Part shown: positions 1-64,000 of the stretch, piece after piece
Layout: every line of letters begins with the position of its first letter
How positions within the stretch are numbered: the stretch's first letter is position 1
From: Escherichia phage ERS-1
DNA: 64,000 nt
Strand: one strand, 5' to 3'
Sequence record: PP337211
The notes under the pieces: generated by a model
Told to the model about the DNA's origin: nothing
The model's input: the letters and a program-made list of their open reading frames with translations, nothing else
Databases searched by the model: none
Translations under genes and position numbers: made by a program

Positions 1-173
1 GGAATTGAAAATGATTTGTGGTCATGAGAACTTGTACGAGTAAATGATTTATCTTTAGCATAAACCAAAGTTACTTCATGACCATTTTTAATAAACCAAT
101 CACGTTGCTCAAGAGAAAATTTAGTTACGCCACAACCTTCAAGACCTCGAGCCATAAAAATACATACTTTCAT
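1..173 (-). CDS. a-gt: alpha-glucosyltransferase, N-terminal 57 codons (T-even phage a-gt); gene runs off the left edge
   Basis: Minus-strand translation from ATG at 173-171 gives MKVCIFMARGLEGCGVTKFSLEQRDWFIKNGHEVTLVYAKDKSFTRTSSHDHKSFSI, recognised from memory as the T4 alpha-glucosyltransferase N-terminus; GAGGA RBS 6 nt upstream. Confidence 0.7.
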   Translation of the reverse strand, partial: MKVCIFMARGLEGCGVTKFSLEQRDWFIKNGHEVTLVYAKDKSFTRTSSHDHKSFSI

Positions 174-204
174 TTAATATCCTCATTGTTTTGGTTTATT
201 TTAC

Positions 205-244
205 CAAAAAATTTATAAAGCAATATAGGAGCCGAAGCTCCTAT
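205..244 (-). terminator. hairpin (taggagc-UUCG-gctccta on the minus strand) followed by a U-rich run; T4-style intrinsic terminator
   Basis: Inverted repeat 227-244 with cgaa/uucg tetraloop, T-rich tract downstream on the minus strand. Confidence 0.4.
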
Positions 245-414
245 CCGCATAATACACCATACAGAGGCTCATTAGAGCTTCTAAATTTTATACGCTTATA
301 TGTTATAGTTCCTTCCGCTTTAGCTTTATCATGCGCCTCTTTAAAGCGCCTCATCATTTCTACTTTAGAGGAACGAATTTTATTATAATCTATTTCAGAA
401 GTCTGGATGTTCAT
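241..414 (-). CDS. small hypothetical phage protein (57 aa)
   Basis: Minus-strand ORF MNIQTSEIDYNKIRSSKVEMMRRFKEAHDKAKAEGTITYKRIKFRSSNEPLYGVLCG read by hand; same polarity as neighbours; weak RBS; competes with the plus-strand track ORF 191..388. Confidence 0.3.
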   Translation of the reverse strand: MNIQTSEIDYNKIRSSKVEMMRRFKEAHDKAKAEGTITYKRIKFRSSNEPLYGVLCG

Positions 415-587
415 CTTTCACAGTTGCCACCATTTTTTGACTTGATAAGAATCAACCCACACTTTTATTAGGGTCTGCTCTTACAATAGGAGGATTAACT
501 TCTTTAATTGAACTATCGTGGTATTCTTTTTCAGAAATTTTCACGCAAAGATGACCATTCAAAGATTCAGTAAATCCTGCATTAATT

Positions 588-905
588 TTAAGACGCTTGA
601 ATTTTACGTGTGTAAGCATCAATCATATCCTCAATCTGCGATCTAGTAGTCTTCCAAAGAATACTAATAAGTTCATCGTTATATGGCTGTTTTAGAATAT
701 CCCGACTTTTCTTGATAGCATATTCGTATTGAGCAAAATTATTGTTTTCAGCTGCAATCTGAGCGTGCTTATAAAGACGGTTCAGTTCGCGTTTGTTTTT
801 AGACAATAACTTATTTGCTTTTCTTTCTGCTTCAAGACGGTTCTTTTCTTCAATAGAAGAAATAAGCTTTTCCACTTCATCATTAATTTCGGGTTTATCA
901 GTCAT
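588..905 (-). CDS. hypothetical T-even phage protein (105 aa)
   Basis: ORF track; AT-rich codon usage and polarity consistent with the neighbouring phage genes. Confidence 0.55.
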   Translation of the reverse strand: MTDKPEINDEVEKLISSIEEKNRLEAERKANKLLSKNKRELNRLYKHAQIAAENNNFAQYEYAIKKSRDILKQPYNDELISILWKTTRSQIEDMIDAYTRKIQAS

Positions 906-962
906 ATTATTTCTCTAATATAAAATAAAAATCATCATCTGTTAAATGATACCGATAGTTTA

Positions 963-1127
963 AAATTCTACACCATTAGATTTAAAAGCGGTATCATACG
1001 GATTTTCTGGATCAATATCAATGTCAAGAGCTAAAACTTCCCTGAGATACATTTTAAGTAAATAGGGAATAGCTTCAACTTCAGGTATTTCTTCCAAGAA
1101 TCCGGAGAGGTTAATCGTTAGCCTCAT
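963..1127 (-). CDS. small hypothetical phage protein (54 aa)
   Basis: Minus-strand ORF MRLTINLSGFLEEIPEVEAIPYLLKMYLREVLALDIDIDPENPYDTAFKSNGVEF read by hand; no clear RBS. Confidence 0.3.
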
Positions 1128-1154
1128 ATAAAAAATCCAAACTAGGAGAATCGT

Positions 1155-1667
1155 CTACAACACTTTTCTTTCAGCCCCCGGTGTTCTATAGGTTGATTCT
1201 TCGTAATGCGTCATTTTATCGTAGATGTCTTGAATAAAAGTTTCATCTACTAACGCAACCATATCGTCGTCACGGCTGTCATAGACATTGTGAACGAAGT
1301 AACTATATTTCTTTGCAACTTCCTTACGTTCTTTTTTAATACGTTGGACGAATGCATTAAAACAAGCTTGAGTTATATACGCATGTGGGTTTTTATATTT
1401 CGTTTCATCAAAATTATGAAGCCCCTTAATAGAAGCTTCTATACCATCTGCAATCATTTCTTGTTTCCAAGATTGGGTGTATCCTGAAAAGTTGAAACGT
1501 TTAGATAAGCCTTCTGCAATAAGCATAATGGCTAATCCGATAGTATCATTCTGACGAACTACTTTATTTGGGTCTTTATTATTTGCTAATTCTGTTTTCC
1601 AATCAATAATAGCTTGTAAAAGCTCTTTATTGTTTACGTAATTATATTTAGGCTTAGTTTCTGACAT
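1155..1667 (-). CDS. 55: late-transcription sigma factor gp55 (T4-like)
   Basis: ORF translation [31 protein letters not shown]... matches my memory of T4 gp55; GAGGTG RBS upstream of the ATG at 1667; C-terminal end may differ from canonical T4. Confidence 0.8.
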
Positions 1668-1749
1668 TTTCACCTCTTAGCTCAATTCATAGATCTATTA
1701 TATCATAATATTTGAAGATCTATCTTAAAGCATAGAGGATGAATCAATT

Positions 1750-1965
1750 TCACACATTCATTAAGTTAGCCGCTTCAAGAGCTGCATCTAGTGAATCAAA
1801 TTGATCGACATATTCAATCAATTCGCCATAATTAGCGTATAACCACCATTGGCTAAATTCATACTCAAGGATGAATCCATTTCCTTCAATTTGAGTTAAA
1901 CCAATGCAGTTTGTATTTACTTCATATCCGGCAAGACGCAAATCGTTAATAAGAGCTTCGTTCAT
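1750..1965 (-). CDS. hypothetical T-even phage protein (71 aa)
   Basis: ORF track; AAGGT RBS; tightly packed with the upstream ORF. Confidence 0.5.
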   Translation of the reverse strand: MNEALINDLRLAGYEVNTNCIGLTQIEGNGFILEYEFSQWWLYANYGELIEYVDQFDSLDAALEAANLMNV

Positions 1966-1967
1966 AA

Positions 1968-2168
1968 TTATACCTTAGCAATTTTTAGGTCTGCAAATTT
2001 TTTCTTGCGTTGATTTTTCATGCGACGAATAGTCTTATCGGAAATTTCATGCTTTTGATAAGCTTTAGATTCTACACCAAAAGCTTTAACATCAAATTCT
2101 GACAAGATATATTGAACCAACAATTCACGGACAGTATTGCGTCCAATTTTCTGATCATTCTGTTTCAT
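1968..2168 (-). CDS. hypothetical T-even phage protein (66 aa)
   Basis: ORF track; basic small protein, phage-like packing. Confidence 0.45.
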   Translation of the reverse strand: MKQNDQKIGRNTVRELLVQYILSEFDVKAFGVESKAYQKHEISDKTIRRMKNQRKKKFADLKIAKV

Positions 2169-2319
2169 CGTCTGATGAAGCTTTTTCCCATTTATCCAAA
2201 ATTTGAGGAGTTACAATATCGCCTTTTCTAGCAAAGAAACTACTTTATCATATGCGTAAGAATTGATGGCGTTTTTAATTTGAATAGTCATACATTATCC
2301 TCAATTTCATTAAAATTTT

Positions 2320-2345
2320 ATTATCCAAAAAGGGCCGAAGCCCTT
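2320..2345 (-). terminator. hairpin aagggc-UUCG-gccctt followed by a U-run on the minus strand
   Basis: Perfect 6-bp stem with cgaa/uucg loop at 2330-2345, T-rich tract downstream on the minus strand. Confidence 0.45.
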
Positions 2346-2546
2346 AGCTAAACTGTTTGGCACCCTTCCAGCCTTCGTACATCATTGCGGCTGATATTAA
2401 TATTGCTCCTGAGCAACTTGAATATTTGTGATTCCAAAACCAGTTCAGAAAAACTTACCGTCATCAATACCCTGGGCTATCATATTTTCAAAGAACTGGC
2501 GACGAGCTTCAGCAATTCGTTGTGATAATTTAGATTCAGGATTCAT

Positions 2547-2678
2547 TTAAATTTTCCAGTTACCGTTTTCATCAATGAATTTAATCCAGTCATTTACTGA
2601 CCACTTAGTCGTATCGCCTTTTGGAGCAACATTTAAAGTGTATAATCCTTGTTTAAAAAGCATTCGTTTGATATTCAT
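2547..2678 (-). CDS. small hypothetical phage protein (43 aa)
   Basis: ATG at 2678 preceded by GAGGAAAAT RBS; translation MNIKRMLFKQGLYTLNVAPKGDTTKWSVNDWIKFIDENGNWKI. Confidence 0.4.
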   Translation of the reverse strand: MNIKRMLFKQGLYTLNVAPKGDTTKWSVNDWIKFIDENGNWKI

Positions 2679-2685
2679 ATTTTCC

Positions 2686-2961
2686 TCAGCTGTAACGATA
2701 GCACTCGTTTGATTTACGCTTAGCAACTCGTTGAGAAGTATTGTAATCAAAATCATCGTCAATGTAAACTGATTTTTTCAACTTTCTTACTTCACTACGC
2801 AATTGACGGTTTAGCTCATCTTTAACTTCTGAATCAATGCCTTTCATTCTACGCCATTTATCAGAGCGAAAAATGTTTTCAACCATATCTTTATGACTTA
2901 CACCATCAGGAGCTTTACGCTTTCCGAAATAGTCATAATCACGTACTTTTAAATCTTTCAA
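2686..2961 (-). CDS. hypothetical phage protein (91 aa; TTG start in track, internal ATG possible)
   Basis: ORF track; its 3' part (2731-2807) is the source of the inverted 77-bp copy at 4781-4857. Confidence 0.4.
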   Translation of the reverse strand: MKDLKVRDYDYFGKRKAPDGVSHKDMVENIFRSDKWRRMKGIDSEVKDELNRQLRSEVRKLKKSVYIDDDFDYNTSQRVAKRKSNECYRYS

Positions 2962-2973
2962 CGGCGATACGTT

Positions 2974-3150
2974 TTACCCATGGAGTTTAATTTCCTTAGC
3001 AACTGAACTAAATACGGCACGATCGCAAATCATCTGTTTATTCCATTTAAGTACAGTATAATGAACATCTAGATCATCTACTGCTGTAACAATAACAATA
3101 TGTCCATTAACACGATAATACTGATCCCTTTTAATCTCTTTATCAACCAT
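2974..3150 (-). CDS. small hypothetical phage protein (58 aa)
   Basis: Minus-strand ORF MVDKEIKRDQYYRVNGHIVIVTAVDDLDVHYTVLKWNKQMICDRAVFSSVAKEIKLHG with TGAGGA RBS. Confidence 0.4.
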   Translation of the reverse strand: MVDKEIKRDQYYRVNGHIVIVTAVDDLDVHYTVLKWNKQMICDRAVFSSVAKEIKLHG

Positions 3151-3282
3151 ATCAATTCCTCAAAGGCAATTCATATGTTAATAATACCACAGTTTGAACT
3201 TCTTGTAAACAACTTTGTGAAAATTATTTTAGGGAACGATAAGAAGGGAACGATGGCTTAGAATGGTAATATACAGAATGTG

Positions 3283-3305
3283 AGAAAGAAAGGCCCAGAG
3301 GGCCC
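3283..3305 (-). terminator. short GC hairpin followed by UUUCUUUCU on the minus strand, just downstream of nrdH
   Basis: ggccc...gggcc inverted repeat at 3292-3304 adjacent to the nrdH stop (3309). Confidence 0.4.
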
Positions 3306-3308
3306 GTC

Positions 3309-3617
3309 TTAATCTTCTATGATATCTCTATCATATCCAAGTGAAATGAGAGTTTCTTTGAAGTGTTTAATGTTCTTTTGTCTAGAATCATTGATGAAAA
3401 TGACTGGATAACGAATGTTAAGAGATGTGAATCCAGCGCGTTTAGCAAGAGATACAATCAGTGGACGATCATACTCAATCTTACCATTATTTGTAAGAAC
3501 TTTATAGAAAGTAAAAGGAGCATTAAGCTCCTTTAGAAGTTTTGTAACTGATTGACATCCAGGACAACGACCTACTTCATCTGGAATTCCATAGACTTCA
3601 ATCTTGTTTTGTTTCAC
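3309..3617 (-). CDS. nrdH: NrdH-like glutaredoxin/redoxin (102 aa)
   Basis: CPGC redox motif near the N-terminus (GRCPGCQS), size and position next to nrdG as in T4; GTG start with AAGGA RBS. Confidence 0.7.
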   Translation of the reverse strand: MKQNKIEVYGIPDEVGRCPGCQSVTKLLKELNAPFTFYKVLTNNGKIEYDRPLIVSLAKRAGFTSLNIRYPVIFINDSRQKNIKHFKETLISLGYDRDIIED

Positions 3618-3619
3618 AA

Positions 3620-3832
3620 CTATTCCTTACTAAGAGCAGCATTCAGTTTGTTAGTAATTTTATCCAGACGCTCATTGAACTCGCTAGAAGACAGTCCTTT
3701 TTCTGGAGAAATCAAACTAATCACGAAAAATATAACAATAAAAGGAATAAGGAAAATAGCTCCAACTGTCATAAACAGAAAGAATGTTACAGTTGTAAGA
3801 AAATCAGCTAAACCTTTACGAAATTTATACAT
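3620..3832 (-). CDS. small membrane protein (70 aa), hypothetical
   Basis: Hydrophobic core FLTTVTFFLFMTVGAIFLIPFIVIFFVISLI in the ORF track translation. Confidence 0.45.
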   Translation of the reverse strand: MYKFRKGLADFLTTVTFFLFMTVGAIFLIPFIVIFFVISLISPEKGLSSSEFNERLDKITNKLNAALSKE

Positions 3833-3951
3833 ATTTTACCCTTAATTGATTAACCAAGCATTGATAAGCACTAAACTATACTGCGAATAAAATTCTGGAC
3901 CAAAATGAAAAATCATATCATTTATAGTGTCCACAATATAATTCAATTTAA

Positions 3952-4419
3952 TCATTTTCCCCACACCCCATCGGTATTTGACCAAAGTCGCTGATTATCT
4001 GATCCTCGCCACAACTTTTTGGTCGGAAGATTTTTCTCATACTTCCCATCAATAATAACATCAACATATTTAAGCATTTCTAGTTGTTTAATATCTTCAA
4101 ACTTATATCCTGTCCACAACCAAATGCTTTTATTGGGATAAAGATTTTTTACTGTTTGAACGATGCAATGAACAACATCTCGGTTATCAGGATAGAGAGG
4201 GTCTCCTCCAGTTATAGTTAATCCTTCTATATAATCATTATTCAAACATTCAATTAATTGCTCCAGTGTTTCACCAGTGAATGGAACGCCATTTCTAGCA
4301 TTCCAAGTACTACGATTATAACAACCTTCGCATTTATGCAAACAACCTGTAACGAAAAGAACGACCCTGCAACCAGGGCCATTCACAAAGCAGCACGGGT
4401 ATATTCTGTCATAATTCAT
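3952..4419 (-). CDS. nrdG: anaerobic ribonucleotide reductase activating protein (radical SAM), NrdG
   Basis: CLHKCEGC (CxxxCxxC) radical-SAM cluster motif; translation matches my memory of T4 NrdG. Confidence 0.85.
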   Translation of the reverse strand: MNYDRIYPCCFVNGPGCRVVLFVTGCLHKCEGCYNRSTWNARNGVPFTGETLEQLIECLNNDYIEGLTITGGDPLYPDNRDVVHCIVQTVKNLYPNKSIWLWTGYKFEDIKQLEMLKYVDVIIDGKYEKNLPTKKLWRGSDNQRLWSNTDGVWGK

Positions 4420-4446
4420 TGGTGTTTAATCCTATGCATGATTTCT

Positions 4447-4677
4447 TTATTTTTGCCTAAGATTAAATCCGCGTTCGTTCGGATTTCCCAAATATCCGCA
4501 TGTTCTTCTTATTGTGTTCATCTTTTTAGGATCAGTTTCTCCACAAATAGAACAAACAAACCCGTTTTCAGTAGGAGTCATTTCATGGGTACTTCCACAC
4601 GTAAAACATTTATCTACTGGCATATTAACGCCAAAATAATCTAAATGTTGTGCAGCATAATCCCATAGGTTCATGCC
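4447..4677 (-). CDS. nrdD: anaerobic ribonucleotide reductase NrdD, C-terminal ~76 codons only (5' part of gene absent)
   Basis: CxxC...CxxC zinc ribbon and glycyl-radical motif RRTCGYLG; upstream in-frame sequence is a poly-A tract and repeat, not NrdD. Confidence 0.7.
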   Translation of the reverse strand, partial: GMNLWDYAAQHLDYFGVNMPVDKCFTCGSTHEMTPTENGFVCSICGETDPKKMNTIRRTCGYLGNPNERGFNLRQK

Positions 4678-4780
4678 TTTTTTTTTTTTTTTAGGTGCTG
4701 TCGATTCTGTTTGTAGTCGTCTGTTTAACCTTAGCAATACTAACTGAACCAAGTACAAAACAGTCAATTGCTAAGGTTAA
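4678..4780 (+). repeat. J-unit copy 1: T15 + aggtgctgtcgattctgtttgtagtcgtctg + perfect 14-bp palindrome arms (ttaaccttagcaat / attgctaaggttaa) around a 28-nt loop
   Basis: Directly read; ~85% identical by eye to the unit at 25997-26098; arms identical in both copies while the loops differ. Confidence 0.8.
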
Positions 4781-4857
4781 GTCAATTGCGTAGTGAAGTA
4801 AGAAAGTTGAAAAAATCAGTTTACATTGACGATGATTTTGATTACAATACTTCTCAA
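4781..4857 (+). repeat. perfect inverted copy of 2731-2807 (internal fragment of the T4-like ORF 2686..2961)
   Basis: 77/77 nt identical to the reverse complement of 2731-2807 by manual comparison. Confidence 0.85.
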
Positions 4858-4922
4858 CCAGTTTAAGTTTAAATTAATCTTTTGAGGTTTGTCGGAACAA
4901 TTTATATTAAACTGGTTCTTTT
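4858..4922 (+). other. hairpin (ccagttta ... taaactgg) followed by ttcttttt; terminator-like but with a 41-nt loop
   Basis: 8-bp inverted repeat 4858-4865 / 4907-4914 and downstream T-run. Confidence 0.3.
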
Positions 4923-4927
4923 TAAAC

Positions 4928-4971
4928 AGGTGCTGTCGATTCCGTTTGTAGTCGTCTGTTTAACCTTAGCA
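4928..4971 (+). repeat. left 31-bp inverted repeat of block A (aggtgctgtcgattccgtttgtagtcgtctg) plus ttaaccttagca half-site
   Basis: 30/31 identical to 4693-4723 and to the reverse complement of 25689-25719. Confidence 0.8.
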
Positions 4972-5002
4972 TATGTCTAATGTCGAAGCCACACACCACC
5001 GC

Positions 5003-5850
5003 CAGAGTTAAAGGATCGACTCCCATGGAACACCAGCACCTTCGGCATCAAGCTGAGCAAGATCTTCCCGTGGCTGGTTCAGGAAGGAGCTGCCGGGATC
5101 AATCGACTTCCCGTGGCGGACCTCCTCAACGCGCCCGGAAGGTGAACAGGCCTGCGCATGACCTTCGCCCAGCTCCGTCCAGGATGACCTGGCGGTGAAC
5201 GGTCGCCTTGGCGGGACGTTCAACCTGCTTCGCCGCCGGAAGGATGACGAAAGCGACGGGACCGCGGGCGCCGCCGCACGGGCGACTGTCCGTGAATGCC
5301 CGAACCTCCCTGGCCGGCTCGGCATGAGTTCGCCCTTCACGTGGTGGGGCCTTCCACCTCCCGGAGGAAGGCCGGGCGTCTGGGCGTCCGGACGATGTCA
5401 CCTGCCTGGAGCTGCGGCGGCGGCTCGTCACGCCTGCTCGGCGAAGGACCTGATTGGTGGGGCCTGGCTGTCTGGGTTGAAGCCCGGGACAGGTACTGTA
5501 CGAACACCGAGCATCCGAGGACCCTCCGGTGATGGTGGACATGGCGGGGATCAAGCGCAAGGACGCCAAAGGAAACTACCTGGGCCGTCCTACGGGATGG
5601 GCGGGGCGAAGATGTGCCTGGGCTCGGGCTCCCGACGATGATGGCCGTGCGCGGCCCCCGCTTCCGCTGTTCGACGCGGCACCTGCCCGGAGGGTCGGCG
5701 CCTGGTCGCGGAAGGGGCGCGGAGGTTCGAGGCCGCGGGGCCGGAGGGTCAGGCCCTCCTGGACACCCTCCACCCGGGTGCCCGTTCGCATCGGAGAAGC
5801 TGGCGAAGGCTTGCGAAGCCCGGGCGAAGGCCGTGGGCGGCGTCACATGA
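5003..5850 (+). pseudogene. first coding region of block A, hypothetical protein, frame lost repeatedly
   Basis: Protein-like stretches in three frames in succession (LPWNTSTFGIKLSKIFPWLVQEGAAGINRLPVADLL; DDLAVNGRLGGTFNLLRRRKDDESDGT; MVDMAGIKRKDAKGNYLGRPTGWAG; FASEKLAKACEARAKAVGGVT-stop at 5850). Confidence 0.35.
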
Positions 5851-6619
5851 CCTGAGCGGTCGCCGCTGCCGCTTCCCGAAGGAGGGGACGGGAACTACGA
5901 CTGGGACCCGGCGACCAACCGGCTGATCGGGCTCCTCCCGCGGACCGGGTCAAGATGGCGATGGTGGCCTGCGCGGAAGCCGGACTGGGGCGTCCCGGGG
6001 CCGGCGATGAGATCGCCTTCGGCTAGGCGAGGCGGAGGAGGCCGCGGAAGCTGCCTGGTTGCGGACGTGTACGCCGCCCCAACTCCCGTCAAGGTGGACG
6101 TGGAGATTGGGCAGGCTGGGGTCATCGCTTGGGCTGGACGGGAGCCGCCTTTGCGGTTCCGCTACGGGTGACGTGGGTGTCGGCTCACTCGTTTGCGGAT
6201 CGCTGCGGGTGTACCCGCTCGACCCCGCAGGAAGTCCGGGCGAACCCCTGGAGAACGATATGCGCCGTGGCAACGACAGCGTCCGTGGACCTCGAAGTGT
6301 TGGCGAGCGTGAGAAAGGGGGCCCTGGTCGACGGCGGCGGTGAGGAGGAAGTCTGGATGCCGGGTTGGTGTCCGCGCGGTCGAGAAGAAGGGCCTGCGGC
6401 CACCTGGACCGTCACCGAATGGATCGCCGGGTCAGAAGGGGCTGATATGAATGATCGCTGTGCGCTGGGAAGTTCTGGGCGGCGATGATCTGGGAGGCGG
6501 TCCTGGTCTGGCTCCTGGTAGGCGGTTGCCGGTGGACGCCTTCGAGTCCTTGACCTGGCCTCCTGCTGGGCGGCACTTCCTCGGAACGTTGCCCGGTTTC
6601 CGCTGAAGGAGGAGGTGAA

Positions 6620-6838
6620 ATGAGCGAACGTCAAGACCGCCTGGGACCGCCGCGATGTTGGGCTGGCCGGTCGTCGCGGGCTGGAAGGGGTGATCAAGGT
6701 CGGAGCCGTCCTGGTCGGCCGGGCGGTGGCGCGGCTTCGACCGGGTTCAACGGCTTCCCGCCCGGTGCGATGACTCGCCGGAGCTGTACGCTGACCGCGG
6801 TGTACCTGCCGTCGGTGGCGGAGGCGTTGGCTCTTTAG
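6620..6838 (+). CDS. hypothetical protein start with strong RBS (GAAGGAGGAGGTGAA-ATG); downstream frame drifts
   Basis: AGGAGG 6-8 nt before ATG 6620; N-terminus MSERQDRLG, then protein-like sequence continues in another frame (DRRDVGLAGRRGLEGVIKVGAVLVGRAVARL). Confidence 0.4.
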   Translation: MSERQDRLGPPRCWAGRSSRAGRGDQGRSRPGRPGGGAASTGFNGFPPGAMTRRSCTLTAVYLPSVAEALAL

Positions 6839-9800
6839 GCTCGCCTGCGACGGCTTCGCTCTACATTCTTTCCCTGCTGTCCGAACTGTATGGAGGCCGC
6901 GGGGAAGGCGGGCGTGAAGCGGGTCGCCTTCCCGGTCGACTACGGGCTGCGATCCGGGGTGGGTTGCTGAGTGGAATTCGACGGTTGATGAGGCTTTGGA
7001 AGTCGCCCGCCGTTAGGGGTTGAAGCGAGGTGGGTAGATGTCTGAAGCCGGGCGCGGGACTCCCTCCGCCCCGTCATCCGGTCGCTGGACCCGGTGCGCG
7101 TGGAGAACCCCTTTCGCGCCCGGGACCCCGGATGTGAACTATGCCGGGCTGGATTGAATTGAAGTTCGCTGAACGCTGGCCGCCCTGGGCGGACCGCTTC
7201 CGAGTGGACCGACTCCACCTGCCCAGCACCTGGCTCACCCGTCGCCGGGTGCCGGGGCCGGGCCTTCCTCCTGCTGAAGGTCGGGAGACGGAGTGGTTGC
7301 TGATTCGATGGAGCGGTGGCCGCTGCGACGCCGGGCCGGGTTCCGCGAGAACGCCTGTATGAGGTCTGCGCTGCCGTTGGATGCCTTCCAGAAATGAGGA
7401 GATTTGTAAATGTCGCCGCGGTGAGGCGGGCGGAAGGTGAAAGCCCACCGCTACACCGCCGCTGGCAGGGTTGAACCAAATTGAGGCCGCGAAGGAGTAC
7501 GGGGTCCTTGCACCGCTACCGTGATGGGAAGCGGACCGCCGCCTGGACGATGAACCGTGCCTGTCCCGGCGAGGTCCGAGCCCGAGGTCTGCTTGCTGTT
7601 CCGCCGCCGCTCGGGCAAGACCTGCGCGAAATCGCCGCCGCTCTGGGCTGACTCGCCTCGGGTTGTCCAGATGGCAGGACGGAAAGCGCCGGTTGAGCGC
7701 CTTCGTGAATATTGGGGCTTTTGAGGGGGATCGGAAATGGCGGAACTGCCGAAGTGGAGACGAGGATGGTTGACTTCCTGAAGAAGCGGTGCCGGAGGGG
7801 CCGTGGGTCCTGACGGCCATCGTCCGGACGGGAAAACGGAGACGGTACCGTCTTGTTGCCCACTGCTTAAGGCCGCGGAGTGGATCGAGGGCATCAGGGC
7901 AAGCGGGCCCCGGATACTTCCTCGCCAACCCGGCTCCGCCGGGCGATGGACGTGAAAGCCTCGAAGGAGGGATGGCCCGCCTCGCCTGGCTTCGCGTCCA
8001 CCCCGCGAGCCGGGAGGACTTCGAGGAGGAGCGGGCGCGGGCGCTCAGCTGCTCCGGTCTGACCGCCGGAGCCGGCGGTCATCGTTGACTCGGGCGGGGG
8101 CTATCCGGGCTTTTGGCGTCGAACCCGTCCGAGGCCTGGAGATTGCTGGATCGGCGGCGAAGGCTGGAGCTGGAAGCGTAGGTGTTCGGCTGGAGAAGGT
8201 GTTTCAGGCGGACCAGTTGCCGGCCACGTGGACCGCATCATGCGCCTCCCGGGCGATCAACATGCCCCGCGAAGAAGGTGGAGAAGGGTCGCCTGCCGAC
8301 CCTCGCCCGTCTGCGTGGAGTGGAATGAGGCCGCTACCCCATCGAGGTTTACCCCCGCGGTTCGAGTCCAGATGGCGGAGCAGGGCCTGGCCGGGGGCCG
8401 TCCGAAGGTGAGATTGGGGCACGTCCGGAGGTTCGGGGACGGAGGAGCTGCGGAGCGGGCCCTTTAGGCGCAAGGCCATCCGTTACCCGCGCTGGCGCTG
8501 ATCGCTACTGGGCAGGGACCCGCCGGACCGACCAAGTACCCCTCCCGGTCGGAAGCCCTGTTCGGGTGCTCGCTGCGACCTCGTGCGGGCGGAGGTCCCT
8601 GATGAACGACTTCGCGGGTGATCGCCGGCTTCGGCGAAATCGCCGCGCAGCCTGTCCGGTAGGGCCCAACTGGGAAGGCTACGCCTGCGGGGGTTCGAAC
8701 GTGCCCTTGAGGAGGCGGTGCACCCTCGGCCTGGGCGGACCAGAAAGCTCGCCGTCGGTGGAGGTTGGCGGAAGTGCCGGGCGGTGAGGTCTGGGACCCG
8801 GCGATGAAGCGGTACGGGTCTGGGGGTCCTTCGAGGACTTCCGGCACGCTACCGCCGGAGGTAGTGGTTGGTCGGAGGAGGGGGTAGCCGTTGAGAAGGC
8901 CGCGGGAGCCTTCTGGATCGATCACCCGTGCTGCCCGGCACGAGACGGTTGGTTCGCCCCCGGCCTGAGGTCGAAGAAGCCTATGCCTCTGGCGCGGGTT
9001 CGCGCGCGATCCTCCCGGCGAGAGCTGCGCCCTCCCGGCACCTTCGTGAGGGCGCCGCCGGGGAACCCGGCTACCACGGTCACCTGGTCGGGTGGATGGC
9101 GCGGATGGTCCCGTTGCACGGCCCGGCGAGTGGCCGTGGTCCTCCGCGGTCGCCGCGGGCCGGGTTCTCTTCCTTCGCCGGTAGTCCTGGCGCGATGTTC
9201 GGGGGCGTCACGACTTCCGGCTTGCGACGAGCTGGTGGGCTCCTCAAACGCTTACCTTTGCATACCGTCCTGCTGTTCGGTGATGAGGCTTTCTTCGCCG
9301 GGAGGAGGCGAAAGCGTGCCGAGACCTCGCGACCGAAGAACGCCTGGTGATCGAGGGTAAGGGCGTGGACGCGGAAGCGGCCCCAACCATGTCCCTGGTC
9401 CTCGCCTCGAACGAAGATTGGGCGGTGCCCGCGGGTCTGGATGAACGCCGGTCTTCGTTGGTGGAGGTGGCGAGGGCCCGGTGACCCCGCCTGATTTCAG
9501 CGGTTGGGTGATGATCTGGAGGGCGCAGGACGCAGCCCGCCCCAGCCTTTCTCCCACCTATGACCTGAGCGCCTTCGAGGTTCGCCAGTTAACCGGGCGC
9601 TGCAGGACCAGAAGATCATGAGCATGTCGCCGGAAACCTGTGGATGTATGAGAAGCTGTGGGAGGGCCGGTCGCTCAAAGACCGACCAGGACTGGCGAAG
9701 CAAGGTGGTGAAGGACAGCTGCTGCCGCATGACGACGACGCAACGACCTCCGCGACCAGGGCCGGAACTTCCGCATGAGCCGCACCCGGCTTCGGCGGCT

Positions 9801-10503
9801 GGCTGCCCGGGCCTTCCCGGACGGCTGGCCGCGAAGTGAAATGGCGGAGATCGCTTGGACGGGTCAAGGTTGGCTTCGAGGTGATGATCGAAGAAGCGCG
9901 TGGCCACCACCCGCCGCCGGAGGTGTCCGGCGCCTGGGAGAACTTTGGCGGCCCGTTCGAGTGGCCCGGGGTCCAACCTACCAGGAGCCTCTGAGGACGG
10001 CCCGAAGTCGGAGGCCGTCCCTTCCCAGGATGCCCCCATGAGTGAGCACGCTGTAAGCGACGAAGCGGGAGCTGGAGGGGGCGGGGATCGCCTACACGGT
10101 GGAGCTGGCCGGAGAGGTCAGGAGGCCGCTTCGCCGTGAGGGGGAAAGCCCCGATGGTGACGTGCTCGCGGACTTCCTCCACGTCGCGTGGCCCTCGGTC
10201 GCTCGCCTTCGCGTCTGGTGGAAGACCGCCGCGCGCTGGAATTGACCTGAACCGCTTTACTTCTTCGGACTCTATCACTTCTTTGCCAGTTTGAGAAATG
10301 AACTGGTCCGGCCAGGTCGCGATTCGAGATTGGAAAGGAGCTGACCCTTAAATTAGGAAGAAGCCTTCCGCTGGTGCGGCTTCCCGATCCCGCGCGGTGG
10401 GGGTCCTGGTAAGTTGGGCGAGGACTCGCTGCGCGAAGCCCGTTGCGATTCGAGTTTGAAGTCGGTTCGCCTTCGGGCTATGCGTGGACGCTGACGAGGT
10501 TGT

Positions 10504-10758
10504 GTGACCGCCCGCTGGGCTGCTCCGCTCGCCTTCGCCGTCCTGCTGCTCTGGGGCCTGGCGGGGGTCTTTGCGGACTATCCTGGACCGCCCGGAGGTT
10601 TGTATCAGCTACCTGACCCGGGAGTGTGTGCGCGTGGTGAACGCGGACGGCTCCCCCGGGATCGTGTGGAGCCCTCCCGGACCGCTATGAGCGAGTGTGG
10701 GTGGAGAAGATTCTGTTTCAACCCTGAGAAAGGAGTTGCGCTACGTCTTTTTGGGTAG
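10504..10758 (+). CDS. secreted or lipoprotein-like hypothetical protein (signal-peptide-like N-terminus)
   Basis: GTG start after GACGAGG; MTARWAAPLAFAVLLLWGLAGVFADYPGPPGG looks like a signal peptide with AxA-type cleavage site. Confidence 0.35.
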   Translation: MTARWAAPLAFAVLLLWGLAGVFADYPGPPGGLYQLPDPGVCARGERGRLPRDRVEPSRTAMSECGWRRFCFNPEKGVALRLFG

Positions 10759-13700
10759 GGTGCCGCTTCACTCAGCGGTTGTTGCCTTTGGGGTGGCTGA
10801 GGAGAACCCCGGGGCCGTCGGTTTTCGGGACCGGCCTCAAGACGCCATCGCCTCCTCCTCCGCGAGGGCTGCGCATCCCTTCACGCTGGGAGTGCAAGCT
10901 GGAGTTCGGCATCAAGCGGATCGCGTCCGGGTCGATGACTTCAACGTGGTCACGATGAACAACCGCCGTCTGGGCTTCACCACGGAGGTCGGCAAGACCT
11001 GGAAGTGTGGCCTTCCGCGAGCTGTATGGCGATGGACGAACGGGGCGAAGTGTTCGAGGCCTGTGAGGTCCCGGAGGTCGCCGCGGACGAAACCGTGATT
11101 GTGGTCCGGGGCGAAAGTTCCTGGATGTCTGGGCTCCCGCTCCACCCTTCCCGTCCTCCTGAACCGCTGGAGTGCGCGAGGCTGTCCGTGCCCTTCCCGG
11201 CCGTCTCGGGTTTCGCGCACGACCGGGGCGCGAGCTACCGGCTGGAGGACCCTTGGGCCGAGGTGTCCGGAAGAAGGTGGACCTGACGGAGGATCGGACC
11301 TTCGGAAGTGGTCCTGGACATGCGCCGCCGTCCGCCGCGGGCTCTGCGAATCCGGCAGGCTCCTCTGATCAAGAAGGCCGCCACCGCGCCCAAGGTGACC
11401 TTCAGCGTGCGCTGGAGTTCGAGGGCGTGGAGCCGTCCTAGCCCTTCCTGGCGACCGTCTCCGAACTCGCCTGCTTCGACTCCTCGCCGCCGCTCCGCGC
11501 CGAAGGCTTCGCGCCTGGACGCATGGATGGCTCCCGCCAAGGAGGCGACCCCGACGCGCCTGAGCGAGCTGGAACGGACCCGGCTGGAGAAGGCCGCGGG
11601 CTTCTGCGAGCGGCTGGGCTTCGCCGTCCAGGAGTACCCGATCCGTTGCTGTGAGTTCCTGGGCGAGGAAGTCCTGGGCCGGCGGCGAGAGGGGGATCAG
11701 GTCCGGGAGCCTGGTCCTTGATGATGGGTACACGCTGGCCGGCACGCTGATCGAGGAGTTTCGCCTTCGCCCCTCCGCTGGACCATGAAACCTGCCGCGG
11801 GTTCCTGATGGACACGTTCGTGTCCTTGGGCGGAACAGACGTTGCAGAACCGCTATGAGCTGGAACACGCCCTTCCGTCTCACCGGAGATGCCTGACCGC
11901 CGCCCGGGCCGTCCGCATCCACGGCCACGCCCAGAAGGCGGAGCTGGAACGCGAGTTTCAGGAGCGACTGAACGAACTCGGCGGACGCCCAGGAGCAGAC
12001 CAGCCGGGCCTGGCCGGTGCTCTGAACGCCGCGGACCTCCCGATGGAGGAGCTGGGCGAGTGGGAGCTGGACGCGAGCTATTGGATGACCCCGGCTGCGC
12101 CTTCCTGAGCAAGCGCGAGGCGGAGGACGCCCGCCCCTCCTTGGGCGACCTCCTCCGTCGTTGCACGGCCTCGGCTAGGCACCTCCGAGGAGCCCGACTA
12201 TGACAAGGAGCCCGATCAGAAACCGCTGCCGATCTTCGCCCTCGCCCTGCTGCCCCTCGCCCGCTCGCGGTCCGGAGGACCGCCCCCGCAGAACGCCGGG
12301 AGACGGTCCGGCGTGCGGGTTGGCGGCTCCTCGCCTCGCCTCGCCCCTCCGTCCCGGGTCCTCCCGGCGGAGGTCGGGGCGAAGCCGGACCCGGCCCGCT
12401 TCGAGCGGCTGGAGTGCTGCCGCGACCCGCCCGACCCCTGGGTGCCGTATCGTTTGCGAACCTCGGAGAAGGGGTCAGAAGATGGAAAACCGGAAGAATT
12501 ACCCGCCTGGGCTGACGAAACCTTCGGCAGTGAAGCACCCGGTGGAAGTCGCCGCCGCGGATGAACGTGGAGGTGGCGGAGCTGGTCGCTGGCCTTGCCA
12601 CCGTCGCCGCCGTCCCGGTCGGAGGATGGACCCGGAGCTGGTCCGGGAACTCCGGAAGGAGTGCGCGGACGTGTTCGGTTGCTCGCCCGTCGCGGAGAAG
12701 CTGGACGTGGACCTTTGGGTCTGTGGTGAACTTAGGGATGGGGGTGCACCGCTGCTGGGCTGGACCCGGAGCCCGTCCGGAAGATGTGCGTGGAAACCTT
12801 CCTGGACCCCGGAAGCGGGCTGAAATGGAGCTGGAAGGTTGACCTTCCCCTGCGACTCGGGGCTCTTTGCTGGGCTTCCACTCCGCCGACGTAGCCCTGA
12901 ACTGGGTCGGTCCGCGGCAGGGGATCGCCGCCGAGCGGAGGACGCCGTGGTGCCGACCTTCCGGCCGGGGCTTCTTCGAGGGCCTGACGGGCGTGAAGGT
13001 TGTACCTGGGCCGCGAGCTGCGCGCCTTCTGGAAAGCCGGACCCTGTGCGAAGGAGAACCTGGGACGTCACGATGGCGGGTGTCCAGGCCCGCCTCGGGC
13101 GCAACCCGGAGGACCCCCGCAAGTACCAGGTGACGGTCCTGGTGTATAGCCAGTTTGCCCCGGCCTGAGCCTCCACGGACATTGACCTGGCCAGTGCGCG
13201 AGCCAGCACCCCTTCCAGCCGATCGGGACGGCGGAGCCGCTTGCGCGGAGTACCTGGGGAGAAGTACGGCGACAACGACCCCGCGGCGGCCTCCCGGGAT
13301 GCGGTCCGCGCCTTCGGGAGGAGTGCCGCTTGATGGCGGAACTCGCCCGCGACGTACCCGGAGAAGCTGAAGCGCCTCGAAGCCGACGTGGCCAAGCTGT
13401 CCGGTCAGAACCCGGCCCGCCGCGCCGCCTGCGCCACCCGTGGATCCCCGCGGAGAAGCTGCTGCCCGCGGGAAGTCGCGTGGCTGAATCAGCGCCTCGG
13501 GAACTCGGAGGGCCTGCTGTGACGGACCTGGACGAAGCGGCCCTGGCCGTTCTGTTCGAGGAGTAACCGGTACGCTTTCCGGTCGCGGACTGGGAGGAGT
13601 TCCTGGTCATTGCCCGGGCGTCCTCGCCTCGGAGCGGGTCCGCTGCCGGTCGGCGCTGGGAGTATTTTGTGGAGGACTACCTGGAAGCCGATCTGCGCCG

Positions 13701-16410
13701 CCTTCTCCTCGCCGGCGGTTGTCGTTTGCATCGCCCGCCTGGCGATCCCGGGACCGCGACCGCTCCGCTGAAGGAACTCCCGTGGTGGAGACGCCGGGCG
13801 CTGCTCGCCCTCCTCCCGAAGCCGGATGACGAGGGTCCTGATCCGGGGCGGGAGAGGTTGATGATCGAGAGAATGGCACCCGGGCGGCGGTTTTTCGGCA
13901 ACCTACGCCCTGAAGAGGGCGAGGAGGCTGCGCGGGTGCTTGGGCCGCGGCCTTCGAGGCGATTGCCCTGATCCCCTCCGCGAAGCCGGAGGAGGTCCTG
14001 GGTTACCTGGACCTGCGCGTATGGGCGTCCCACCGCGGATGAAGTTCTGACGGTACCCGGTCGCCCGCCGGGTGGAGTTCCGCCGGGCTCGCCTCGCGCG
14101 TGCCCTTCGCGGAGATTCAACGCCAAACCGCCCGCGGGGCCTTCGAGGACTGACCATGATACGCTTTGACAAGTCGAAGCCTACGTGGGCGACTTCCTGA
14201 GCGAACTCCGCGGGACGGGGCCTGGGCGGAACATCGTGAAGGACTCGCCCGCCCAGCTCGGCCCTACCCGGAGCGGGCGCTGTGGACCGGGAGGCGGCTC
14301 GCCTTCCTGGGCGAGCCCGGGACTACCGCCTGGAGCTGCGCCGGATCGAAGGCGGGCACTGGGAGGCGATCCGCGAGGAGCGCGACCCGGACCGCTTCAA
14401 CCTGCTGATGAGTCGACCTCGCGTAAGGAGGGCGACGCCATGAAACCAAGACTGAAGCGTAGCGCCCCAAACGGGATGCAGGAGCCGGAAGGCGCAGCGG
14501 GTGCCGCCGGTGAACCTTGACGCGGCGATCGCGGGGCCTCCGCCTTCTCGCCTTCGCCCTGTTCCGTCCGGGCTGTCGTGGAGGCTATCGTGGACCTGCG
14601 CGTAGACGGCCCGGTGTCCGACGGCGACGGCTCCGCGGCGACCTCCTGGGAGGAGCTGGAGCGGTCCTGGGGAGGAGACGGTGGAAGGTATGAGGGCCGG
14701 AACTTGAAGGAGAACCGGGCTGGGAGCTGTGCTGGCATCGTCCCGGAGGTTCCCTTTGTTGGAAGAGGTGACGGGCTACGCCCGCGCCTGCCCTGGAGGC
14801 CAGAATTCCGTTTCGGGATGCGGGGTACCGAAGGAGTGAGAGATGGATCGGAGCGAGTTCTGAGCTGGCTGCGGAGCCTGTTCGGCGGACGCCCGCCGCC
14901 CCGCCGCCGGAGTCGGACTGATCGCCTGGCCCGGATGATGGCCCCGGGCTTCGAACCTTGGCTGCCCCTACCCGGAGAACTTCCCCTTGGAACTTATCGA
15001 ACTGTGGGGGCGTGGTGAAAAATGATTCGACCGGTGACCTTCTCTGGGCGACCGCCTGGGGTTCGGAGTCGCCCGCCTGGTGCACCCGCCCTCCGGCGGA
15101 GGCACTGCCTTGTGGCTAAGGTCGAAAACCACCGCCAGTCCTTCCGGATGTCGCGGAATGGCCGTGGCCAGTCCAGTTTGCCCCTGGGCGCGCCTGGTCG
15201 CCCCGCGTCGCCGCCTGGCCCCGCGGCATCGTCCTGATCCAGGAGCGGACGCGACCCCTGCCCCGGCGGCGAACTGCCGAAGGCAGCTGCCCGACTTCTT
15301 CACCGACCTGAAGCCGGAGAACTTCGGCCTGATCGACGGTGGTGGCGGTGCGGCATACGCCCTCCGCCTCGCCTCCTCGAACCTGGTTGGGGAAGGCGAA
15401 GATGAAGAAGGTGAAGAAGGACGAATGGCGACTGCCTGACAAGATCCATGCCCGATGGGAACGGAGCTGGGGCGGAAGTGTTGAGGCGACGGCACGCCGC
15501 TGCTGAGTTCGGTGATCCGGGCAGGCGCGGCCGACTTCGCGGACGCGATGCGCCTGGAAGTGGAGAAGAAGCGGGCGGAGGGCCGGCGGTTGGACGATCT
15601 TACCCGGTGCCGGCTGGATTCCCTCGCGGTGATGCTGCTGGATCGCCTGGAGAAGGGCGACCCCGTGGACGGTGCCTTCGCCGGCGCCGCAGACCTACCG
15701 CGGCGACGGAGCGGACGGGTGGGCCCTCCGTCCTCGGGGCGACCTTCCGCGAATGGCTGGATCTCCGCCTGGAGGCCCGGGACATCGTTGCCTCAACCTC
15801 CAAGCCGCTTGGAAGGCCGCGGCCCGGATCGCGGAGCTGGAGGGGATCGCCGGACGCCTCGAAGGCGAGCGCAACGAGGCCCGCCGGTCGCTGGAGGAGG
15901 AGCGGGAGGTGTTCGGGCAGGAGCTGGAGGCGGAGCGGACGCCCGCCGCCGGTCGGAGCTGAACCTGGCCCGTGCCGGAGGGGTTCACCGCGTGACGGAA
16001 GGCGAACCGCCGCTGCCGGGAGTGCGGGCGAGGTCGGCGCAGCGGGTCGGAGGTCGGCCGGGCGGTACCGGATCGCCGCGGACCGCGCCTTGACCTGGGC
16101 GAACCCCGCGACCCCTATCAATTCCGCCGATGGCCCGCCGGAAACCCCGCCGCGGGGAGTACGTCTGCCGCGGGGCCTATCCGGTTCCCGCACCGCTTCG
16201 CAGGCGGTCGCTGCTCGGGCTACTTCATCGCCGTGGAGCAGCGGAGTTGGCACTAGGGGACCGGCGACTGCCGCCTACTGTAACTGCCTCAACCGGACGG
16301 AGGCCGTGCCCACTGCGAAGTGGTGGAGGGCGGCGAGTCGGTCCAGGAATGCCCCGTGTGGCAAGAGTTTGTACGATTCAATGAGATCAAACTGAAGAAG
16401 GAGAAGTGAG

Positions 16411-16968
16411 ATGAGTGATGACAACACGATGGACAGGCGTGATGATCGACCTGGAGACGATGGCGACCGGCCCCAGCGCCGGGGTCGTTTGTCGGGGCCA
16501 TCCGTCGTTCAACTGCCGAACCGGATTGGTGAAGCCGGACCTGTTCGAGGTGGACGTGGACCTTCACGCCGACGCTGGGCGGCGAGGTCGATGCTTCCGG
16601 CGGTCGGTCTGGCGGGACCAGGTGGACCCTGCCCAGCGCTGGCCGAAGGCGATGCGCTCCGCGCTGACCGACCTCGCCCTCCTGGTCGGGGTACCCGGAC
16701 CGAAGCGGGTCTGGGCCGGGGCTGTCCTTTGACGTTGCCATCTAGGGTTACTATCGCCGGCGGGCGTCCCGATCCCCTGGCATACTCCGCGCTGATGCTG
16801 ACACCCGAACCGTGTATGACCTGGCGAAGGAGCGGGGCTGGTCGAAGCCGGAGGGGGAACGGGGCCGTTCTGCCGCCTGGAGGACTGCCGCTGCCGTACC
16901 CTTGCCGTCCATCAGCGCCCTGAACGTCCTCCGGGGCAGCCTGAAGGAGAACCCGGTAATTGGCTGAC
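16411..16968 (+). pseudogene. DnaQ/DEDD-like 3'-5' exonuclease, frame-disrupted
   Basis: AAGGAGA RBS then ATG 16411; Exo I-like motif VMIDLETMATGPSAGVV (16439-16489) sits in a different frame from the start codon; protein-like C-terminus ...SISALNVLRGSLKENPVIG ending at 16968 in a third frame. Confidence 0.35.
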
Positions 16969-19900
16969 GAATCGACTTGAAGGATGGAATTCCCTTCCCC
17001 CCTTGCGGACCGCGAAGTGGCCCGGATCGCGGAGGAGGCGGCGACACACCGCCCGGGAGCCGGCGACTGTGACCTGTGTGGCGAATGGAGCGGGAGGCTG
17101 GTGGAGGAGTCTGTGCGCCCTGTCGGACCGCCCGGGCTTTGCCGGTGAATCGAAGAAGTTGTATGAGGGCTCTACTTCTTGCAGGCCCCCCGCCACTCTC
17201 CTTCGTTGCAGGTACCGGCCTGAAAATGGAGAACGGCGATGACCTGGATTTCCGCCTCCAACCCGACACCCGCGCCACTGCCCCGCTTCGTGGCCGGTTT
17301 CACTGTCCTCGCCTCTGGCGGTAGCCCTCCGCGACCCTCGGCTACGCCTTCAGCCGCTAGAGCGTGGTTCCTGGCCTGGTCCGGCGACTCTGCATGGCAT
17401 GCTGGAGGATGTACCGTGAAGGACGTGTACTGGAACCTGGCCCACTACCCCCGTCTGGAAGGCTCGGGTGCCCCCGCCCTCGCCCTCCGAAGTTCCTGGC
17501 GTCATCCCCGACCGTCGCCCGAATTGAAGCCCTGGGTGGAGTTCCGCGCCCCGAAGGCTGCGCCGGTGGTGAAGGCGGGAGCGCTTCTGCCAGGGGCGCC
17601 GGGTGCCCGCCCCGCGCCCGGGCTGGCCAGTCCTGATGGAGCTGGCAAGCCCTGGTCCGCCGCTGCTCCATGGTCCAGCCCCGCGAAAGTCCGGTCGGCG
17701 TAGGAAGGACGGAACCGATCCTCGCCGGCGAGCGCCTGGGCTCGCCGCGGGCCTTCGACCACCACCCGGGTTGAAGGAGCCCGCGTGTATCTGGAAGGAT
17801 GAGCCGCCGCTGGAGGGAAAGGCCCGAGGAAGATGGAAGCGAGTACCAGAAGCGGGAGGGCTCCGGCCCTCCCCCCCGCGGGTCGAAAAAAGTTGTCTGC
17901 TGGGCTGACCTTCTTCGGGTTGGGTCACTTTTTGTTAGGCCGTAGAAATGGAGAACTGAAATCAGCCGACTCCCGCCCAGGTCGCTGCCCGCGAACTGAT
18001 CGCAGGCTGGGGCTCGCCTCGCTGGGCGATGTCCGGGTTGTCAAGCCGCTGACCCTCCCGGCCGGAGTACCTCCGCGGCCCGCTCCTTCGCCGGTGACCG
18101 CGCGATCCGCCGGATCGGTGCCGGTCCTCCGCGGGACGTCCCCCTGGCAGCTGATCGGCTTCGGACCTCGCGGAGGTCGCCGGGCCCTCTGGAAGTCGGC
18201 TGCCGTTGACCGGGAGGGCCTGGCTCTCCCCCTCCCGGAGAAGGAGCCCCTTGTGAACCGGTGGCCGCCTTCCCCACCCCCTCCCCTCGTCCCCACTCCT
18301 GTTCATCGGAGTCGGGGAGCTGGGGCTGCTCTTCACCCTCCGCGAGACGGAGCTGAAGGCCGTCCCGGGTCCTGGCCCACGGACGCGGTGGTGAATGGCG
18401 TGTATCGGGGTCCTCCGAGGTCCGTGCTCCCGTGAAGAACCTGAGCCGGGACCGACGAAGCCTTCGAGAAGGCCCGGAAGCCTCTGCAGCGTATGGGCCG
18501 AGCCGGTGACCTCCCGCGACTCCCTGCGCGAGGAAATGAACGCGATTCACCGCGTGACGCTGCGGAGCTGGAGCGCCGGGAGCGCGAGCGGAAGGAGCGC
18601 GAGGACCGCCTGGGCCGCGGAACGGGCCGCGGAGGAGGAGGAGAAGCGCCTGTACCTTCCTGGGCTGGAAGTTTGCCTTCGGACCTACGCGTGGCGAGTT
18701 CCCAGGCCCCGCGGGCTGGCCTCCGCCGGTCGATCCAGCCTCCGGACTTCGAGGAAGGTGGCCTGATGCGCCTGACCGCCCGTGAGGTCGCCCGCCGGGT
18801 CCCTGTCCTCGCCCGCCGAAGCCGAAGCCCGACCTGTACGTGGGCGAGCCGAGAGTGCATCACCTTCGACGTGACCGTGGTGCGCCGTACCCTTGCGCCC
18901 GTGACGCCTGGAACGGCTACGGTATCGAGACGGTCCAGGCGTTGCGATGATCGACCGCGCGACCGGGGCCTGCCTCGTGTCCAAGTCCGGGGCCTTCTAC
19001 GCGGAGGAAGGCGAGGAGCTGAAGATCAAGGCCACCGTGAAGGAGCACGCGGAGCACCGCGGCCAGGCCCAGACCGTTGTCCAGCGGGTCGCGGTGCTGG
19101 AGGACTACCGGATGCGCCGGGAACCTCTCAGCTCGCGGTTGTTCGGAGGGCGAGCTGTACGCCGCCTGCACCAGGACCCCCTCACCGGGGCTCTTACGCA
19201 GTGGCCTTTGCCGGAGCCCTCGGGGAGGCCCGGCCGTCGCCCTCGTTGACTGGACTCGCTGAAGTGGACGGGTCACCTGCCCGGGCTTACCGCGTGGGTG
19301 ATTAAGCTTCGCGCTTGGCGGACGCCCTCGTGCGATCCTTCGGAGCTGACCGGGCGTTCCGCGCGTCGGGCGATGAGTTCGCCGTTATGGGTGATAGCCG
19401 TGAACGTCTGCCCGGGCTCGCTTCTCCGCGCGAGGGTCCGGGTTTCTGCTTCGGACGGGGATCGGAGGCGGCGGAGGCGGACGGCGACCTGGCGCGTCGA
19501 GGGGCGGAGGGGGAGCGGTCCGGCCTTCGGGGCCGCGCGAGGGCTCCTCGACCGCCTTGGGGTCGATCATCGACCTCCGGGGGGCTTTACTTCTTCGGAG
19601 GCCCCCCGTCACACTTCTTTGTCGGGCGGTCCGGACCCGGAGAACGGCTGCCGGGGCGGCTGGGCATTTACTGTCTCCCCTGTCCAGGCCACGGACCTGC
19701 GCCTCCAAAGTTCTCCCGACCTTCTTTCGGGCGTGACTTCCTCCGGGTCCAAACGGCCCTGGACCGCCTCCTTAGATGGCGGAGGAGTAGGACGGTGCGC
19801 ACTGGTTCATGTACAAGCTGTCCAACGGTGCGACTGACCTGGCCCCGGCGATCACCGACCGGAAGCTGCGACTGACCGTGGACACCAACGGCTACGGGCG

Positions 19901-20634
19901 AGGTCAGCGGAGACGCCGCGGGCCTGATCGCCTGCCTGTTCGTGTCAACGCCCTCGCTGGAATACCCGCAGCGCCAGGACTACGTGGACCTGTCTACAAG
20001 CCGCGCGACTTCGCCTTCGACCGCCGCAGGCTGAGGAAATCACCGCTGCCTTCGACCTGATACCCTCGGCGCAGCCGACCGCCCCAACTTCCCGGCAAGG
20101 AGCAGATGACCGGTAGACCGCCCCCGGACCAAACCTCCTGCAGGAGACTTTCGTTGGTGTCGCCCCTGACGTGACCGCCCGCCGCGTCCGTCCTGGGCGA
20201 CTTCAGGTGCGCCTCGGCGACCGAGTCGATGCCGGCTTCCGTCCTTCGCCCCGGGCGGAAGTCGGACCCGGCGACCCTGAGCTGGAACCCGTTGGCCCGT
20301 TCACGCTGAAATGGCGACCCCGCAGGGCCTGCACATCCCGGCCGAGGTCCGGCTGGAACATCGCCTTGCCCGCCACTTCGACCGCCTGCTTACGATGGTC
20401 GGTGGACCCCCTCTGTAAGGTAGAAAAGGAGCCCGCGATGGCTGGGCGAGCCACCGCCGTTGGGAGAACCCTCCGTCACCTCCGCGACTGCGCGGAGCCG
20501 CGCACCCCCTGGGCGGATCCGGAAGCCCGCGCCCGGGCGTCCTCCTCCAACTCGCCGTGGAGGCGGCTGGAGGAGGTCGGGTGACGATCACCGCCGCGAG
20601 CTGGACGAAGCCCGAGCAACGCGGGAGGTGAGTG

Positions 20635-20907
20635 ATGAGCGGACGCTACAAGGTCCTGGCCGGGTCCCAGTGCCCGGCCACCGCCGCTCGACTACACCGT
20701 GGTGGATGTCCGGAGCCTTTGCCCGCGGGCGCCTCGGGTGCCGTCGATGCGACTGCGAGACGTTTGGCGAGGAGGAAGCCCTGCGGTTGCCCGCGCCCGA
20801 ACGCGGCGATCGGCGAGTTGAAGTGTACCCTCGCCCGGGCCGCTCGCCTGTTCGAGGAGGCCCTGCCGAAGTCGTGCTGGGCGCCAGCGCCCTGGACGCC
20901 GGCGTGA
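20635..20907 (+). CDS. hypothetical Cys-rich protein; start with GGGAGGTG RBS
   Basis: GGGAGGTGAGTG-ATG at 20621-20637; MSGRYKVLAGSQCPATAARLH...; C-terminal part protein-like (PCGCPRPNAAIGELKCTLARAARLFEEALPKSCWAPAPW). Confidence 0.4.
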   Translation: MSGRYKVLAGSQCPATAARLHRGGCPEPLPAGASGAVDATARRLARRKPCGCPRPNAAIGELKCTLARAARLFEEALPKSCWAPAPWTPA

Positions 20908-21825
20908 TCCGCTGCTTGGTCAGGTCCCGGCGAAGTCCGCGCGGCCCTGAAGGCTTGCGCCCTTGTGCGGAGGGGAAGTGCCCCGTACGGCCCCGAACCG
21001 CCCCTGGGCGAAGGAGGGCGGAGCATCACCCCCGGGCGCTGACGCCCTGATCCTGAGTTCGTGTCGACCTGGGCGGCTAGGGGTCAAGCGGCTGAAGGAC
21101 CGCCGGGCGAAGATCGCCGGCTGTTCGCCCCGGGACGGACGGAAGGCGACCGCCTGGCCCTGTACGTCGCCGGGCGGGCGACCCTCCCGCTTCGACGCGG
21201 CCCGCTGCGCCGGTACGCGCCCGCCGCCCGTTGGACCTCTGCCGCGTGACGACCTAGGTAACGGCTCCGCCCGCGTGGTGCCGAAGTCGTAACGAGACCG
21301 GAGAAGGAGAAGCGGCGAAGCGGGGAATCTACCGCGGCCCGATCCCTGCCCGATTCGGCAGACCTGCGCTGCTGCGCGAGGCGACCCGGCCATGCTCGTG
21401 GCGGTTCGATGACGGAGCCTGACCCGGAGCGGCGACCCGATCCCGGCGGAGAAGCCCGAAGGCCCGCCCGCGGACGCCCTGGGCTACGGCTCGCGCCTTC
21501 CCGGCGGAGGACTTCGAGGAGAACCGGACCTGCCCGACCTGCGAGGCGACCGGCTTTCGGCGGCTCGCGCCGGGTCCTGACCGCTGTACCTTCTGCGACG
21601 GGACGGCAAGGCGGGAACCCGCCGGAGGAGGACGGCGAGGCTGCCGGGGTGCCCCGCCCGACCGCCCGCGCGCGGTCGGTGACCTCCTCCGTGGGCATGA
21701 CCCGCGACGGCTACCGGCTCGCCGGGTGGTTGTCGAGTGCGAGGACGGCGCTGTGGCGAACTCCGCCAGGAACGAAGCCGGGACTGATCCTGGGTCCGGC
21801 TCCCGGTGATCCCGGGAGGTGAACG

Positions 21826-22490
21826 ATGTCCCTGGCTGAGTTCGAGGACCGCGTGGCGGATCCCCTGCCTCATCGTGGTCACCACCGGGAGCCCTGACGT
21901 GCCCGCGAAGTGCTGCGGCCCGCCTGAAGATCGCTACCCGGCGGAAGGCGGATGCGGTGAATGGGAAGTCCGCGACCGCCGCGGACGCCCGCCCCCTGGC
22001 CTGGAGCGGGGTATGACGGAGGCGGAGCGCGAAGCGGTTGACCTGGCCGTGTTCGATCCGTGCGGAGGACCGGCGATGACCTGCGTGCGCGTCCCCGGGG
22101 GTCGCTTGCCGTCGCCCTCTTCCGGCTCCGCCTCGCGGACGGCTCCTGCGCGTCGGAGCCCTGCCACCTGCGGGCTGCCTCTTCCGCGACCGGCGGCTGG
22201 CGTCTTCACACGAGTGGTGGAGGACCCCTGCGATCTGCGCCGCCCTGGACTGGTCCTTCAACGAGGAAAACGGGCCGACCGCCCTCGCCGCGGGATGCCC
22301 CGCCGGGTGGTCCCGCGGTGCCGACTGGTCGAGTCGGAGGCCGAAGGCTGCGGAAAACCGGCGGGCTCCCCCTCCTTCTCCCTTCCACCGGGTGCGCTTG
22401 GGTTACGGGAGTGCGCTTGGGTTCGGCTCCAAAAGTATGAAGGGGTGCGTGGCGGGAAGTTGTAGCCGTCTGGGGTTCCTGCCTTGCGCT
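21826..22490 (+). pseudogene. hypothetical protein, last gene before island 1; frame-disrupted
   Basis: GGGAGGTGAACG-ATG at 21813-21828 (MSLAEFEDRVADPL then stop); protein-like text resumes in other frames (GMTEAEREAVDLAVFDPCGGPAMTCVRVPGGRL; ICAALDWSFNEENGPTALAAGCPAGW); stop at 22488-22490. Confidence 0.35.
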
Positions 22491-22597
22491 TAGGTTACTT
22501 GGGATTCTTACCTGAAACAAATTTGCCCAGGGTTGACCCGGCGGACCGGCCTGAGAATCCTTGTTGAGGCTTCCGGCTGTCCGAGGGCTTCCTGGGG

Positions 22598-22700
22598 CTA
22601 AGGTAAGTAAGTTAAGTAAGTTAAGTATCTATCTATCTATCTATCTATAAAGGGCTGTTTTATATGGCCTTTTTGCCCGCTTGACTTTTTACTTTTTCGG
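22598..22700 (+). promoter_or_regulatory. island 1: AAGGTAAGTAAGTTAAGTAAGTTAAG (stops in all three frames) + (TATC)6 microsatellite + TATAAA + TTGACT + T-rich run
   Basis: Directly read; AT-rich intergenic module between the 22490 stop and the SD+GTG start at 22927; homologous inverted copy at 63420-63515. Confidence 0.7.
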
Positions 22701-22926
22701 ACGTGGAAGTGAAGCGCGACCCCTCGAACCTAAGCGGAGGACGCCGCGTGCCTGCTTGGGTCTGTTGCCCGTCGCTCCCGCGCCTCCCCCGCGGGCGAGC
22801 GCGACCCGCCCTTGGCGAACGCAGGCTTCGCCAGACTCGCGGCGAGGATGTCCTTGGGCGTGAGGCCGGGACGGATCGCCGCGTGATGCGCGATTGACGG
22901 GCGGTGCTGCCCAAGGGGGAGGTGAT

Positions 22927-24000
22927 GTGCCCATTGAGAAACTGAAGCCGAAGCCGATGGTGCCCTTGCCCTTGGATGGAAGCAGTACCTGGAGTTGTTC
23001 CGCACGTCCCGACCTGGGTGGGTGGAAGTACCGTGCGCGGAGGCGTGGGCGTCTCCGGCTCCGCCGTTCCACTATGCCGTTGAAGAATGACCCGGAGTTT
23101 GCCCTGGCTCTGCAGGACGCCCGCCAAGCGTGGATTGATGAGATCCTGTTGCGCGGCCCTGAAGCGGGCGCGGGACGGCGCGGCAGCGCCCGATCGGTCG
23201 GGGAAGTTCAAGGACGAAATTATTGGATGAGCGGGTGTACTGTGATTCGCTGATGGCCTTGACGCTCCGCGCCCGCCGTGCGGAGTTCGGGAGGACGGGA
23301 GGACGTGGCCTGTATCACTGCCCTCGGCCCGGTGGGCGCCGATCGTCCCGGGCCCCGGCGTCGACCGGACGACTGGGAATTGTTTGGGACCTCGCCCGCG
23401 GGACCGTGGGCCGTCCGACCGGGAGGGCGATGTTCGCCTGGTCCCAAGCGGGCAGGCGGTTGCCATCGCCGCCCGCCCGGACTACCCGATCGAGCGGCGC
23501 GAGGCGGAGCCCGGCGAGCTGCGGGCACCACGTGGACCCGGAGACGGGAAGGAGTCGGAGGCGACCTGGTGCGGGTACGGGTTGCAGCTCGCCTTCCTCG
23601 GCGTCCCGATCTTCGAGGTGCTGTATGAGGGGACGCGCGGCCCGGGCAAGACCGACTGCCGATGGACTTCCTCCAGCACGTGGGGAAGGGCTACGGTTGG
23701 AGCGGCGGGGTCCCCGTTCCGTCTGGCAGGGACCCCCGCTGTCGGACGTGATCAGACACAAAACCAACAAGTGGTTCAAGCGTTTCTTCCCGGCTAAGTA
23801 CAGGCAAGGTGGGTTGGCGACCTTCCCGGCACGGCGAGGAGCTGCTGCTGTGTCGGCGGTCGCCGGAGGATTATTGGAACTACCCACGGCCACGTGCCCG
23901 TGGATTGGCTGGGAAGAACTCTTGGGCTGGGCCTGACAGCGCCACCGTTGCGACGTCCTGCCGCCGCTCCCAAGCCGGGGATGCCCCGCCGCGACCCGGG
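22927..24000 (+). pseudogene. P-loop NTPase-containing coding region (copy 1), candidate packaging/terminase-like ATPase, frame-disrupted
   Basis: GGGGGAGGTG RBS then GTG 22927; Walker A GTRGPGKTD at 23630-23656; further protein-like segments in shifting frames (MPLKNDPEFALALQDARQAWIDEILL; DFLQHVGKGYGW; SDVIRHKTNKWFKRFFPAKYRQGG). Confidence 0.35.
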
Positions 24001-25688
24001 CGACCGGCCCCACGGCCCCGCCCCTGGCTGGGTCAGGCCCGCTCCCGCCTCCCCCGTTGCGCGGTCGGGTGATCCTGGACGCGATGCGAGACGGCGAGCG
24101 CGAACCGCCCCGGGTCGCCTTCCCGGTTCCTTTCCCATGAGAACCGGGTTGCTCCTCGCTGACCCGGAGGGCCTGGTATTCGAGCCGCGGCCCGGAACCC
24201 CTCCGACTCGCCGCCTGGCTCCACGGCTCCTGCAGGTTGTTTGCGGGAGGATGTTGTACGAGGCTTGCACCGCGGGACGCACCGCGGCGCCCTCCGTCCC
24301 GCTGTCGGTGATCCCGAAGCGGTGGAAGATCGACCTGCGGCTTCCACCGGGCCGGAGCCCTTTGCCGTCCTGTGGTGGGCGGAGTCGAATGGGAGCCGTT
24401 CGAGCGGAATGGCCGCGTGTACGGAAGGTGCGGGGGCGATCTGTACCTGATCCTGTAGCGGGTACGGCTGGAACGGGAACGCGAGCAGGGCGTCCTGCGG
24501 CTCGCCTCGGAGGTCGCCCAGTGGGTGAAGGACCGGGAGGAGGATTGGGCGCTGGAAGGTCGGGTCAGCCCTGGCCCCCGCGACCTTCTCCTCACGTGGA
24601 GGTATGGGGCCTGGATTGCTGTGGAGGCGGAGAGAGGGTGTGCGCCTGGACGCCCGCGGGAGGCTGGGCTCGCGGGTGGGCTGGGAGGGGTTGGCTGTCG
24701 GAGGGCGCTGCCTCCGGCGGCGGGGACCGCGCCAGGTCCCTGGGCTGTTCGGTTTTTTCGACCCGTGCTGGTGTCGTCCAGACGGTCCCGCGCTGCCCCG
24801 CGATGAGGTGTACCTGGGATGACGTGAAGGCGGAGGCGGAGGACCGGTTGGTGACGCGACCGCTACCGCGTGCGGGGTAAGCTGCGTGGTGCGGTGGTGG
24901 CCCGCAGAGGCTCGGCCGGGTCCTCGCCTTCGGGCGAGAATCCGCGAACCTGGAGAACCGACGGCCGGCGAGACGGCAGCCCTGCCGACCTGCGGGGCGT
25001 ATTAACCGCGCTCCCGCGCTGGCCCACGCTCCAGACGCCGCCTGGGCGGGACCGAAGGGCGCGCGAGGCGGGCGAGACGTACCTACCCCGCCCTCGGAGG
25101 AGACGGCAGGGTGGGCTATCGGGAGCGCCTGGCCTCCGCCGCTCCTCCTCGGCGGTTGAACCTGGGCGCCTGGACCTGCCCTGCAGCGGAGCCCTTTGCC
25201 AGCCGATCAAGCCGGCCAGGACGTGCCCGGAGGCGATCCAGGAGATGATCCTGCCTGACGTGGACCTCCTGGGGCTGCCCACGCGTTCGCCCGTCCTGTG
25301 GTTCCGCCAGCCTATCCGGTGAGGCCCTGGCCTCCTCGTCCAGACCGCCTCGCCCGGCCCCGCGGAGGATGGCCTACCCGGACCTGGCGGATGACCGCCG
25401 GGAGGGCCTGCGCCCTGACTGGGTGATGATCCAAGCCGGAGGCGCCCGCTGTTGGCCCGGTCGGAGGTGATCAAATGGGGCCCGAGTCCTCTGCGTGCTG
25501 CTGTCCAAGTTACGAGGCGGAGGCAGGACGGCTTCGCGCAGGCTTGGGAGCGCTGTCCGCGTCCTGGAGCTGGGCCTTGTCCCGGCTCTGGCAGCCGGTG
25601 AGAAGTTGGTGGTCCCGCAAGGAGGAGTGGGTGCTGGCGGATGAGCGGGCCATGGGGCTGAACCACGTCCCTGTGGTTGCCTTTACGC

Positions 25689-25719
25689 CAGACGACTACA
25701 AACGGAATCTACAGCACCT
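25689..25719 (-). repeat. right 31-bp inverted repeat of block A (reverse complement reads aggtgctgtagattccgtttgtagtcgtctg)
   Basis: 30/31 match to 4928-4958 in inverted orientation. Confidence 0.8.
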
Positions 25720-25725
25720 GAGTAT

Positions 25726-25771
25726 GTATTGCTAAGGTTAGAGGGAAACACGATAGAATCCAACAGCACCT
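25726..25771 (-). repeat. partial J-unit, variant b, inverted (aggtgctgt-tggattctatcgtgtttccctc-taaccttagcaatac on the minus strand)
   Basis: Shares the aggtgctgt head and taaccttagcaatac tail with the J-units; middle resembles the 26008-26040 variant. Confidence 0.7.
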
Positions 25772-25996
25772 AAAAAGGTTCAACTTTTTACTAAATAATA
25801 AATGTTGTAGTATCTTCTTAAAACGAAAAATTTAATTTGCTTTAAAACCTTCCCAATTTTTTTTGCCTTTTTTTAACATACGTCAGAACATGGAAGAATG
25901 GTGGCCGTTTTTTACACTGTGAAGAAACAATTTTGAACTTTTAAATGACTTCCATTTATATTGTTTTAATTTCCTTTTTTCCCGTTTGTTGTTAAT
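25772..25996. other. AT-rich spacer without a convincing ORF, phage-like (T-even-like) composition, T-runs
   Basis: Sharp GC drop between two GC-rich blocks; only very short ORFs; ends in a T11 run leading into J-unit 2. Confidence 0.4.
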
Positions 25997-26098
25997 TTTT
26001 TTTTTTAGGTGCTGTTCCGGATTTATCGTGTTTCCTGATTAACCTTAGCAATACGTAACTGAACGAAGTACATAAAAACACCAATTGCTAAGGTTAAA
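25997..26098 (+). repeat. J-unit copy 2: T11 + aggtgctgt + variant spacer + 14-bp palindrome arms around a 32-nt loop
   Basis: Same architecture and arm sequence as 4678-4780. Confidence 0.8.
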
Positions 26099-26099
26099 A

Positions 26100-27216
26100 G
26101 GTTACACAAACCCTGGACAAGCAGCACCCTCCCTTTGCGGTGTTCTCCGGCTCCGCCTTGTCCTTTGAGAGCGGAGGGGTGTCGCTTGTTGATGCAGCGG
26201 GCGATGGCGAACATGGACCAGAGGTGCGGGTGGTCCGCGAGGGCTGACGGATGCTTCTCGTCCGGTCCTGGTCCCACCCTTCCGGTTGGCTCCTGGAAGA
26301 TGTTGGGTACTGCCTGTTCCAGACCGGGTCCGCGGTCGGGCCGGGGCTTCCCGGCCTTGCGGTCCGGTAGATGTCGCGCCGGGCCTTCAAGGCGGCGACG
26401 TCGTCGACGCGCGGGGTGGTCGGTGCTGGGTCCTGGTCGGGCCCTCCGATGACGGCCTTGATGTCCTTCAGGGCCGTCTCCCTGTGGATGTCGCGGACCG
26501 TCTCGCCGTCCGCCAGGGCCTCCCGCGGACCTGGGCGATGGCGCGGTGCTTGTTGGTCCTTCCCTGGTCCTCCTCGACGGGCTTCCCGCCGTCGCGCTCC
26601 TGGATGTGCTTTGGCTTCCAGCGGCGTGTCCTGAAGGCCGGGTCGCCGCCGTTCGCCTTCGACCGCCACCCTGCGTTGGTACCTGTAGATGGTGCTGATG
26701 GCCGCCCTCAAACCTTACCGCCTTCACGTCCGGGTCCCGCCCAACCAGCTCCGCGACGGCCTTGGCGGCGGCTTGGGTCTTGATCCGGTCTGGGCCGGCG
26801 GTGGTCGCTCCGGCGGCGGCGGTGTAGTCCCCGATGATGGCGATGCCGTCCGGGGCGTGTTGCCGGGATCGGCTTGTGGTCCGGGGACGATGACGTTGAT
26901 GACGCGGGCGGATCGCGGGCCAGGCTGCGCGGGGGTGTGCTCTGCCGGAGCCGTATGCCCTGCCCGTCGATGTACTTCGGTTGGTTTTCCAGTTTGGTTG
27001 AAAACGGCGGAGCCGGAGCCCCCGCCTGGGGTTGCTGTTGGACCCTGCGCGATCGGATGATCTTGCGCTCGCCGCCGTCCTCCTCCGGCGGGGCTGGTTT
27101 CCCGACCTCTGAGTCTGGGCGAGCGGCCTTCGCCGCCCCAGGTTCCGAACCGCGGGCTCGGCTCGTCGTCGTCCGCGCGGTGGAGACCTGGCCGGTGGGG
27201 GGCGGCTTCCCCTCAC
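26100..27216 (-). pseudogene. hypothetical protein, frame-disrupted
   Basis: Protein-like segments in two minus frames (DGIAIIGDYTAAAGATTAGPDRIKTQAAAKAVAELVGRDPDVKAV; EALADGETVRDIHRETALKDIKAVIGGPDQDPAPTTPRVDDVAALKARRDIYRTARPG). Confidence 0.3.
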
Positions 27217-27521
27217 CTCCTGGAGGGCTGGCCCGTCGGTCCGGGTGAAGGTTCGGGACGCGCTGGCCGTGGCGGCCCCGCGGCGATCATTTCACGCCTT
27301 CCAAAGCCAGTGCCGGTTCGCCGGTTCCGGGCTTCCCGCGGCGGTCCAGGCGTGTCGTCGCGTAGGTCGTTGCCGCGCTCCGTCGCCGGTTCGGTACCTG
27401 CCGGCGGGCTTCGACCCGGCACGGCTCGCGATGGTCTTTCCGGGCTCCGGCCTGGTTCTCCGCGGGCTGTCGGCGAAGGCTTTGGTGCGCCCCGGGCTGA
27501 ACCGCTTTTGGAGGTGTTCGA

Positions 27522-28655
27522 TCATTGCTGGAGCCCTGCTGTAGCCCGCTTCCCGAATTTTGCGATTGCGTGGTCGTTGCCGACCGCGGCCTGGCGCTCG
27601 AAGCTGTGGCGGATGTCGTCGTGGGTGACGATCCCCGGGATTACCGGATTGACCTGATGGAGGTGTACATGCCCGACGCGCGCTCGCGATTTCGTCGGGA
27701 TGGTCCTGAAGGCTGATGGCCCCGGAGGCTCGTGCCGTTGTGGTCGTTGCCGGTGTTCGGTGACTTCTGGGCGTAGCTGTAGGGGTTCCGCTTCGGAGGT
27801 CGATGGCCGGATGGGGTAGCAGACGGCCGGGAAGAAGACTGGGCCGGGAGTTGGCGAAGGCTTCCGCCCCCGCCTGGGTGTTATGGGGCGCTTTGAAACG
27901 GTGAAGGGGTCCGTGAAGCTGGAGAAGCAGCCCGCGGCGGAGGTCCGGACTTCGAGAGGCATTTTGCGGACCTGCTCGCCGTAGTTCACCGGGACGCTGA
28001 TGAGGCCGGTGCCGCGGTAGCCCCGGAACCCGCTGTCGACGTAGAAGGCGCAACCCACTGTAGCCCCATAAGGCTCCGTCAGGATCGCCTCGCTGCAGGG
28101 GCGGGCGCGGGAGCCTCGCTTGTCGTTGTGCTTGTCCTGGCACCTGCCCTGAAGGGGCTTGGCGTTCGGGATGCGGATGTGCGGGAGGTAGGTGACGACC
28201 CTTTGAAGCCGGTAGGCCCAGCCCTTCACCTCCTTCTTGTCGTCTCTCCTTCGCGTTGCGGACCGTCCCCCCTGCCTTGCCGGAACTTCGCGCGCTGGCG
28301 CCGGTCCTGCACCCTTCTCCCCCATCGGGCCCGGAACTCCCGTTGGTTCGGTCCGGCGGCGAAATACTTGTAAGCCTCCTGAGCGGCTTCGCCGGTGCCT
28401 TCCTGCCCTTGCCTGCGTGGTCCGGTCATTCTCCTTCAACTGTGAAAAAAGTCTTGAGCGCCTTACCCGGAAGAAGTAAGCGGCGTTAATCGGCCCCGGC
28501 TCGCCACGTTGTTTCCGGGAGGTCCCCTGGCCTTCGCTCCTCCGAATGCCGGCGACCGGCGAACTGCCGGAACCGCGCGGCGACCCTTCCGCGTCATATC
28601 CTCCAGGTTGTCCTTTTGGGACCCGAGGGAACAAATGCTCGGGGTTGACGCACAA
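27522..28655 (-). pseudogene. hypothetical protein with possible metal-dependent hydrolase motifs
   Basis: Long protein-like stretch (KGWAYRLQRVVTYLPHIRIPNAKPLQGRCQDKHNDKRG...) and GHVHLH; family not identified. Confidence 0.25.
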
Positions 28656-30700
28656 CGGTCGGTCGCAGCGATGAACTTACGTTATCGCCGTCGGGATGGA
28701 CCGTCGAACCTGGCCGAAGGATAGCCGATGAGTGCCGTCTTAGTCTCATGTTGGCGTGCTGCTTATCATTGACTGGGAGCCGTTGGTTGGTCCCGTCTCC
28801 GGTCTTGATAGTGGGCGTCGAAGTAGGTGAGCCGGTCCGTCGATTACCCCATGTTCGGAATGATGGGGCGTGGGATGGACGAAGCCCGTTGAGCGGTTGC
28901 TGCGCTTTAGCTTTTGGGTTGGTAACGGGTTGGGGGAACGGGGCGGAGGCGTCCCGGGCTGCGTCCGCGTACCCGTAGCCCTCGTCGTATTACCGGTCAC
29001 CCGGTTGCCGGGTGCCTGGCCGCGGCCTTCCCCATGTACTCCCGGGTGGCGTCCTGGCTCTGCAGTATCCTTGTGGAGGATGACGTTGTAGTTGCGGGCC
29101 CGCCCCCTCCAAGCCCTCTTCAGTGCCCGGCGGCGACCGTCCCCGAGCTGAGACTGATGACCGGGGTCCCGGAGTCCGGGAGGTGCGGGGCGGTGCGGAC
29201 GGCCTCCGCGGGCGTTCTCCGTGATCGACTCCGGGAGCTTCGGGTGTTCGGCTGTAGCTGTCGTGGGAGTTCTCCCGTGCTTCTTGGCCGGACGGGGATC
29301 GCGGAGCGGCCCGCCGGCATGTCCAGGTCCGCCCCGAGCTGGCGAGCGCGCCCGCCGCCGGACGCGCGGGGCGTCCGCGGCCCCGTCGCGCTTGAAGCGG
29401 GGCCAGTAGTCCACGGCCTGTTTCCCAGCTGCTGGCAGGCGACCGCCCGGCCCGCCTTCGAGCGGTACGTGTCCGGCTGCCGATGGTGGTTCTTGTGGTC
29501 TCGATATGGGCGAGGCCCCGCCAATCTCGCTGAAGGACGGCACCGGGAGCGGGTGCTCTCCCCGCTTCAGGATCGGACCCCGTTGAGCGGGCGTTTGACC
29601 GGGCGTCGTTGACGACGTTGCTGCCTGGCGTGGTCGAGGAAGGCCCGTGCGGCGGAGGGCGGCCTGCCCGGTTCGAGCCCGCCGTCGATTTCCCGGATGT
29701 TGTTCCGTGGGTAGTGGCCGTTCGACGGTGGGGATTTTCCATTTACACAGCACCGTTCTACCTCTGCATGTTCGGCGGGTGGTTGCCCGGGTGGGCGGGG
29801 CGAGGTCCGCGAACCGCTGGTTTGCAGTCCGCCACCCGGACGCTTGATCGCCTCGCGCTTGGGCTTCGCGTTCTCCGGGTACTGTGAGCCTCGCGCTGCT
29901 CCGCGTTGCGGCCTTCTCCGGGTCCTTGAAGGTTAAGGCGGCGTCGTGCCGAAGTCGGCCGCACTTCACCGGTTCGACCTGTCCGCGATCTTGAAGCCGA
30001 TCCGGTCGGACCGAAGCCGTCGTGCTCCTGGGCGCGGGCGGAGACGGTGCGGAAGGGCAGGCGCTCCTCCGTCGCCCGGGCTCTCCCGTGCCCCGCCTCC
30101 GGGCGGTCGCCGTAGCGGGCCTGGAGGGAGGTTGCGGAGTCACGGTATCGGCCTGTAGCGGCGGTGCTCGCGTCCCCGGGGGCCTGTGCTCCCCCGGCGG
30201 GCGTCTCCTCCTCGTCGCGGGCCGCGACCTTCCCGGTGCGGCAACTCCTCGCCCTCCTCCACCAGGAAGGAGGCCACCCGGCGTGGTAGCTCCAGAATAA
30301 CCGAGGAGCCCGGGAGCTGCGGCACGGAGAAGTCCCCCGCCTCCTCCGCCCGAACCAGGGCCGTGTACACGGGTCCAGATCGCCGGTGGTGATCAGGTGT
30401 CGGCCGGGGTCGTCTCGATGTCCGGTCGCGGGGCAAGTTCTGCTCGGCTTTTTCTGGGTATGCGTGACTGATTTTCCCGGCTCAGGTCTTTGCGATGTCC
30501 GGTTCAGAGAATTGGCGACGAAGGAAGGCTCCGGCGGGACTTTTCGTCACGTGATACGGGAATGGACTTGTCTGGCGCCGCCGTCGCCGTCCTCCGTGAT
30601 CCCTGGTGAACCCGGCAGGAGCTTGAAGGGCTCCGTTCTGTATCCCCGCTCCGCCGGGCACCTGCCCGGCGGGGGTGCGGTGTGCGCTCCGAGGCTCCCG

Positions 30701-31363
30701 TTACCCTTGCCCTTGTCGGCCTGGCGGGTCTGGCGGGCGTCTGCCTTCGGCGGACTTTGCGGCTCGTGGGCCGGGATCGCGTGGCCTTCCGGGACCTCCG
30801 ACGTGGAACCGCTCGTGCCGTCCGCGTCGAAGGCGGAGCGGACCCCGCAGCCCTTTGGTCGCTTGTCCTGCTGAAGCCGGAGTGGGCGGTGGCTTCGGTC
30901 CTGGGCTTGTTGCTGCCCTTGGGCTTCGACCTGTTCGGCCGGTCCTCCTGTTTGGGCGGGACCCCCTACGTCGGGAGACGGCCGCTCCGAGCCCTCGCGG
31001 CGGGGGATCGGGGCGTGGCCCGGGCGGCAGGTTGGCGCCGCGCGGGCGCGGGCCTTCCTCCTCCGCGGACTTCGGAGCCTTCTGGGCCTTCGGAGGCGAC
31101 GGGCGGGGGTTGCGGTTTGTTTGCGGTTTCGACCTTCTGGGTTCGGCCTGCTGCTGCTCGGCACTTCCGGGCGCGCTTCGGCGGCGCCAGGCTTCTGTGT
31201 GGGGGTATGGCGGTGGTCTTGTCGGCAAGCGGTGGACGTTCGGGACGGACTTGCCGTTGCGGAAGGTGCCGATGACTTCGTCGGGACCTGCTCGACCGGG
31301 CCGGGCTGGACCTCGCTGGGAGGCTTCGGTGTAGGCGACGTTGTTGAAGTTGATGGTGTTCAT
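30701..31363 (-). CDS. hypothetical protein with strong RBS (AGAAGGAG, 6 nt, ATG at 31363); frame decays after ~50 codons
   Basis: RC of 31361-31378 gives AGAAGGAGCCTACC-ATG; N-terminus MNTINFNNVAYTEASQ... Confidence 0.4.
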   Translation of the reverse strand: MNTINFNNVAYTEASQRGPARPGRAGPDEVIGTFRNGKSVPNVHRLPTRPPPYPHTEAWRRRSAPGSAEQQQAEPRRSKPQTNRNPRPSPPKAQKAPKSAEEEGPRPRGANLPPGPRPDPPPRGLGAAVSRRRGSRPNRRTGRTGRSPRAATSPGPKPPPTPASAGQATKGLRGPLRLRRGRHERFHVGGPGRPRDPGPRAAKSAEGRRPPDPPGRQGQG

Positions 31364-31380
31364 GGTAGGCTCCTTCTGGG

Positions 31381-31460
31381 GTTGAGGTGCGATCTTGTTC
31401 GACCGTGAGAGAAATCTTAACCCTGCCCCCGAAGAAGTAAAGTGGTTTGACTAAACTTTT
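31381..31460 (-). promoter_or_regulatory. lower-GC intergenic island with sigma70-like elements (TTTACT-17-TAAGAT on the minus strand) and a TTGACT/T-run motif resembling the islands
   Basis: Read on the minus strand upstream of the 31363 start. Confidence 0.3.
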
Positions 31461-31949
31461 TCAGTTTCCCGTCCGAAGGCCAGGTGCCCGTTGGACGGCG
31501 GAGGGCGAACCGTTGGCGCCTCTTCCCAGAAGGCCCGGGCGGCGTCTCGTGCCCTGTTCTCCTGTACCAATGGTTGCGCCCCGAGGTGTGCGGGAACCCA
31601 GCGACCTCGAAGCCCCAGCGATGTTGGGTTGCACTGGTGGAAGTCCAGGTGCTGGGCCGGGTAGCCGAAAGCCTCTGCGACGTTCCGCCCAACGAGGATG
31701 ACGTGCCGACCGCCCAACAAGGGCTTCCCTCGCGGCTGCGGGCCCCGCGTCCCGGGCGGGCCGCTGTCGTCCCGCTTCCAGCGCCCCGGGAAGGTGTGGA
31801 GCAGGTGGTGCGGTCGAAGGTCTTGAGGTAGTCCTTGGGCGATAGGCCTGCCTGCTCGCCCGACGCCCTCCCGCGGAGGACCGCGGAGGGGAGCCAGGGG
31901 CCGGTCCGGGTCCGCGTTAGGTCCTGGCGCTGGCCGATCTGGGCTTGTT

Positions 31950-33400
31950 CGTTCTTTCGGGCACATTTCTCTGGGTGACGTTCTGTTTGAGGTCCGCTCC
32001 GGCACCGGGATGGCCCTTTGAGGGCGTCCCGGTTGGAGTACCCGGTGGTGATCTGGGTGATCACCGCCTTTGGCTTGTCTTTGCACCTCCGTCCGGTGGC
32101 CGGTCGATGCGGTCGGCTTGCCGGCTCCTCCGCCGGGCGTCCGCTTCGGCTCGCCGCCGTCATCCTTCACCCGAGGATGCCCACCGCTTCCCGCCAGCGG
32201 AAGGTCGTGCAGCCCTTCGCCCCGCCTTCCCGGCGCCGCTGTCTCGAAGTCCTCCCGCTGATGTCGGAGCGCCGCTCGCTCGCCGCGGAATCGACCCGCT
32301 GGGCGGCGACGGTCGGGCGGCGACGTGTTCCTGGACGGTGACGCGGGAGCGCCTTGCCGCGGACCCGACGCGGTCCGCAGTCCTCCCTCCCCCGCGCCGC
32401 GGGCCGCTGAACTCGATTGCGGTGCGGTCGAAGCTGTAGGCGAGTCGCTTCGGTCCCGGAGCTGACGTTGTCGGCCCAGGCTGACGGTCCCGGTCGGGGC
32501 GATGGAAGTGAGGTGGGAGTTGCGGATGCCGTATTTGGCGATGGCGTCCTGCGTCCTCGCGGAGGGTCTTGATGAACTGGCCCTGAAGGTACTTGTCCTT
32601 GTCGAACTTCGGGAAGGAGCCCTTGACCTTGGCGATGTGGGCGCTGGCCGTAGGGCTGCGCCTGCGTGTTGGTACCCTTGCCTCGAAGGCGAGGAAGGCG
32701 GGCGAACCGTACGATGGCCTGGGCTTCGGCAGCGTTGGCCAGGCCGGTGATCCCGAGGCCCTTGCGGCGCTTGTCCTTGGCTTCCTGCTTCTGCGCGGCG
32801 GTAGATCGCGCGATCGTACCGTTGTGCCATTGCGTGGACCTTCCTGCGGGATGTCCTCGCGGAACTGGTCCCGTCGAAGGCGTAGTGGCCCGCCCCGTCC
32901 TCTAAGATGTACTTTACCTGTTGAAGGAGCCGGTGGTGCCGTAGGGCGGTAGGGTTGTCGTCCGTGGGGTTCGTGGCGGCGATGGTCTTGGGTTGGGCGT
33001 CGTTTGCGGTTGATCGCGTCGATGAACTTACGTCCCCGGCTCTGCCGGGTTGCCGGCTCGTGGCGATTGCGTCCTGGCGCCCGGGCGTCCGCTTCGCGGT
33101 AGGTCCGGCCCTCGAAGGTGAGGGGAACGGCTCGCCGGAGGCGACGCCGGCGCTGTCGGTGATGGCGACGGAGACGTTGAAGCCTGTTGCTTCTGGTCCG
33201 CTGAAGGGGATGATGGCCGCCGCTTCTCGGGGCTCCCTCCGGGAGTCGGTCCTCGAGGTCCGAGCGGCTGAACGTCCTTCCCGGGTCGCTTGGCGTGACG
33301 AACTCCTCGATGTCGGGATGGTCCGCGCATCACCCCCCCCGGGCTCCGCGGCGATGGCCGGCAGGAGGCGACGCACTGGGATCGCGTCGAAGATGTGCAT
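31950..33400 (-). pseudogene. ribonucleotide reductase large subunit (class I or II, NrdA/E/J-like), frame-disrupted
   Basis: Minus-strand motif AKYGIRNSHLTSIAPTGTVSLG at 32474-32533, then ADNVSSGTEA and RLAYSFDRTAIEF in shifted frames, resembling the conserved YGIRNSLL..APT...EP...Y.RR...GEF region of class I R1 proteins as I remember it; gene bounds uncertain. Confidence 0.45.
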
Positions 33401-33799
33401 GAAGCTGATGGGGCCGGAGGAGTGGGACTGGAGCTTGCGGATCAGGTCGCCGCGAGGACGGAGGGTGCTGAAGTCAGGCCGATCCCGCCGCCCTTCCCGG
33501 TTGTGGCCTGCGGCTTCCGCGGCCCGGATTGACGGAGCCTTCGCCGTCCGCTTGAAGCTGTCGTTGATCGTCCCGGAGACGTAGCCTGTCCGTATGGCGT
33601 GACCTGGCGAGTGGAGCCCGTCGCGGACCGGATGCGGCCCGCCGGGAGGAAGTGGTACGCCTGCGAGGGCGTCCCGGAAGTCCGCGAAGTGCTGGTCATT
33701 GTCCTTCAGGGCCGCGGCGATCCGGTTCGTGGCCTCGCGGAAGGACTCGCCGCTGCCGCGGTACTTCTGGGCGTGTAGTTCTGTGAGTAGGGTACTTGA

Positions 33800-35650
33800 G
33801 GACCTGTCGGTGAGTCTCCTCGAAGGGTTGAGGGCTTTCTATCGTGTTGTTGCTCCTGTTCTTGGGCTAGGCGGTGAACGAGGTCGATGCGTTCCGCGGC
33901 CCGGGTAATGGCGGTGTACAACCCTTTCCTTCCGGCTCCTTCCCGTACCCCGTCCGGGGTGGCAGGACGTTGTTCCTTTGGGAGCCCTGCGACTTGTGGA
34001 CGGTGAGCGCACCTGCCCTGTCGAACTCCTCCGCGCCTTCCGCTCCCAGACTTCGGCTTGTTGCCGTGGAAGTAGTGGGGGTGGGCGCTGACTTCGACCT
34101 TCGCGCCGTCCTCGCCTTCGATGTCCTTGATGGAGTCGCTGTTGAAGATCGTGTCACGGCGGACCTTCCGGCTGGCCGTCGAGCAGGCCCGCCCTTCGTG
34201 GTCGTGAGGGGCCTTTGCCGTCGCCTTCCTGGGTGGGCGCGTCCGCCCGAGGAGTTCCCGGGACGTCGTCGCTCGTGATTCTCGTGGCGTTCCTGCCGGG
34301 TCAGGAGCTGGTCGGTGGACAGTACCATGTCCCGGAGTTCTTCGCGTGGTGGCGGCCATAGGAATCACGCGGCTGGCACCGTAGTCGCCGGGGGCGGAGC
34401 ACGCGGCCCTCGCGGACCTCCTTGGAGGTCCGGTCATCGGGTTGTCCTGGGCCTGGCGGTGAATCTCCGCGAGGACGTCGGGCTTGTCTTGAAGCAAGGG
34501 CGCTGCCGGGCGGGAGCTGTCCGGGATCGCCCGGGTGAGGACCGGTGCCGAAGTGAGGCCCTCCCCCCCGCCTGCCCGGACGGCGGAAGAATTCGCTTGC
34601 CGAGCGCGGCCCTCCAACCTGGGCGACTCCGCGTTGAGCTGGAAGGTCGGGCGGGCGAGGTTGATCTGCTCCGCCTTGATCGCCGGATCGACTTCTCCGG
34701 TCAGGGTTTCCGGGACGGGCTTGCGAGTGAGTAGCCGCGCCCGCTCCGCTTGGAGTTCCCTGGCGCTGCTGCGACTTGTCCTTGGGCGTGTAGATGAAGC
34801 TGCGAATGGTAATTCTCCGTTGGTCGCCCCGGACTTCGTGAGGACGTGAGCGGCCTTGCCGGTGTAGGCGGCGAAGGTGCCGGGACCTTTGACGGTCGCG
34901 GCGAGGTGTTTGGCCGGGTGGCCTGCCGGTTCCGGCGTACCCGGCGAGCTGGAAGGCAGGGCTTGTCCCGGGTCTTGACGTTGCCTGTCCTGGTTGGCGC
35001 GGTCTGCTGTTGGCGTACTCCGCGATGACCGTTCTCCGTTTCTGATAAGAAGGGGGGCCCTTGAAGGCCCCTGAAGGCACGCCGAGGGGGCGGGCCGTCC
35101 GGGCTGGTCCTCCCGGGTATCGGGTTGGCTGCCGCCGCCTGCGCCTGGGCTTCTCGTCGCGGCAGCCGGAGCTGGCGACGGGCGGCGCGGGCCTTGCCCT
35201 GCTGATCGTCGATTCGATGTCGGCGGACTGGAACAGCGGGTCATCGGGCAGGAGGCGAGCCGTGGGCGTTCTCTCGCCGTCGAAGGCGATGGTGTCCTGT
35301 TGAAGAAGGGCCCTTGTCGTCTGTCGGCTCGAGGCGGTAGCGGTGGGCGGCTGCGGAGCCGGGATGCGGCGACCGTCCCGGAATCCTGGATGGTCTTGGC
35401 CTTGTACCCTCTGCCCTTGTACTTCTTGATCTTCGTGGAGCCGAAGGCCCGACCGCTTCCCAGGCGTTGCCGCTGTTGCGCGTGCCGGCCCCGGTGGTGT
35501 AAGGTTCCGATTGGCTCGTTGCCGTCCGGGGGTGCTGCAGCTGCCGTGCTCGAGGACGCGGCCTTGGCGGTTCGCCGGGTCGCCGTCGACTCTGGGATGC
35601 CCGTTGCACCGCCGCCGCATCGCGGGGCTTCCACCACCGCACGTGCTGGG
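33800..35650 (-). pseudogene. RecD/TraA-like superfamily 1 DNA helicase, frame-disrupted
   Basis: Motif I LAGYAGTG (34926-34949), Ia FAAYTGKAAHVL (~34838-34870), V LTVHKSQGSQ (33975-34007), VI GLYTAITRA (33901-33921) in correct order and spacing but three different frames. Confidence 0.6.
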
Positions 35651-36640
35651 TGGTCGCCGGGACGAAGGCAATGCCCTTCTTGCCGTCCCAGACTTCGCCG
35701 GTCACCGGTGTTCGTGTACCCCGCCTGGCGGTGCTTGTCGTTCTCCTGGAGCTGCGGGCTGAGGGCCTGAAGAATCTGGAGGAACGGGATGCTGTAAGTT
35801 GTCGCTGGTCCGGCTTCTCGAAACCCGCGCCCAGCCGTGCTGTGCCCTGGCCTCGCCGCGGCGGTGTTGTCTTTGTCGCCAGCGGTGGTCTTGCTATCGG
35901 TCTTGGCCCGGCGGCGCTGGCTCCTTCGGTTCGATGTGAGCGGGGCCGATTGGGCCCCCGGCTCGAATAGCCCTGCCGTCTGCCGGTGTACCCGCCATCG
36001 CCGCGGGGCGGTTGTAGGAAGGCCCGGGCCCGCCTCCTTCTGGGTCGTCACTTGGACGCTGACCACGGACCCCGAAAGGTTCTGGGACTTCCTGCCTTCG
36101 CTGTGGCCTCGCCGGCACGAAAGTGGTAGGGTTGAAGGATGGACGCTGGCGTTTGTCGTCGCCCGAACTCGTCCGCGAGACGCTGGCGGTTCGCTGCCTT
36201 CCCGCCTCGCCCTTGCCAAGGCGACTGGCGACCCGGCGCTCGATCAATCGCGGGCGTGGCCGTGCTCGCTCAGCTCAGGCGAAGGCGAGCGGGGCCTTGG
36301 CCTTCGGATGCTGGCGCCATCGTCTGCGGAATCCTTGATCTTCGGCTGGCGGTGGTCTTGGAGCTGCGGTATGCCGATCTGGTCCTCAAGTTTGGTACCC
36401 GGCGCTCCGCGATGTCGCGGAGTTCTTCGCGGGCCTTGTTGAGCTGGGCTTCGAGGCTGCGACCTTCGACGGGCGGCCTGTTGTTTGGCCCGCTGAGCCA
36501 GTTGGCGTGGCTTGACTCCGGCGGCTCGAGGTCTGTCTGGACGCGTTTTCCTTAGGCGTGGTTCTCCGTTTCTTCGGCGAGGGTATTTGTATCGCTGAAG
36601 AAGTATAGCCGGTTGTTGCAAGAAGTAGAGGCCCAGGCGT

Positions 36641-37171
36641 TCACCGTGACCAGCGTTGGTCCTTGCCGCTCCGCTTGGAGGGATACGTCCCTTCGGTTGG
36701 TGTCCGCGGCGATGGCGACGGCGAACCCGATTGGGACTGGATCGCCCTTTGAAGGTGGTCCCCCGGCCCCGAAGCTTCGGCCGCTTCTCTTCGGTTTGGA
36801 ATGATTCGGCTCCGGCGGAAGGGGCCGCGGTCGGGCGGCGGGGCACCGGCCTTCCAACTCCTCCGCCGGCGAGGTTGAATTGGGCTCGAACCGCTGCTGT
36901 CGCGGTCCCTGCGGTGTTGGTCGGTGGCGGCTGACGGCTGGTAGTCTTGTGGTCCTGTCTTCCAGGCGGTCGCCGGTGATCTGGCTCGTCCCCGTTGAAT
37001 TTGTTCCTCAACGTTTTCCACCTTTCCTTCCCCTCGCAGTTCTCTGCCCTTGAGGTCGATGTACCCGCCGTTGTCGGTCTGTCCGATCCGGCGGGCGCGG
37101 CTCCTCCGACCAAGGCGGTCATTGAGCTTGAAGCTGTTGGAATAATAAATGACCGTCTTGGCCGCGGTCAA
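36641..37171 (-). pseudogene. hypothetical protein; N-terminal 60 codons protein-like in a locally lower-GC stretch
   Basis: ORF track translation MTAAKTVIYYSNSFKLNDRLGRRSRARRIGQTDNGGYIDLKGRELRGEGKVENVEEQ... Confidence 0.3.
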
Positions 37172-38699
37172 GGTGTCCGTGCCCGTCGCCCCCGCCGCGG
37201 GATCGCCCTGGCCGTCGCGGGCCCGCTCCTCCGGCGGACGGCCTCCGCCCGATCACCTGCCCGTTATGGTACAGGGGCGCTCGCCCTGGAACCTGGGCCT
37301 CGGCGTCCGCCCGCTCGTTGCGTTTCCCCTGCCGTTGGCCGGACCGCGCCGACGCCGCGCTCGCGGAGGGCGTCCGGATTGCGGCGATGCCGCTTTGCAA
37401 CTGGGCCCGGTCGATGCCCTTGCGCGGACTCCTCCATCAATTAGGTGCCGGGCGACGGTTCGGCCCCGCAATTCGGGTACCTTGGGTTCCGCTTCGTCGG
37501 TCGGGAGGTAGCTGTGATCTGCTGGAGGCGGAGGAGCCGGGTGATGGCGAGGGCGGCGATGACCGGGGCGGGGCCCTCCGCGCCCGTTGGGGGCGTCCCC
37601 GTCGGGTCGGTAGATGGAAGCGGTTGGGTTTGCCGCCGTTTGCCCGGCCCGTCGGTGCGTCTCGGCGACGGCTCGCGGCGACCGCTTCCGCGTCCCGGCT
37701 CACCCTGTTTCCCGCCCCTGTCATGTACTCGTCCGTGCTGGTGATATGCTTGCCCTGCTCCGGGGGTCCGTTTGGGAGAACTGCTCGCCGGTACTGTCGG
37801 CCGGGAGGTCTGGTGCGCCTCCCTTCGTGACCCGGGAGGAGACGGGCTGGAGTAGGGCGGTCGCGTGTCGGGCGGCGAGAGCCCTTCTGCCGTCCGTCTC
37901 CGCCTTCGTTCTTCTTGGTCTTTGGCTTGAAGGCGGTCGGGTCCTGCTCTTCCGGTCGTGAAGTGCTGTCTTGAACTCCGTGAAGGTGCCCTAGCGGTTG
38001 GGCTTCTGTAGTTGTTGTTTGTCCACCATCTCGGCTGTACAGGTGTTGAAGGGTCCCGGCTGTCGGAGTCCCGGCTGGGACCTGCCCTGAACGGCGCGTA
38101 CTTCGCGGAGCGGAGGATGGCAGCTGGTGCGCTCCGCGGTCGGGTCTTGATGCAGCGCGCCTTCCCTGACGTAATGTAGGCGGCGCTTGTCCAAGAAGTC
38201 GGTTGGCCCGCTTCCCGGAGGTGGTCAAGGCTTCAGGCGATGGCGGAGCCTGGTGAAGCCCTCGTGCTCGATGACGGCCTTGACCGCCTGCTCGTGCCCT
38301 TGGTGTCGGCCTTCGGGCTCTGGTAGTGGAAGGCCCGGACGTGCTTGATCGCGTTCGGGTACGTGGTCCGGAGATTCCCTCTCAACCCAGTTGCGGTGCA
38401 CGCTGTTCGGGCGACCACCTCGCTGTCGATGAGCCGCGGAGCCAGAGCCAGAGGCGGTGTCGATGGTCAGCTTGGACTTGCCGGCGCCCTGTTCCCGGAA
38501 GATCGCGCGGGCTTCTTCTTCGCGGGAGCGTGTCACTCCTCGCGCTGGCGGTTGAAGGGTTCGGCTTGAAGGGGTATTGGAGGGCGGCCTCATTTCTCGG
38601 CGATGCCCGGAAGATAGCCCAGCTGGGCGGCGAAGGCGAGCGGAGAATCATGTGCGCTTGGGAGGGGGGCCCAACGCTCGACTTCGTGTGCTGAAGAAG

Positions 38700-38795
38700 T
38701 ATGAAGTGGAGAGGCAGTGGAAGCCCTGTGGGGCTGGGGGTTTATATATTCTTCTTCTTCTTCTTTAACTCACTCAACTTACTTACCTTAACCCC
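38700..38795 (-). promoter_or_regulatory. island 2 (inverted): GGTTAAGGTAAGTAAGTTGAGTGAGTTAA + (GAA)5 + TATATAAA on the minus strand
   Basis: Same motif grammar as islands 1 and 3 but a different microsatellite; flanks are not clearly homologous to those of islands 1 and 3. Confidence 0.65.
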
Positions 38796-41700
38796 CGCAC
38801 GGCCTCTTGGAACCTAGGCAACGGTCGCCGGTCGCCTCCCTGGGGGTCCCGGCGATTTATCGGGCGAAGTAGAACTGAACTGGAGAAGTGAAGTAACCTA
38901 AGCGAGGAGGGTCGGAGCTGTTACGGCGCTGGGCCTTCCATGGCGCTTGGGGCTCAGACCTTCGGGCGTGAAGGTAAGTATCCCAGCGTTCTCATTTGCG
39001 GAACCTCTCCTTGAGGCCCAGGAGGATCGGGGAGACCAGGCTGCAGAAGAAGATGCCCAGCAGTGGCACGGTTCCCCTTCCGCTCCTGTCCTCCCCGGAC
39101 TCGCGCCACTGGCGGAGGTGTTGGAAGTCCCTCTGGCGGCCAGCGGCTGCACGTGTTGGCCCGAGCTGGACTGTGTTTGCTTCACGGCTTCTGCCGCTTA
39201 CGCTGTTGGCTCCGCGCGGACGGCCCGGCTTCCGCGGCTCGCTTCGCCGCGTCCTCGCGGTAGCTTCGCCGCCCGGGTCTGTGGCCGGGCGGCGATGTCT
39301 TCGACTTGCTCCGGGCGGGGGTGTCGGTCCTGCGCGGGTCACCTCGGCTGTACTCCACGGAGTCCGGGCCCCTGGGGGTTCAGATGGCCTGTCCTGTCCG
39401 CGTCCTTCCCCTGCGAGCCCGTGGACCGTGTCGGCTTGCCGGGTGGTGTCGAGTATCGGCCCCCGATCCGGAGGCGGCGCCGCCGCCGGCGGCTTCGCGG
39501 TCGTGCCGTAGCCGCGGAGGAACTTCCCGCGCCGCCGTGCCGGTAGGCGCTGTTGGCATCCTCCGGCGGAAATGGTCCTCCCCTTCTTCGGCGAAGACTT
39601 CTGCCGTCGCCGCGCTCGAATAGCGCGCGATCCGTTGGCCCGTACCCGGTTGTTCGTGCCGGTCGGGCTCGCCGGGCTAGGCCATGCTCCCCGTCCGCGG
39701 GCGAAGCCGGTTGGGCGGTCGTGGTCGCGGACTTCGCGTGGCCCTTAGAAGGCCGTCGGTCCTGGCGGAGGAAAGACTGAAATTGGTTGTAGGGCGCTGG
39801 TCCCCCAGCGCGCCGTTCCCTTGATGCCCGTTCGGGCCGTCACTGATAGCCGTTGGGACCTTCGGTACAGTTTGGGTATGTTCCCGAGTCGCTGTTCCCG
39901 GTGCGACGTGGGATCGGTAGCTGTCCTGGCCGTCGCGGACCGCCGTGACCTCATCCGTTCCGGCCGCGGCGTTCTCCGTCGCCTCGTCGGTCGGTTTCTG
40001 CCGGCGCCGGTTGTGCCCGGCTCCGATTTTCGGGAGCGCGCCGCCGTTGGCCGCGTAGATGTCCGCGGTAGGTGTACCCGGCTCCGGCGATGTTCGCCGC
40101 GGAGTGGTCGATGACGGATGGATCCGCTGCGGTCCGGTCGCGGTGTGCCGGGTACAGGCTTGTCTCTCCGAGGATAGCCGAAGGATACTGGAGAACTGCT
40201 TTGCCGGAAGTTCCCGGGAGCGTAGGGGCGCGCGAAACGGCTACCAGCGCCTTCGAGTCCTCCGGCGGGCGGAGGTGTCCTACGCCACCCGGACTGGCCG
40301 GCCCTTCGCGGCGATGGTCTCGCCGCCTGTTATACGGAGCCGGTCGGCGCGCGGGCGTCCTCCGCGGAACGGAAACTGCGCCCCGGCTGCGCGTTCCGCG
40401 CAGACGAAGAATCGAAAGCAATCCCCACCCTGTCACTGACCCGTTCACCAGGTCGATAGCGTCCCTTGCCTGCGATTTCGTTGTCGGTTGCCGTCCACCG
40501 CTCCGTGGGGTTCGGTGCGGGAGGGCCTGGTTGGACCTGCTGGATGGAGGTCTGTATGGGCGTGATCGCGTTCGTCCTGGCCAGCGTGCGCCGCGGGGTC
40601 GCCGGTGGCCGCGTATGCGTAGGACCCGCCCGTGGCTTGTCCCTGGTCGGGGCTCTGGAGGTACTGGCGGGCTTGCCCTTTGCCGATCCAAGGCGGAGGC
40701 GTTGTCCAGCGCCTGGAGCTCGCCGAGGCTCGTTCGCCAAGTTGGAACAGTTCGCCTCCTCCGTAACGGCGGAGGGCGAACGGGTTGGGCGCTTGAACCG
40801 GGTCCTCTGCCGAGCCCTGGTTGCCCGTAGGTGGAGGACGGAAGGCCAAGGCTCGGTTGTGCTCCGCCGCATTCACCCGCTGGGCCGGTCTGCAAGTTCA
40901 CCCGAGGCCGCGGAACCATGTCGGCGAGGTGGTGCTGGTCCTGTAGAAGCGGTGCCACTTGGGCGTGTTGGCGCGTTCCGGCTTCCCCGCATGTGACGCG
41001 TGCGAAGGGGGTGGACTTCTGGGGAGGCTGCACCCGTGTTCGCTGCGTTCGCCGCGGTGCTTCATCCCTGGACAGTTCGCCGTCTGGCTCGCCACGCTCG
41101 TTGGGCTTGAATCGCTGCGAGGTCCTGGACGGGCCGGAGTTGCTCTGTGGAGCCTTGCGGACGGTAGGTTGTCGTGATTGTCGGTTTCTGCAGAGCCCGG
41201 GCGCTCGAGGACTCTGCTGGATCCGCGTCGGACTCGTCGCAACCTGCGGAGGTCGCTGCCAGCCTCGCCAAACCGCTTTGCCCCTTAATCGACCAGTTGT
41301 CGGTTGCGTGTAGGCAGGTTGCGGCTGGGTGGTGGTGTTGTGTACACGAAGGACTGATGGAGCTCCTGCTCGTCCGTCAATTCGGTCCAGGCGGCCGGCT
41401 CTTCCCGCGCTAAGGCAGGTCTGCCGCGCGAAAGGGGCGTCGTCGCGCGTTGATCCGGTACTCCGTCCCAGTCCGGGTTCGTCTGCTGTTCTCCGTGCAT
41501 GACGTGGGGGCGGGGTTCGCTGAGCCGTTGACGTCCCGCCTTCGCCGGATACTTGGCCTTGCCCGGAGGCGCTTCGCCTTTTGGCGCCTGGCCTTCCGAT
41601 AGGTGGCGGCCTGGCGCCCCTTCCGAAGGTCTGCCAGCACGCCCCGGAAGGCCCGGTATGACCGTGCCGAGTTTGGACTGGAGGTAGACTGTTCGCGGCC

Positions 41701-44700
41701 CGGGTTCGATTCCCCCCTTACGTCCGTAGCCCTGGACACCCTTCTCCTCCTCGCTGCCGAGGGCTCCGGGGTTGTTGAGGTAGATTTGCTGGCGAGGCGG
41801 TCCGTCTCCGCTCCTGCCGGTTCGTTGCCGATGGTTTCCTGGACGGAATCTCGACTGGCCGGTACCCAGGTGGGCGAGATAAACTGTAACCGGTGACGTC
41901 AGATTCGCTGCCGGGCTTCTCCGTCACTTGTAGCGCCGTTGTGATCGCGGTCGCTCCGCTCCTCCGCCCGGCATGCCCTCGTGGACGCGGCCCCGGTCCT
42001 GCCCGCGTCGGGCGGCGAAGGCGGCGCCGCGGTGTAGCTGGAGGCGCGGGCGGTGTCCAACCTGGAACGCTGCCGCTTTGTCCTCGCCGCCGTCCGTTCA
42101 CGGGACTGCTGGCCAAGTCCCGGACCGGTGTCGTTCGGCTCTTCGGCGAAACGGTCCCGAGGCGGTCCGGGATCGGTCGCCCTGGCTCCGCGGTTGGAAA
42201 TTGGAAGTCCTCGGGTCAAGCGGGTTTGGGGGTGGCCTGCTTCGGCGCAGGGCCACCGCTGCGTACGCCTGGGTCGATGAAGATGATCCGGATGCCCTGT
42301 CTCCTTTACGGGTCCTCCTCGGAAGATTGGCGCCGTTCGTTGGGTTCTCTTCGGGCAGAACGGCTGACCCCCGAAGTCGTCCGTTGTCGAACTCTGTTGT
42401 GGCGCATTTGGTGTGGTCGTCGCTGGGATAGGCCCGGACCGTCGCGTTGGCGGGTATCCCGCTGGTCGGGAGGTTGAGCGTGATCGCCTGCCCCGCGTGC
42501 GCGATGATGAACCGCCGTTCCGGGACCCTGCGCTTCCCGGTTCGCAGCCCCCGGCGAAGTAGCCGTCGGTGAAGGAGGAGAAGGCCGGTGAGCTGAGGCC
42601 CCGCCCCGAGACGCCCGTGAGGGTCGTGCTCCGCCCGGAAGTTCGCGGGCGGCCGCCCGCGGCCCGCAGGACGTGGGCGGTCGTCCGGTCCTCCGGCGGT
42701 GGGTCGGGCGGCGCGACGTGAGCCTGGCCTGCCTGGCTTCGGCCCCGCGCTCGGGTTCTGCCGATCCCCGCCGGTCTGCGGACGGCGAGCTGGCCGTCGC
42801 CTCGTGGTAACGCTGGACGGTGAGCTGGACGATGTCGGTGGGCGGCGAACCGCGGAATTGATCAGGAAGCCGATGCCCTTACCGCTTTGCCGGTGCCGGT
42901 TGCTCCGGGTATTCCTGGTTCTGCTCGAAGGCCCCGCGCTCTGACCTGGACGGAGTCTGGGAACCCCTGCCGACCCTTGCTCGTCCGCTGAGGTGTAGTG
43001 CCGGGATCGCGCGCCCCGGGCGGCGGGCGTGCTCGACCGGGTAGGCTTTGGCTGCTCCGCTCGCGTGCGTTGTGCGTTGCGGTTGAATCTCCGGCGGACT
43101 GGAGCTTCGGAGGGACCCGGTTGGAGTTCCGTCGAGTCTACCTGATCCGCGTCCTGGTGCTTTTGCTGGAAGCCGATTGGCGGATGCGACTGGCGTTGAT
43201 GTTGATCGGGGCGTCCGGTCTGATCGACCGCCGTGCCGTCCTGCAGGCCGTCGCCGCGTTGATCGTCCTGGCGGCCGTTCCGTCTGTCCGGAGGATGCCG
43301 ATGTGAGCGCGCTCCGGTGGGGTCGCGGTAGTCGTTGCTGGCGTGCCCTTGACGCTCTGGGCTGGCTCGCCGGTCTGGGCGATCCGCGGTTGTTCTCGAA
43401 GGTCGGAACCCGGAACGGGCGCGCGTCCTGGCGCCGGCGAAGGAACTTGCGGAGTTCGTGACGTCCTGGAGTCCTGGAGGTAACTGTAGGGGTGTCCGGT
43501 TGTGCGTAGGTCGGGGCGATAGAAGCTGGCCCCGCCGCGGTCCCGTAGTCGCGTGTCGGCCCGGGCTCGAAGGCTGTCCGTCGGCGCCTCGCCCGTTCTC
43601 GGCGCCTCGTCGAGATGTCAGGTGCCGAGGAACTGCGTGGGGGCCGCGGCGGGTCCGTCGACGTTGTCGCTGAACTCGGTGCGATTTCGGTGAACCGTCG
43701 TAGCCCGAGGTCGCCCGCGAGACGTTGCCAGGACCGCCGAGGCGCCGGGTACGATCCTCGGGTTGGCGAAGGTTTCGGCCGGTGGTCGGTTCGGTGCGGA
43801 GTCCCGGCGGAAACGATACCCGTGCTGCGGTCGCGCTCTCGCGGTTGGATCTCCCGGTTGACGATCGGCGCGCTGTCCCGGTAGTCGGAGGCGGTCGTGC
43901 TCGATGTTGATCCGGTCGTGCCCGCCTGTGGTTCCCACCTGTTGGGCCTCGGGTCGGAGGCGACGGCCCGGGTTGCGAGTCGGCCGGCTGGTGCCTGGTC
44001 TCCGCCCGGCCATTTCCTGGTACGGGATCGGATAGGTGACGTTGAAGGACTGGCGGGGCTCTCGTGCGTGCCTCGCCGCTCCGACCTGTCGTCGGTCGTG
44101 AGGCACGTCTGTTTTCCCGTCGTGACCTCCTTGGCGGGGCCTCGAAGATGTACGGGGCGACGATGCGCGAGCCCGACAGCACGTCGGCAGGTCGCCGTAC
44201 GACTGTCCCGTCCCGTCGAAGCGGAAGATGGCGTTGATGTCGGGCGGGCCGTCCGTGGTTAATGCTGCTGATAGGTCTGGTCTCCGGCCGCCCCGTGTCG
44301 CGGGCGGGATGGCCTCCTGGGTGGAAAACGCCGCCGCCGTTCTGAACCTGGATGTTCTGAAGGTATCGGTTGTCGAAAAGCTGTTCGGGTCCCTTGATCG
44401 CGAACTGCTGCTTCCTCTCCTCAGGTTTGCCGTTTGACGTTCGAGGGGCGGATGTGGACGCGGTTGTAGTAGTTGTTGTAAGCTAATGCCCTGCCGTCGA
44501 AACCTCCCCGGCTTCGCTGATGGGAAGGCTGTTCTGGACGGAGCCGAAGCCGTCCGTGGTTCGCTCCCGGGTAACGTTCTGGGCGGGCTTTGATCGTCTG
44601 CTGGACCAGGAGTCCCGCCCCACTGCCGGTTCCGGGCGGCCCCTGGAGACGGTGCCCTGCCAAGGCTCGCCTGGACGACTGTGTCAGACCTTTGTACCAT

Positions 44701-47700
44701 TTCCCCCGTTGGGATGGACCGCCCGCCTTTTCTGGTACGGGTGGAGCCTTCCGTCCCATCTGGTTGGGTGTGACCTTCCTCCCCCGGCCGGCAGGCCGGC
44801 TCGCCCTGCCCATTGGATTCCCCACCGGACTCGGGTACTCCTCGTTGCGGTTCGCTGAAGAGTTGATTGCAAGGACAAGCCCGACCCTGTTGGGGGTCGG
44901 CGAATAGTCCACGGGTTCATCCGTGAGCACCGCCTCCGCCGGCCCTGACCCGCTCTAGCGTAGGTCGGGCCGGCGCCAGGAGTGACCCTCCGAATTGTTC
45001 AAGGAATCGAACGAGCTGGAAGGAGACCCTGCCGTCGTCGTTGGCCGTGGTATAGTGAACCTGCCGACCGAAGGGACCTCCGGCAGTCCGTAGTTACCGC
45101 CGTCGGATCCTGCGGGTGGCGTTTCCGGTATAGTTGCGGGATGTTCCCCGCCCGTAGCGTAGAAGAACCGCCCCGCTCCGGGCCGCGGGTCAGGTTGGTG
45201 AGCCGAAGCCCTGGGCGCTGGAAGATAGTGGATGCCACCCTTGGCCTGTAGATGGTCTTGCTGTCCGGCAGCGGTAGGATGGCAATGGCCCCAAAGTAGA
45301 TGGGCAGCGGAAGATTGGCATGCCCTTGTCCCCGTTCGAGGTCGAGTGCGCAGCGGATAGCCGGGCTGGCGATCCGGCGAGCCCCCGCGCAGCCGTCCGA
45401 ACCGTTGACCGCGATTGGTATCGCCCGGAGCGAGGAACCGTTGACGGTGATGGTTTCGTTTGGGCAGCTGTGGTTTAAATAGGCCGTACCCTCGTGAGGG
45501 GCTCGCGCCGGGAGCCCGCCGCCACGCGGCCGTTTACCCTGGCCGCGGCGAAGTCGTGGCTGAAACGGGTTGTTGTCCGGTCCGGTCGTGCACCGGGTTC
45601 GGCTTCACCGGTTTGTCGTGTAGAGGTGGTGCTGGTGGAACTGATTCCGGTAGGCGGTGCTGGAGTTGTGGGCCCCGCCGTTATAGGTTGTCGTGTTCTC
45701 CGCGGCGTTCTGATACCCGCTGATGCTGAGGTCCCTCGGCTCTCGACCTCGCCAGCCAAGGGAGCCCGCTGGAGTAGGACGGTGGGCCAAGGACCCACCA
45801 CGCCTTCGGTAATTGCGGTATGGAGCTTGCCTGAGCTCCGGTCGGTCGTCCCGTGTGGCCCCCGCCGCCGCCGCTGGACGGCGAGAAGGGGATGCTGGCA
45901 GGATTTGTGTCGGCCCGGCTCTCCGGTTGCGGGCTCGAGCTCGCCGCCTCCCGAAGTATGCCTTTAGCCGTCTGGGTTGCGAGGCGTCGCCCGGGCGGCC
46001 TTCGCCTGCTCGGGAGCCTGTCGTTGCCGGTGCCCGGCACGTCCGCGGTGCCGTTCGCGTAGGAATAGCGCCGCTCGGAACGGGAGCGGCGTCCTGCGGG
46101 ACCAAGGACCCCCCGACCGCCTGCGGGTAGGGGAACTGGTTGGGCGTAGGTGCGGTGACGCAAGCCCGGCAGCCTCCCTCAGGCTGGTCGCGACCTCGGC
46201 GAACTGCAAGGAGCGGCCGAGGCGCGAATGAACAGGGCAATGTGGCGTTCCCGGGGACGCGTCGGGACGGCGAGCGGGTATTGAGCCCCGAACCGGTAGG
46301 GCGCGCCCGGCTGGTCGAACGGGGCGTCGGTTGGCGTCAGTGCCCGCGTACCCGTTCGTTGACGCGTTGTACCTGCCTGCGGCGCTGTCGTACTCTGACC
46401 TGATCTCGGCGTAGATTTCGGGTTGCAGTTGCCCGTGCCTTCGGGATGACCTCCGAGCCGAAGTGGTTGGCCGTCGGTCCCGTCCGCCTCGGCGAGGAGT
46501 TCGGACCTGAAACGTTCGTTGTTCCGCTTTGGATGGTTCCTGGCAGGTCGCCCGGCCAAGATGAGCCCCGGCAGTTCCGGCAACCGCGAAGGTCGCTGTT
46601 CCCGAGGGAGGCGGGCGTCCGTCATGGTCAGGCTGTAGTCCGTGAAGTCCCGTCGTCTGAGCATCGGAGGCCAGGACCGCGGGGGGAGGCCGTTGGATGT
46701 GCCGTATGTCGGATGTGACTTGTCCGCCGCTTGACTTCGCGGGCCGTCCCAGCTTCTGTGAATTGAAGCTGACCCCCGGATAGGTTCGAGGCGTACAAAA
46801 GCGGCCAGTTATTGTGGGGTCGTTCTGTGTTGGGTTCGTGGGGTTGTGCTGAACGCGTGGGGATGGTTCTTTGCGAGGCTGGTGGCAGGGTCCGCTGGCG
46901 GCCGGTATGGGTGGCGATGTTGTCCCGGCGGTACGGCGCGCCTGCCGGGCTGGCCATGCGCCGCTCCTTCTGGGTCGCGTTCGTGGTAAGGTGATCTGAC
47001 TCGCCAGAAAGTCTCGGGTTCGTCGCGGTTCCGATTTCGTTGCCTTGTCCTTCCCGGTTGTTGTGACCTGGCGGACCGCGCCAGCGTTGCGTCGGATCCC
47101 GTTTGGAGGACCCGCTCGCCCGAGGAGCTGGTGGTAGTCCTGTTCGGGCTCGATCCGTTCAGGCCCGGATCGCGGACCGACCGCCTGCTGCCCCTCGCCA
47201 CCGCCTGACGCGCTTCGCCCCGCTCCTGGGTCGGAGTACGGATGGACCTCGCTTTGCCGGCGTAGGCGGAAGGCGACCTGCTGCGAGTCCTGCCGCCTGC
47301 CCCCCGCCAGCGGGTCCCCTTCTGCCAGGCTGGGCCTGGCGTCCTGGGCGATGATCTGGGCGACGTTCGCGCGTCGCCGCGCCGGTCGCCGCCGCGAGGG
47401 CGTAGTTGGCCGGGGCGGAGCGGAGGCGAGGGCCTTCTGAACTGCCCTTGCCGTCAATGGTTGCCGCGGCGATAGCCGCCGCCTTGCCGATTGCCGCCTG
47501 CTTCGCTCCCGACCGGACCTGCCCTGGAGGGTGGAGAAGAAGTTGCGCTGGGTGGCGGTCCGCCTGTGATCTGGGCCTGGACCCGAGCCTTCAATCGTGG
47601 GCGGTCTGCTCGCCGACGAGGTCGGCTTGCCGCGTTGCCGTTGCGGCTTTGCCTGTGCCGCCAGGTATTGTGCCGGGCTTCCACCGTACCCGCGAGAGGT

Positions 47701-48499
47701 CCGCGTCGGACTTCCCTAACCGGTTCGCCTGGGCCTGCGCGATCGCCCCCGCGGCCTGGCCGTTCGATCGCCGTGAGCTGGGCGGTGAACTCCTGCTGGG
47801 TCCGAGGATAGCCTGAAGGACCTGGTTGCGGGTTTCCGCCGCCCCGGGTCTCCCTGAACGGTGCTGCTTCTCGCCAGCTGCTTCGGGTCTGGCTCCCCAG
47901 GACGACGCCTTGATAGCGGCGTCTGTTCCCATGTAGCGGTGCTGCTGTTCGACCTCGCCGCCCCCAGGTGAGGCGGCTCGCGCCTCCTCCTCCGGCTGGC
48001 GGTTGATCGCGCCCGGGGCCGGGCGTGGTCCTTCCGCTGCTCCTCGACGGTGCCTGACCTGGGCCTTGCGCTCCGCGGTGACGGCTCGCCCCCGGTTTGT
48101 CAGAGGGGGCGAGGGCGTTGGCGTACCCCGCCGAGCTGCCCGGTGCGCGGGGATCCTACCTGTTGGTTGAGTTCATCCTGGAGTCTCGAGGGCCTTGGCC
48201 GCCTCCTCATCGCCTTTCCCGGAGGTCCGGCGACCACCGCCGTCCCTGTTCGGCGTTCCGACTCCAGCCGCGGCGACCCGCTCCTTGGAAATGTCGCGCG
48301 CGTTGATCCGCTTGTCCGGATCGCCTAAACCGCTTTCCGGATCGGCGAGGACTTCCTGGCGGAAGCCTTCCTCGGGTTCGTGCCGATGTTGGCGCCGGCG
48401 GCCTTCGGCCCTCGACGTCGCTGGTCACCGCCGCCTTCTGGCCGTCCGTCGTCGTAAGGTTTTGCCGCCGGCCTTCGCGCGTTCCCCGAGCTGGCGGGA

Positions 48500-49248
48500 A
48501 GTCGTTCAGGGCGTCGATGACGGAGCTGCGGTTGAGGACCCGCGGTTCCCACGCCCCGGATCGTCCCGCCGATCCGGTTGATGTCCGAAGGACGGTGCGG
48601 CTTTGTTCTGCCTGGGCTTCCCTGGTTCTGCACGCTGGCCCCGGCCGGTCGGTTGTGCGTGCCGTCGCCGCGAGCCTGTTGCCCGTCGAGAACTCCCCAC
48701 CGTATTGGCGAGGCCGGTGATGATCGGGCCGATGTCCTCCCGGCGGCGCGCGTCAGATTGCCCAGAGTGGTCGTGTCGTCAATCCCCAGCTCGATTCTCG
48801 TCCCGGAACAGGGTCAGGGCGGTGATCACGGGAGGTGAGGACGATCAGGAATGCGCCCAAGGGGTTCGCGGCGATGGCGGCGTTGAGGGCGACCACCGCG
48901 GTGCGGACCGCGTTGAACGCAGCCGCGCCCCCGGCGACGATAGCGAAGCCCGCGCCCAGGAGGACCTTGGCGAGGGTGTCCGGTTATTGCTGATGAAGCT
49001 GTTGATCGCCTTGGACTGGCTCGCTCGCCCCGGTCGCCCGTCCAGTTGCCGGCTCCCTGGCCCTCCCGTTGTTCTGAAAGGACTTGGAAGGACTGGCCGA
49101 TGGTGGACGGACTGGGGTCGTTCCTCCGGCCTCCGTCCCGGGCGTTCTTGAAGGCGTCGAAGATGATGTCGGCGCTGATCTTCGCTCCTTTCCTTATCCT
49201 TGCCGGAGTTCGCCGCGGTTGTCCCGTCGCTTGGCCATCCTTCGCCAT
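48500..49248 (-). pseudogene. tail tape-measure-like protein fragment (bounds uncertain, gene probably longer)
   Basis: Minus-strand stretch VLLGAGFAIVAGGAAAFNAVRTAVVALNAAIAANPLGAFLIVLTS (~48841-48975), resembling conserved tape-measure segments; protein-like N-terminus MAKDGQATGQ...KISADIIFDAFKNARDGG at 49248. Confidence 0.35.
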
Positions 49249-52200
49249 GGTCTGGCTGTTCGGACGGAGTTCGGTCGATCGCTGCGGAGGACGCCCAGGC
49301 GCAGGCCCTGGGCCTGCTGGACGTGCCCGCTCCAGCCTCGCCCGCGCTCGCGCCTGGACGGGCGACGGCTTGGTCCCTGTGACTTCGTGAAGTCGATCTG
49401 GCTCCTGCTGCGAGGTGCCGCCCCTTCGCGCTGTCGGCCGTCGGCCGCACGTCTCCCGGACCCTTGGGGACTGGCGGGTGGAGTTCGAGACGCAGGCCGA
49501 CCATAGACCGCCCCGAGGTATGGGTCTTCAGGCCGTCGCCCGGAGTCGGTTCTGAGGTTGGCGAGGCTGTCCTGCCCCTCCAGTTCGCGCGGGGCGTGTA
49601 CGCGCCCTGGAGGTGGTGGTTCTCAGGAAGTCCCCTCCCGTCCGCGGCTCCTCGCCCGGACTCGCCGATGTCCTCCCGTCGCTGAACGGCGCGCCAGCCT
49701 CGTTCGGTGATGATGATGTCGGTTGTGCCGGCCGTTGGCTCCCCGGTCCCCGTCAGATGCCCCTTCCCAACTGTAGGCCGGACGGCTTCGAGCACCGCCT
49801 GTTCCAAGTTGCTGGGGCTCGGCGGAAGCACCCGTCATTCCCGTTGTTGGATGTACGGAGGTTGTTGGTGATGCGCATCTCTCCCCGGCACCCAACCCGC
49901 GAATGACCGATTGGCTTGGTCGATAGCGGCCTGAGTGTCGGCGGCTTCGGTGCTGCCTGCCTCGCCGGCGAGAGGCGTTGTTGCGGGAGGAGGGGGCGGA
50001 GCCGGTCGCGGTGATCCGGTTGGATCGGGCGCGGCCCGTGTCCGGGCGTCCGGTGTCGGCTTGATCCGCGGCGAGGGCGACCTTGCGAGCGAGCGTGTTA
50101 GATGCTCGCCACCTTCGGTCCCGGGAGGAAATGCGTCGGCCCTGAGTCGCTGAGACTTGGCTGCGCTCGCCTTGTACAGACTTCTGGCGGCTTGCTGGAT
50201 GGTCGGGGGCTCTCCCCTGCTGCTCGCCCTCCATCCCTGTCTACTGTAGGTTTCTGGAATGGAGGGTGGCGGCACAGGTCCCTGGCCTGTGCCGATTCTG
50301 CCGTCACGTTGTTTAAAAATCCGATGTAGTACAGGCTCGAATGAAGGTTTACTCCGGGGCGTTCTGTATGCGGTCGGGGCGGTCCGACCCGTGCGTCGCT
50401 CGATGATCTTCGCCTCACTGGGCCTCGCTCGAAGCCGTAGGCGACTTCCCGGTTTCCCGTGCCGTCTCCCCGCACCTCGTCGCGGAGCGTTGCGTCGGCG
50501 GACTGCTCGCGGAGGTCCCGGCTGTCCGGTGCTCGAACCTGTTCGGACGTCTCCTCGTCGAAGTCCGCTTCGGCTGGCCGTCCGGGCCTTCCCGTCGATC
50601 GGTTGGGACCGCCGTCTCCGCGAACATTCCTCGGCACCTGTCCGCGGGGTCGTTGTCCGTGTCCGGTTGGACGGCCTTTCTGTACGGGCGGGTGGCCTTC
50701 TCCGCGCCTTCGAGAAGGCGAGCGTCCGCGGCCCCGGCGCGCGATCTCGATGCGGATCGGTCTGCCGTCCGCCGTTGGCCGTACCGGCGGAAACGTTGTC
50801 CGTTTCCGGGCCCTCCGTCTGGTCGGGCCCGTTTGGGCCCTCGCTCTCCGTTTCTCGCCAGGGTGAGGGAAGGGAGGGCCCGCAGCCTCCCGGGTCTGTT
50901 GATTATACGTCCGCCGTGTTCGGAAGGTAAGGAATTCGTTTCCAGTGGGCCAGCCCCGCCGCCCTCCCGCTCCGCTCCGCCAGGCAGGGTGATCCGCGGC
51001 CTGTCTGCGCTTTGTCGTCGCCCGGGTGAGCGGCATGTCCGTGGTTATGCAGTTGCTTGCCAGGCGAAGTCCTTGCCGTCACGTTGAGTTGTCGCGGTTG
51101 CTGGACCGCCTGGGTTCCGCGAAGTAGGCGGTGACGTTACCCGAGCCCGGAAGGTGCCCGCGGAACGCTCGAAGGCCCCGAGGACCTGCGACCGCCTTGT
51201 CGGGCGAGACGTTGTTGTTGATCGTCGGGTCAGCTCCGCTCAGGAAGGCGAACAGCGCAGTGGGGTTCGAACTCGCCCGCGGTCAAGCCTTCCCATGATC
51301 CGGCTGAAGTCCGAGGAGGTGTTGAAGGCCGGTGCGTCCCAGGTCGGGACGGGCGCCCGACTTCGTCGCCGGAGCTGTCGCGCTGTTCGTTGTCGGTCGC
51401 CGCGAAGCCGGGTCAACCGTGACCTTGTCGGCCTGGCGAATCTGGAGGCTCGGTTGTTTCTGGACCGCCTCCTGGTACTCACGTGCCGTTCGCGTCCTGG
51501 CCCGGGTACGTTCGAGCTGGCAGGTGCGGCGCTTTATCGTGTTGGCGTCCCGCTCGTCGATCCGATCCTGCCGGAGCAACTGTGGATGGTCTTGCCCGTG
51601 CCCGTCTCGTCCTCGGCGGTGCCGGCGGTCTTGTCGGTCTGATGTAGGTGGCCGCGACCGCGCGGACGCGGGCGAAGCCGTCGTCGGCGGTGTCGGCGGA
51701 ACTGGTCGCCGCCGCGTCCCCGCTCCGTCACCTTGCCAGGCTGGGTTTAGGCCTCGCGCCCAGCTCGCGGACCTGGTGCGGATAGCTGCCCAGTTGTCGA
51801 CCGTCGTTTGCGGAGCCCAACTGGAAACCAACCTCTCATCAAAGCTTCGCCGGTCGCCGGGGGCGTCATCCACTGCGGTTTGAGTCACCACCACGGTCGT
51901 GGCCGTGGAGCTGGCGACGTTCTTCAGGCCGTTGTTCGAGGCCTGACCGAAGCCGGAGGCGCAGGGCCAGATCACCGGCGAGGAACGCGACCCCTCGCCT
52001 GCCCTGAGCCCTGGGCGTAGGCCCCGCCGTGCCCGTTGCTGGGAGAAGGGCGGCGGTTCCGTTGGTCGGGACGTCGCTGGCCTTCTCGCGGATGTCCGCG
52101 AGACAAGCTGAAGCTGTGGTTTGTTGTTCTGGTCTGTTCTTACCCCAAACTGCCCAGGCGTCCGTGTTGTGGTCGTCGGCCCTCTGCGCTGGCCGGACGG

Positions 52201-55200
52201 GTCGACGGGGTTCCGGCTACCGTGGTCCTGGCCCTGATCAGCTGTTCGTAGCCGTTGGGGCTCCTGCAGACTGTCGGCGGCCCTGTTCTCGATCGTGTCC
52301 TCCTCCGCAGGCGCAGGCCGGTGACGTTCAGTCAATCTCGTTAGCCGTTGCAACCTCCGGATCGAGTGGTGGGTCGATCCGTTTGTCCCGTCTGACTCCA
52401 CCGCCGATATCCGCGCCGTCCGGGCCAATCTCCTGGACGCGCGCGTTGCGGAACGGATCGCCGCTCGCGCGCCTCGCCCCTCGAGGCGTCCCGGGCGATC
52501 ATCGCCTGTTTCCGGCGGGTAGGCCTTGGCCTCCGGGCCGCGGGTGAAAACTTGTACCGTGAACCCGGTCCGGTACGGTAAAGCGGCGACCGCCCGGCTG
52601 CTCTCGAAGGTCGCGCCGCGAAGTCGGTGCGGCGCAACGTGATTCGGCATAGGGCTGTCCGCGGGCGGCAGGGTCGCCCGCGTCCTCCTGGGCGGCCGCG
52701 GATCGGAGCCCCGCCGTTGAGGGCCGGGGCGTCCGTGGTCGGCTGGTGTTGAAACCTGCCGGGTGATTCCGTCGCGGGCGCTGTCGAAGGTCGGGAGGGT
52801 CATTGGCGCACCTGCAATTTCCGTTATCGCTCGCCCGTTCGGGTTCTGGTTTCGGCGATGACCTTCCGGTCTCCGGAGCCGGCGGCCTTCGACCTCCGGC
52901 GGAGCCGTGCGCGTCTCTCCGCGGGCGAAGTCGCGCTGGTCGCCCTTGCGGATCGTCGGCCGTCGATGTAGCGTTGCTGGTGTTGGACACCGCTTCAACC
53001 GGTGGTCCGCCGCGACGTTGCCGCCCGGCTTCCGGCTTGCCGCCGGGATCGGGGCGGCCCCGGCGGTGAAGCCCCGCAGGTTGCGGCCTGGCCGTTCTTC
53101 TTGACCGTTCTTGGCCCTGCGCGATAGCGGGTAGTACTGTGCCCGACCACCCGTGCCAGGCCGCCGGAGTGATAAGCTGGTGGTACCTGCTTCTGGCTTG
53201 TCGCCGCCGGAGTATTGGGTCGGAATACGGCCCCGCCGTCAAGGCGACGGACTCGCTGACGGGTCGGACCGCCTTCCGACTTCAGGACCGCTGTCGCCGA
53301 GGCGTCTTCCGCTCCGGGTTGGGGTTCTGCTTCGCCAGGGCGCGCGAGTCGCGTGTTCTTCACCCTTTGCGGCATGTCGTCGATGTAGTAGCGGTGCGGT
53401 CTGGCGTCCGTCCGGTGCCCTTCCCGGTGGTCGCGGCCTGCTGCTTTCTCGCCTTCAAGTCGAACCGCTGTTCCGGTAGTCGGTCGCGCGGATGACCGCG
53501 GCCTCGGTCCCTGGGGGTCCGTGAGCCCGCGAAGGAGTCGCCCCGGTCGGCGCGGTAGGTCTTCGAACCCTCCCCGCCACGTAGGGTTCGCCCCGGCCAC
53601 GGCTCCCGCGTCGTCTGGACGACGGGTGCCGGCGCTCCTCCAAGGCTTGATATTTGGCCCGGCGGATCGTCGATGTTCCGTGGCCTCCGGTTGATCGGCT
53701 GGTTCCTGTTCCCGTACCCGGGCTGAGGGACGCGGGGACTTGAGGCTGGTGCGTTCCGACGTGCCGGGTCGGGGCGGGGCCGGGTCGTCCGCGGGCGTTC
53801 AGGCGGCGGTGATCCTGTAGGACGCCCGCCGCCCCGCCGTTGTAGCTGGACGCCACGAAGCCCCGCCGTTGTGACCGTCGCGCCCGGGCTTCGCGGCGCA
53901 TCTTCGCCCGTGTTTTCTGTCCAGTTGCGTCATGGCCGTGAGCCTGGAAAGCCCGGGTCAGGCGGTTTCCCGTGTCGGTCGCGGCAGGGAGGCGTGCGCC
54001 GCGCGCTCCTCCAACCCGTCCAACCGCTCGAGCCGTCCGCGCGATAGGCTACCGGGATTGGCGGCTGAACCCGTATCGCCAGGTCCGCTCTGCCCGAGGG
54101 TTCCTGGCGGGGAGCGTGCGTGAGGCCACATGCTTTTCCTGCTCGATCCGTCCGGCGAGGGTCCGGGTCGGCCGTGGTGACCTCCCGCTGCTCGACCTGC
54201 CGCGGTGCCTCCTTCGCCCCCGAAAGGGACGAAGGCGCGGGCGTCCTGGGCGAGGGCGACCAGCCGAAGGCCCTGTACACGCGAAGGCGAAGTGAATCTG
54301 GCCCTCGCCGGAATGGTTGGAAGGTGAAGCGCTGCGGGGGCGATGGCGAGGACCCCAGGCTCCCTGCCCCTCCCAGCTCTCCCGGCTGTGTGAGCCTTTC
54401 CCAGTGTCGGCCCGGGCAGTACGGCGGGTGATCTGGGCGGTGATCCCTGCGGCGCGAGGGACGCTGTCCGTTGCGCGAGGGTCACGACGCGGCCGGGGTC
54501 GAATCCGTACGGGACCACGCCTGGCGATGAAGGTACCGGCCGGTTGTTGAAGAAGGGCGCGAGGGCGCTTGTCGGTCGGAAGAAGCGGGTGACGGCGATG
54601 TTCATCGTTGGTTCTCCGGTTGGTGGGGGCAGGGTAGTGGGTGGACGGCGGACGCGCCCAGGCTGAAAGGGGCCTTTCGGCTTTCCCGACGGCCCGGTCG
54701 CCGTCTGCGGCGACTTCCCCGGTAGCCGCCGAAGTCTCTGGCGGTGGTTGGCGCTCCGTTCGGCCCTCGCCGGGGTGGACCTGCTGTCCGGATCGGCTGG
54801 GCCTGCAGGAGAATTGGAGGCGCCCCGCTGATTGCCTGGTCCTGGGGGTCCTGTGCAGAGCGCGGCTCTTCCCCGCGCCCGGGCGTCCGCTCGCCGTCGG
54901 GCGAAACCCGCGCCCGGAAGGTCGGCGCCTCGCTGTCGGCGGGTTTTCCCCCGTCGGCGGTCTCGTTGTTGGCCTGGCGCGTAGGCGTTCCCCTCCCGTT
55001 CCCGGCGCGGACCTCCTCCTCGCAATTCGTCAGCGGCCTCCGCCGCCTCCGCGGTCGCGCTCCGCCTTCCCGGAGCCGTAGCCGTAGCCGTAGCCCGCGA
55101 AGGTGATCCAGTGCGACGGTGAGGTGCACGCCTGCCGTGGCCGGCTTGGAGGAGGGGAAGCCGAACACGGGGGCTTAACCTCGCCCGTCCGTTGCCCTTG

Positions 55201-58200
55201 ATCGGGGCGGCGGGGCCGGAGGGGCCGGAGCGGACTTGCCTCCGGCGTTGCCTCCTCCAGTTCTGGCCGTGACGTGCGCCGGTTTCTCAGGCGTCAATGG
55301 TCGAGGCGGTTGCCTTGGTGGTGCCGGATCTTCGCCGGCTGTTCTCCTTTGCAGAGTCGGTCGGGTTACTGAGCGGCCTTCGCCTCTCGCGGGCGTGGCC
55401 CGGGCGACGGCTTCCACGTCAGCGCGGGCACGCCGGCGGAGCCCTGCCCCGCTTCTCCCGGCGGCCATCGTGGGCTCTCCGTCCTTGGTCCGAGTGAGAG
55501 TGTCGTCCGCCGGGTCCAGGCCGAGGACCGCCTTCTGAGCTTGGCAATCGGTTTCCGCGGTTTGGCCCCCTTGCCGGACCGGCGGGACCGCCGGTTGCTC
55601 GTCTCCCTTTGGGTTACCCCCGGCTCGCCCGGCTTCGGCTTCGCTCCGCCGCTGAGGCGTACGCGTTGCGGTTTTGCCGCTCCCGTCCGGGCGAACGTCG
55701 CCGTGTACCGGCTGTCGGCCGTCGCTGGCAGCCTTCTCTGAGATTGCTGGCCCTTCCGGTACCTTTGCGGGGTGCCTTCCGGTAGGCCTGCCGTTGCGTC
55801 TCGAGGAAGCGGGCGTGGCGCTGACCTCCCGCCGGAGCGGCGATGGTCAAGCGGCCCTTGTCGAACGGTAGGGCTGACTGCCCGGAGCGGACCGCGGCCC
55901 GCCTGGGGGTCTGGTCAGGACGAAGGTTGTTTGGATGATGGTGGGTCCCGTACGGTTCTCCTGGGTCAGCGGCTGTTGCGTTGCGGCCAGGACCCGCGGG
56001 TCCACAGCAGCGTCGGCAGGGTATCGCTGAGGGCGTCGCCCAGGCTCCGCCGTCCGTGATCGTGCCCGGGCGCTCGATGGGGGATTCGCCCCCGGCGGCG
56101 TGGACTGGATCCTGGTCTGCCGGTTGCCGGTAGTGCGTCCGCGGCTCCCGCGATGGCTAGGGTGTTCGTGGCGCGGGACGCGGCGTTGATCCCGGTTGTG
56201 TTCGGAAGCGGTCAACGGTGCTGCGGCGACCTGTCGGCGGTGTTGTCGGTCGCGTCTCCGCACCGGTGACGCTGACATGGGCGCTCCGTCCGCGGCCTCC
56301 GCCCGGGTACCTCGTCGAAGGTCCTGCTGTTCCGTCGGCTCCGGCGGCGATTCGGTCGGTTGAATCGTTGAGCCCTGCCCTGCCGTCGCCGTCGAACTTC
56401 GCCTGGTGGTCCGCTTGGCGATGGTGTCGGAAGCGGCGACAGGTGCCGGCGCTCCGCGCCGTGCGTCAGGTCGCGGCCGGAACTTGTTCCGGTCCAGGGT
56501 TAGGGTAAGTGGGCGGATGGCTTCTCCTGAGCGTGTTTCGGAAGGGTGACCCGCCCTGGCGGCCCGCCCTTCGGGTATGACGGGGGCCCTCCCCCGGAGG
56601 GCGGGACCGCCTTAGCTGGCGACGCCGGCGTGGTGCCCGCCCTCCGCCGAAGGGCGCCAAGCCGGTACCACTTGACGCGCCAGATGTGCTCGTCGGAGTC
56701 CTCCACTCGCCCGTCGTCGTGGTCCTGGATGCCCGCGGCCTGGGTCGTGGTCGGGTCGGCGACGCCGTGGGTGCGCGAACCGTTGTCTGCAGTACCTGCC
56801 AAGATCGTGGTGGTGTGGCGCCGGTGCCCTTGGTCTGGTTGGTCGGGACGTAGTCGTTGCGGAAGATCGGGGTGCCGGAGTAGGCCGGACCTCCGCGCCG
56901 CTGGCTCCATGCCCGTCATGGATGGTGGCCGCGGTGCGGAGTAAGCGCTGTAGCTGTGGACGCGGTGCGGTTGGTGCGCAGCCCGCTGGCTGTCCCGTTG
57001 GCGAGGTCCTTTGCCGTGATGGCGAAGCCGACGCCGGAGCCGTTCGCGCCGGTGGTCGCTTTCTGACCCGGAGGCGGGCGGCCGGATCGTGCCCGCCAGT
57101 CTGCGTCGCCCGCGCCGGCGCCGTTGATCGGTGGTTCCTGCAACTTGCGGCCTGGCGGACTTCGCCTTGGAGGCGATCTGGACCTGCGGTTGGTCGTCGC
57201 CGTCGCCGCAGCGGTAGCCTGGATCAGGCTGCTTGGCTTCGCGGCGTCACCCATGATGGTGGTGAGGTCGGAGTTGACCTTGGTGAGGTCGCAGCGGCCT
57301 TACCGTGTGGCGCCGGAGAAGGTCGTGCGATGGGCCTTTACGACGTTGCCGGTGACGTTCTCGCGGTTGTACGCGAGGCCGTCGCCTTCGATCAGTCGAG
57401 GGCGCCGAACCCGGCGGTTGACGGTGATGATGTTCTCATCCCTTGCCCGTGCCGTTCGTCCCTGGCCGCTGGCGCTTTCGGGTAGAAGCTTAGCCCTTTA
57501 CCGGCCTTCTCTTCCGGAGTCGATGAATCTTGCTGGCGGTTTTGCCGTGCCGGATTGCCGGTGTTCCGTCGCGGCCCGCGCAATTCACGCGTGGGCCTTC
57601 GCCTCTGGCGTATGTCGGTAGCGGACACCACAGTACGGTTGGCGAAAAGGGAAGCCCCCTGGCCGGGGGCCCCTGGGCCTCCCCGGATCCGTCCCTCGCC
57701 CACCGCGGCCCGCCTTGAACTGACCCTTGGCGAGGCCCTGGGCGATCCTTTTCGTTGGCCGGTTGGTGACCTTGCCCTGCTGGCGCGGAGGCGCTGACCG
57801 CCGCAGGTGCCGCCGCCCGCCGGGCTTCCGACTCCAAAGGGTGGTCCTGGCTTCTCGTTGGCCTTCGGTTTTTTTGCTGACCTGCTCGCGGATGGTCCGT
57901 GGGCTGGCCGGTTGCTGCGATAATGTGGTCGCCCTGGATCACTGAACACCTGACTTTAGTGCCTGCTGCTCCACCCCTTCCTCTACCTGGGCTTGATGAA
58001 CGGTGAGTTCCGGGGACGCCCTTCGGCCTCCGCGACGGTGGCGGGTGGTGCTCGACCTGGTAGCCCGTGGCCGGTTCCTGGAGGGCTTCGGCGCGGGCCT
58101 CCGGCCTTCTTCAGGCCCTTCGCGCGCGCATTGGCCAGCTCTGGTGAACCTTGTCCGGTTCAGGCTGGCTTCGCCGCCCTTGGCGGTTTCGTTCTGGAGT

Positions 58201-59798
58201 TCGGTCCGGCTTCGCGCCGACGCTCGGCCTTGATTTCCTCCGGCGTCGCCGAAGCTTGCCCGGCTGTTGGCGAGGTCTTGGCCTTCGCTTCGGCGCGAGC
58301 GGCCTTGAGGGTACGGTTCCCTGCCGGTTTTCCTCACCTCCCTTGTGGGCTTCGTCCGGGACGGTCTGCCCTTTATCGCCCTGCTGTAAGATTCCCCGGA
58401 ACTGTTCCGGGACCTTGTCGATGGAATCGACCGGAGCTGAATTCAGGGTGGTGGAATTGTATCCTCGTTTGCCGTGGATCACCCGCCTGTCCCGGCGCCT
58501 TGCGGTTTGTGTCTGTAGCCTCTGGGGCTTTTCGCGTCGGTGCCCGCCTTGCGGAAGGCGTCCGGCTTGCGCTCCGCGAGTCAAGAGCCTTGCTGTTGCC
58601 TGATCCGAACTGGTCTGTTCCTGCCCGCCCTCCCGGCTGCTGGCCTTGGCCCTCGCCCCTAACCTCCTTCCTGGAAGGAGGCGGGCTGCGCTTCAAGTCC
58701 TGACACGCGGTCGCCGCCGGAACCCTGCCCCACGTTCTCCGCGGCCCGGCTTTCCCCTGACGTCCTGGATCGGCTTGCCCGCCTCCTTCGCCTTCCGGCG
58801 GAAGTCGATTTCACGCTTGGCGCGGGTCCGGGGTCGTTGCGGTCGGGCGATTGCCCGGAGGCCCTCGCCGTCGATGTAGGCGACCATCCGACCGGCAGTT
58901 GAAGTGGGCCGGGGGCTTCGCGTCCTTGGGCTGGAGCCGGGGATGTCCGTGGCAGCTGTTCGTCGCCCGGGCTCCCGCGGCCGTCCCGGGTGGCGTGCCC
59001 TGCCGTGGCCGACCGTCCGGCGTGCTCCTCCCCGGCCTTCGCCGTGATGATGTCGCTGTCGGCGTCCCGGGTCAGCCCGCGCGGTATTGGACCCGCGGTC
59101 GACCGCGGTTCGGACGATCCCCTGGGCGTCCCGCCGGGCGTCGAGCGATGCCGTCCTGGGCGCGTCTGCGCGTCCGACCCCGCTGCGATGTCGTCAATGG
59201 GCTCCCCGTTCGTCTGTCCGAGCTGAAGGGCCGTGGTCCTCGCTGCTGGTCAGCCGCCTCCGGTGCTGAACCTGTCCTGCAGGAACCGCCCTGGAACGGG
59301 CGGGAGGTGGCGATGGCCCGGAGCTGGTCCGCGCTTCATGCCTTGAAGCCACCTCAATCGTGATGGAGGATGTAGGCAGGTCGATTTTCGGCCTGGCCTT
59401 CGAGGACGGCGAGCTGCCCCAGTCCGCCCGGCGGGTCTTGTACTCCGCGAGGGCCGCGGCCCGGGCTCCGCGGACGTCCGGCGGCCTTCCTGCGTTCGCC
59501 GGTGAAGTCCGTGCGCGGCCCTCGAAGCGGGCGAGCCGGGTGCGCGGTGTTCGGTCGGCGCGGTCCGCCTCCTCCTAGCCGGGCGACCCGCTCGGCGACG
59601 CCCGCGCTGTAGCGGCGCAGGTCATTTGGTGACGCAACGCGGCGTCCCCGGTACTTCGTTGAAGGTGGGCATTGCCTTCTCCATTTCTTCGGTCCGTTTG
59701 CTGAAGTGGTATAAGCCCGGTAATTGAGCGGCCGAGGACGATGCTCAAGGAGCCAAAGCCAAGAAGTGCCGGGTTCGACTCGCCTCCGGATTCCGGTT

Positions 59799-59843
59799 GC
59801 TTCGCCGCCTTCGCCGCCTTCGCCGCCCTCGCCGCCCCTCGCC
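59799..59843. repeat. tandem 9-bp repeat (GCCTTCGCC-like) x ~5
   Basis: gcttcgccgccttcgccgccttcgccgccctcgccgcccctcgcc read directly. Confidence 0.7.
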
Positions 59844-61999
59844 CCTCCCCTTCGGCGGGTCTTCTGGCCGGGTCGGTGCCGGAGCTGCGCGGCCCATCGC
59901 CTCGCCGATCTTCCTTCTGCCCTCCCCTCGTCCGTTGAAGTCCTCCGGCAGGACCCCGCGGCGGAGGCCGTTCGGGTGCCCCGCGGCGACGTCGCGCTTC
60001 TCGCGTGCGACTTGGAGGGCCTGAAGGCCCGGGGCGTCCGTTTTTCCGTCAGGCTCCGGCCTGCGCGCCGCCGTTCGGCCCAGGCGGAGCCGTTCGCGGT
60101 GATGTCCAGGGCCTGGGCCGGGCGTCCTCGAACTGCCCGTTGTCGCGTTCCGTCGCCGGTCGCCTCCGCGCTGTCCGGCGCCGGGCGGTCGCCGTCGCCC
60201 GCCGGTCTGCGCTTCGGGAACTCCGCGCCAGGCCCGCCCCTTCCCGCCTCGGGTGTCCTTGAGGTCCGTGCGGCCCGCGGCGATGGCTTGGCCGGTGTGC
60301 TCACCAGAGAACCGGCCCGCCGGGTCCGGGTTGGGCCCTTGTCCGGCCTGACCACGGCCGGGTCCCAGTCCTCCCCGCACGCCCCCGAGGCGAGGATCGG
60401 GAAGCGGGAGACGGTGAGGATGTGGCGTTGGTCGGAGGAGGACTGCCTGTGAGCCACGTCCGTTGAGGTGAGCCGTGTCCGGGAGCGGGGGCTTGCCCGG
60501 CGAAGCCTTGGCGGTCCGCGTAGAAGGTGACCTGTGGGACGGGTAGTTCTGGCCCGTCGCCCCTTCCTCGCCCTTGCCCCCTTCTGGGCGTTGGACTTTT
60601 GCCGGCTCCCGGCTGAGGCCCGGCTCCGGACGCGGATGCGGCGCTTGGCGTCTCCGCGAAGCCGTCCTGCTCGGCGTAGTGTTCGATGATGCGGACGTGC
60701 TGGAGGACTTCACCCCGTCGATCACCTCTGACCGGGCGGCTGGGGTCGGCTCTGATCAGATCCTGTACGGGCGGTGCTCTCCCGGCGGTCCTTTGCGGGT
60801 CCGGGGTTGGCCGTCCTCCCGCGGGGCCGGGCGGGGGTCGATGAGGACGTGGCAGGGCCTTGCCTTGCCTTCGCGAACCCTTGATGGGCCAACGTTTGTC
60901 GTTCCCCGCAGGTTCCTTGTTGGTGATCGTCTCCAAATTGCCTTGGGCACGTCTCGCCTCCAGCTTGATCGGCTCGCTGAGGGCTTGCCGCTCTGGGCGT
61001 CCGCGTCTGTTCGACCTTGTTGAGGAGGACGGCGGAGGCCTGGTGCTCCTGATAGCCCTTGTCCGTCTCCCTCCTGGTGGCGGGTACGCTCCGCCCGCCT
61101 CGCGGATCGTTTGCCCCGCCTGGTCTCCATGACGTGCCGTGCGGAGGTTGGGCGTCGCCCCCGCTGGTCGTGGCGGGGGGCTCTTCGGGCTTTGTCGGCC
61201 GGTTGGTTCTCCTGGTTCGCGGATCTCGCCCGAAGGCGAGGACCCTGGCAGTTGCACCGAGGTTGCCCTGCTTGACGCGCGTGGCTCGTGCGCGGTAGCG
61301 GATCGCGTCGGCGTGGTCCTCCGCCTCCGTGTTTGTTGTCCGTCCTCGTCGTCGTGGGGGGGGGACCGTCCGATGGTCTGTGATGCCTGTCGAAAGACGG
61401 GACCTGCCGGGACCTCGCGCGGTCCCCCGCCCGCCGGAGGTAGTCGCCCCCCAGGCTCGCGGATTCGCTCCTGCCTGCTTGCGCGAGCCTGGGCCTCGTC
61501 CGCGGGCGTCGGCGACGCCCTTCCTCTCCGTCTGGCGGCGATGCCGTCGCCGTTCTCCCGTCGAAGATGGAGGAGCTGCGGGGCCGGGCTGACCCACCTT
61601 CCGGCGCCCAGCCCCTCCTCCCGGCCCTTGCCCTTGGGCGACCTCGGAGGTGAGGCGCGGATGCCCTCGTTGCGCGTTCCGTTCCTGCCGTACCGCCCTG
61701 GAACGGGTGATCGCCCCGCCTTCCCGGCCTCGCGGCCGTTCCCCTGGAACGGCTCCCCTTCCGACTCTGCCTCGGCGACGGCGAAGGGCTTGCAGCTGCC
61801 CCGTCGAAGCCGCGGCGACTTTCACCGCTTCGGGATCGCCGATGGCGGGACGGAGGGCGGGTGCACGTCCCCGCGGTAGATGTCGTCGGTGTCCCTTCCC
61901 GCGCAGACGCCCCAGGAGCCGTGGAGCCGGCGGCGAGTTCGGAGGGGTTCCGGCCGCGGCTCGAATCTTGCCGATGTACTCCGGGCGGCGTGGGGGTAT

Positions 62000-63190
62000 C
62001 CGGTTTTCGGCACGGACCGGTGGATGGCGACCCGGGGCGGTTCGCGCTCGCCGTCTCGTCGCGTCCAGGATTGCCCACCGCGGCTGTGGGGAGGCGGAAG
62101 CGGGCCTCTGACCCTGTTGTGGCCGGGGCCGTAGGGGTTGGTGGTCGCCCGGTAGCGGGTCCCGGCTTCGCGGGAGTGGTGGTGTCCGTTAATGGCGAGC
62201 CCCGCCGTCGCCCGTTGGTGCTCTTCCCGCCGGTTGCGGATAGGCGTGGCCGTGGCAGTTCAATCCTCCGCGACTTCTGGCGCCCTGCTCCTCGCCGTCC
62301 GGGAGGTCTTCTGTGCTCCCCTTGTTGTACTTGGCCCCCGGGAAGATGCGCTTGAACCGTTGGTCTGTCGATCGCGTCTGAGGGCTGGGGTAGGTCTGAC
62401 GGGGAACTGTATGCCCCGCCTCTCCACCCGTAGCCCTTCCCCCGCGCTGGAGGAAGCCTTCCCTGGTCGGTCTTGCCCGGGCCGCGCGTCCCCTGCCTCC
62501 CTCGAAGATCGGGTGCGCCTTTAGGAAGGCGAGCTGCGACCCGCACCGGCCCTTCCCTGTCGCCTCCGACTCCTTCCCCCGTCTCCGGTCCGCGGCAGCC
62601 CTGGCTCGCCGGGCTCCGCCTCGCGCCGCTCGGGTTCGGGTAGTCCGGGCGGGCGGCGATGGCGACCGCCTTGTCGGCTTCGGTTCGAGCGGTCTTCCTG
62701 CCGCCCTCCCCGGTCGGACGGCCCGACGGTCCGCGGGCGAGGTCCCCGGGTCTGGTTCTGCCGTCGTTGATCGTGGCCGGAGCCCCCGGGACGATTACCC
62801 CGCCGGTGCCCGAGGTGGTTGCTGGCCGCGTCCTTCCCGTCCTTGAACTCCTGCGGTGGGCGCGGAGGCTGATGGCGCGAGTGAATCGCTGGCACCCTCC
62901 GCCGGTGATGATTTCGTCCTTGAACTTCCCGCCGATGATCGGCGCTCCGCCGCCCCGCGCCCGCTTCAGGCCGCGCCGGAACCTGGTGCCGGCTTTGTCG
63001 CTCGGCGGGCGTCCTCCAGGGCCTGGGAACTCTCGGTCCCTTCCCCGGTGATAGTCGATGGTGGAGCCGGAGACGCGGCCTCCGCGGTGTATTCCGCCCT
63101 CCCGTCGGGACGCGTGCGGAGGGCTCCTGGCACCTGCTCCTTGCGGTCCGAGGTGAAGGGCCCTTCGGCTCCGGCTTTTGGTCTTCCTGG
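62000..63190 (-). pseudogene. P-loop NTPase-containing coding region (copy 2), inverted paralogue of 22927-24000
   Basis: Walker A GTRGPGKTD at 62465-62491 (minus); flanking AVAIAARPDYP, GKFKDEII and KGYGW segments are shared with copy 1. Confidence 0.35.
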
Positions 63191-63419
63191 TTGCGGTTCG
63201 CTCCCCCTTCGGCGTGTACTGTTCGTCGGTTGTGCTGCGTGGCCACCCGTCCCGGCCTCGGTCGGGCTTTCCCTCGCCGCGAGTATAGCGTGAGCTTGGG
63301 CAATAGCCAAGGGCGGGTCGCGCCCGCCCGCGGGGAGAGGTCGAGGAGCGTGTGGGCGGATTGCCGGCAGGCGCGCAGCGTCCTCCGCTTAGGTTCGAGG
63401 GCTGCGTTCCACTTTCGTC

Positions 63420-63515
63420 CGAAAAAAAAAAAGTCAAGCGGTAAAGGTTAAAAACCTGCCCTTTATATACAGACAGACAGATAGATACTTAACTCACTAA
63501 CTCACTTACCTTAAC
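63420..63515 (-). promoter_or_regulatory. island 3 (inverted copy of island 1): GTTAAGGTAAGTGAGTTAGTGAGTTAAG + (TATC)2(TGTC)3 + TATATAAA + TTGACT + T11 on the minus strand
   Basis: Reverse complement aligns base-for-base with 22560-22700, with substitutions and a different microsatellite composition. Confidence 0.7.
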
Positions 63516-64000
63516 CCCCTGACAGCCCTTCGGACAGCCGAAACCCTCAGTGGTGATTCTCTGGGCGGTCCGCCGGGTCGATTTGTCGGCAGAATTTATT
63601 TCAGGGTAAAGATCGAAGGTAACCTAGCTAAGGACGTGAACCCCAGACGGTTTGACCTCCCGCCTCGCCTCGCTTTCTCTTTTCGGAGCTGAACCCAGTG
63701 CATTTCGTAACCCGGGAGGTTCCCGGTCACGGAAGTGGAGAAGGAGGAGGGAGCCCCGCCGGTTTTCCGCTGGCCTTCGGCCTCCTGTAGCGAAGTCGGT
63801 CGATTGCCGCCCGGCGGGGCATTCAGGGGCGGGCTGCCCAGGTGTCGACCTGGATGGAAGGGGGTGAGGAGCCGCCCCGGCGGGCCTCCAGGTGGAGGGG
63901 AGGGGGTGGTTGTTGACGTAGGTGGAGCGGGGCGGTGGAATTGAGGGCGGCGTCCTCCGGGTCCCACGCCGCCCTCGACGGCCTGTCATCCCAGGTCGGT

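Follow-up and report, generated by a model that had tools for sequence, protein, structure and literature searches.

General features of the window

The window, i.e. the whole analysed stretch of 64,000 nt from sequence record PP337211, is composed of T4-like and Yuavirus-like phage DNA separated by short joints. Its GC content amounts to ~34 % at 1–4677 and ~68 % from 5042 onward, with a sharp step from 0.33–0.35 within 1–5000 to 0.58–0.73 beyond; the two incompatible compositions (~35 % versus ~70 %) reported by the earlier note on this DNA are thus confirmed. The following five inserts were recognized, numbered in their proposed order of sequencing:

1–4677, minus strand: read 5, block 1; Tequatrovirus DNA with a-gt, gp55, 55.x, nrdH, nrdG and the start of nrdD, assigned by similarity to T4-like genomes; leaves the window at its left end
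4781–4927, minus strand: read 4; short T4-like fragment from the genome region of block 1 on the opposite strand, matching KFS-EC3 in reverse orientation
5042–25688, minus strand: read 3, block 2; noisy raw read of a Yuavirus-like Pseudomonas phage, assigned by collinearity, with DNA polymerase, primase, early genes, terminase and portal
25772–26006, minus strand: read 2; short low-GC insert, part of which is a T4-like gene 59 helicase loader fragment; its plus-strand end is T11 (A11 at the read start)
26130–64000, minus strand: read 1, block 3; noisy Yuavirus-like read, assigned by collinearity, with hypermodification cluster, ribonucleotide reductase, helicases, tail and head genes and terminase; leaves the window at its right end

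Separate searches with each block, as proposed before, assigned block 1 to Tequatrovirus and blocks 2 and 3 to Yuavirus-type records, and no related genome spans the joints: block-wise nucleotide searches among phage records retrieved none that extends across either of them.

T4-like sequences

Block 1 shares 97 % DNA identity over 1–4667 with KFS-EC3, ime09, KIT03 and other Tequatrovirus genomes, including the gene order a-gt, gp55, nrdH, nrdG, nrdD, with 498 phage records covering no less than 80 % of the block. Among the 955 T4-like records with a match, none extends beyond 4667. The premise that no T-even genome carries high-GC blocks of such size stands, with the window being no exception. 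Unlike its relatives, block 1 contains indels of 1–2 nt restricted to the window, the four references being identical with each other in the columns concerned; compared to KFS-EC3, 7 out of 13 genes (including gp55 and nrdG) have frame-breaking lengths (non-multiples of 3), and internal stops occur, so that the T-even part can no longer be called clean. In addition, ~260 nt near window position 1740 are missing, which are present in all four compared references and contain one small annotated gene in ime09, KIT03 and IsaacDaniel.

The short fragment at 4781–4927 displays 94 % identity to T4-like phages over 97 nt, and its part 4781–4863 is 99 % complementary to 2725–2807, as had been noticed before (recycled inverted fragment). 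This 99 % agreement between two copies of an 83-nt stretch marks block 1 as very accurate. This accuracy counts against the interpretation proposed below, as T4-like DNA is expected to bear glucosylated hydroxymethylcytosine; no C-specific error was seen in block 1. The insert at 25772–26006 is 87 % identical to Tequatrovirus genomes over 68 nt.

Yuavirus-like blocks

Block 2 is collinear with positions 35418–13967 of phage PaTs-2 (81.5–82.4 % identity, 887 gap openings) and with 34 Yuavirus-type records, block 3 with PaTs-2 40008–61810 followed by 8–17491 (79–82 % identity) and with 33 records. Together, a collinear gene order over ~58 kb at a raw identity of 79–82 % to PaTs-2 places this DNA with Yuavirus (Mesyanzhinovviridae), from which the window differs in that it holds frameshifted raw reads and not a genome. 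The two blocks overlap by ~3.4 kb in opposite orientations (PaTs-2 13967–17491), with a mutual identity of only 70.7 % in the overlap. Blocks 2 and 3 are two reads of an M6/YuA-type Pseudomonas phage, one kind of phage DNA read twice, and not one continuous high-GC part as formerly assumed. Coding is badly broken in both, with about one gap opening per 25 nt relative to relatives and genes split across all three frames.

Low-GC islands are located at 22561–22720, 38681–38800 and 63381–63560. They are not junctions but natural AT-rich intergenic features of Yuavirus, found at the matching places of PaTs-2:

22561–22720, no strand: AT-rich intergenic island upstream of the small terminase gene, corresponding to PaTs-2 17041–17220 (minimum GC 0.34); the locus recurs inverted at 63381–63560
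38681–38800, no strand: second AT-rich intergenic island with (CTT)n and a TTAACTYACTTACCTTAA-like motif, corresponding to PaTs-2 52761–52860 (nearly the same sequence)

Adapters and barcodes at the joints

The joint regions 4678–5041 and 25688–26130 were correctly described as repeat-built (poly-T, palindromic unit). They contain T15 (4678–4692) and T11 (25996–26006), the palindromic pair TTAACCTTAGCAAT/ATTGCTAAGGTTAA at 4725–4780 and 26039–26097, and a 56-nt direct repeat (4681–4736 and 4916–4971). TTAACCTTAGCAAT, allowing up to two mismatches, occurs 7 times versus 0.07 expected in shuffled sequence; AGGTGCTG occurs 9 times versus 1.35. The Oxford Nanopore (ONT) adapter 24-mer TACTTCGTTCAGTTACGTATTGCT is present without mismatch on the minus strand at 26047–26070 (0 expected by chance), and the 28-mer of the adapter top strand, AATGTACTTCGTTCAGTTACGTATTGCT, was detected with 1 edit at 26046–26073 and with 4 edits at 4730–4757; the adapter version is the one starting with AATGTACTTCG. 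Head (AAGGTTAA ... CAGCACCT) and tail (AGGTGCTG ... TTAACCTTAGCAAT) flanks are likewise present, which we take to be the native-barcode flanks of the ONT kit. The ONT barcodes enclosed are BC02 (three times, 0–2 edits), BC04 (twice, 2–4 edits), BC05 (once, exact) and BC07 (once, 5 edits), representing four different samples of one run. Published papers give these sequences as ONT adapters and barcodes, those of BC01–BC08 being confirmed in PMC8342707. In detail, the joints are built as follows:

4678–4692, minus strand: T15, corresponding to A15 on the read strand, immediately behind a barcode flank; absent from all T4-like references
4693–4766, minus strand: head of the block-1 read, consisting of leader remnant, adapter top strand (4730–4757, 4 edits), AAGGTTAA, BC02 (4701–4724, 1 edit) and CAGCACCT; adapter and barcode confirmed by literature
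4767–4780, minus strand: tail remnant TTAACCTTAGCAAT of the short read, without barcode; exact match, palindromic with 4725–4738
4928–5004, minus strand: head of the short read, consisting of degraded leader and adapter (4972–5004, weak match), AAGGTTAA, BC02 (4936–4959, exact) and CAGCACCT
5005–5041, minus strand: tail of the block-2 read, consisting of AGGTGCTG, BC07 (5010–5033, 5 edits) and TTAAC
25688–25719, minus strand: orphan BC02 (2 edits) and CAGCACCT without AAGGTTAA, its outer end adjoining block 2; orientation abnormal for a barcode-insert joint
25720–25771, minus strand: tail of the BC04 read, consisting of AGGTGCTG, BC04 (25740–25763, 2 edits), TAACCTTAGCAAT and truncated adapter
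26007–26083, minus strand: head of the BC04 read, consisting of leader remnant GGTGTTTTT, adapter top strand (26046–26073, 1 edit, 24 nt exact), AAGGTTAA, BC04 (26013–26036, 4 edits) and CAGCACCT
26084–26129, minus strand: tail of the block-3 read, consisting of GGTGCTG, BC05 (26098–26121, exact) and TTAACCTTAGCAAT

The match to BC07 is weak, yet supported by both flanks being located at the expected positions. The T15 stretch may be an artefact of base-calling or stalling; both homopolymers, A15 and A11, sit after a barcode flank.

In ONT ligation reads, the top strand AATGTACTTCGTTCAGTTACGTATTGCT marks the beginning of a read and its complement the end; the matches at 26046–26073 and 4730–4757 conform to this. 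The direction of reading follows from the minus strand, where a T-run and a leader remnant, GGTGTTT, stand before the complete 28-nt top strand; for the BC04 read, it is given by the top-strand-specific bases beyond the 22-nt bottom strand at 26007–26083. As known for untrimmed adapters, the same adapter stretch recurs in unrelated public records (RefSeq, PLSDB) of E. coli, Klebsiella, Clostridium and Ligilactobacillus, where it is situated at the end of a record or precisely at its midpoint. An origin of the joints from genomic sequence (attachment sites, homology, target duplications) was rejected; they are made of synthetic adapter oligonucleotides.

Noise in the high-GC blocks

Within the 3,435-nt overlap, 401 differences from PaTs-2 are private to block 2 and 470 to block 3, while only 63 of the 3,435 sites (~2 %) carry an identical deviation from PaTs-2 in both. 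Since almost all differences are private to one read, they constitute noise and not divergence. The decay formerly ascribed to the high-GC part is real as far as broken coding is concerned, but it reflects base-calling noise that is specific to each read and concentrated around probably modified thymines, not pseudogenization. The error spectrum is asymmetric: plus-strand reference A is kept in 59–69 %, with A-to-G as the commonest plus-strand change (13–15 %) and deletions hitting 10–13 % of the same bases, versus ~1 % for G-to-A. On the read strand, T of 5'-TG-3' is miscalled in 72–79 %, compared to 9–13 % for TC, and trinucleotide error rates of blocks 2 and 3 correlate with r = 0.97. In a footprint measure that scores a following insertion as well, the error amounts to 73–80 % at T of TG and to 6–9 % at distances of at least 8 nt, the footprint reaching ~5 nt to either side; by the same measure, no error peak was detected in block 1 or at CA sites.

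These results bear on a genuine mosaic or engineered element, in which a T-even genome would have been joined to ~59 kb of high-GC pseudogenized phage DNA via recombinogenic repeats. Only the raw appearance of the window, with its sharp GC step and its joint repeats, speaks for such an element, the probability of which is close to negligible: the joint repeats consist of ONT adapter and barcode sequences from four samples, the high-GC blocks are overlapping copies of one region differing by private noise, gaps at ~7 % of the alignment to PaTs-2 and a TG footprint of ~5 nt on either side bear no evolutionary signature, and none of the 955 matching T4-like records reaches past 4667.

Probable thymidine hypermodification

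Block 3 contains, at 26448–30405 on the minus strand, remnants of an M6-type thymidine-hypermodification cluster, identified via the PaTs-2 homologues and tblastn:

26448–26977, minus strand: 5-hmdU DNA kinase; PaTs-2 homologue matches PF18748 strongly
27056–28405, minus strand: radical SAM protein; PaTs-2 homologue matches PF04055 below the Pfam cutoff
28909–29618, minus strand: PLP enzyme; PaTs-2 homologue matches PF00291 just above the cutoff
29630–30405, minus strand: amino acid:DNA transferase; PaTs-2 homologue matches PF18724 strongly

Each of these genes was recovered in the window by tblastn, split over 2–3 frames. In phage M6, 5-(2-aminoethyl)uridine (5-NedU) takes the place of ~30 % of T (Lee et al. 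2018, PMC5889632), and TG is reported as a target of the M6 5-hmdU kinase (Flodman et al. 2019, PMC6449724); a restriction study proposed TG or TC as modified context. TG thymines make up 32.9 % of all T in PaTs-2. The miscalling of 72–80 % at TG and the TG share of 33 % of T agree with the M6 reports, the error rate being a proxy for modification. The DNA of blocks 2 and 3 resembles M6-like 5-NedU phages in the gene cluster (5-hmdU kinase, radical SAM, PLP enzyme, amino acid:DNA transferase); with base-calling errors as proxy, it would also resemble them in about one third of T being affected and in the preference for TG. It differs in that errors are almost restricted to TG (TC 9–13 %), whereas the restriction study had TG or TC.

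By analogy with M6, the modified base is probably 5-NedU, a nucleoside of 271 Da by LC-MS. The decayed look of the high-GC blocks would then stem from hypermodified thymidine in native Yuavirus DNA. With the modified base in the pore, the base-caller would miscall or drop this base and its neighbours, and such misreading would account for damage located on the sequenced strand and centred on T of TG, for the rise of the apparent GC content from 64.6 % to ~68 % and for the depletion of plus-strand A.

Biological A-to-G hypermutation (deaminase editing or similar to diversity-generating retroelements) or a read simulator such as Badread could also be invoked for the decay, in view of A-to-G topping the plus-strand changes (13–15 %) and of Badread's default adapters being the same sequences. 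This origin is extremely unlikely, as deletions hit 10–13 % of the same bases, errors reach neighbours within ~5 nt and changes are not common to both copies of the overlap. Moreover, the dinucleotide specificity fits M6-type modification and would not be reproduced by a generic simulator, and the synthetic BC05 tail beside block 3 was read without error.

A proposed chain of sequencing reads

Adapter and barcode identities, collinearity with two phage types, private strand-specific noise centred on TG and the presence of modification genes were observed directly. On this basis, the window can with high confidence be viewed as five or more individual DNA molecules of one multiplexed ONT run (ligation chemistry, native barcodes), strung into a chain that was neither split nor trimmed, including the account of the high-GC noise by thymidine modification. 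Because the joints are ONT oligonucleotides with four sample barcodes, each block represents a molecule of its own, the samples being different, and it was the sequencer or software that linked them. The window contains no natural junction between phage genomes.

The chain is probably a single unsplit read rather than a later concatenation. The molecules would have passed consecutively on the minus strand of the window: the BC05 Yuavirus read (block 3), the 235-nt BC04 insert (partly T4-like), the Yuavirus read with BC07 tail (block 2), the 147-nt BC02 T4-like fragment and finally the BC02 T4-like read (block 1). At every joint, the tail of the preceding read would be followed by leader, adapter and barcode of the next. 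Internal adapters, barcodes and leaders separating unrelated inserts, as well as the palindromic joint TTAACCTTAGCAAT ... ATTGCTAAGGTTAA, are shared with unsplit ('in-silico chimeric') ONT reads. Unlike these, the chain is unusually long (at least five molecules, four barcodes) and contains an orphan inverted BC02, one missing tail barcode and one missing head. Several points thus speak against the proposed chain: five molecules are an unusual number for a single unsplit read, three joints are irregular (BC02 at 25688–25719 is wrongly oriented, the fragment at 4781 lacks a tail barcode and block 2 has no recognizable head), and homopolymers, A15 and A11, follow a barcode flank.

Alternatively, a long-read assembler or plain concatenation may have joined untrimmed and non-demultiplexed reads, yielding an artefact of the same anatomy. 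Four barcodes and five molecules exceed typical unsplit reads, and the irregular joints at 25688–25719 and 4767–4781 also conform to such a join, which nevertheless appears rather unlikely. All pieces with readable direction (the heads at 4693–4766 and 26007–26083 and, by their T-centred noise, both Yuavirus blocks) run in the same direction, as expected for succession through one pore, whereas an assembler would produce this with a chance of 1 in 2 per piece. Furthermore, adapter overlaps of 30–60 nt fall below usual assembly overlap thresholds, and blocks 2 and 3 were left unmerged despite their overlap of 3.4 kb.

Physical ligation of fragments during library preparation, with the covalently joined product sequenced as one molecule, is very unlikely. 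The reversed orphan BC02 directly adjoining block 2 and the joint 4780/4781 without barcode do resemble aberrant ligation. Leader and full adapter top strand are, however, located inside the chain, and the 5' leader arm of the Y adapter bears the motor and is no ligation substrate. In addition, judging from the oligonucleotide sequences, the overhang of the native barcodes, AGCAAT, lacks self-complementarity, and barcoded fragments should thus not join each other.

Among the options offered by the earlier note, the assembly chimera thus comes closest to an unsplit chain of reads, while neither a natural mosaic nor an engineered T-even construct is supported, given that the joints are ONT oligonucleotides with four barcodes. 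The window is an artefact of sequencing and data handling, with a probable single-molecule footprint of thymidine hypermodification as its useful by-product.

Composition and identity of the blocks

The GC content of the window is 0.33–0.35 up to about position 5000 and 0.58–0.73 from there to the window end, confirming the sharp step in composition described in the earlier note; the AT skew falls near position 26000 from about -0.05 to about -0.33. The window divides into the following parts:

1–4677, block 1, T4-like (Tequatrovirus) read
4678–5041, first joint
5042–25688, block 2, Yuavirus-like Pseudomonas phage read
25688–26130, second joint
26130–64000, block 3, Yuavirus-like Pseudomonas phage read

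Positions 1–4667 share 97 % identity with many T4-like genomes (a-gt/gp55/nrdH/nrdG/nrdD region). Positions 5085–25689 match M6/YuA-type Pseudomonas phages (genus Yuavirus) at 83 %, and positions 26142–50000 match the same group at 80–81.5 % among the best matches; the match of block 3 carried on to about 63820 in the full alignment with the Yuavirus relative PaTs-2, used here as reference. Separate database searches of the blocks, as proposed earlier, revealed two phage types; the observation stands, the biology of a T-even/high-GC mosaic does not. In full-genome alignments, block 2 corresponds to PaTs-2 35418–13967 (reference minus strand) and block 3 to 40008–61810 followed by 8–17491 (reference plus strand). 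The same kind of genome was thus sampled twice, with about 3.4 kb (PaTs-2 13967–17491) shared by the two high-GC blocks in opposite orientations, and gap openings relative to PaTs-2 occur about once per 25 nt in both alike.

Adapters and barcodes at the joints

Both joints contain the Oxford Nanopore (ONT) ligation adapter, native-barcode flanks and 24-nt ONT barcodes. The sequence TACTTCGTTCAGTTACGTATTGCT is present exactly at 26047–26070 on the minus strand (chance expectation 0), while TTAACCTTAGCAAT and AGGTGCTG occur seven and nine times, respectively (0.07 and 1.35 expected). We take AAGGTTAA and CAGCACCT to be the native-barcode flanks of the ONT kit. An edit-distance scan (Sellers alignment) placed four sample barcodes:

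BC02: 4701–4724, 4936–4959 and 25688–25711
BC04: 25740–25763 and 26013–26036
BC05: 26098–26121, 0 edits
BC07: 5010–5033, 5 edits, but flanked by GTTAA and CAGCACCT

Barcode matches with 5–6 edits away from the joints are chance matches, as judged by their missing flanks. The published ONT start adapter AATGTACTTCGTTCAGTTACGTATTGCT, end adapter GCAATACGTAACTGAACGAAGT, 60-nt top strand with leader and barcodes BC01–BC08 are the same as the sequences in the joints. No match at the joints was obtained with recombinase attachment sites, guide-RNA scaffolds or bridge RNAs, whereas the ONT oligonucleotides matched exactly. The adapter-plus-flank 32-mer was absent from the viral contigs searched, and a 60-mer of the window had no exact counterpart in the collections of viral, genome and metagenome contigs. 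Hence the repeats at the proposed repeat-built junctions are real, but they are ONT adapters and barcodes.

Several joint elements are irregular. An orphan BC02 with CAGCACCT (25688–25719) adjoins block 2 at its outer end, lacks the AAGGTTAA flank and is, as a barcode-insert joint, abnormal on either strand. Block 2 shows no recognisable head, only a BC07 tail, and a short fragment at 4781 is joined to TTAACCTTAGCAAT without a barcode. Runs of T15 (4678–4692, past the end of T4-like homology at 4667) and T11 (25996–26006), which are A-runs on the read strand, are located between the CAGCACCT flank and the starts of both T4-like inserts, and may be stall or base-calling artefacts.

Direction and origin of the chain

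Upstream of the complete 28-nt top strand, the minus strand shows a T-run and a leader remnant, GGTGTTT. As these leader and top-strand bases extend beyond the 22-nt bottom strand, the read heads lie on the minus strand, along which the pieces are arranged as follows:

Piece 1, minus strand: block 3, then BC05 tail
Piece 2, minus strand: BC04 head, 235-nt insert, BC04 tail
Piece 3, minus strand: orphan BC02, block 2, BC07 tail
Piece 4, minus strand: BC02 head, 147-nt insert, tail remnant
Piece 5, minus strand: BC02 head, A15 run, block 1

The 147-nt insert is T4-like, the 235-nt insert in part. Positions 4781–4863 are 99 % complementary to 2725–2807 in block 1 and represent the recycled inverted fragment rightly recognised in the earlier note. 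With four sample barcodes in one record, the window cannot be one natural molecule. It is an artefact: nanopore data of a multi-phage run that were neither trimmed nor split. Such a chain could stem from one unsplit read or from later concatenation or assembly, the former being favoured because all directional pieces point one way. As a genome feature the window is of no importance, since the T-even/high-GC mosaic does not exist; with respect to data hygiene, annotation of such a record would wrongly yield a giant mosaic phage rich in pseudogenes.

Other collections lend independent support: the joint matched E. coli genomes and plasmid collections solely through exact adapter stretches of 34–45 nt, which sit at the ends or exact midpoints of unrelated E. 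coli, Klebsiella, Clostridium and Ligilactobacillus records. Adapter/barcode stretches of 26035–26128 recur exactly at the midpoints of NZ_CP195331.1, NZ_CP195333.1, NZ_CP073657.1, NZ_CP119189.1 and NZ_CP124743.1 and at the ends of NZ_CP187286.1, NZ_CM167660.1, NZ_CP115839.1 and NZ_CP114503.1. Such stretches in RefSeq/PLSDB records, often at the exact midpoints of "plasmids", suggest untrimmed adapters and doubled palindromic mis-assemblies.

Read noise in the high-GC blocks

Of the differences from PaTs-2 within the 3,435-nt overlap, 401 are confined to block 2 and 470 to block 3, versus 63 (1.8 % of sites) that are alike in both reads; the mutual identity of the two blocks is 70.7 %. From these private and shared counts it follows that the sequenced phage diverges from PaTs-2 by only a few per cent, and that about 12–16 % of positions per read are private errors. 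In plus-strand terms, 59–69 % of reference A was retained, 13–15 % changed to G and 10–13 % was deleted, with almost no gain of A. The AT-skew step at 26 kb arises because block 2 corresponds to the reference minus and block 3 to the plus strand, both being depleted in plus-strand A. In the overlap, the worst-called base alternates between A and T depending on the read considered; error placement is thus tied to the sequenced strand, not to the genome strand. The high-GC DNA, previously regarded as decayed, thus owes its damage to per-read noise. The barcodes of the two Yuavirus reads differ (BC07, 5005–5041; BC05, 26084–26129), implying different samples; at this noise level, we could not tell whether they derive from the same phage.

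Low-GC islands

The low-GC stretches at 22561–22720 and 63381–63560 are one natural intergenic region captured in both reads, and 38681–38800 is another natural intergenic island. Both are present at matching places in PaTs-2 and devoid of adapter motifs, so their interpretation as further joints was rejected. Short tandem repeats, (CTAT)n or (CTT)n, adjoin a TTAACTYACTTACCTTAA-like motif at 22600–22650, 38745–38795 and 63470–63520, the sequence of 38745–38795 being nearly identical in PaTs-2. The AT-rich Yuavirus islands may represent regulatory or origin regions.

Accuracy and variation of the T4-like block

Block 1 is far more accurate than the high-GC blocks, yet not as clean as first described: 7 out of 13 genes, including gp55 and nrdG, deviate in length from the T4-like reference KFS-EC3 by a non-multiple of 3 and contain internal stops, and the underlying indels of 1–2 nt fall where four references agree. 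Positions 2725–2807 are about 93 % identical to KFS-EC3, yet match the short BC02 fragment at 99 % in reverse complement. This agreement with 4781–4863 indicates that the substitutions separating block 1 from the references are for the most part real variation, and that accuracy over the stretch is high. About 260 nt present in all four compared T4-like references are missing from block 1 near position 1740, and include a single small annotated gene in ime09, KIT03 and IsaacDaniel (RB69ORF072c-like in ime09); this absence looks like natural variation in gene content and not error. A search of block 1 for C-specific errors, a sign of glucosyl-hydroxymethylcytosine, found none, and no sign of cytosine modification.

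TG-centred errors and probable thymidine hypermodification

On the read strand (window minus strand), miscall rates were 72 % (block 2) and 79 % (block 3) for T before G, 9–13 % before C, 15–25 % before A and 31–32 % before T; trinucleotide error rates of the two blocks correlate with r = 0.97. When insertions after a base were also scored as errors and plotted by distance from the nearest TG, the error rate peaked at 0.73–0.80 on the T of TG and dropped on both sides to 0.06–0.09 at a distance of at least 8 nt. By the same measure, the T4-like block displayed no TG peak (0.00–0.06 at every offset), and CA sites, corresponding to TG on the unread strand, no error peak. Reading block 2 in the plus direction with a BC07 head was rejected: its error focus would be the A of CA, versus the T of TG in block 3, requiring two chemistries. 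The synthetic BC05 tail adjoining block 3 is free of errors, so that the phage DNA, rather than the pore, is at fault.

Hypermodified thymidine is known from Yuavirus phages: in phage M6, about 30 % of T is replaced by 5-(2-aminoethyl)uridine (5-NedU) (PMC5889632; also PMC11946847). In PaTs-2, TG thymines make up a similar share, 32.9 %, of all T. The PaTs-2 modification cluster yielded profile matches to 5-hmdU kinase (PF18748), a PLP enzyme and amino acid:DNA transferase (PF18724), and a radical SAM match under the Pfam cutoff; frameshifted remnants of the cluster are located at 26448–30405 of the window. A bulky modification of T at TG, as candidate chemistry, would cause the miscalls. The error pattern suggests that modification in the sequenced Yuavirus is almost confined to TG and almost complete there. 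On balance, we lean towards reading the noise as a single-molecule hypermodification map, with nearly every TG thymine modified on both strands and few in TC, TA or TT. The literature holds only hints of this: restriction-resistant sites are enriched in TG/TC, from which "TG or TC" was proposed, and purified M6 5-hmdU kinase acts on TG, cited as an unpublished result (PMC6449724). No direct report of the nanopore behaviour of Yuavirus DNA was found.

The TG footprint is the sole point of interest of the window. TG-centred errors explain the failure of nanopore-only assemblies of such phages, and the sharp, strand-specific TG error footprint in ordinary nanopore reads of native Yuavirus DNA could help to locate hypermodified thymidines and to recognise modified phages. 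If true, the proposed map would imply that the 5-hmdU DNA kinase step is strictly dinucleotide-specific.

Follow-up and report, generated by a model that had tools for sequence, protein, structure and literature searches.

The abrupt end of nrdD in a 64-kb phage sequence is an artefact of concatenated nanopore reads and untrimmed adapters

The cut that seems to remove most of nrdD from this T4-like sequence is an artefact of nanopore read concatenation and untrimmed adapters, and no genuine feature of a genome. The window, i.e. the whole stretch of 64,000 nucleotides that we analysed, almost certainly consists of five or more Oxford Nanopore reads strung together, which retained their barcode and adapter oligos and came from a multiplexed native-barcoding run of phages. 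This one sequence holds at least five inserts, from unrelated phages, together with three or four different sample barcodes. The oligos can be identified and their arrangement followed, homology to known phages ends at definite points, and the segments differ in origin and in error profile. The nrdD gene of the phage itself is not truncated. A library fragment merely begins there, at a random fragment end.

The minus-strand ORF at 4447-4677 encodes ...CFTCGSTHEMTPTENGFVCSICGE...RRTCGYLG, i.e. the zinc ribbon and the glycyl-radical motif of NrdD. Its peptide matches the Pfam families Gly_radical (4.3e-14) and NRDD (1.8e-12), and in its alignment with residues 523-592 of NrdD from phage GiZh (605 aa) 69 of 70 residues agree. 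The first-pass annotation, made from the letters alone, had seen this 3' part of nrdD correctly, as it had the poly-A run on the coding strand followed by a repeat unit (T15 on the plus strand at 4678-4692, with the unit at 4694 and again at 4929) and the abrupt end of the T4-like synteny a-gt/55/nrdH/nrdG/nrdD next to unrelated sequence. It had put an exact breakpoint at 4677/4678. The end is indeed abrupt, but its position is another: the alignment with the best T4-like references goes no further than 4667 and leaves 4668-4677 unaligned. These 10 nt on the minus strand have no match in T4-like references; they are read-start noise and make the spurious ATG of "MNLWDY". The Met is no start codon, since the references read GLEAVWDY at this site. 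At the break GiZh has ...KGLEAVWDYAAQ..., where the window has GMNLWDYAAQ, and the reference sequence runs straight through. Hence, what looks like a Met start is noise from the very beginning of a read. The reference phages continue past the break with a complete gene, which goes against the idea of a gene cut off in the source phage.

The other end of the ORF is misleading too. The stop at 4447 is false, a single nucleotide inserted near 4458 having shifted the frame. The true C-terminus, GKNKEIMHRIKHQ*, lies in another frame at 4416-4457, with the true stop at 4416, and the true end of nrdD overlaps the start of nrdG by 4 nt (4416-4419), as it does in phages KFS-EC3 and GiZh. The nrdD 3' fragment therefore spans 4416-4667 on the minus strand, about residues 522-605 of the 605-aa protein, or about 84 codons with the frameshift instead of the last 76 or so that had been counted. 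A complete nrdD of about 605 aa was not found in the window, where only 4416-4667 aligns, frameshifted at about 4458. The gene is incomplete because the read starts there; this is no property of the phage.

A break in nrdD naturally calls to mind the group I intron of T4. The nrdD gene of T4 (sunY) is split by an intron carrying I-TevII, and one might think that the break marks this intron or the I-TevII homing site, with exon 2 alone kept. The fragment resembles T4 nrdD in its C-terminal zinc-ribbon and glycyl-radical part, and the order of the genes is that of T4. Yet, the window holds only about 84 of the 605 codons and, as was first noted, no intron sequence. In T4, exon 2 measures 1,280 nt, counted from the stop codon, and only then comes the intron (at about 6816-7850 of the T4 locus L009). 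The homology of the window ends at L009 5784, i.e. about 250 nt from the stop and some 1,030 nt short of the intron boundary. In addition, the nearest relatives have an intron-less nrdD of 1,818 nt. The alignment to T4 thus speaks against a break at the boundary between exon 2 and intron: the break is unrelated to the intron site, and the chance that the intron explains it is negligible.

What follows the break had been called foreign sequence. It is an oligo of the Nanopore native-barcoding chemistry, and then a Y-adapter. The repeat is a 45-nt unit, GGTGCTG-TCGATTCCGTTTGTAGTCGTCTGT-TTAACCTTAGCAAT, present at 4694-4738 (one mismatch) and at 4929-4973, 235 nt apart, and matched in none of 100 shuffled windows. 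Its core TCGATTCCGTTTGTAGTCGTCTGT is the barcode BC02 of Oxford Nanopore. With the GGTGCTG flank, BC02, BC04 and BC05 are published as Nanopore barcodes (PMC10354226, Table 2), and the flanks of the Native Barcoding kit are AAGGTTAA and CAGCACCT (PMC11630701). The Y-adapter has a 60-nt top strand with a leader and a 22-nt bottom strand that lacks it (PMC9965538; the adapter sequence is also in PMC11533379). Since the repeat unit is a barcode and adapter oligo, the break marks where a library fragment ends.

Three classes of kit oligos are found when the minus strand is aligned to them. Oligos of the leading type, AAGGTTAA-barcode-CAGCACCT, occur at three sites (40/40 at 4967-4928, 39/40 at 4732-4693 and 37/40 at 26046-26007). 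Those of the trailing type, GGTGCTG-24-nt barcode-TTAACCTTAGCAAT, are represented with BC02, BC04 and BC05, the last two aligning at 25770-25728 (BC04, 42/45) and 26128-26084 (BC05, 45/45). The Y-adapter is represented by its top strand, ...TTTTTTTTTTAATGTACTTCGTTCAGTTACGTATTGCT, at 26047-26074 (27/28), where the adapter AATGTACTTCGTTCAGTTACGTATTGCT has a single mismatch, and a copy with more errors occupies 4733-4766. A fuzzy scan for barcodes found BC02, BC04 and BC05 clustered at 25688-26121. In the long inserts the same scan found no further credible adapters, and we took a match with five errors at 52374 as due to chance.

The oligos separate inserts of different phages, and all the following elements lie on the minus strand. 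The T4-like inserts are at 1-4667, 4781-4927 and 25772-25994. Next to the break, the run at 4678-4692 (T15 on the plus strand, A15 on the strand that was read) stands between the insert and its leading barcode flank. The leading native-barcode oligo that belongs to the T4-like read 1-4667, AAGGTTAA-NB02-CAGCACCT, takes up 4693-4732, and 4733-4766 holds the Y-adapter top strand together with a piece of the T-rich leader (TGACTGTTTTGTACTTGGTTCAGTTAGTATTGCT), as in the published reference (PMC9965538). There follows, at 4767-4780, TTAACCTTAGCAAT, a trailing flank that has lost its barcode and belongs to the preceding read. This preceding read is a short and separate T4-like one at 4781-4927, of which 4781-4877 is the gene 55.5 region (L009 3300-3218 in T4; 93.9% identity to T4-like phages) in the orientation opposite to that of 1-4667. 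Its own leading oligo, AAGGTTAA-NB02-CAGCACCT at 4928-4967, is the second copy of the repeat unit. Garbled adapter and leader sequence, AGGTGCTG and a BC07-like barcode (5011-5033, with five errors) fill 4968-5041, the last two ending a Pseudomonas-phage read, with the phage alignment running from exactly 5042. The second cluster of adapters, at 25689-26128, surrounds a T4-like read of about 220 nt (25779-25846 matches gene 59). It comprises, in ascending order, GGTGCTG-BC02 (29/30), the BC04 end flank, the gene-59 read, a run of A12, the NB04 start flank, the Y-adapter top strand with leader and the BC05 end flank. Some of these oligos do not stand in the canonical way, a point against a simple chain of reads: the GGTGCTG-BC02 oligo at 25689-25718 abuts the Yuavirus insert without a TTAACCTTAGCAAT tail, the TTAACCTTAGCAAT at 4767-4780 has no barcode, and the barcode at 5011-5033 does no more than resemble BC07.

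The layout of the second cluster indicates which strand passed through the pore. On the minus strand, 26083-26047 reads TGGTGTTTTT-ATGTACTTCGTTCAGTTACGTATTGCT, i.e. part of the leader and the top strand of the Y-adapter, and directly before the TGGTGTTTTT leader stands GGTGCTG-BC05-TTAACCTTAGCAAT, truncated after AGCAAT. This layout, 26128-26047, is the end of one read and the start of the next. At 4780-4693 the same layout recurs with more errors. Since the top-strand leader is on the minus strand, this was the strand that went through the pore. The pore met the T4-like sequence 1-4667 at about 4667 first and proceeded from there toward position 1. The miscalls in the Yuavirus reads give independent support to this assignment: if the minus strand was read, the worst-called base is T, as expected of M6-like phages, and if the plus strand was read it would be A. 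We also considered the plus strand as the read strand and rejected it: at 26047-26084 its sequence does not stop with the 22 nt of the bottom strand but goes on into what is the top-strand leader in reverse complement.

Such joins are known, in-silico chimeras having been described among the artefacts of nanopore sequencing (bioRxiv 10.1101/2021.02.21.432182). Most likely, several molecules would have passed through one pore in rapid succession and the software would have left their reads unsplit. The unsplit read would then have been used unchanged, or joined by an assembler to the end of a T4-like contig. That the reads were left unsplit, as opposed to joined by an assembler, is what we infer. 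In pore order the chain consists of a Yuavirus read with BC05 at its end, a short T4-like read flanked by NB04 barcodes, a stray BC02 oligo, the 20.6-kb Yuavirus read, a short T4-like read behind an NB02 barcode and, last, the Y-adapter, AAGGTTAA-NB02-CAGCACCT, A15 with 10 noisy bases and the T4-like fragment. The first good base of this last fragment just happens to fall 84 codons before the end of nrdD. The window shares with unsplit nanopore chimeras that have adapters in their middle the unrelated inserts and the succession of a trailing flank truncated after AGCAAT, leader and top strand of the Y-adapter, and leading flank. At 26128-26047 on the minus strand, a truncated trailing adapter is followed at once by the leader and adapter of the next read, between a Yuavirus and a Tequatrovirus insert, as expected of an in-silico chimera. 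The window differs from such chimeras in the unusual length of the chain (five inserts or more, with three or four barcodes), in the partial or misplaced oligos and in the homopolymers that T4-like inserts show behind their leading barcode.

Could the fragments have been physically joined instead? Ligase might have linked pooled barcoded fragments and adapters during library preparation, one molecule then going through the pore. Native barcoding makes this a ligation-based library, the known class of ligated chimeras is commoner in ligation preparations (10.1101/2021.02.21.432182), and the odd partial oligos at 25689-25718 and 4767-4780 could be by-products of ligation. Yet, at 26047-26098 the flank is truncated after AGCAAT and then comes the non-complementary arm of the leader with the full top strand of the Y-adapter. 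An arm of a Y-adapter in the middle of one continuous strand corresponds to no ligatable configuration, and a separate read would end in just such a truncated trailing adapter. We thus regard physical ligation as unlikely, and favour reads that were left unsplit.

The part of the window beyond the break is Pseudomonas-phage sequence of raw quality. The GC content is 33-35% over 1-5000 and 64-73% across the remaining 59 kb, rising from 0.35 to 0.69 at about position 5000. A first Yuavirus read, similar to M6, YuA and PaSz-4, lies at 5042-25687 on the minus strand and has 80-83% identity to PaSz-4 25008-46605. The second, at 26130-64000 on the minus strand, comes from the opposite strand of the genome and has 80-83% identity to Yuavirus phages. 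Matches include PaSz-4, Chuck, PAE1 and M6-like phages, with a strong bias toward deletions and with broken ORFs. For the long ORFs of the GC-rich part, Pfam scans gave next to nothing, because the reads are rich in frameshifts. The Yuavirus segments thus have the error profile of raw reads, and the adapters embedded between them are nearly perfect. The two reads overlap over about 3.2 kb (22286-25472 against the reverse complement of 60720-63831) with 70.7% identity. This is as expected of independent noisy reads, both from one genome or from two that are nearly identical, although their barcodes differ (BC05 for one, the BC07-like barcode at 5011-5033 and the partial BC02 oligo at 25689-25718 for the other). 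The top match of the nrdD region (OQ992558.1, Escherichia phage L14) and that of the GC-rich part (OQ992557.1, Pseudomonas phage Chuck) have consecutive accessions, and Chuck is from Orange County wastewater. This suggests that the window comes from a similar multiplexed run of phage isolates, the identities being too low to claim that its phages are L14 and Chuck themselves.

One could take the join at face value: illegitimate recombination, a mobile element or cloning would have brought foreign high-GC DNA into a T4-like phage that lost most of nrdD. Synteny ends abruptly, the GC content jumps, and T4-like genomes are mosaic in this region: the homing endonuclease gene mobC lies between nrdG and nrdD in T4 (L009 4907-5539) and is absent from the window, from KFS-EC3 and from GiZh, the latter two having an uninterrupted nrdD of 1,818 nt. 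But the junction is made of commercial sequencing oligos with several different sample barcodes, and the "foreign" DNA consists of two overlapping, opposite-strand and error-laden reads of one Pseudomonas phage and forms no coherent insert. Moreover, none of the 821 matching phage records spans the junction, i.e. covers at least 80% of 3900-5100, and searches for the exact junction gave no match in viral, metagenome and genome contig collections. Nor did the NrdG protein or the 75-aa NrdD fragment have an exact match when they were looked up. A real rearrangement, biological or engineered, is thus very improbable, and the junction is best read as a technical one between concatenated reads.

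The T4-like part is far cleaner than the Yuavirus parts. Positions 1-4667 on the minus strand, a Tequatrovirus read or consensus that carries the 3' end of a-gt, gene 55, 55.x, nrdH, nrdG and the 3' end of nrdD, are 96.6-98.3% identical to phage KFS-EC3, with mostly transitions and about 15 indels; ime09 and others are similar. This quality may mean that 1-4667 is an assembly consensus and that an assembler contributed to the join. Single-base indels at about 4458 and 3959 are absent from GiZh and KFS-EC3, and the ORF of gene 55 (1155-1673) has 172 aa from a GTG start where relatives have a 558-nt gene (about 185 aa). These indels and the shortened ORF show that the T4-like sequence is unpolished.

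The starts of the T4-like reads have a peculiarity of their own. In pore order, all three begin with an A-rich stretch that cannot be aligned (4668-4692, 4878-4927 and 25847-26006), and in two of the three a pure A15 or A12 directly follows CAGCACCT. The A12, at 25995-26006, is similar to the A15. To our knowledge, neither run is part of any kit oligo. The only Pseudomonas-phage read that begins inside the window (from 25687 downward) has no A-run at its start. The A15 after the leading barcode is probably a base-calling artefact, and the A-rich starts may come from base-calling at the entry into glucosyl-hmC DNA.

Residues of this kind are not confined to the window. The same adapter and barcode sequence, over 33-66 nt, is present at the end of the record or within about 10 nt of it in seven unrelated GenBank phage records (OR487170.1, at positions 1-66, OR809231.1, OP583595.1, PQ039555.1, OP583592.1, OQ378339.1 and OQ790081.1), and two of these matches overlap annotated features. 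Adapters at the ends of unrelated records are as expected of technical residue, and the trimming of such residues from a phage assembly has been described (PMC9965538). In deposited genomes with residual adapters, these stand at the terminus of a contig, whereas here they are internal and bridge different phages. All this is a matter of quality control only. Untrimmed nanopore barcodes can mimic a dramatic truncation of a gene, and also a junction of horizontal transfer between a coliphage of 35% GC and a Pseudomonas phage of 68% GC. Sequences should be screened for GGTGCTG-N24-TTAACCTTAGCAAT, AAGGTTAA-N24-CAGCACCT and the Y-adapter before a breakpoint is interpreted. ORFs called across the join, e.g. 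one of 106 aa at 4447-4767 and the "MNLWDY..." start, are artefacts, and most ORFs between 5 and 64 kb are disrupted by read errors.

The break itself yields nothing new. The only potentially interesting biology in the window is unrelated to it and lies in the errors of the Yuavirus reads. In both, T on the read strand has the fewest correct calls, 60-69% against 81-92% for the other bases. The miscalls are concentrated on T before G: the thymines of CTG, ATG, GTG and TTG are correct in 19-32% of cases and those of NTC in 87-93%. In the 3.4 kb that both reads cover, the T of TG has an error rate of 80-83% in the read of that strand; in the read of the opposite strand the rate is only 25-28%, and at other positions it is 14-15%. 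We looked for the same effect in the T4-like part and saw none there.

These TG-specific miscalls fit a putative hypermodification of thymidine in the DNA of M6-like Yuavirus phages. Thymines in TG make up 27-36% of all T. For M6, the published share of T present as 5-(2-aminoethyl)-dU is about 30% (PMC5889632). Resistance to restriction had suggested a TG or TC context for the modification (PMC6449724), and none of the papers covered by our literature search links 5-NedU to a motif derived from nanopore data. We consider it an even bet that M6/YuA-like phages install 5-NedU, or a relative of it, at essentially every TG, and not at TC, TA or TT. If so, the miscalls would be single-molecule evidence that sharpens the looser "TG or TC" motif obtained from restriction resistance, and the 5-hmdU DNA kinase would read the G that is the 3' neighbour of its target. 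More generally, the TG miscalls suggest that raw nanopore error spectra may serve to map the motifs of DNA hypermodification in phages.

Follow-up and report, generated by a model that had tools for sequence, protein, structure and literature searches.

Frame loss in GC-rich DNA of an Escherichia phage ERS-1 record as a sequencing artefact, very probably of concatenated nanopore molecules and hypermodified Yuavirus thymidines

The sequence record PP337211 of Escherichia phage ERS-1 raises the question of how DNA that is recognizably coding can lose its reading frame again and again over tens of kilobases while a T4-like segment directly adjoins it. The stretch analyzed here (the window, 64,000 nucleotides) had been given three possible explanations in a preliminary description, namely, a neutrally decaying relic element, an assembly full of indels that had been joined to clean phage sequence, or a sequence mutated in silico. 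The frame decay is not a real genomic feature but a sequencing artefact, and we consider it very probable that the window consists of several barcoded nanopore molecules joined together, with the frame lost where the T of TG in Yuavirus DNA is unreadable to the base-caller.

As a property of the sequence, the loss of frame over the GC-rich part is evident and denser than the one break every ~10-60 codons first described. In the alignment of 5042-64000 with its closest relative, Pseudomonas phage vB_Pa-PAC7 (PP408254.1; PAC7 below), there are 2,646 indel events in 56,356 aligned window bases (47 per kb), 2,386 of which are not multiples of 3 (42 per kb), so spaced that the median distance between frameshifts is 17 nt (~6 codons) and the mean 8 codons; in the Yuavirus parts, deletions outnumber insertions by ~4:1. 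The count reaches 24 in the exonuclease gene, 41 in that of the Dda-like helicase, 60 in that of the ribonucleotide reductase (RNR), and 109 in the primase gene. When nine PAC7 proteins were searched against the window with tblastn, no full-length gene in a single frame was recovered: the eight best-covered proteins are spread over 2-3 frames, the DNA polymerase gave a single HSP covering 54%, and the amino acid identity is only 31-45%. Thus, by frameshift count or by tblastn, every Yuavirus gene examined is broken in the window. These breaks are read errors, and the genes are probably intact in the underlying genome.

The window is collinear with PAC7 in eight blocks, spanning PAC7 11916-33349 and 37939 through 62356 to 15459, and each third of the GC-rich region is matched by between 63 and 71 Yuavirus-like records. 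On these similarities, the GC-rich material is assignable to a Yuavirus, that is, an M6/YuA-like siphovirus of Pseudomonas aeruginosa. As a relative of M6, YuA, LKO4, and PAC7 (Mesyanzhinovviridae), it is collinear with the whole 62-kb genome, has an underlying identity of at least 97% where this can be estimated, and covers the region of the M6-type kinase/AADT/PLP/radical-SAM cassette. The actinobacterial kinship implied earlier was not borne out, and an actinobacterial or actinophage origin was rejected, given that the strong matches are all to Yuavirus-like phages of Pseudomonas, Bordetella, or Sphaerotilus. Two mis-basecalled fragments make up this material. Fragment 1 (5042..25688, minus strand) corresponds to PAC7 33349 down to 11916 at 81-82% identity with 891 gap openings, and its real genes, on the window plus strand, are the 5' part of the DNA polymerase gene and those for dCMP deaminase, primase, exonuclease, endonuclease VII, and terminase. 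Fragment 2 (26130..64000, minus strand) corresponds to PAC7 37939 through 62356 and then 1 to ~15460, at 71-82% identity (78-82% in the main blocks); its real genes, on the minus strand, encode the 5-hmdU DNA kinase, radical SAM protein, HNH endonuclease, PLP enzyme, amino acid:DNA transferase, RNR, helicases, tail, lysis, and head proteins, portal, and terminase. The two fragments are inverted relative to each other and overlap in PAC7 11916-15459.

What joins these fragments to each other and to the T4-like DNA is technical sequence. The two junctions, at 4693-5041 and 25689-26129, both contain Oxford Nanopore (ONT) ligation-adapter and native-barcode sequences, and adapters and native-barcode flanks are confined, within the window, to these two places. 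The first junction opens on the minus strand at 4693..4780 with AGGTGCTG, NB02 (23/24), TTAACCTTAGCAAT, the ONT ligation adapter, and ATTGCT-AAGGTTAA; after a short T4-like scrap, there follow, at 4928..5041 and again on the minus strand, AGGTGCTG, NB02 (24/24), TTAACCTTAGCA, a garbled adapter, a garbled NB07-like barcode (assigned by eye, ~19/24), and CAGCACCT. The second junction begins at 25689..25771, a segment without assigned strand, with NB02 and then CAGCACCT, an adapter remnant, AAGGTTA, NB04, and CAGCACCT, and ends, beyond another scrap, at 26007..26129 (minus strand) with AGGTGCTG, NB04, TTAACCTTAGCAAT, the ONT adapter, ATTGCT-AAGGTTAA, NB05 (24/24), and CAGCACCC. The last of these segments has matches in 13 unrelated GenBank phage records, and in 12 of them it sits at the very end of the record; the megablast matches among RefSeq E. 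coli genomes and PLSDB were adapter and barcode remnants only, and an exact 50-mer did not occur in IMG/VR or the JGI metagenomes. The sequence of the ligation adapter is published (10.1101/2022.07.07.499093), as are those of NB02, NB04, and NB07 (10.1101/2021.06.06.447246). The hexamer ATGTAC at 26070 favors the older adapter (LSK109/AMII) over that of Kit 14. Between the T4-like insert and the first barcode flank lies a run of 15 T (4678..4692, no strand assigned), read directly from the sequence, and a second, similar run is found at ~25993-26006. The NB02 and CAGCACCT at 25689-25719 have an irregular polarity and directly abut phage DNA, a detail that we count against the proposed explanation.

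In all these respects, the window resembles untrimmed chimeric or concatenated ONT reads from native-barcoding ligation libraries ('in-silico chimeras'), of the kind that is cut apart with tools such as Porechop: it contains the start adapter AATGTACTTCGTTCAGTTACGTATTGCT, its barcodes have AAGGTTAA...CAGCACCT and AGGTGCTG...TTAACCTTAGCAAT as flanks, differently barcoded molecules stand in one sequence, and the errors are deletion-biased and strand-specific. However, whereas ordinary chimeric reads have a uniform error rate, the inserts here differ ~8-fold, and the excess is tied to one dinucleotide.

The T4-like DNA provides the internal comparison. The main fragment (1..4677, minus strand; Tequatrovirus, barcode NB02) carries, on the minus strand, gp55, nrdH, nrdG, and nrdD (3' part only), and 1-4667 is 97.2% identical to Escherichia virus KFS-EC3 and ime09. 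It had been called clean, and it does have far fewer indels, but it is not free of them: its 4,667 aligned nt contain 10, each of 1-2 bp (2.1 per kb), nine of which fall inside CDSs annotated in phage KFS-EC3, and a homopolymer deletion close to the end of gp55 is among them. The two scraps within the junctions are also T4-like. The one at 4781..4927 is in the opposite orientation to the main fragment, its positions 4783-4863 matching the other strand of KFS-EC3 at 92.6%; the other (25772..26006, barcode NB04, no strand assigned), AT-rich, of poor quality, and with a T run at its end, comes from the helicase-loader gene, gene 59; over 68 nt, it is 87% identical to the T4-like gene 59 of 489 records.

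The errors of the Yuavirus parts are concentrated in a single context. On the plus strand, the A of CA, which is the minus-strand T of TG, is wrong at 76% of 3,325 sites, in all 16 flanking contexts, in 70-74% of cases in fragment 1 and 75-82% in fragment 2. In terms of the minus strand, the T of 5'-TG-3' is miscalled at 74-76% of sites, and the call is nearly random (at the plus-strand A, A 24%, G 28%, T 15%, C 10%, deleted 23%), whereas the T of TC, TA, and TT in read orientation is wrong in only 5.0%, 5.7%, and 9.0% of cases when neighbors of TG are excluded. The error peaks at the A of CA and falls over ~3 nt to a baseline of 7%; more than 8 nt from any TG, it is ~5-6% for C, G, and T, a figure that includes up to 3% real divergence and is close to that of the T4-like part. 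An association of A errors with nearness to T in general was rejected, since they track the adjacent 5' C, that is, the CA dinucleotide. In the T4-like DNA, no such CA/TG-specific error is found: CA sites differ in 4.1% of cases and other bases in 2-4%. Right beside fragment 2, the NB05 barcode with its three CA matches at 24/24, a CA error of 0%, and the clean NB02 barcode shows no TG effect either.

That these lesions belong to the strand that was read, and not to the double-stranded genome, follows from the 3.5 kb of the Yuavirus genome that are present twice in the window, in opposite orientations and with discordant differences. Of the 3,544 positions covered twice, only 103 depart from PAC7 concordantly, so that concordant difference is at most 2.9%, whereas at 1,014 the departure is confined to one copy. 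A base pair is wrong in 79-84% of cases only in the copy that reads the minus-strand TG, against 28% in the other copy. Miscalls towards A on the plus strand remain below 1% whichever phage strand is presented, and the bias holds to the window strand in both genome orientations. Natural divergence as the cause of the ~80% identity was rejected on these grounds, that is, the rarity of changes towards A on the plus strand and the low concordant difference.

The same observations weigh on the explanations in which the damage precedes the sequencer or never involved one. A genuine, neutrally decaying phage relic, such as a pseudogenized prophage fused to T4-like DNA in a genome, would accommodate a fully conserved gene order with every gene frameshifted; yet it would have to carry nanopore adapters and four different barcodes exactly at the junctions, to hold two copies of one 3.5-kb stretch with different strand-tied 'mutations', to bias its changes by window strand with no flip when gene or genome orientation changes, and to combine 42 frameshifts per kb with ~97% underlying identity, which is not an evolutionary pattern. 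The relic reading, the first of the three originally offered, is thus refuted, and we give it practically no weight. Simulation or in-silico mutation, for instance, with a long-read simulator such as BadRead, fares better insofar as simulators add identical ligation adapters and produce chimeric reads, and as the source record did not turn up in the collections searched (GenBank phages, IMG/VR, JGI metagenomes, PLSDB, and RefSeq E. coli), a point that also counts against the explanation proposed here, but it remains very improbable: DNA differing by at most 3% and DNA differing by ~20% stand within one sequence, the error at CA (read-strand TG) is 76% in Yuavirus, 4% in T4-like DNA, and 0% in NB05, and four native barcodes appear with realistic partial adapters. 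Errors in one dinucleotide, on one strand, and in one of two phage DNAs do not support uniform mutation, and their motif and the 32.8% share of T concerned match the experimentally known modification of exactly that phage group. The stitched, indel-rich assembly came closest of the three, with the amendment that the stitches are nanopore adapters and barcodes and the quality is that of a single read. The adapters, the internal inversion with its duplicate coverage, and the base and motif specificity of the errors had been missed.

More demanding are the alternatives that accept a nanopore origin. The read direction appears to have been minus, judged from how complete the adapter is and from the T-run that leads it: together, top adapter and leader reach alignment scores of 44-72 on the minus strand versus 15-25 on the plus strand, and the top-strand ONT adapter is found on the minus strand with 27/28 nt at 26047-26073 and 25 nt at 4733-4757. 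If it was instead the plus strand that was read, the unreadable base would be the A of 5'-CA-3', whether because the adenine itself bears some unknown modification or because the modified T opposite it affects motor stepping. In favor of this, the barcode architecture is symmetric, and a complete bottom adapter (GCAATACGTAACTGAACGAAGT) followed by ACAT lies on the plus strand, which a Kit-14 bottom strand could partly explain; a bottom strand of that type would weaken the argument for a minus read. Such a plus-strand read seems very unlikely to us, considering that the top adapter and T-run leader are on the minus strand at both full junctions, that the documented modification of this phage group concerns T alone, and that read-strand TG would be wrong in just 25% of cases despite the passage of the modified base through the pore. 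An adenine modification of the Z-base or m6A type was likewise set aside, given the adapter orientation and the content of PAC7, which has a thymidine-modification cassette and no obvious adenine-modification genes. Generic poor quality of a genuine read, through old chemistry, a fast model, a GC-rich template, or pore and scaling effects, with no modification at all, is also very unlikely but has more in its favor. High-GC DNA is known to read somewhat worse, and the barcode and adapter flanking fragment 1 are garbled too, with errors of the A to G type, so some of the degradation reflects the state of the base-caller and not only a modified base. Moreover, far from TG, there is a second class of errors, read-strand A to G after a pyrimidine (CA 22%, TA 25%, compared to GA 9% and AA 10%), which the TG modification does not explain and which could stem from the modified strand opposite or from the way the signal is scaled. 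Nevertheless, a generic defect is at odds with the low error far from TG, with the normal reading of TG in T4-like DNA, NB05, and the clean NB02 barcodes, where a k-mer weakness would not be template-specific, and with an affected T fraction equal to the measured 5-NedU content.

This last correspondence leads back to the hypermodified thymidine of the preferred explanation. In M6, 5-NedU replaces ~30% of T (PMC5889632); its resistant restriction sites contain TG or TC, and its kinase modifies TG (PMC6449724, PMC7653180). TG holds 32.8% of T both in M6 and in PAC7, close to the ~30% obtained for M6 by LC-MS. The modification genes of PAC7 are collinear with M6 gp51-58, equal in order and sizes, and comprise, according to Pfam, a thymidylate-synthase homologue, Nmad5, the 5-hmdU DNA kinase, radical SAM, PLP, and amino acid:DNA transferase; the window aligns through the last four, and the thymidylate-synthase gene falls outside it. 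A PaMx11-type modification, with an FAD oxidoreductase and an acetyltransferase, was rejected, the cassette being of the M6 type with PLP and radical SAM; the 'FAD/FMN dehydrogenase' of PAC7 is a baseplate or tail protein by Pfam. We infer that the unreadable base is T, an assignment that depends on the read direction, and 5-NedU appears to be the chemical cause of the TG errors. Of the published TG/TC context, the TG half fits (74-76% affected) and the TC half does not (5.0%). It seems somewhat probable, on balance, that the footprint is a base-resolution map of hypermodification, with essentially every 5'-TG-3' modified on both strands and the T of TC, TA, and TT unmodified.

The explanation that we consider very probable runs as follows. 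The window would be raw, untrimmed ONT sequence, whether a single long concatenated read or a contig assembled from such a read, in which at least five native-barcoded library molecules of a multiplexed phage run stand in series with adapter and barcode between them, namely, the T4-like fragment, the two T4-like scraps, and the two Yuavirus fragments in opposite orientations. The latter two would be native virion DNA. Phages of this group turn some of their thymidines, once the DNA has been replicated, into a base that is bulky and positively charged (in M6, 5-(2-aminoethyl)uridine), and the first step is taken by a sequence-specific 5-hmdU DNA kinase. With the window minus strand passing through the pore, each T before G would yield a signal strange to the base-caller and, hence, a random base or none, along with errors 1-3 nt to either side. 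At the observed density of one TG per ~18 nt, this would result in the ~20% error, the ~42 frameshifts per kb, and the rise in GC from 64% to ~68% in the mis-basecalled parts, and the consequent loss of T on the read strand would produce the strongly negative AT skew of the window plus strand. It would also remove TGA triplets, ~70% of which are gone from the minus strand in the Yuavirus parts, and thus create long spurious ORFs. The largest of these, of 893 aa (60756-63437, minus strand), is recognizable as spurious by its composition (18% R, 15% G, 12% P). It had been dismissed as antisense or off-frame, and rightly so except for the antisense reading: it shares its strand with the real portal and terminase genes and is, therefore, a frame-hopping composite. 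T4-like DNA normally carries glucosyl-hmC and yet reads well here, which is unexplained and which we count against the proposed explanation.

A close parallel is dPreQ0 at GA in Pseudomonas phage iggy (PMC10484667), also a motif-restricted change of a phage base visible in nanopore sequencing; in that case, however, the base is G, the enzymes are of the DpdA family, the phage is a different one, and the experiment was designed for the purpose, whereas here the signal is an accidental by-product of a contaminating read. Literature searches found no direct nanopore reports on Yuavirus or 5-NedU DNA. Compared to the published work on M6, where TG or TC (TS) was inferred indirectly from restriction resistance, the present footprint points to TG only and suggests near-complete occupancy. 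If this is correct, the published 'TG or TC' would be sharpened to a strictly TG-specific 5-hmdU DNA kinase with near-complete occupancy. An error pattern that follows TG and not TC, with a T share equal to the LC-MS value, would locate a known hypermodification as a by-product, which suggests that the motifs of thymidine hypermodification could be mapped, with no new experiments, from native nanopore runs that are already available for Yuavirus and related phages. For annotation, the GC-rich 'decay' should be struck from catalogues of pseudogenes, relic elements, or novel ORFs, and the source record deserves a flag as containing nanopore sequence that is untrimmed and chimeric across barcodes. 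The case shows clearly how native hypermodified phage DNA degrades nanopore base-calling, to ~20% error, and the signs by which the artefact can be recognized are inflated GC, skewed composition, and the loss of stop codons that yields long fake ORFs.

One departure from PAC7 is a natural polymorphism and not an error. Between the radical-SAM and PLP genes, an HNH homing-endonuclease gene (28479..28862, minus strand) that is absent from PAC7 matches LKO4, PC1, PSP2, and NEU2024; in these, its annotation reads HNH endonuclease, and its neighbors are 'threonine dehydratase' and 'DNA repair photolyase'.

What the window holds is not a genomic feature but a nanopore read that is concatenated, untrimmed and cross-barcode; reading frames are indeed lost in the sequence of its GC-rich part, as an artefact of sequencing. 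In a composition scan of the window, the GC content jumps from 33% to 66-72% near 4.7-5.0 kb, and a second change, in plus-strand AT skew, follows near 26 kb, where values of about -0.1 give way to values between -0.23 and -0.40. Tequatrovirus genomes (KFS-EC3 and ime09) match positions 1-4667 at 97.2% identity, spanning gp55-nrdH-nrdG-nrdD, with a 260-bp deletion relative to KFS-EC3 at 1739/1740 that is probably natural variation. The GC-rich remainder is of non-actinobacterial origin and matches Yuavirus-like phages, with 63-71 records per third, including the Pseudomonas phages PaTs-2, PAC7, YuA and M6-like, as well as Sphaerotilus SN1. These megablast matches reached just 78-83% identity, yet they were unusual in their length and continuity, with 1-5 pieces covering each 18-20 kb. 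When mapped to the complete 62,356-bp genome of Pseudomonas phage vB_Pa-PAC7 (PAC7; PP408254.1), 5042-25688 (piece 1) corresponds to PAC7 33349 down to 11916, in reverse orientation, and, within piece 2 (26130-64000), positions 26188-64000 align in forward orientation with PAC7 from 37939, across the record origin, up to 15459. It follows that the pieces are mutually inverted and that the window holds PAC7 11916-15459 twice.

Oxford Nanopore library parts fill 4693-5041, between the T4-like DNA and piece 1, and 25689-26129, between the two pieces. Both junctions contain AGGTGCTG + barcode + TTAACCTTAGCAAT, the ligation adapter AGCAATACGTAACTGAACGAAGTACA, and ATTGCT-AAGGTTAA + barcode + CAGCACCT. 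Adapter sequences and the native barcodes NB02, NB04 and NB07 were compared with published papers that print them; the barcodes identified are NB02 (24/24 and 23/24), NB04, NB05 (24/24) and a garbled NB07-like sequence. Scraps of T4-like DNA lie between adapters at 4783-4863 and, from gene 59, at 25772-25992, and no adapters were found elsewhere within the window. Because barcoded adapters occur only at the junctions, with short inserts among them, the window comprises at least five library molecules, carrying four barcodes, joined end to end. Independently of the papers, the junction sequence recurs at the very ends (first or last 30-65 nt) of unrelated database entries, namely 12 GenBank phage records, a RefSeq E. 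coli plasmid and two Acinetobacter 'plasmids' of only 1.2-1.7 kb; such terminal recurrence in unrelated records is a signature of adapter contamination. If the read was demultiplexed by its ends, its four barcodes would bring phage DNA of other samples under the wrong sample, a concrete way for assemblies to become contaminated across samples.

Several details of the junctions are irregular. T runs of ~14-15 nt (4678-4692 and about 25993-26006), which in the read orientation are poly-A directly after the 5' barcode, separate two T4-like inserts from the AGGTGCTG barcode flank, but neither the Yuavirus inserts nor the short scrap that ends at 4927 has one; a stall artefact and tailing are both possible origins. 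The polarity of NB02 is irregular at 25689-25719, and at 25689-25733 NB02 + CAGCACCT, in the 'wrong' polarity and lacking AAGGTTAA, directly adjoins Yuavirus DNA. At 4972-5041, the adapter and the NB07-like barcode beside piece 1 are badly garbled; their counterparts beside piece 2 are perfect.

The preliminary description had reported pervasive frame decay across 4972-64000, and the alignments with PAC7 bear this out: they contain 2,646 indel events over 56,356 aligned bases, 2,386 of them frameshifting (42 per kb), at a median spacing of 17 nt, or ~6 codons. Compared with PAC7, the RNR gene carries 60 frameshifts, the Dda-like helicase 41, the exonuclease 24, the primase 109, and the two terminase copies 56 and 70. 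By the criterion set at that stage, intact single-frame genes in a translated search would have refuted the decay; tblastn with nine PAC7 proteins recovered none from the window, and most of the proteins are broken up over two or three frames, with amino-acid identities of 31-45%. The T4-like part, previously described as clean, is far better than the GC-rich DNA but still contains 10 indels of 1-2 bp, 9 of these within coding sequences annotated in KFS-EC3; several adjoin homopolymers, and one is near the end of gp55, which encodes the essential late sigma factor.

Two of the explanations offered earlier, namely, a neutrally decaying relic and an indel-rich assembly stitched to clean phage sequence, can be weighed against the error pattern. 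On the plus strand, compared with PAC7, the reference A is correctly called only 55-69% of the time, being read as G in 13-17% of cases and deleted in 10-15%; T is read as C in about 10%, G is correct in about 90%, and miscalls to A are almost nil, with a deletion-to-insertion ratio of about 4:1. The reverse- and forward-oriented pieces share this profile and, because it keeps to the window strand regardless of piece orientation, the errors do not come from mutation of the phage genome. Among the 3,544 doubly covered positions, 1,014 differ from PAC7 in a single copy and 103 concordantly, so that the true divergence from PAC7 is at most 2.9%. A twice-covered base pair is wrong in 79-84% of cases where it is presented as plus-strand CA, versus 28% in the other copy. 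Such discordant, strand-dependent errors between two copies of the same 3.5 kb rule out the decaying relic. The stitching is borne out insofar as the junctions consist of library adapters and barcodes; the errors are tied to a dinucleotide of the Yuavirus DNA, TG.

In plus-strand 5'-CA-3', the A is wrong at 76% of 3,325 sites, compared with 12% for GA. The calls at this A are effectively random (A 24%, G 28%, T 15%, C 10%, deleted 23%), and all 16 NCAN contexts behave alike. Around isolated CA sites, the error is 77% at the A itself, 33% at -1, 32% at +1, 25% at +2 and 16% at +3, settling at about 7% more than 12 nt away. CA sites of the T4-like part depart from the reference at 4.1%, and other bases there at 2-4%; the NB05 barcode, which contains three CA dinucleotides, is free of errors beside piece 2. 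Because these sites read normally, the effect belongs to the Yuavirus DNA rather than to the way in which the base-caller handles that k-mer. Although the barcodes are arranged symmetrically, the adapter has a direction: each of the two complete junctions shows the entire top (start) adapter, preceded by a leader-like T run, on the minus strand (alignment scores 44-72, versus 15-25 on the plus strand), and almost nothing is seen of the end adapter that the preceding molecule should carry, as is typical of real reads. We infer that it was the minus strand that passed through the pore, which makes the T of 5'-TG-3' the unreadable base. In the read orientation, with TG neighbours excluded, T is wrong at 74% in TG, 5.0% in TC, 5.7% in TA and 9.0% in TT; at a distance of over 8 nt from the nearest TG, the error for C, G and T is 4.6-6.0%, a background that approaches the T4-like level, allowing up to 3% real divergence. 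T4-like DNA, which is normally fully glucosyl-hydroxymethylcytosine, differs from its references by ≤3% in the same sequence in which the Yuavirus DNA shows about 20% error.

Loss of T on the read strand accounts for the displacement of AT skew by about -0.2 in both pieces (reference A/T counts 2,624/2,013 in piece 1 and 2,895/3,495 in piece 2), for the rise in GC from 64.4% to about 68%, and for the disappearance of about 70% of TGA triplets, which is confined to the minus strand (their number falls, for example, from 286 to 72 and from 177 to 62). The TGA loss explains why the longest ORFs, which reach 893 aa and have a high content of R, G and P, are all on the minus strand; they are spurious, as previously surmised, the cause being the read-strand loss of T. 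A further class of errors, present in the Yuavirus DNA (5042-64000) and absent from the T4-like part, consists of read-strand A to G changes after a pyrimidine; at sites separated from every TG by over 8 nt, these amount to 22% in CA and 25% in TA, versus 9% in GA and 10% in AA. The garbled barcode and adapter beside piece 1 contain changes of a similar kind, which points to the base-caller state or signal scaling; the pyrimidine-A errors could reflect signal scaling, a modified complementary strand altering motor stepping, or something else.

The genome of PAC7 encodes a thymidylate-synthase homologue, Nmad5, a two-gene 5-hmdU DNA kinase, a radical-SAM enzyme, a PLP enzyme and an amino acid:DNA transferase (AADT), in the same order and with the same sizes as gp51-gp58 of the Yuavirus-type phage M6, and the window aligns across the kinase, radical-SAM, PLP and AADT genes. 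The ~380 nt at 28479-28862 that are missing from PAC7 match an HNH homing endonuclease, which sits between the radical-SAM and PLP genes in LKO4, PC1, PSP2 and NEU2024, and mark the hypermodification operon as polymorphic for a homing endonuclease. In M6, about 30% of T is replaced with 5-(2-aminoethyl)uridine, and relatives of M6 are predicted to make the same replacement (PMC5889632); a TG or TC context has been inferred from restriction-resistance surveys, which also refer to modification of TG by the M6 kinase as unpublished data (PMC6449724, PMC7653180). Native Yuavirus DNA would then be mis-basecalled at hypermodified thymidines, and the read fits near-complete modification at TG only, given that, in M6 and PAC7 alike, 32.8% of all T lies in TG, close to the modified fraction, and that TG plus TC would make up 71%. 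Such TG-only, near-complete modification would refine a known phenomenon and is easily testable.

Records with Oxford Nanopore adapter or native-barcode termini include OQ790081.1, OR809231.1, OQ378339.1, OP583592.1, PQ641084.1, NZ_CP183148.1, NZ_CP145432.1 and NZ_CP145433.1, that is, untrimmed adapter contamination extends across public GenBank, RefSeq and PLSDB records. Several PAC7 annotations also look wrong by Pfam: the 'FAD/FMN-containing dehydrogenase' (PAC7 54504-55313) matches baseplate-hub and phage BR0599 domains, the 'integrase' (PAC7 28131-30542) is called primase in M6 and other relatives, and the kinase, radical-SAM, PLP and AADT genes are all labelled hypothetical.

Follow-up and report, generated by a model that had tools for sequence, protein, structure and literature searches.

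Frameshifts in a gp41-type exonuclease gene of a YuA-like Pseudomonas phage are very probably basecalling errors in one uncorrected nanopore read

The gp41 exonuclease of the YuA-like Pseudomonas phages (Yuavirus) is an already known gene that is highly conserved in this group, and about 51 phage records code for the protein at identities of at least 95%. In the phages YuA (YP_001595864.1) and vB_Pa-PAC7 (XAI94816.1; referred to as PAC7) the gene comprises 573 nt and encodes 190 amino acids, and the protein reads MSDDNTMDSVMIDLET...SFDVAIL...HTSLED.... The intact PAC7 protein matched the Rv2179c-like 3'-5' exoribonuclease domain of the DEDDh type (PF16473) over profile positions 2–172 of 177 (E = 1.3e-30, 106.9 bits) and shows the motifs Exo I (DxE), Exo II (D), and Exo III (Hx4D). 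It also matched PHROG 255 ‘exonuclease’ with 204.7 bits and, weakly (E = 0.009), a 227-aa chain deposited as ‘Exodeoxyribonuclease’ (8KEN/8KEL), which we take to be T4 DexA.

The DNA of phage M6 is hypermodified. Roughly 30% of its T is 5-(2-aminoethyl)-deoxyuridine (5-NedU), as stated in PMC11946847, which cites PMC5889632. Only a modified thymidine was reported from LC-MS of M6, and the modification motif in M6-type DNA was still unknown in 2018 (PMC5889632). Restriction resistance pointed to modified T in TG or TC (PMC6449724). A full M6-type cassette is present in PAC7, the nearest relative of the phage analyzed here, and consists of genes for a thymidylate-synthase-like protein, Nmad5, a 5-hmdU DNA kinase, a radical-SAM protein, a PLP-dependent protein, and an amino-acid:DNA transferase. 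In our literature search, nothing specific was retrieved on how 5-NedU or Yuavirus DNA behaves in nanopore sequencing.

The locus studied here lies in a stretch of DNA of 64,000 nt, which is called the window in the following. The initial annotation had described it as the decaying relic of a DEDD exonuclease whose start codon, Exo I motif, and C-terminus stand in three different frames. The following features were distinguished:

16398–16403, + strand: ribosome-binding site (RBS) AAGGAG, 7 nt 5' of the genuine start ATG at 16411 (direct reading)
16411–16967, + strand: Yuavirus gp41-type gene for a DEDDh 3'-5' exonuclease, very probably as an uncorrected copy from a single read
16436, + strand: extra G (GGACAGGCG versus GGACAGCG; alignments to YuA and PAC7)
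about 16442–16459, + strand: Exo I motif MIDLET, containing the D and E of DEDDh, in the second frame within the ORF 16415–16732 (translations)
about 16721–16744, + strand: Exo II region GLSFDVAI (GPSFDVAIL in the ortholog), located in the third frame, where a false stop interrupts it
16865–16892, + strand: Exo III region, H-TSLE-D in the ortholog; the His codon CAC is destroyed in the window (TTC-TGCC-GCCTGGAGGAC) and LED is kept

The three-frame arrangement was indeed present in the sequence, as seen from the RBS, the ORFs, and their translations. The ATG at 16411 opens the reading MSDDNTMD... in the first of the three frames used. An ORF in the second frame (16415–16732) starts with GTG 4 nt past this ATG and encodes VMIDLETMATGPSAGVV, and an ORF in the third frame (16812–16967) encodes the protein-like tail ...YDLAKERGWSKPEG...ALNVLRG...IG*. 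The true end of the gene is at 16967 with the stop codon TGA (16965–16967), which gives a length of 557 nt in the window compared to 573 nt in the relatives. The Exo I motif is out of frame with the ATG because of one surplus G at 16436, which causes the first apparent frameshift and has no counterpart in any relative. Further downstream, alignment to the PAC7 ortholog revealed deletions of T and TG at 16740–16744 in the Exo II region, and the deletions in the Exo III region fall on the CA dinucleotides of CACACCAGC.

The ORF that runs from 16411 in a single frame matched no profile. When the three frames were joined by hand, the resulting translation matched PF16473 over profile positions 3–148 of 177 (E = 4.2e-6) with 27.0 bits, a score that lies exactly at the family cut-off of 27 bits and is attained only by this manual stitching. 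The Exo I stretch of this translation aligned to profile positions 3–48; the acidic pair D-x-E is present as MIDLET in the second frame, and the Exo II aspartate as SFDVAI with the false stop after it. Together with the 106.9 bits of the intact ortholog, the stitched match bears out the earlier assignment to the DEDD exonucleases (Rv2179c/DexA-like), and the matches obtained were PF16473 and PHROG 255 rather than RuvC/YqgF-type nucleases or nothing.

At the DNA level, 701 bases around the gene, aligned along 97% of their length, showed 87–88% identity to 58 phage records, nearly all of which are YuA-like Pseudomonas phages (Yuavirus), and the matches covered the annotated exonuclease gp41. Similarity to this extent, like the stitched profile match, goes far beyond chance. 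An exact 58-mer taken from the gene had no match in collections of viral, metagenome, and genome contigs. Judged by its sequence, the gene is an ortholog of Yuavirus gp41 and a predicted DEDDh 3'-5' exonuclease of family PF16473 (Rv2179c/DexA-like). The window copy has the same locus and neighbors as gp41, and the RBS and the start position are identical in the window, YuA (GTG start), and PAC7 (ATG start). It differs from gp41 by 29 indel events and by the missing Exo III His codon, differences that are attributable to read errors and not to the phage.

Global alignment of the window gene with PAC7 (573 nt) yielded 40 substitutions, 9 insertion events, and 20 deletion events, whereas YuA and PAC7 differ in this gene by 15 substitutions and not by a single indel. 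Part of the 40 substitutions is real strain difference. After the frames had been restored by the alignment, 148 of the 191 codon positions (stop included) gave the residue of the ortholog. An indel-to-substitution ratio of about 0.7 is typical of single-molecule read error and not of pseudogene decay. The differences were also unevenly placed: 41 of 69 were located at or beside a CA dinucleotide, although such windows make up 24% of the gene, and 10 of 30 CA sites were intact compared to 46 of 51 GA sites. Programmed frameshifting and a truly divergent ortholog had been considered as well and were dropped in view of the 29 indel events per 573 nt and the about 51 phage records with at least 95% protein identity.

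The GC content of the window jumps near position 5000 from 33% to about 68%, and a YuA-like match with 80–83% identity runs from 5084 to the end of the window, the YuA-like part having 65–72% GC. The junction elements listed below were named by means of the ONT adapter sequence, the NB05 barcode sequence, and the published oligonucleotides specified after the list:

1–4667: T4-like (Tequatrovirus) read with 33% GC and about 97% identity to many T4-like coliphages, used as internal accuracy control
4693–4780: junction with AGGTGCTG, NB02 reverse complement, TTAACCTTAGCAAT, adapter, 10 nt of noise, and then TTGCTAAGGTTAA
4928–5041: second junction with AGGTGCTG, NB02 reverse complement, TTAACCTTAGCA, noisy adapter, NB07-like barcode, and CAGCACCT; the YuA-like insert starts at about 5042
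about 5042–25640: read B, YuA-like phage, genes on the + strand, about 83% identity to known Yuaviruses; contains the exonuclease
25690–25771: junction with NB02-CAGCACCT at 25690–25719, then TTGCTAAGGTTAG, NB04, and CAGCACCT at 25729–25771
26007–26128: junction with AGGTGCTG, NB04 reverse complement, an exact TTAACCTTAGCAATACGTAACTGAACGAAGT, noise, TTGCTAAGGTTAA, NB05-like barcode, and CAGCACC
26129–64000: read C, YuA-like phage, genes on the − strand, about 80–81% identity to known Yuaviruses

The NB02 reverse complement element reads TCGATTC(T/C)GTTTGTAGTCGTCTGT at the junctions beginning at 4693 and 4928. The latter also carries TTAACCTTAGCAAT after AGGTGCTG and the NB02 reverse complement, and its NB07-like barcode, followed by CAGCACCT, is located at 5012–5041. 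In the last junction, TTGCTAAGGTTAA, AAGGTTACACAAACCCTGGACAAG, and CAGCACC occupy positions 26085–26128, and the 31-nt adapter string TTAACCTTAGCAATACGTAACTGAACGAAGT is exact at 26039–26069 and was matched in none of 100 shuffled sequences. The oligonucleotides listed in bioRxiv 10.1101/2021.06.06.447246 include the flanks AAGGTTAA and CAGCACCT as well as the barcodes NB02, NB04, and NB07. The segments are separated by no fewer than four distinct barcodes (NB02, NB07-like, NB04, and NB05), and the insert ends carry AAGGTTAA-barcode-CAGCACCT or its reverse complement plus adapter, as raw native-barcoded ONT reads do. A contiguous host or phage genome, as expected for a pseudogene, was not found, as adapters and barcodes bound the segment at about 4928–5041 and 25690–26128 and the T4-like read adjoins it. 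Hence, the window is made up of five or more raw barcoded ONT reads, chained together, that come from different samples and two unrelated phages; it is neither a genome nor an assembly. It shares adapters and native barcodes between inserts of unrelated genomes with unsplit or concatenated ONT reads (the ‘middle adapter’ chimeras targeted by Porechop), but chains at least five to six reads in 64 kb, which is more than in a typical two-read chimera.

One region of the YuA-like phage was read twice:

22286–25472, + strand: terminase region, copy in read B; its partner is the reverse complement of 60720–63831 in read C

The last 3.1 kb of read C re-read this region from the opposite strand and with a different barcode. 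In a self-comparison, 22286–25472 and the reverse complement of 60720–63831 shared 70.7% identity with 367 gap positions, which is about the product expected for two independent reads that are each about 84% accurate. A three-way alignment with PAC7 contained 406 columns that differed in read B only, 517 that differed in read C only, and 128 that were shared, i.e. 923 columns were private to one read compared to 128 common to both. The 128 columns in which B and C differ alike from PAC7 are plausibly true strain differences. Since the two copies disagree with each other more than either does with a third phage, they cannot both be real sequence. The indel-rich errors that are independent between reads correspond to what raw ONT reads show, and the disruptions were not reproducible in the doubly covered region, as those of a pseudogene would be. 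The exonuclease locus itself is covered by one read only, and that its indels are private is extrapolated from this overlap, which lies 6–9 kb away.

The errors were not evenly distributed over dinucleotides. These statistics rest on 6.4 kb, twice 2.7 kb, and a control of 2.7 kb rather than on whole reads; the YuA-like stretches analyzed were 13003–20322, 22300–24950, and 61230–63817. When read B was compared with YuA over 6.4 kb, the A of 5'-CA-3' on the + strand of the window was miscalled at 62% of 329 sites, with the miscalls distributed over G, deletion, T, and C, compared to 13% for the A of GA and 18% for the A of TA. The corresponding figure for the same dinucleotide in read C was 84%. 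The error peak comprised a single base and fell to about 0.16–0.18 at a distance of at least 7 nt and to about 0.09 far from any CA, and the CA error rate was independent of a T within 6 nt. At the same base pairs of the doubly read region, read B was wrong at 80% and read C at 38% of the CA sites, whereas read C was wrong at 84% and read B at 28% of the TG sites. TC sites had no excess error (13–17%), and no clear dependence was found at the positions −2, −1, +2, and +3 around TG. Away from TG the difference from the reference was still 9–16%, well above that of the T4-like read. This control read matched its nearest relative at 97.4% identity; only 11 of 2693 columns were gaps (0.4%), and the CA error was 4.9%, without any excess at CA.

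Two further observations concern base composition. AT skew at 26001–64000 was −0.23 to −0.40, and GC content was about 3–4 points above the 64% of real Yuaviruses. A of the reference, and less so T, was miscalled mainly as G or C, and A was deleted more than any other base.

Which base could not be read depends on the strand that was threaded through the pore. The adapter ends are mutually reverse complementary, and the sequence by itself has no orientation. Complete 5' adapters and truncated 3' adapters are the usual look of ONT reads. Viewed on the − strand, the 5' adapters were nearly complete (TGTACTTCGTTCAGTTACGTATTGCT-AAGGTTAA-barcode) and the 3' adapters truncated at TTAACCTTAGCAA; viewed on the + strand, no base was missing at the end of the 3' adapters, and the 5' adapters were cut to TTGCT. 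Because of this adapter completeness, which was the only basis for the orientation, we took the − strand as the threaded strand and infer that the unreadable base was the T of 5'-TG-3'. Thymidine modification combined with the + strand as the strand read was rejected: the center of the errors would then be the A of CA without any dependence on a T within 6 nt, and a modified thymidine would offer no explanation.

The window also encodes homologs of three enzymes of M6-like thymidine hypermodification, which appear as noisy genes spread over several frames:

27056–28405, − strand: radical-SAM gene
28909–29618, − strand: PLP-dependent gene
29630–30405, − strand: amino-acid:DNA-transferase gene

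The remainder of the M6-type gene set (kinase, Nmad5, and thymidylate-synthase-like genes) was found in PAC7, and the corresponding part of the genome lies outside both YuA-like reads of the window. T in TG context accounts for 26–37% of all T here, close to the approximately 30% modified T given in PMC11946847. The TG context is one of the two proposed from restriction resistance, but TC, which was likewise proposed there, showed no excess error (PMC6449724). In our data the signature of such a modification is indirect, namely the T of TG being miscalled at 62–84% of the sites, an effect that the T4-like read does not show, and its link to the errors depends on the read orientation chosen above. 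T4-like DNA is normally modified as well and contains glucosyl-hmC. The T4-like read was accurate despite this modification, which counts against an account of the errors by modified bases.

Based on these results, we are highly confident that 16411–16967 is one uncorrected ONT read of an intact, ordinary gp41-type DEDDh exonuclease gene from a YuA-like Pseudomonas phage, and that the frameshifts are basecalling errors, likely caused by modified T in TG. Barcoded raw reads would have been chained head-to-tail, either as consecutive reads left unsplit or by later concatenation. The − strand, opposite to the gene, would have passed through the pore, with the T of TG presumably carrying the 5-NedU-type hypermodification made by M6-like phages, a base that the basecaller could not read. 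The three-frame look of the gene would result from some 29 spurious indels and some 40 substitutions over 573 nt. The apparent decay most likely arose because the basecaller failed where the T of TG is hypermodified, with ordinary read noise added to this. This explanation joins direct observations (adapters in the window, non-reproducible strand-specific errors, dinucleotide specificity, the accurate T4-like control, and the hypermodification genes) with a read orientation and a chemical identity of the cause that we infer. Given the error analysis, the loss of the Exo III His codon in the window says nothing about the real gene of the phage.

Regarded as a relic, as initially annotated, the locus would be a true pseudogene, i.e. 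a decaying exonuclease in a YuA-like prophage or fossil that is degenerating within the genome into which it had integrated. This would agree with the Exo III histidine being missing, with neighboring genes that appear broken to the same degree, and with more than about half of the protein lying in no single ORF on the + strand, the strand of the gene, in 16411–16967. However, ONT adapters and four different barcodes separate the segments inside the window, a T4-like segment directly adjoins the YuA-like one, and about 59 kb are collinear with lytic Yuaviruses without large deletions other than known accessory-gene differences. Moreover, the two copies of the terminase region differ from each other more than either does from the reference, mostly in columns that are not shared, and the errors are specific for a dinucleotide and depend on the strand that was read. 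The indel-to-substitution ratio of about 0.7 to 1 in the window (29 indel events and 40 substitutions) stands against none among real relatives, as two real Yuaviruses have zero indels between them. The designation as a relic did not withstand this evidence: a pseudogene at this locus is extremely improbable, and that reading is essentially refuted.

Noise unrelated to DNA modification, either from generic low-quality nanopore reads or from a weakness of the basecaller at high GC, deserves more weight but is still unlikely. Per-read quality varies in any nanopore run, both bad reads have 65–72% GC whereas the good one has 33%, and the differences of 9–16% persist away from TG. Such noise would hardly produce a sharp peak on a single base, with 62–84% error at the A of CA (T of TG) versus 13–18% for GA/TA (T of TC/TA) in read B, nor would the effect be missing from the T4-like read. 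In addition, the affected T fraction of 26–37% agrees with the published fraction of modified T, and the phage encodes modification enzymes. If, on the other hand, the + strand of the window had been read, the unreadable base would be a modified A (or C) in 5'-CA-3', which is not described for Yuaviruses. The error peak on this strand does lie on the A of CA independently of nearby T, and the formally symmetric adapters do not fix the orientation. Yet all 3' adapters would then be complete and the 5' adapters cut to TTGCT, contrary to how ONT reads normally look. The one modified nucleoside reported for M6 by LC-MS is a thymidine (PMC5889632), and TG was independently proposed as a context of the modified thymidine (PMC6449724). 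We therefore regard a modified A or C as quite improbable, considerably more so than unrelated noise.

For the preferred reading, a basecalling failure at modified T, any novelty would be confined to the TG-specific error signature, and the TG context of the modification may be revealed by the errors themselves. The error pattern of the two raw reads could go further and represent a single-base map of the Yuavirus thymidine hypermodification, with essentially every T in TG modified on both strands and those in TC, TA, and TT not; we consider the chances for and against this to be evenly balanced. If true, the restriction to TG would account for the approximately 30% modified T that was measured chemically, the ‘TG or TC’ derived from restriction enzymes would narrow to TG alone, and current basecallers would fail at 60–85% of the modified TG sites.

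The apparent gene decay across 5–64 kb of the window is read noise and should be discarded wholesale, as every ‘pseudogene’ call in this part has the same cause. These data also serve as a warning that identity can fall to about 80–85% in native nanopore reads when the thymidine of a phage is hypermodified, with errors focused on one dinucleotide, and that assemblies of such phages, if unpolished or biased to a single strand, will look like massive pseudogenization.

Several minor features of the reads were observed in addition. T runs of about 10–15 nt occur at about 4678–4692 and 25997–26006, each placed between a T4-like insert and the AGGTGCTG flank. Seen in the direction in which the strand was presumably read, they are poly-A straight after the barcode, they are absent from the ends of the YuA-like reads, and a basecalling artifact at the transition from adapter to insert is a possible source. 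A 99-nt T4-like fragment at 4781–4877, which carries adapters of its own, corresponds in reverse complement to 2709–2807 of the long T4-like read with 93.9% identity; from this agreement, the accuracy of a single read of T4-like DNA can be estimated internally at about 97%. At about 1743–1744 the T4-like read lacks approximately 260 nt of Escherichia virus KFS-EC3; they belong to a region of small ORFs upstream of nrdG, and their absence looks like natural variation of gene content among T4-like phages. Within 13003–20322, the phage sequenced here has one block of about 700 nt and another of about 400 nt that YuA lacks (YuA locus about 2000–2600 and about 4000–4500); they match extra small genes of vB_Pa-PAC7-type genomes and are ordinary accessory-gene variation.

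Follow-up and report, generated by a model that had tools for sequence, protein, structure and literature searches.

The large inverted duplication that appears to join positions 22092-25688 and 60518-64000 of the window (the whole 64,000-nucleotide stretch of sequence record PP337211 that was analysed) is a sequencing artefact and no feature of any genome. With a probability of about 94%, the window is an unsplit and untrimmed chain of ONT reads, in which the “duplication” is a 3.6-kb overlap of two Yuavirus reads from opposite strands with errors that hypermodification would have brought about. The chain would comprise at least five native-barcoded ONT reads (a read that is chimeric or was not split, or a concatenation to the same effect), including two long reads from opposite strands of one ~62-kb genome of an M6/YuA-like Pseudomonas siphovirus. 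Because reads with their adapters and differing barcodes were never split or trimmed, two Yuavirus reads would have ended up within one sequence, and their shared part, the single-copy TerS-TerL-portal region, would look like an inverted duplication. The divergence of 25-30% and the ~300 mostly 1-2-nt indels would result from adding up the basecalling errors that each read acquired independently. A bulky thymidine hypermodification would make the basecaller fail at the T of TG on the strand in the pore and, since the TG sites affected in each read would be those of the strand sequenced, the copies would be damaged at different positions.

The first-pass annotation had described a large inverted colinear similarity, and this similarity is real and far above chance. 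Self-BLAST of the window aligned 22336-23710 with 63785-62414 (74.5% identity, E 5e-141), 24008-24740 with 62137-61409 (75.2%, E 1e-77) and 24915-24967 with 61249-61196 (90.9%), and the semi-global alignment of 22092-25688 (copy A) with the reverse complement of 64000-60518 (copy B) gave 70.5% identity over 3,769 columns. The similarity is continuous (0.54-0.81 per 200 columns) and not confined to short motifs. The divergence, earlier put at 15-25%, was measured at 25-30%, and the earlier boundaries held approximately: the right copy begins at ~60518 instead of 60390, and the left copy at ~22092 instead of 22300, at which point its partner meets the window edge at 64000. Copy A stops at an ONT barcode (25688/25689) and copy B at the window edge. 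It is plausible that the similarity goes on past 64000, since the left read covers another 17 kb of the same genome, as further read overlap and not as a longer duplication.

The copies differ by 652 mismatches and by 308 gap runs (1 nt long in 205 cases, 2 nt in 71) that together make up 458 columns. As had been noticed from the sequence, the indels are mostly non-triplet: 285 runs are not multiples of 3 and only 23 are. About 8% of the columns are 1-2-nt indels, and these lie in essential genes; TerL carries 60 frameshifting indel runs in copy A and 72 in copy B. The GKTD codons common to both copies (Table 1), just after which indels had been reported, belong to the Walker A motif of the large terminase (GTRGPGKTD), and the frame is indeed lost just downstream in both copies. 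The mismatches are asymmetric (G/A 143 vs A/G 34; T/C 107 vs C/T 22), and the AT skew is below zero in both copies despite their being reverse complements (skew of the Pseudomonas phage PaTs-2 reference, -0.109).

Table 1. Coordinates of reads, junctions and genes in the window (J1 and J2, adapter/barcode junctions; RC, reverse complement)
Feature	Position	Strand	Basis
T4-like coliphage read (Tequatrovirus; nrdD/nrdG/gp55 region), 33% GC	1-4667	-	nucleotide match
Junction J1	4693-5041	-	barcode, flank, adapter matches
J1: AGGTGCTG + BC02 + TTAACCTTAGCAAT	BC02 4701-4724		
J1: adapter top strand, RC	about 4733-4757		
J1: flank	4767-4780		
J1: T4-like mini-insert, 147 nt	4781-4927		
J1: second AGGTGCTG + BC02 + flank	BC02 4936-4959		
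J1: noisy adapter	4966-5003		
J1: AAGGTTAA-like flank + noisy BC07 RC + CAGCACCT	BC07 5011-5033; CAGCACCT 5034-5041		
Yuavirus read A	5042-25688	-	maps to PaTs-2 35418->13967, window + = reference minus
Copy A, final 3.6 kb of read A	22092-25688	+ (genes on window +)	alignment, reference mapping
Copy A hypothetical gene	22076-22278	+	reference mapping
Copy A intergenic	22279-22924		reference mapping
Copy A TerS	22925-23430	+	reference mapping
Copy A TerL	23430-24911	+	Walker A GKTD at 23645
Copy A portal, 3' part	24963-25688	+	reference mapping
Junction J2	25689-26129	-	barcode, flank, adapter matches
J2: BC02 RC, then CAGCACCT	25689-25711		
J2: truncated adapter + flank	25720-25740		
J2: BC04 RC, then CAGCACCT	25741-25763		
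J2: T4-like mini-insert, 236 nt, with T11 run	25772-26006		
J2: AGGTGCTG + BC04 + TTAACCTTAGCAAT	BC04 26015-26038		
J2: adapter top strand RC with leader remnant	26053-26082		
J2: flank + BC05 RC (exact) + CAGCACC(C)	BC05 26098-26121		
Yuavirus read B, cut by window edge	26130-64000	-	PaTs-2 39995-61815 then 1-17511, window + = reference +
Read B 5-hmdU DNA kinase	26434-26980		reference mapping
Read B radical SAM	27036-28424		reference mapping
Read B HNH insert	28479-28924		reference mapping
Read B PLP enzyme	28924-29616		reference mapping
Read B amino acid:DNA transferase	29616-30446		reference mapping
Copy B, portion of read B overlapping read A	60518-64000	- (genes on window minus)	alignment, reference mapping
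Copy B portal	59775-61201	-	reference mapping
Copy B TerL	61257-62696	-	Walker A GKTD at 62477
Copy B TerS	62696-63196	-	reference mapping
Copy B intergenic	63197-63837		reference mapping

The inserts that flank the adapter blocks stem from templates that are unrelated or not adjacent: Tequatrovirus stands against Yuavirus, with a GC step from 33% to 67% at J1, and the two Yuavirus inserts lie on opposite strands with non-adjacent coordinates. The T4-like read, which serves as an internal control on run quality, best matches KFS-EC3 (97.2% identity across 99% of the query) among hundreds of Tequatrovirus matches, and is 96-98% identical to a T4-like reference with just 21 gap columns in about 4,700. 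Read A (DNA polymerase, accessory genes, then TerS, TerL and the 3' part of the portal gene) gave a single 21.8-kb alignment to PaTs-2 (81.9% identity, 931 gap opens) that reaches 25688, where the barcode starts. Beyond the genes of its first kilobases listed in Table 1, read B contains RNR, helicase, tail and head genes, portal, TerL and TerS, and its alignment to LKO4 extends to window position 63999. The reads are collinear with PaTs-2 over 20.6 kb (A) and 37.7 kb (B), on opposite strands. Window-wide, 58 kb align collinearly to PaTs-2 and LKO4, which assigns them to Yuavirus (Mesyanzhinovviridae), and an 8-kb query matched 48 phage records with at least 80% coverage. We also considered LKO4 as the closer reference on account of the common HNH insert and rejected it (76-82% identity, collinearity broken at 19-22 kb). 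Yuaviruses vary from one another by a few percent, and some have homing endonucleases that others lack.

The junctions were resolved against published ONT barcode and adapter sequences (PMC6290886, which gives the native barcode list; bioRxiv 10.1101/2023.11.26.568539; PMC11533379). The ONT ligation adapter (AATGTACTTCGTTCAGTTACGTATTGCT / GCAATACGTAACTGAACGAAGT) is present, its top strand matching 27 of 28 positions at 26049-26075 (minus) and 21.5 of 28 at J1. Within the window, TTAACCTTAGCAAT occurs five times and BC02 three times (0 expected in shuffled sequence), BC04 twice, BC05 exactly and BC07 in a noisy form. A search of viral_contigs for the exact adapter pattern and one of metagenome_contigs for a junction pattern specific to the window both gave 0 hits, and the GenBank phage collection contains no match at 100%. 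At both junctions the adapter top strand sits on the window minus strand; the assignment of read orientation rests on the 5' part of this top strand and the leader remnant, the other adapter and barcode structure being reverse-complement symmetric. The stretch 25688-25720 is irregular in that BC02, in the “wrong” configuration, adjoins the phage insert directly. The barcodes also differ between the Yuavirus reads (noisy BC07 for read A, BC05 for read B), and these reads may come from two samples or isolates, with a small share of the difference being real.

On PaTs-2 the two reads overlap at 13967-~17680 (portal 3' part, TerL, TerS), a region that is single-copy in PaTs-2 and occurs once in the LKO4 annotation. 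In a MAFFT three-way alignment, which under-aligns (60% pairwise identity vs 70.5% by dynamic programming) and was used for pattern counts only, one copy equals the reference in 1,352 of the 1,494 columns (90%) in which the copies disagree, and a departure from the reference shared by both copies occurs in only 113 of 3,791 columns (3%). True divergence from the reference is at most about 3%. The per-read error in the overlap is about 17% and about 19%, and it is uniform along all 58 kb of both reads, with the profile of raw reads (~900 gap opens per 20 kb, deletion-dominated, reads 5% shorter than the reference). The copy identity expected from these rates is (1-0.172)(1-0.191) = 0.67, plus shared true differences. 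Since the observed 70.5% is close to this product of the per-read accuracies, real divergence of the templates could amount to a few percent at most. The indels had been attributed either to divergence without coding constraint or to independent errors; these counts bear out the second part and not the first. What was taken for a duplication in a genome is a single-copy locus covered by two raw nanopore reads, with a barcode beginning at 25688/25689.

A genuine inverted duplication in a phage or bacterial genome, with copies decaying as pseudogenes, would account for the inverted collinear similarity with its non-triplet indels and for the frameshifts in both copies. It would have to do so, however, with one copy bounded by ONT adapters and barcodes, adapter blocks between the copies and related genomes that hold the region once. 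The essential TerL gene is about equally broken in both copies, which a viable phage could not tolerate, and pseudogene decay explains neither why one of the two copies has the reference state at 90% of the differences nor why the error rate is the same over the whole 58 kb as in the overlap. The differences are moreover specific to read and strand and centred on TG of the sequenced strand (see below). This reading is effectively refuted, and we give it practically no weight. That two related Yuavirus isolates were sequenced, and that true divergence between strains accounts for much of the 25-30% difference, agrees with the differing barcodes and with the natural variation among Yuaviruses, including their variably present homing endonucleases. 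Yet this is very improbable given how rarely both reads agree against PaTs-2, how often one of them equals it where they disagree, the density of 1-2-nt indels in essential genes and an observed identity that the per-read accuracies nearly predict.

The errors in the Yuavirus reads cluster at a single dinucleotide: on the sequenced strand, the T of 5'-TG-3' is wrong in 72-79% of cases, the T before C in 9-14%, and a T at least 8 nt from any TG in 4-8%, the baseline. The TG error is 65-85% in every flanking context; a search for an additional T context at some set distance from the hot spot revealed no influence of any base up to 5 nt away on either side. From a TG site, errors extend about 5 nt in each direction, and 59-67% of the errors in the overlap fall no more than 2 nt away from a TG of the sequenced strand, although such positions make up only 24-29% of the columns, while TG sites of the other strand show no error enrichment in the overlap of reads A and B. 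The pattern was replicated with LKO4 as reference. A second signal, in read orientation, is the miscalling of A after C or T as G (17-28%), which does not spread to neighbours. These miscalls at CA/TA steps, where A would pair with modified T, could reflect a basecaller bias or an added property of the DNA; the 5-NedU papers considered yielded no counterpart.

Raw nanopore accuracy can be as low as 80-90% where older basecallers were used, and it is often a little lower for GC-rich templates. The overlap of the two reads could for this reason be combined with nothing more specific than poor basecalling of GC-rich DNA, or with a stretch of low quality in the run, and with no modification involved. 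We consider this improbable, though less so than strain divergence. The errors are specific to the template: the T4-like read, the adapters and the barcodes in the same string were called at 96-100%, and long GC-rich stretches without TG were read perfectly. Generic failure would also not be expected to concentrate on a single dinucleotide in every context and to fall to baseline 8 nt away. An adenine modification (of the Z-genome or Mom-like type), with A under-called and the hot spot on the A of CA in window orientation, was rejected on the position of the adapter top strand and leader on the minus strand; because the top strand lies there, it is the T of TG that forms the hot spot, in agreement with published chemistry. 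With the opposite read orientation, the A of CA would become the hot spot, and nothing in the known chemistry of Yuavirus accounts for that.

The preferred reading, basecalling errors at modified T, fits what is known of the genus. In phage M6, 5-NedU (5-(2-aminoethyl)-2'-deoxyuridine) replaces about 30% of T, and it has been predicted for YuA-like phages (PMC5889632); TG/TC is found in the restriction-resistant sites of M6, whose kinase modifies TG (PMC6449724). PaTs-2 encodes a 5-hmdU DNA kinase, an amino acid:DNA transferase, a radical SAM enzyme, a PLP enzyme and a ThyA-like enzyme. Frameshifts make the ORFs of the window itself unsuitable for a protein-level family search, and the PaTs-2 proteins were used instead: Pfam recovered PF18748, PF18724, PF04055 (below the curated cut-off), PF00291 and PF00303, in keeping with a gene set of the 5-NedU type (kinase, transferase, radical SAM isomerase, PLP decarboxylase and dUMP hydroxymethylase), with homologous DNA at 26434-30446 of the window. 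By analogy with 5-NedU in M6, we infer that the error pattern reflects the thymidine hypermodification known from Yuavirus. We lean slightly towards reading the error footprint as a single-base modification map, in which essentially every T in TG would be modified on both strands and T in TC, TT and TA would show baseline error where no TG is near. If true, this map sharpens the published inference of “TG or TC” and accounts for about 30% of T. A search of the literature on nanopore sequencing of Yuavirus or 5-NedU DNA found no description of such an error signature.

The similarity therefore carries no genomic meaning: there is no duplication, pseudogene decay or new element to explain. It is a matter of data hygiene, as a contig-like 64-kb sequence consists of raw barcoded reads from different phages, and gene calls, skew analyses and repeats derived from such a read chain are unreliable. 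The 893-aa ORF at 60756-63437 has no family match, and eight long ORFs (397-893 aa), which we considered as genes, have no Pfam family above cut-off and were rejected as by-products of miscalling that removed stop codons. Long false ORFs like these, that at 60756-63437 among them, probably arise from the under-calling of T, also in TGA stops. The error pattern also shows how strongly nanopore basecalling can fail on hypermodified phage DNA, and ordinary public raw reads may suffice to locate modified sites, here TG.

Chains of this kind are known from chimeric or unsplit ONT reads with “middle” adapters, the target of Porechop and of duplex-tools split_on_adapter. As in these, the adapter top strand, flanks (AAGGTTAA...CAGCACCT / AGGTGCTG...TTAACCTTAGCAAT) and 24-nt barcodes stand between unrelated inserts, and every sub-read has one orientation relative to the adapter. 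Unlike the usual case, the chain is very long, with at least five inserts and four barcodes in 64 kb, and has the irregular junction at 25688-25720. Genuine viral inverted repeats, such as the IR/TR of herpesviruses or the terminal inverted repeats of phages, also place kilobase-scale segments in opposite orientation; they are, however, near-identical and part of the genome architecture, whereas the segments here are 70% identical, frameshifted, adapter-bounded and absent as a repeat from related references. A close biological parallel is with the M6/YuA-like 5-NedU phages (PMC5889632, PMC6449724, PMC8989533). The published proposal was TG or TC, whereas the indirect error footprint here covers TG only, with TC at baseline, and would imply near-complete occupancy of TG. 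As in these phages, the Yuavirus sequence is collinear with PaTs-2 and LKO4 and has a homologous modification cluster, and the miscalled base is T in the context TG, a context that holds 28-36% of T here compared with the share of about 30% replaced in M6.

The first-pass annotation described 22300-25688 and 60390-64000 as a large inverted duplication, and the inverted similarity is real and reaches beyond short motifs. Window self-BLAST returned three collinear inverted blocks, 22336-23710 versus 63785-62414 (74.5% identity, E 5e-141), 24008-24740 versus 62137-61409 (75.2%) and 24915-24967 versus 61249-61196 (90.9%), and semi-global alignment placed 22092-25688 (copy A) on the reverse complement of 60518-64000 (copy B) as a single unbroken match of 3769 columns at 70.5% identity. 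The non-triplet indels noted earlier were likewise recovered: the 308 gap runs comprise 205 of 1 nt and 71 of 2 nt, only 23 being multiples of three, and the reading frame is lost in both copies directly after the GKTD codons (23645, plus strand; 62477, minus strand).

GC content switches sharply near 5 kb, from 33% in 1-4971 to about 67% in 4972-64000. Here, and again at 25.7-26.1 kb, the window shows an adapter-type layout, AGGTGCTG-24-nt unit-TTAACCTTAGCAAT-ACGTAACTGAACGAAGTACA and ATTGCTAAGGTTAA-24-nt unit-CAGCACCT. By their sequence, these blocks are the ligation adapter, barcodes and native-barcode flanks of Oxford Nanopore (ONT), as verified against published listings (PMC6290886; bioRxiv 10.1101/2023.11.26.568539; PMC11533379); no such barcode, flank or adapter matches are expected in shuffled sequence. 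They separate a T4-like (Tequatrovirus) read spanning nrdD, nrdG and adjoining small genes, two short T4-like fragments and two long GC-rich reads, A and B.

Barcodes and inserts along the window, with placement of the long reads on the Yuavirus reference PaTs-2
Feature	Window coordinates	Remark
T4-like coliphage read	1-4667	97% identical to KFS-EC3
BC02	4701-4724, 4936-4959, 25689-25711	ONT barcode
Short T4-like fragment	4781-4927	between adapter blocks
BC07	5011-5033	ONT barcode, noisy
Long GC-rich read A	5042-25688	PaTs-2 35418 to 13967, minus strand, one block, 81.9% identity
BC04	25741-25763, 26015-26038	ONT barcode
Short T4-like fragment	25772-26006	between adapter blocks
BC05	26098-26121	ONT barcode, exact
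Long GC-rich read B	26130-64000	26177-63842: PaTs-2 39995-61815 then 1-17511, plus strand, about 79% identity

A second, small inverted repeat (4781-4877 versus 2709-2807, 94-99% identical) is the same artefact: the 147-nt mini-read between adapters and the long T4-like read cover one T4 locus from opposite strands, and the two agree so closely because T4-like DNA is well basecalled. T runs of 15 (4678-4692) and 11 (25996-26006), poly-A in read orientation, separate the barcode's CAGCACCT from where two T4-like inserts begin and are missing from the T4 reference; they may be a tailing artefact or stem from basecalling that stalled on passing from adapter to insert. The junction at 25688-25740 is irregular, as the Yuavirus insert adjoins BC02 directly, without the AAGGTTAA/TTAACC flank, in the configuration expected for the opposite end of an insert, and a truncated adapter (gagtatgtATTGCT) follows; the far end of read A carries the noisy BC07. 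This irregularity points to chimeric ligation or a loss of signal where the read ends.

With 8 kb of the right copy as query, 48 genomes of Yuavirus (M6/YuA-like Pseudomonas siphoviruses) matched across 80% or more of the query, at about 79-80% identity. On the main reference, PaTs-2 (MH791403), reads A and B overlap at 13967 to ~17680 (the 3' part of the portal gene, TerL, TerS and an intergenic stretch), coinciding exactly with the reported duplication. Its framing as a duplication was thus wrong: the TerS-TerL-portal region is present once in PaTs-2, and copy A is bounded by an ONT barcode, which begins where the phage alignment stops, at 25688. Copy B ends at the window edge, the alignment based on the related phage LKO4 extending to 63999. 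The reported duplication is no real genomic feature, and these alignments show the two reads to be one phage genome sequenced from opposite strands. Since their barcodes differ, the templates could differ by a few percent. Source-sequence searches gave no hit in viral_contigs or metagenome_contigs and no 100% match in the GenBank phage set.

At 47247-47253, read B crosses the ends of the linear PaTs-2 record (61815 to 1) with a gap of only 5 nt, so the sequenced molecule has no physical ends at these positions, and the record either has an arbitrary start or represents a circularly permuted or concatemeric genome. The LKO4 record is deposited as circular. About 335 bases more than in PaTs-2 are found at 28479-28924, in the hypermodification cluster, with the radical SAM gene on one side and the PLP gene on the other; LKO4, PC1, PSP2 and others have a matching HNH homing endonuclease gene at the same site. 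The LKO4 homing endonuclease gp64, which adjoins the portal gene, is missing at 59673-59687.

The differences between the copies are independent read errors, an alternative that the first-pass annotation had rightly allowed for. A three-way alignment with PaTs-2 has 1494 columns of disagreement between the copies, and one copy carries the reference state in 1352 of them. The two share a difference from PaTs-2 in just 113 of 3791 columns, which puts true divergence from it at no more than about 3%. Error within the overlap is 17.2% and 19.1% per read, and the product of the two accuracies, 0.67, is near the observed 70.5% identity. Frameshifting indel runs within TerL number 60 in copy A and 72 in copy B, so that neither could code for the essential terminase. 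Copy-to-copy mismatches are lopsided (G/A 143 versus A/G 34; T/C 107 versus C/T 22) and AT skew is negative in both despite their reverse-complement relation (reference skew -0.109), which requires a bias tied to the orientation of each read. The minus strand of read B holds very long ORFs of 649-893 aa (60756-63437, 33706-36219, 42098-44182, 31451-33400), each spanning several real genes and with no or only sub-threshold Pfam matches. They are probably false, because the coding strand was the one sequenced, and the heavy under-calling of T, also in TGA, TAA and TAG, would erase stops.

The T4-like read reaches 96-98% identity to a reference that is itself not an exact match, and gaps take up only 0.45% of columns despite T4-type cytosine modification, and the adapters and barcodes adjoining the phage inserts are almost perfectly called; the fault is thus confined to the Yuavirus template. 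In window orientation the errors cluster around the A of CA (72-79% wrong; the dinucleotide is right in just 14-20% of cases) and reach about 5 nt to each side, with no dependence of the hot spot on any flanking base. The adapter top strand lies on the window minus strand, with 5' ATGT and remnants of the GGGTGTTT...T10 leader, so the molecules were read in the minus direction, which puts the hot spot on the T of 5'-TG-3'. This T, wrong in 72-79% of cases, is called C in 28-30% and deleted in 20-26%, whereas T followed by C is wrong in 9-14% and T separated from every TG by 8 nt or more in 4-8%, the baseline; T in TC, like T far from TG, is at baseline in both reads. The TG-centred result recurs with LKO4 as reference. 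Within the overlap, 59-67% of each read's errors fall within ±2 nt of an own-strand TG, a zone of 24-29% of columns, and TG on the non-sequenced strand shows no enrichment. At least 8 nt from any window CA, T is miscalled in 17-28% of cases before a purine (mostly as C) versus 7-11% before a pyrimidine. In read orientation this secondary signal is a weak A-to-G change at CA and TA steps without spread to neighbouring bases, affecting the A opposite the putatively modified T; either a basecaller preference for CG or some feature of this DNA could account for it.

Yuavirus genomes code for a pathway that hypermodifies thymidine: PaTs-2 carries a 5-hmdU DNA kinase (PF18748), an amino acid:DNA transferase (PF18724) and radical SAM, PLP and ThyA-like enzymes, and DNA homologous to these genes lies at 26434-30446. 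From the error footprint and the literature, we infer that hypermodified thymidine in the Yuavirus template would cause the frequent basecalling errors at TG. In phage M6 the sites that resist restriction have TG or TC in them, and the phage's kinase modifies TG (PMC6449724). The footprint is plausibly a single-base readout of hypermodified T sites in this phage genus, and would place the modified base at TG, near-stoichiometrically and without TC; if true, TG-only placement sharpens the published indirect inference.

5-(2-aminoethyl)-deoxyuridine takes the place of about 30% of thymidines in M6 and is predicted in YuA-like phages too (PMC5889632); the TG share in both Yuavirus reads is similar, at 28-36% of all T. 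The window lacks the defining features of a genomic inverted duplication and resembles, in every feature tested, an untrimmed, chimeric chain of ONT native-barcoded reads.

Follow-up and report, generated by a model that had tools for sequence, protein, structure and literature searches.

Several described systems offer points of comparison for the locus analysed here. Coliphages 186 (pR/pL) and P2 (Pe/Pc) carry convergent promoter switches in which two promoters stand face to face. The OOP RNA of phage lambda is a short antisense RNA, transcribed from a constitutive promoter near ori and ending at an intrinsic terminator. Replication origins that combine a promoter with an AT-rich unwinding element include T4 oriF/oriG and the primary origin of T7, while SPP1 has twin origins (oriL/oriR).

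For phage YuA, transcription has been studied directly. Its GenBank record credits two fragments, 489-568 and 33014-33160, with 'medium activity (1000 MU)' promoters that have clear -35 and -10 boxes, based on the promoter trap of Ceyssens et al. 2008; the -35/-10 assignment is a prediction within each fragment. ONT-cappable-seq (Putzeys et al. 2024, 10.1101/2023.10.13.562163; PMC10914365) identified a minus-strand transcription start site (TSS) at 612, named P002 and labelled 'phage promoter' in Table S3, from which antisense units extend from 612 to 411 and from 612 to 60. The same study (PMC10914365) reports two gene-proximal promoters, P003 (TSS 814) and P014 (TSS 33417), RNA 3′ ends at 411 (-) and 471 (+) at a hairpin upstream, and a transcript that starts at 40 and reaches 1004/1068. 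Putzeys et al. class P014 as a sigma70 promoter and equate it with the 2008 trap result. Because the trap fragment 33014-33160 excludes P014, the two studies probably detected different promoters. Prior annotation of the elements described below is fragmentary, consisting of one TSS in a supplementary table, two trap fragments and predicted 'terminators' in the LKO4 record. Intergenic elements are not discussed in the Lydia/Mesyanzhinovviridae paper, and the 9NA and Mecenats66 papers are uninformative.

The window, meaning the whole stretch of 64,000 nucleotides that was analysed, is a chimera of concatenated, barcoded raw nanopore reads and no contiguous genome segment. It is made up of one T4-like read and two error-rich YuA/M6-like (Yuavirus) reads in opposite orientations (Table 1). 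GC content rises abruptly from 33% to about 68% close to position 5000, and an AT-rich block of 400 nt lies at 25.7-26.1 kb. The two GC-rich reads belong to the genus Yuavirus, with 77-90% similarity to YuA, M6 and LKO4 and collinearity over 20 kb and 38 kb. Against YuA itself both pieces show 77-81% identity, about one gap opening per 25 nt and reading frames broken throughout, from which we conclude that they are of raw-read quality. The boundaries carry Oxford Nanopore ligation adapter sequence and native-barcode flanks. Units of the form AGGTGCTG-(24 nt)-TTAACCTTAGCA occur at 4693, 4928 and 26007, with a complement at 26086, where chance predicts zero, and at least four different 24-nt barcode-like inserts are found across both junctions (4693-5047, 25723-26130). 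An 83-nt inverted repeat (4781-4863 versus 2725-2807, 99% complementary) has one arm between two barcode units, so that this arm is a very short read of that T4-like region from the reverse strand, and an artefact. The AT-rich, low-complexity stretch of about 240 nt at 25771-26006 has a single barcode pair around it and resembles a junk read or noise. Mapping of both raw-quality reads to YuA also explains a 3-kb inverted repeat (22336-25407 / 60776-63785) as one genome region read twice.

Errors against YuA are base-specific on the read strand: A is wrong in 33-43% of cases (mostly A-to-G or deleted), T in 20-22% (T-to-C), C in 17-18% and G in 10-11%. These errors also give the second read its odd AT skew (-0.35). 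Unlike the Yuavirus reads, the T4-like read in this record has an accuracy of 97%. In M6-like phages, 5-(2-aminoethyl)uridine is present at about 30% of T positions (PMC5889632). Scans of the whole window returned no Rfam family, no tRNA and no tmRNA, and a search of a plasmid collection gave no match. Since the record is a chimera of raw reads, copy number, orientation and copy-specific repeats in the window call for caution as partly artefactual; the window exaggerates both the copy number and the variability of the element considered here.

The original prediction described three copies, in two orientations, of an intergenic island with a shared motif. The motif is real. The 26-mer AAGGTAAGTAAGTTAAGTAAGTTAAG is matched with 0 mismatches in island 1 and with 3 in island 2, where dinucleotide shuffles give an expectation of 0.00, and a fuzzy search recovers a third core copy with two substitutions and a 1-nt deletion. 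In each copy the core is followed by a short-unit AT tract and then by TATA(T)AAA, and all three islands do lie between genes, ahead of a gene start, as had been proposed. The number of loci is two, however: piecewise mapping to YuA places islands 1 and 3 at the same locus upstream of terS (YuA 33160-33270), read twice, and island 2 is the true second copy, a paralog upstream of the helicase gene gp02 (YuA 622-680). The two orientations are a product of the chimera, as both copies face the same way as the genes in YuA, and the CTTGACT with T-run ascribed to two copies is one locus described twice. Both substitutions in island 3 and all three mismatches in island 2 are A-to-G on the motif strand (T-to-C on the window + strand). 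Because the core and (TATC)5 are invariant in every clean genome compared, the A/G alternatives and the supposedly copy-specific microsatellite (TGTC)3(TATC)2 are miscalls of that invariant sequence. What had been read as (TATC)6 is (TATC)5 followed by TATAAA.

Table 1. Composition of the window and features of the terS and helicase modules within it (positions count from the first nucleotide of the window)
Feature	Position	Strand	Details
T4-like piece	1-4667		97% identical to Tequatrovirus records (phages ime09, KFS-EC3); gp55, nrdH, nrdG and nrdD 3′ end on minus strand
Read junction, artefact	4693..5047		two AGGTGCTG-(24 nt)-TTAACCTTAGCA units, adapter remnants, ~125-nt inverted T4-like mini-read
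First Yuavirus piece	5042-25688	+	aligns with YuA 17375-36370
terS-module left arm	22489..22524	+	CTTAGGTTACTTGGGATTCTTACCT with TGAAAC/AAATTT; orthologous to the sigma70 promoter trapped in YuA (-35 annotated as TTAGGT, -10 as TGAAAT)
Island 1 core, 26-mer AAGGTAAGTAAGTTAAGTAAGTTAAG	22600..22625	+	when reverse-complemented, an inverted left-arm copy
Island 1 AT tract, (TATC)5 + TATAAA	22626..22651	+	TATAAA (22646-22651) pairs with TTTATA (22659-22664), small palindrome
Hairpin CGCTTGACTT / AAGTGAAGCG, loop TTTACTTTTTCGGACGTGG	22678..22716	+	loop like upstream element of YuA 'phage promoters'
Ortholog of YuA P014 (TTGGCT-17-TATACT, TSS 33417)	22811..22843	+	blurred by read errors; terS start near 22921-22927
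Read junction, artefact	25723..26130		barcode units, adapter TATGTACTTCGTTCAGTTACGTATTGCT (26047-26074, - strand; zero expected by chance), ~240-nt low-complexity read
Second Yuavirus piece	26142-64000	-	aligns with YuA 12902->79, then 58663->32926 round the circle
Ortholog of YuA P003 (GGGCTATACT, TSS 814)	38604..38623	-	helicase gene start near 38580
Hairpin CTCCACTTC / GAAGTCGAG, loop ATACTTCTTCAGCACAC	38677..38711	-	after island 2
Island 2 AT tract, (AAG)5 AA TATATAAA	38741..38765	-	fixed length
Island 2 core	38764..38789	-	3 read errors; ortholog of YuA 626-651, -39..-14 of leftward TSS P002 (612, - strand)
Helicase-module left arm (CTTAGGTTACTTCAC...) and conserved leader TTCGCCCGATAAATCG	38853..38902	-	ortholog of YuA promoter-trap fragment 489-568
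Helicase-module upstream hairpin GCGCTTGGG...CCCAAGCGC	38943..38989	-	ortholog of YuA bidirectional termination site (3′ ends 411 - strand, 471 + strand)
Ortholog of P014 (TTGGCT-17-TATACT)	63276..63311	-	intact in second read
Hairpin after island 3	63405..63440	-	error-rich copy of 22678-22716
Island 3 AT tract	63462..63487	-	(TATC)5 TATAAA miscalled as TATCTATCTGTCTGTCTGTATATAAA
Island 3 core	63488..63512	-	island 1 locus; 2 substitutions and 1 deletion from read error
terS-module left arm, second read	63592..63627	-	many errors

Each island belongs to a larger module which, in gene orientation, is composed of an GCGCTTGGG...CCCAAGCGC hairpin, a left arm, a leader box, a GC-rich spacer, the core, the AT tract, a second hairpin and a gene-proximal promoter. 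The left arm consists of CTTAGGTTACTT...CTTACCT followed by TGAAAT or TAAATT, the invariant leader box is TTCGCCCGAYAAATCG, the GC-rich spacer between leader box and core contains lineage-specific hairpins, and the gene-proximal second promoter has TATACT as its -10. Reverse-complemented, the core gives a gapless alignment with the left-arm promoter about 115 nt upstream, in which 22 of 30 positions are identical. The 25-nt pattern shared by the two (arm consensus CTTA-NN-TTACTT-NNN-TT-N-CTTACCT) matches only arm and core sites in the window and in YuA, against a chance expectation of 0.00. Left arm and core are spaced by 119-121 nt in both Yuavirus paralogs, whose spacers are non-homologous, and the arms co-vary between genera (CCTGAAA/TTTAAGG in YuA versus CCTGG/CCAGG in Bordetella phages). 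A small-ORF reading of the leader was rejected, as the two paralogs share no ORF.

The stem of the hairpin after the island shows a compensatory change between genera (CGCTTGACTT/AAGTGAAGCG versus GCTTGGGGT/ATCCTAAGC), and in a 20-sequence module alignment analysed on both strands with RNAalifold only this hairpin is conserved (energies -2.0, -0.1 and -7.3). Folding of the YuA antisense RNA gives z = -0.96. After the terS island the hairpin loop (TTTACTTTTTCGG) resembles the upstream element of the YuA 'phage promoters'. Those promoters (YuA 7722, 10500, 22639, 29058, 31098) look like a GC stem with the loop TTTACTTCTTCGG, followed by CACTATACTT; the post-island loops (window 22688-22706 / 38686-38702) nearly copy either that loop or the ATACTTCTTCA start region, but lack all other promoter parts.

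A motif search in phage genomes found the element in 63 GenBank records, nearly always at two places per record, and in at least 24 IMG/VR contigs. Of the GenBank records, 53 belong to Pseudomonas Yuavirus, 9 to Bordetella Vojvodinavirus and 1 to a Sphaerotilus phage. Scanning 100,044 bacterial and archaeal genomes with the 24-mer returned only a few misbinned MAG contigs of phage origin and no host chromosomal site. Presence in M6, YuA, LKO4, Bordetella phages and dozens of metagenomic contigs excludes a synthetic-biology part. Every one of the 30+ independent contigs has the element ahead of either the gp02 helicase or terS. The core GGTAAGTAAGTTAAGTAAGTTAAG is invariant, with the identical 24-mer in both paralogs and in the Bordetella phages. 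For example, the 50 nt of GGTAAGTAAGTTAAGTAAGTTAAG(TATC)5TATAAA are 100% identical between YuA (terS copy) and Bordetella phage CN2, while 200-column flanks are 48-49% identical. The AT tract measures 25-27 nt (30 in the Vojvodinavirus/Bordetella phages) whether built from TATC, AAG or TAA, and this constancy across three repeat units fits a role in spacing or composition. Scored in 60-nt windows, YuA has no sequence more AT-rich than the two islands (68% and 75% AT versus 36% overall). Two readings of the tract were rejected, namely a hypervariable, phase-variable microsatellite, as tract length is nearly invariant across independent genomes, and an Hfq/Crc sponge acting via ARN repeats in (AAG)n and (TAA)n, as the most conserved tract, (TATC)5, is no ARN repeat.

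With a looser pattern, variants of the motif were recovered in a third lineage of 60-63% GC (before terS and/or helicase), in a 47% GC phage that is terS-terL kin of Rhizobium phage RHph_I72 and Pseudanabaena phage Pam3 (before terS and helicase) and in a contig of 32% GC with a 68% identical TerL (before terS and/or helicase). Retention of the motif in GC-poor relatives, over a range of 32-65% GC, means that selection acts on the sequence and not just on AT-richness. In the 47% GC relative, a perfect 23-mer stands on the gene-sense strand and is followed by TTTATATT, before both terS and helicase; judged by its sequence, this site looks like an ordinary rightward, gene-directed promoter. Distant GC-poor relatives (IMGVR_UViG_3300043400_000014, IMGVR_UViG_3300037330_000123, RHph_I72 17400-17800) have the motif or clusters of GTTAAG/CTTAAC boxes before terS and helicase; the motif strand is flipped in the 47% GC phage, and the 32% GC contig has inverted arms of about 75 nt around an AT-rich centre. 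Together these relatives suggest a regulatory or recognition system common to a large siphovirus supergroup. Paralogous modules also swap parts: some terS-type flanks accompany an AAG tract, one helicase locus is flanked in the terS manner, and (TATC)5 fills both copies in a Bordetella-like lineage. This points to part exchange between modules, putatively by recombination or gene conversion at the shared core.

The islands had also been taken for promoter modules on account of TATA(T)AAA and CTTGACT. The two large regulatory intergenic regions of YuA-like phages do hold experimentally supported promoters and a bidirectional terminator, but the promoters are not at those motifs. They are a sigma70 fragment about 90-115 nt upstream of the island, a downstream TTGGCT-17-TATACT (TSS 33417) or GGGCTATACT (TSS 814), and a leftward start from the reverse complement of the core. 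Both trap fragments cover the left arm and end before the island, and the -50..+1 sequence of P002 is the reverse complement of island 2. The boxes of P002 are TTAACT-N18-TAAACT (4/6 + 4/6), with the TSS 8 nt past the -10 TAAACT, the core at -39..-14 and the AT tract at about -40..-65. This -10 is peculiar to the helicase copy of YuA, the one with the mapped TSS; elsewhere TAAACC, TAACCC, TAGCCC, TCCTTT, GGAACC or ACAGAC takes its place, and the three window copies have no T at -7. Strict promoter and terminator scans of both YuA modules, on both strands, detected P014 alone, with no sigma70 match in either island. The YuA cappable-seq tables list no start or end at the terS island and no TSS at the left-arm promoters (PMC10914365).

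A tentative explanation, which we prefer while giving it somewhat less than an even chance, is that the island is the inverted promoter-like arm of a face-to-face promoter/operator module that heads each gene block and yields an antisense transcript. The blocks so headed would be the helicase/DNA-metabolism genes and the terminase/structural genes. Both arms would be copies of one promoter-like sequence, the left arm acting as a host sigma70 promoter directed at the genes; the two arms face each other because the island core is the left-arm sequence inverted and placed downstream. Rightward activity is documented by the promoter-trap annotation and leftward activity by cappable-seq, in separate studies. 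In YuA, the core of island 2 would drive leftward RNA from 612 to the hairpin at 411 or on to 60, antisense to the rightward promoter and its leader, and the AT tract (microsatellite plus TATA(T)AAA) would occupy an UP-like or spacer position of this leftward promoter and may function like an UP element. Convergent transcription, a shared DNA-binding factor on the arms, or both, might then control the entry of transcription into each block, for example by shutting off an early, host-dependent promoter later in infection. The terS copy would presumably act like the helicase copy. Our confidence in the facing-arm arrangement is restrained because the leftward -10 is conserved only in the copy with a mapped TSS, because the strict scan was negative and because identity in the spacer is tighter than promoters need.

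That invariance of the 24-nt core across paralogs and genera, 'spacer' positions included, points to a candidate sequence-specific binder. The module may accordingly be read as an operator or binding array for a phage or host DNA-binding protein with no intrinsic promoter function, the P002 start being a by-product of a lineage-specific base, and candidate binders would be the presumed cofactor of the YuA 'phage promoters' or an H-NS-family silencer such as MvaT. We regard this as rather unlikely. It is consistent with the sameness of the 24-mer across paralogs, genera and 32-65% GC, with the tandem 9-nt units of the core (TAAGTAAGT), with inverted arms held at a constant 119-121 nt over non-homologous spacers, with a TTACTT common to the core and the upstream element of the YuA phage promoters (CTTTACTTCTTCGG), and with a -7 T restricted to YuA; but an experimental TSS exists in YuA, and the reading overlaps the facing-arm explanation, differing mainly in whether RNA polymerase starts there. 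Similarly improbable, though still to be taken seriously, is a pair of replication origins in which the 24-mer and flanking box repeats bind an initiator or helicase loader, the AT tract is the unwinding element and the upstream promoter activates or primes. In YuA an AT-rich, easily melted tract does adjoin repeats: no other spot in the 64% GC genome is as AT-rich as the islands, an invariant core sits beside a tract that varies in sequence at fixed length, and module-restricted repeats occur in both orientations (GCGCTTGGG, GAAGTSRAGCG, the leader box). One copy also stands directly before the first replication gene, the promoter reads into the island, and the leftward -10 is unconserved. 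Cumulative GC and AT skew of YuA has no turning point at the islands, which counts weakly since all genes are on one strand. Also against an origin, the motif is kept in GC-poor relatives with no AT-rich outlier, and in the 47% GC lineage it has the appearance of a gene-directed promoter. A broader variant, rather unlikely as well, would make the 24-mer and AT tract primarily a recognition-and-melting site for a putative conserved phage protein (e.g. an origin pair or loading site), to which the arm adds transcriptional activation, in a supergroup of 32-65% GC that spans Yuavirus, Vojvodinavirus and the RHph_I72 relatives and retains the site ahead of its helicase and terminase genes.

Packaging offers another possible role, as repeat-rich, bent, AT-rich DNA is typical of pac regions (SPP1, P1), and the repeats would then bind the small terminase and initiate headful packaging. 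A copy is always present 300-400 nt ahead of terS, including in the 32% GC phage with a 68% identical TerL, and circularly permuted headful packaging is reported for these phages (PMC11946847). We nevertheless consider a pac site very unlikely, given that every lineage departs from a single site, with another copy, conserved just as well, in front of the helicase at a distance of about 26-33 kb, that the leftward TSS was mapped on this helicase copy, and that the two reads of the window do not end at the islands. Hardly more credible is the reading first given to the islands, in which all-frame stops and a terminator form an insulator and TATA/TTGACT a same-strand promoter. For the + strand it is already largely refuted. 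The position between gene blocks fits an insulator, and two features of the LKO4 record, covering TATAAAGGGCTG...TTTTT and GCCCGCTTGACTTTTT, are labelled 'terminator', but these features are predictions. An intrinsic terminator (GC-rich stem plus T-run) is absent from YuA 380-860 and 32840-33510 on either strand, the only stem in the islands being AAAGG/CCTTT with a 14-nt loop, and since transcription from position 40 of YuA continues across island 2 as far as 1004/1068, this island does not act as a strong terminator or insulator on the + strand. TATAAA precedes TTGACT by about 30 nt on that strand, which is the wrong order for -10 and -35. TAA is indeed present in every frame, a property that follows from a (TAAG)n-like repeat, but there is nothing for it to stop, as the upstream ORFs end about 210 nt (helicase copy) or 320 nt (terS copy) earlier. 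Least probable is an intron, a reading that we reject, or else a structured non-coding RNA with the island inside it. AGGTAAGT is similar to the 5′ splice site of eukaryotes, and a long 5′ leader would include the island if the upstream promoter fires. The element nonetheless belongs to a bacterial virus and lies between gp49 and gp50 (gp49 ends at 32839, gp50 starts at 33499) and between gp01 and gp02, and so has no exons to join; the window has no Rfam match, RNAalifold conserves nothing beyond the post-island hairpin, and while (AAG)n and (TAA)n are possible Hfq ARN motifs, the best-conserved tract is none.

The islands are a genuine, tightly conserved, non-coding regulatory DNA element of a known phage genus. 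YuA/M6-like phages are common candidates for therapy against Pseudomonas aeruginosa, and their regulatory logic is barely known. Defining this compact stretch of about 50 nt, which stands where each gene block begins and is conserved far above its surroundings, has allowed us to join scattered data (the two trap fragments, the one antisense start and the LKO4 predictions) and provides a concrete target for engineering, or for locating the early/late switch or origin of the phage.

Set against the known systems, the island shares with terminators and synthetic three-frame stop cassettes a TAA in all frames, an intergenic location and nearby T-runs, and departs from them in having no GC-rich stem with U-tract, in being read through and in being a natural sequence of isolates and metagenomes. 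With the YuA 'phage promoters' (GGGCTTTACTTCTTCGG-N8-CACTATACTT) it has TTACTT in common, and the hairpin loop TTTACTTTTTCGG is nearly their upstream element; unlike them, the island has no CACTATACT -10 block, and its conserved part is a 24-nt tandem repeat instead of a hairpin-loop element. Like the T4, T7 and SPP1 origins, the module has a promoter reading into an AT-rich tract, flanking repeats and two copies per genome, one of them beside replication genes, whereas its motif persists in AT-rich relatives that have no unwinding outlier. The resemblance to lambda OOP lies in the discrete leftward RNA of about 201 nt from P002, which terminates at a GC-rich hairpin with ATTCTCATTTTT after it and runs antisense to the 3′ end of gp01 as well as to the rightward promoter and leader; unlike OOP, this RNA has no conserved fold and is mapped in one phage at one of two copies. 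Compared with the 186 and P2 switches, the arms in YuA are inverted copies of one sequence, there are two modules per genome, the leftward -10 is unconserved, and YuA is reported to be without lysogeny genes. As in 186 and P2, the arms face each other in a regulatory region at the head of an operon, with starts tens of bp apart (about 68 bp in YuA, from a predicted rightward start at about 544 to the leftward one at 612), and overlapping transcripts would permit interference.
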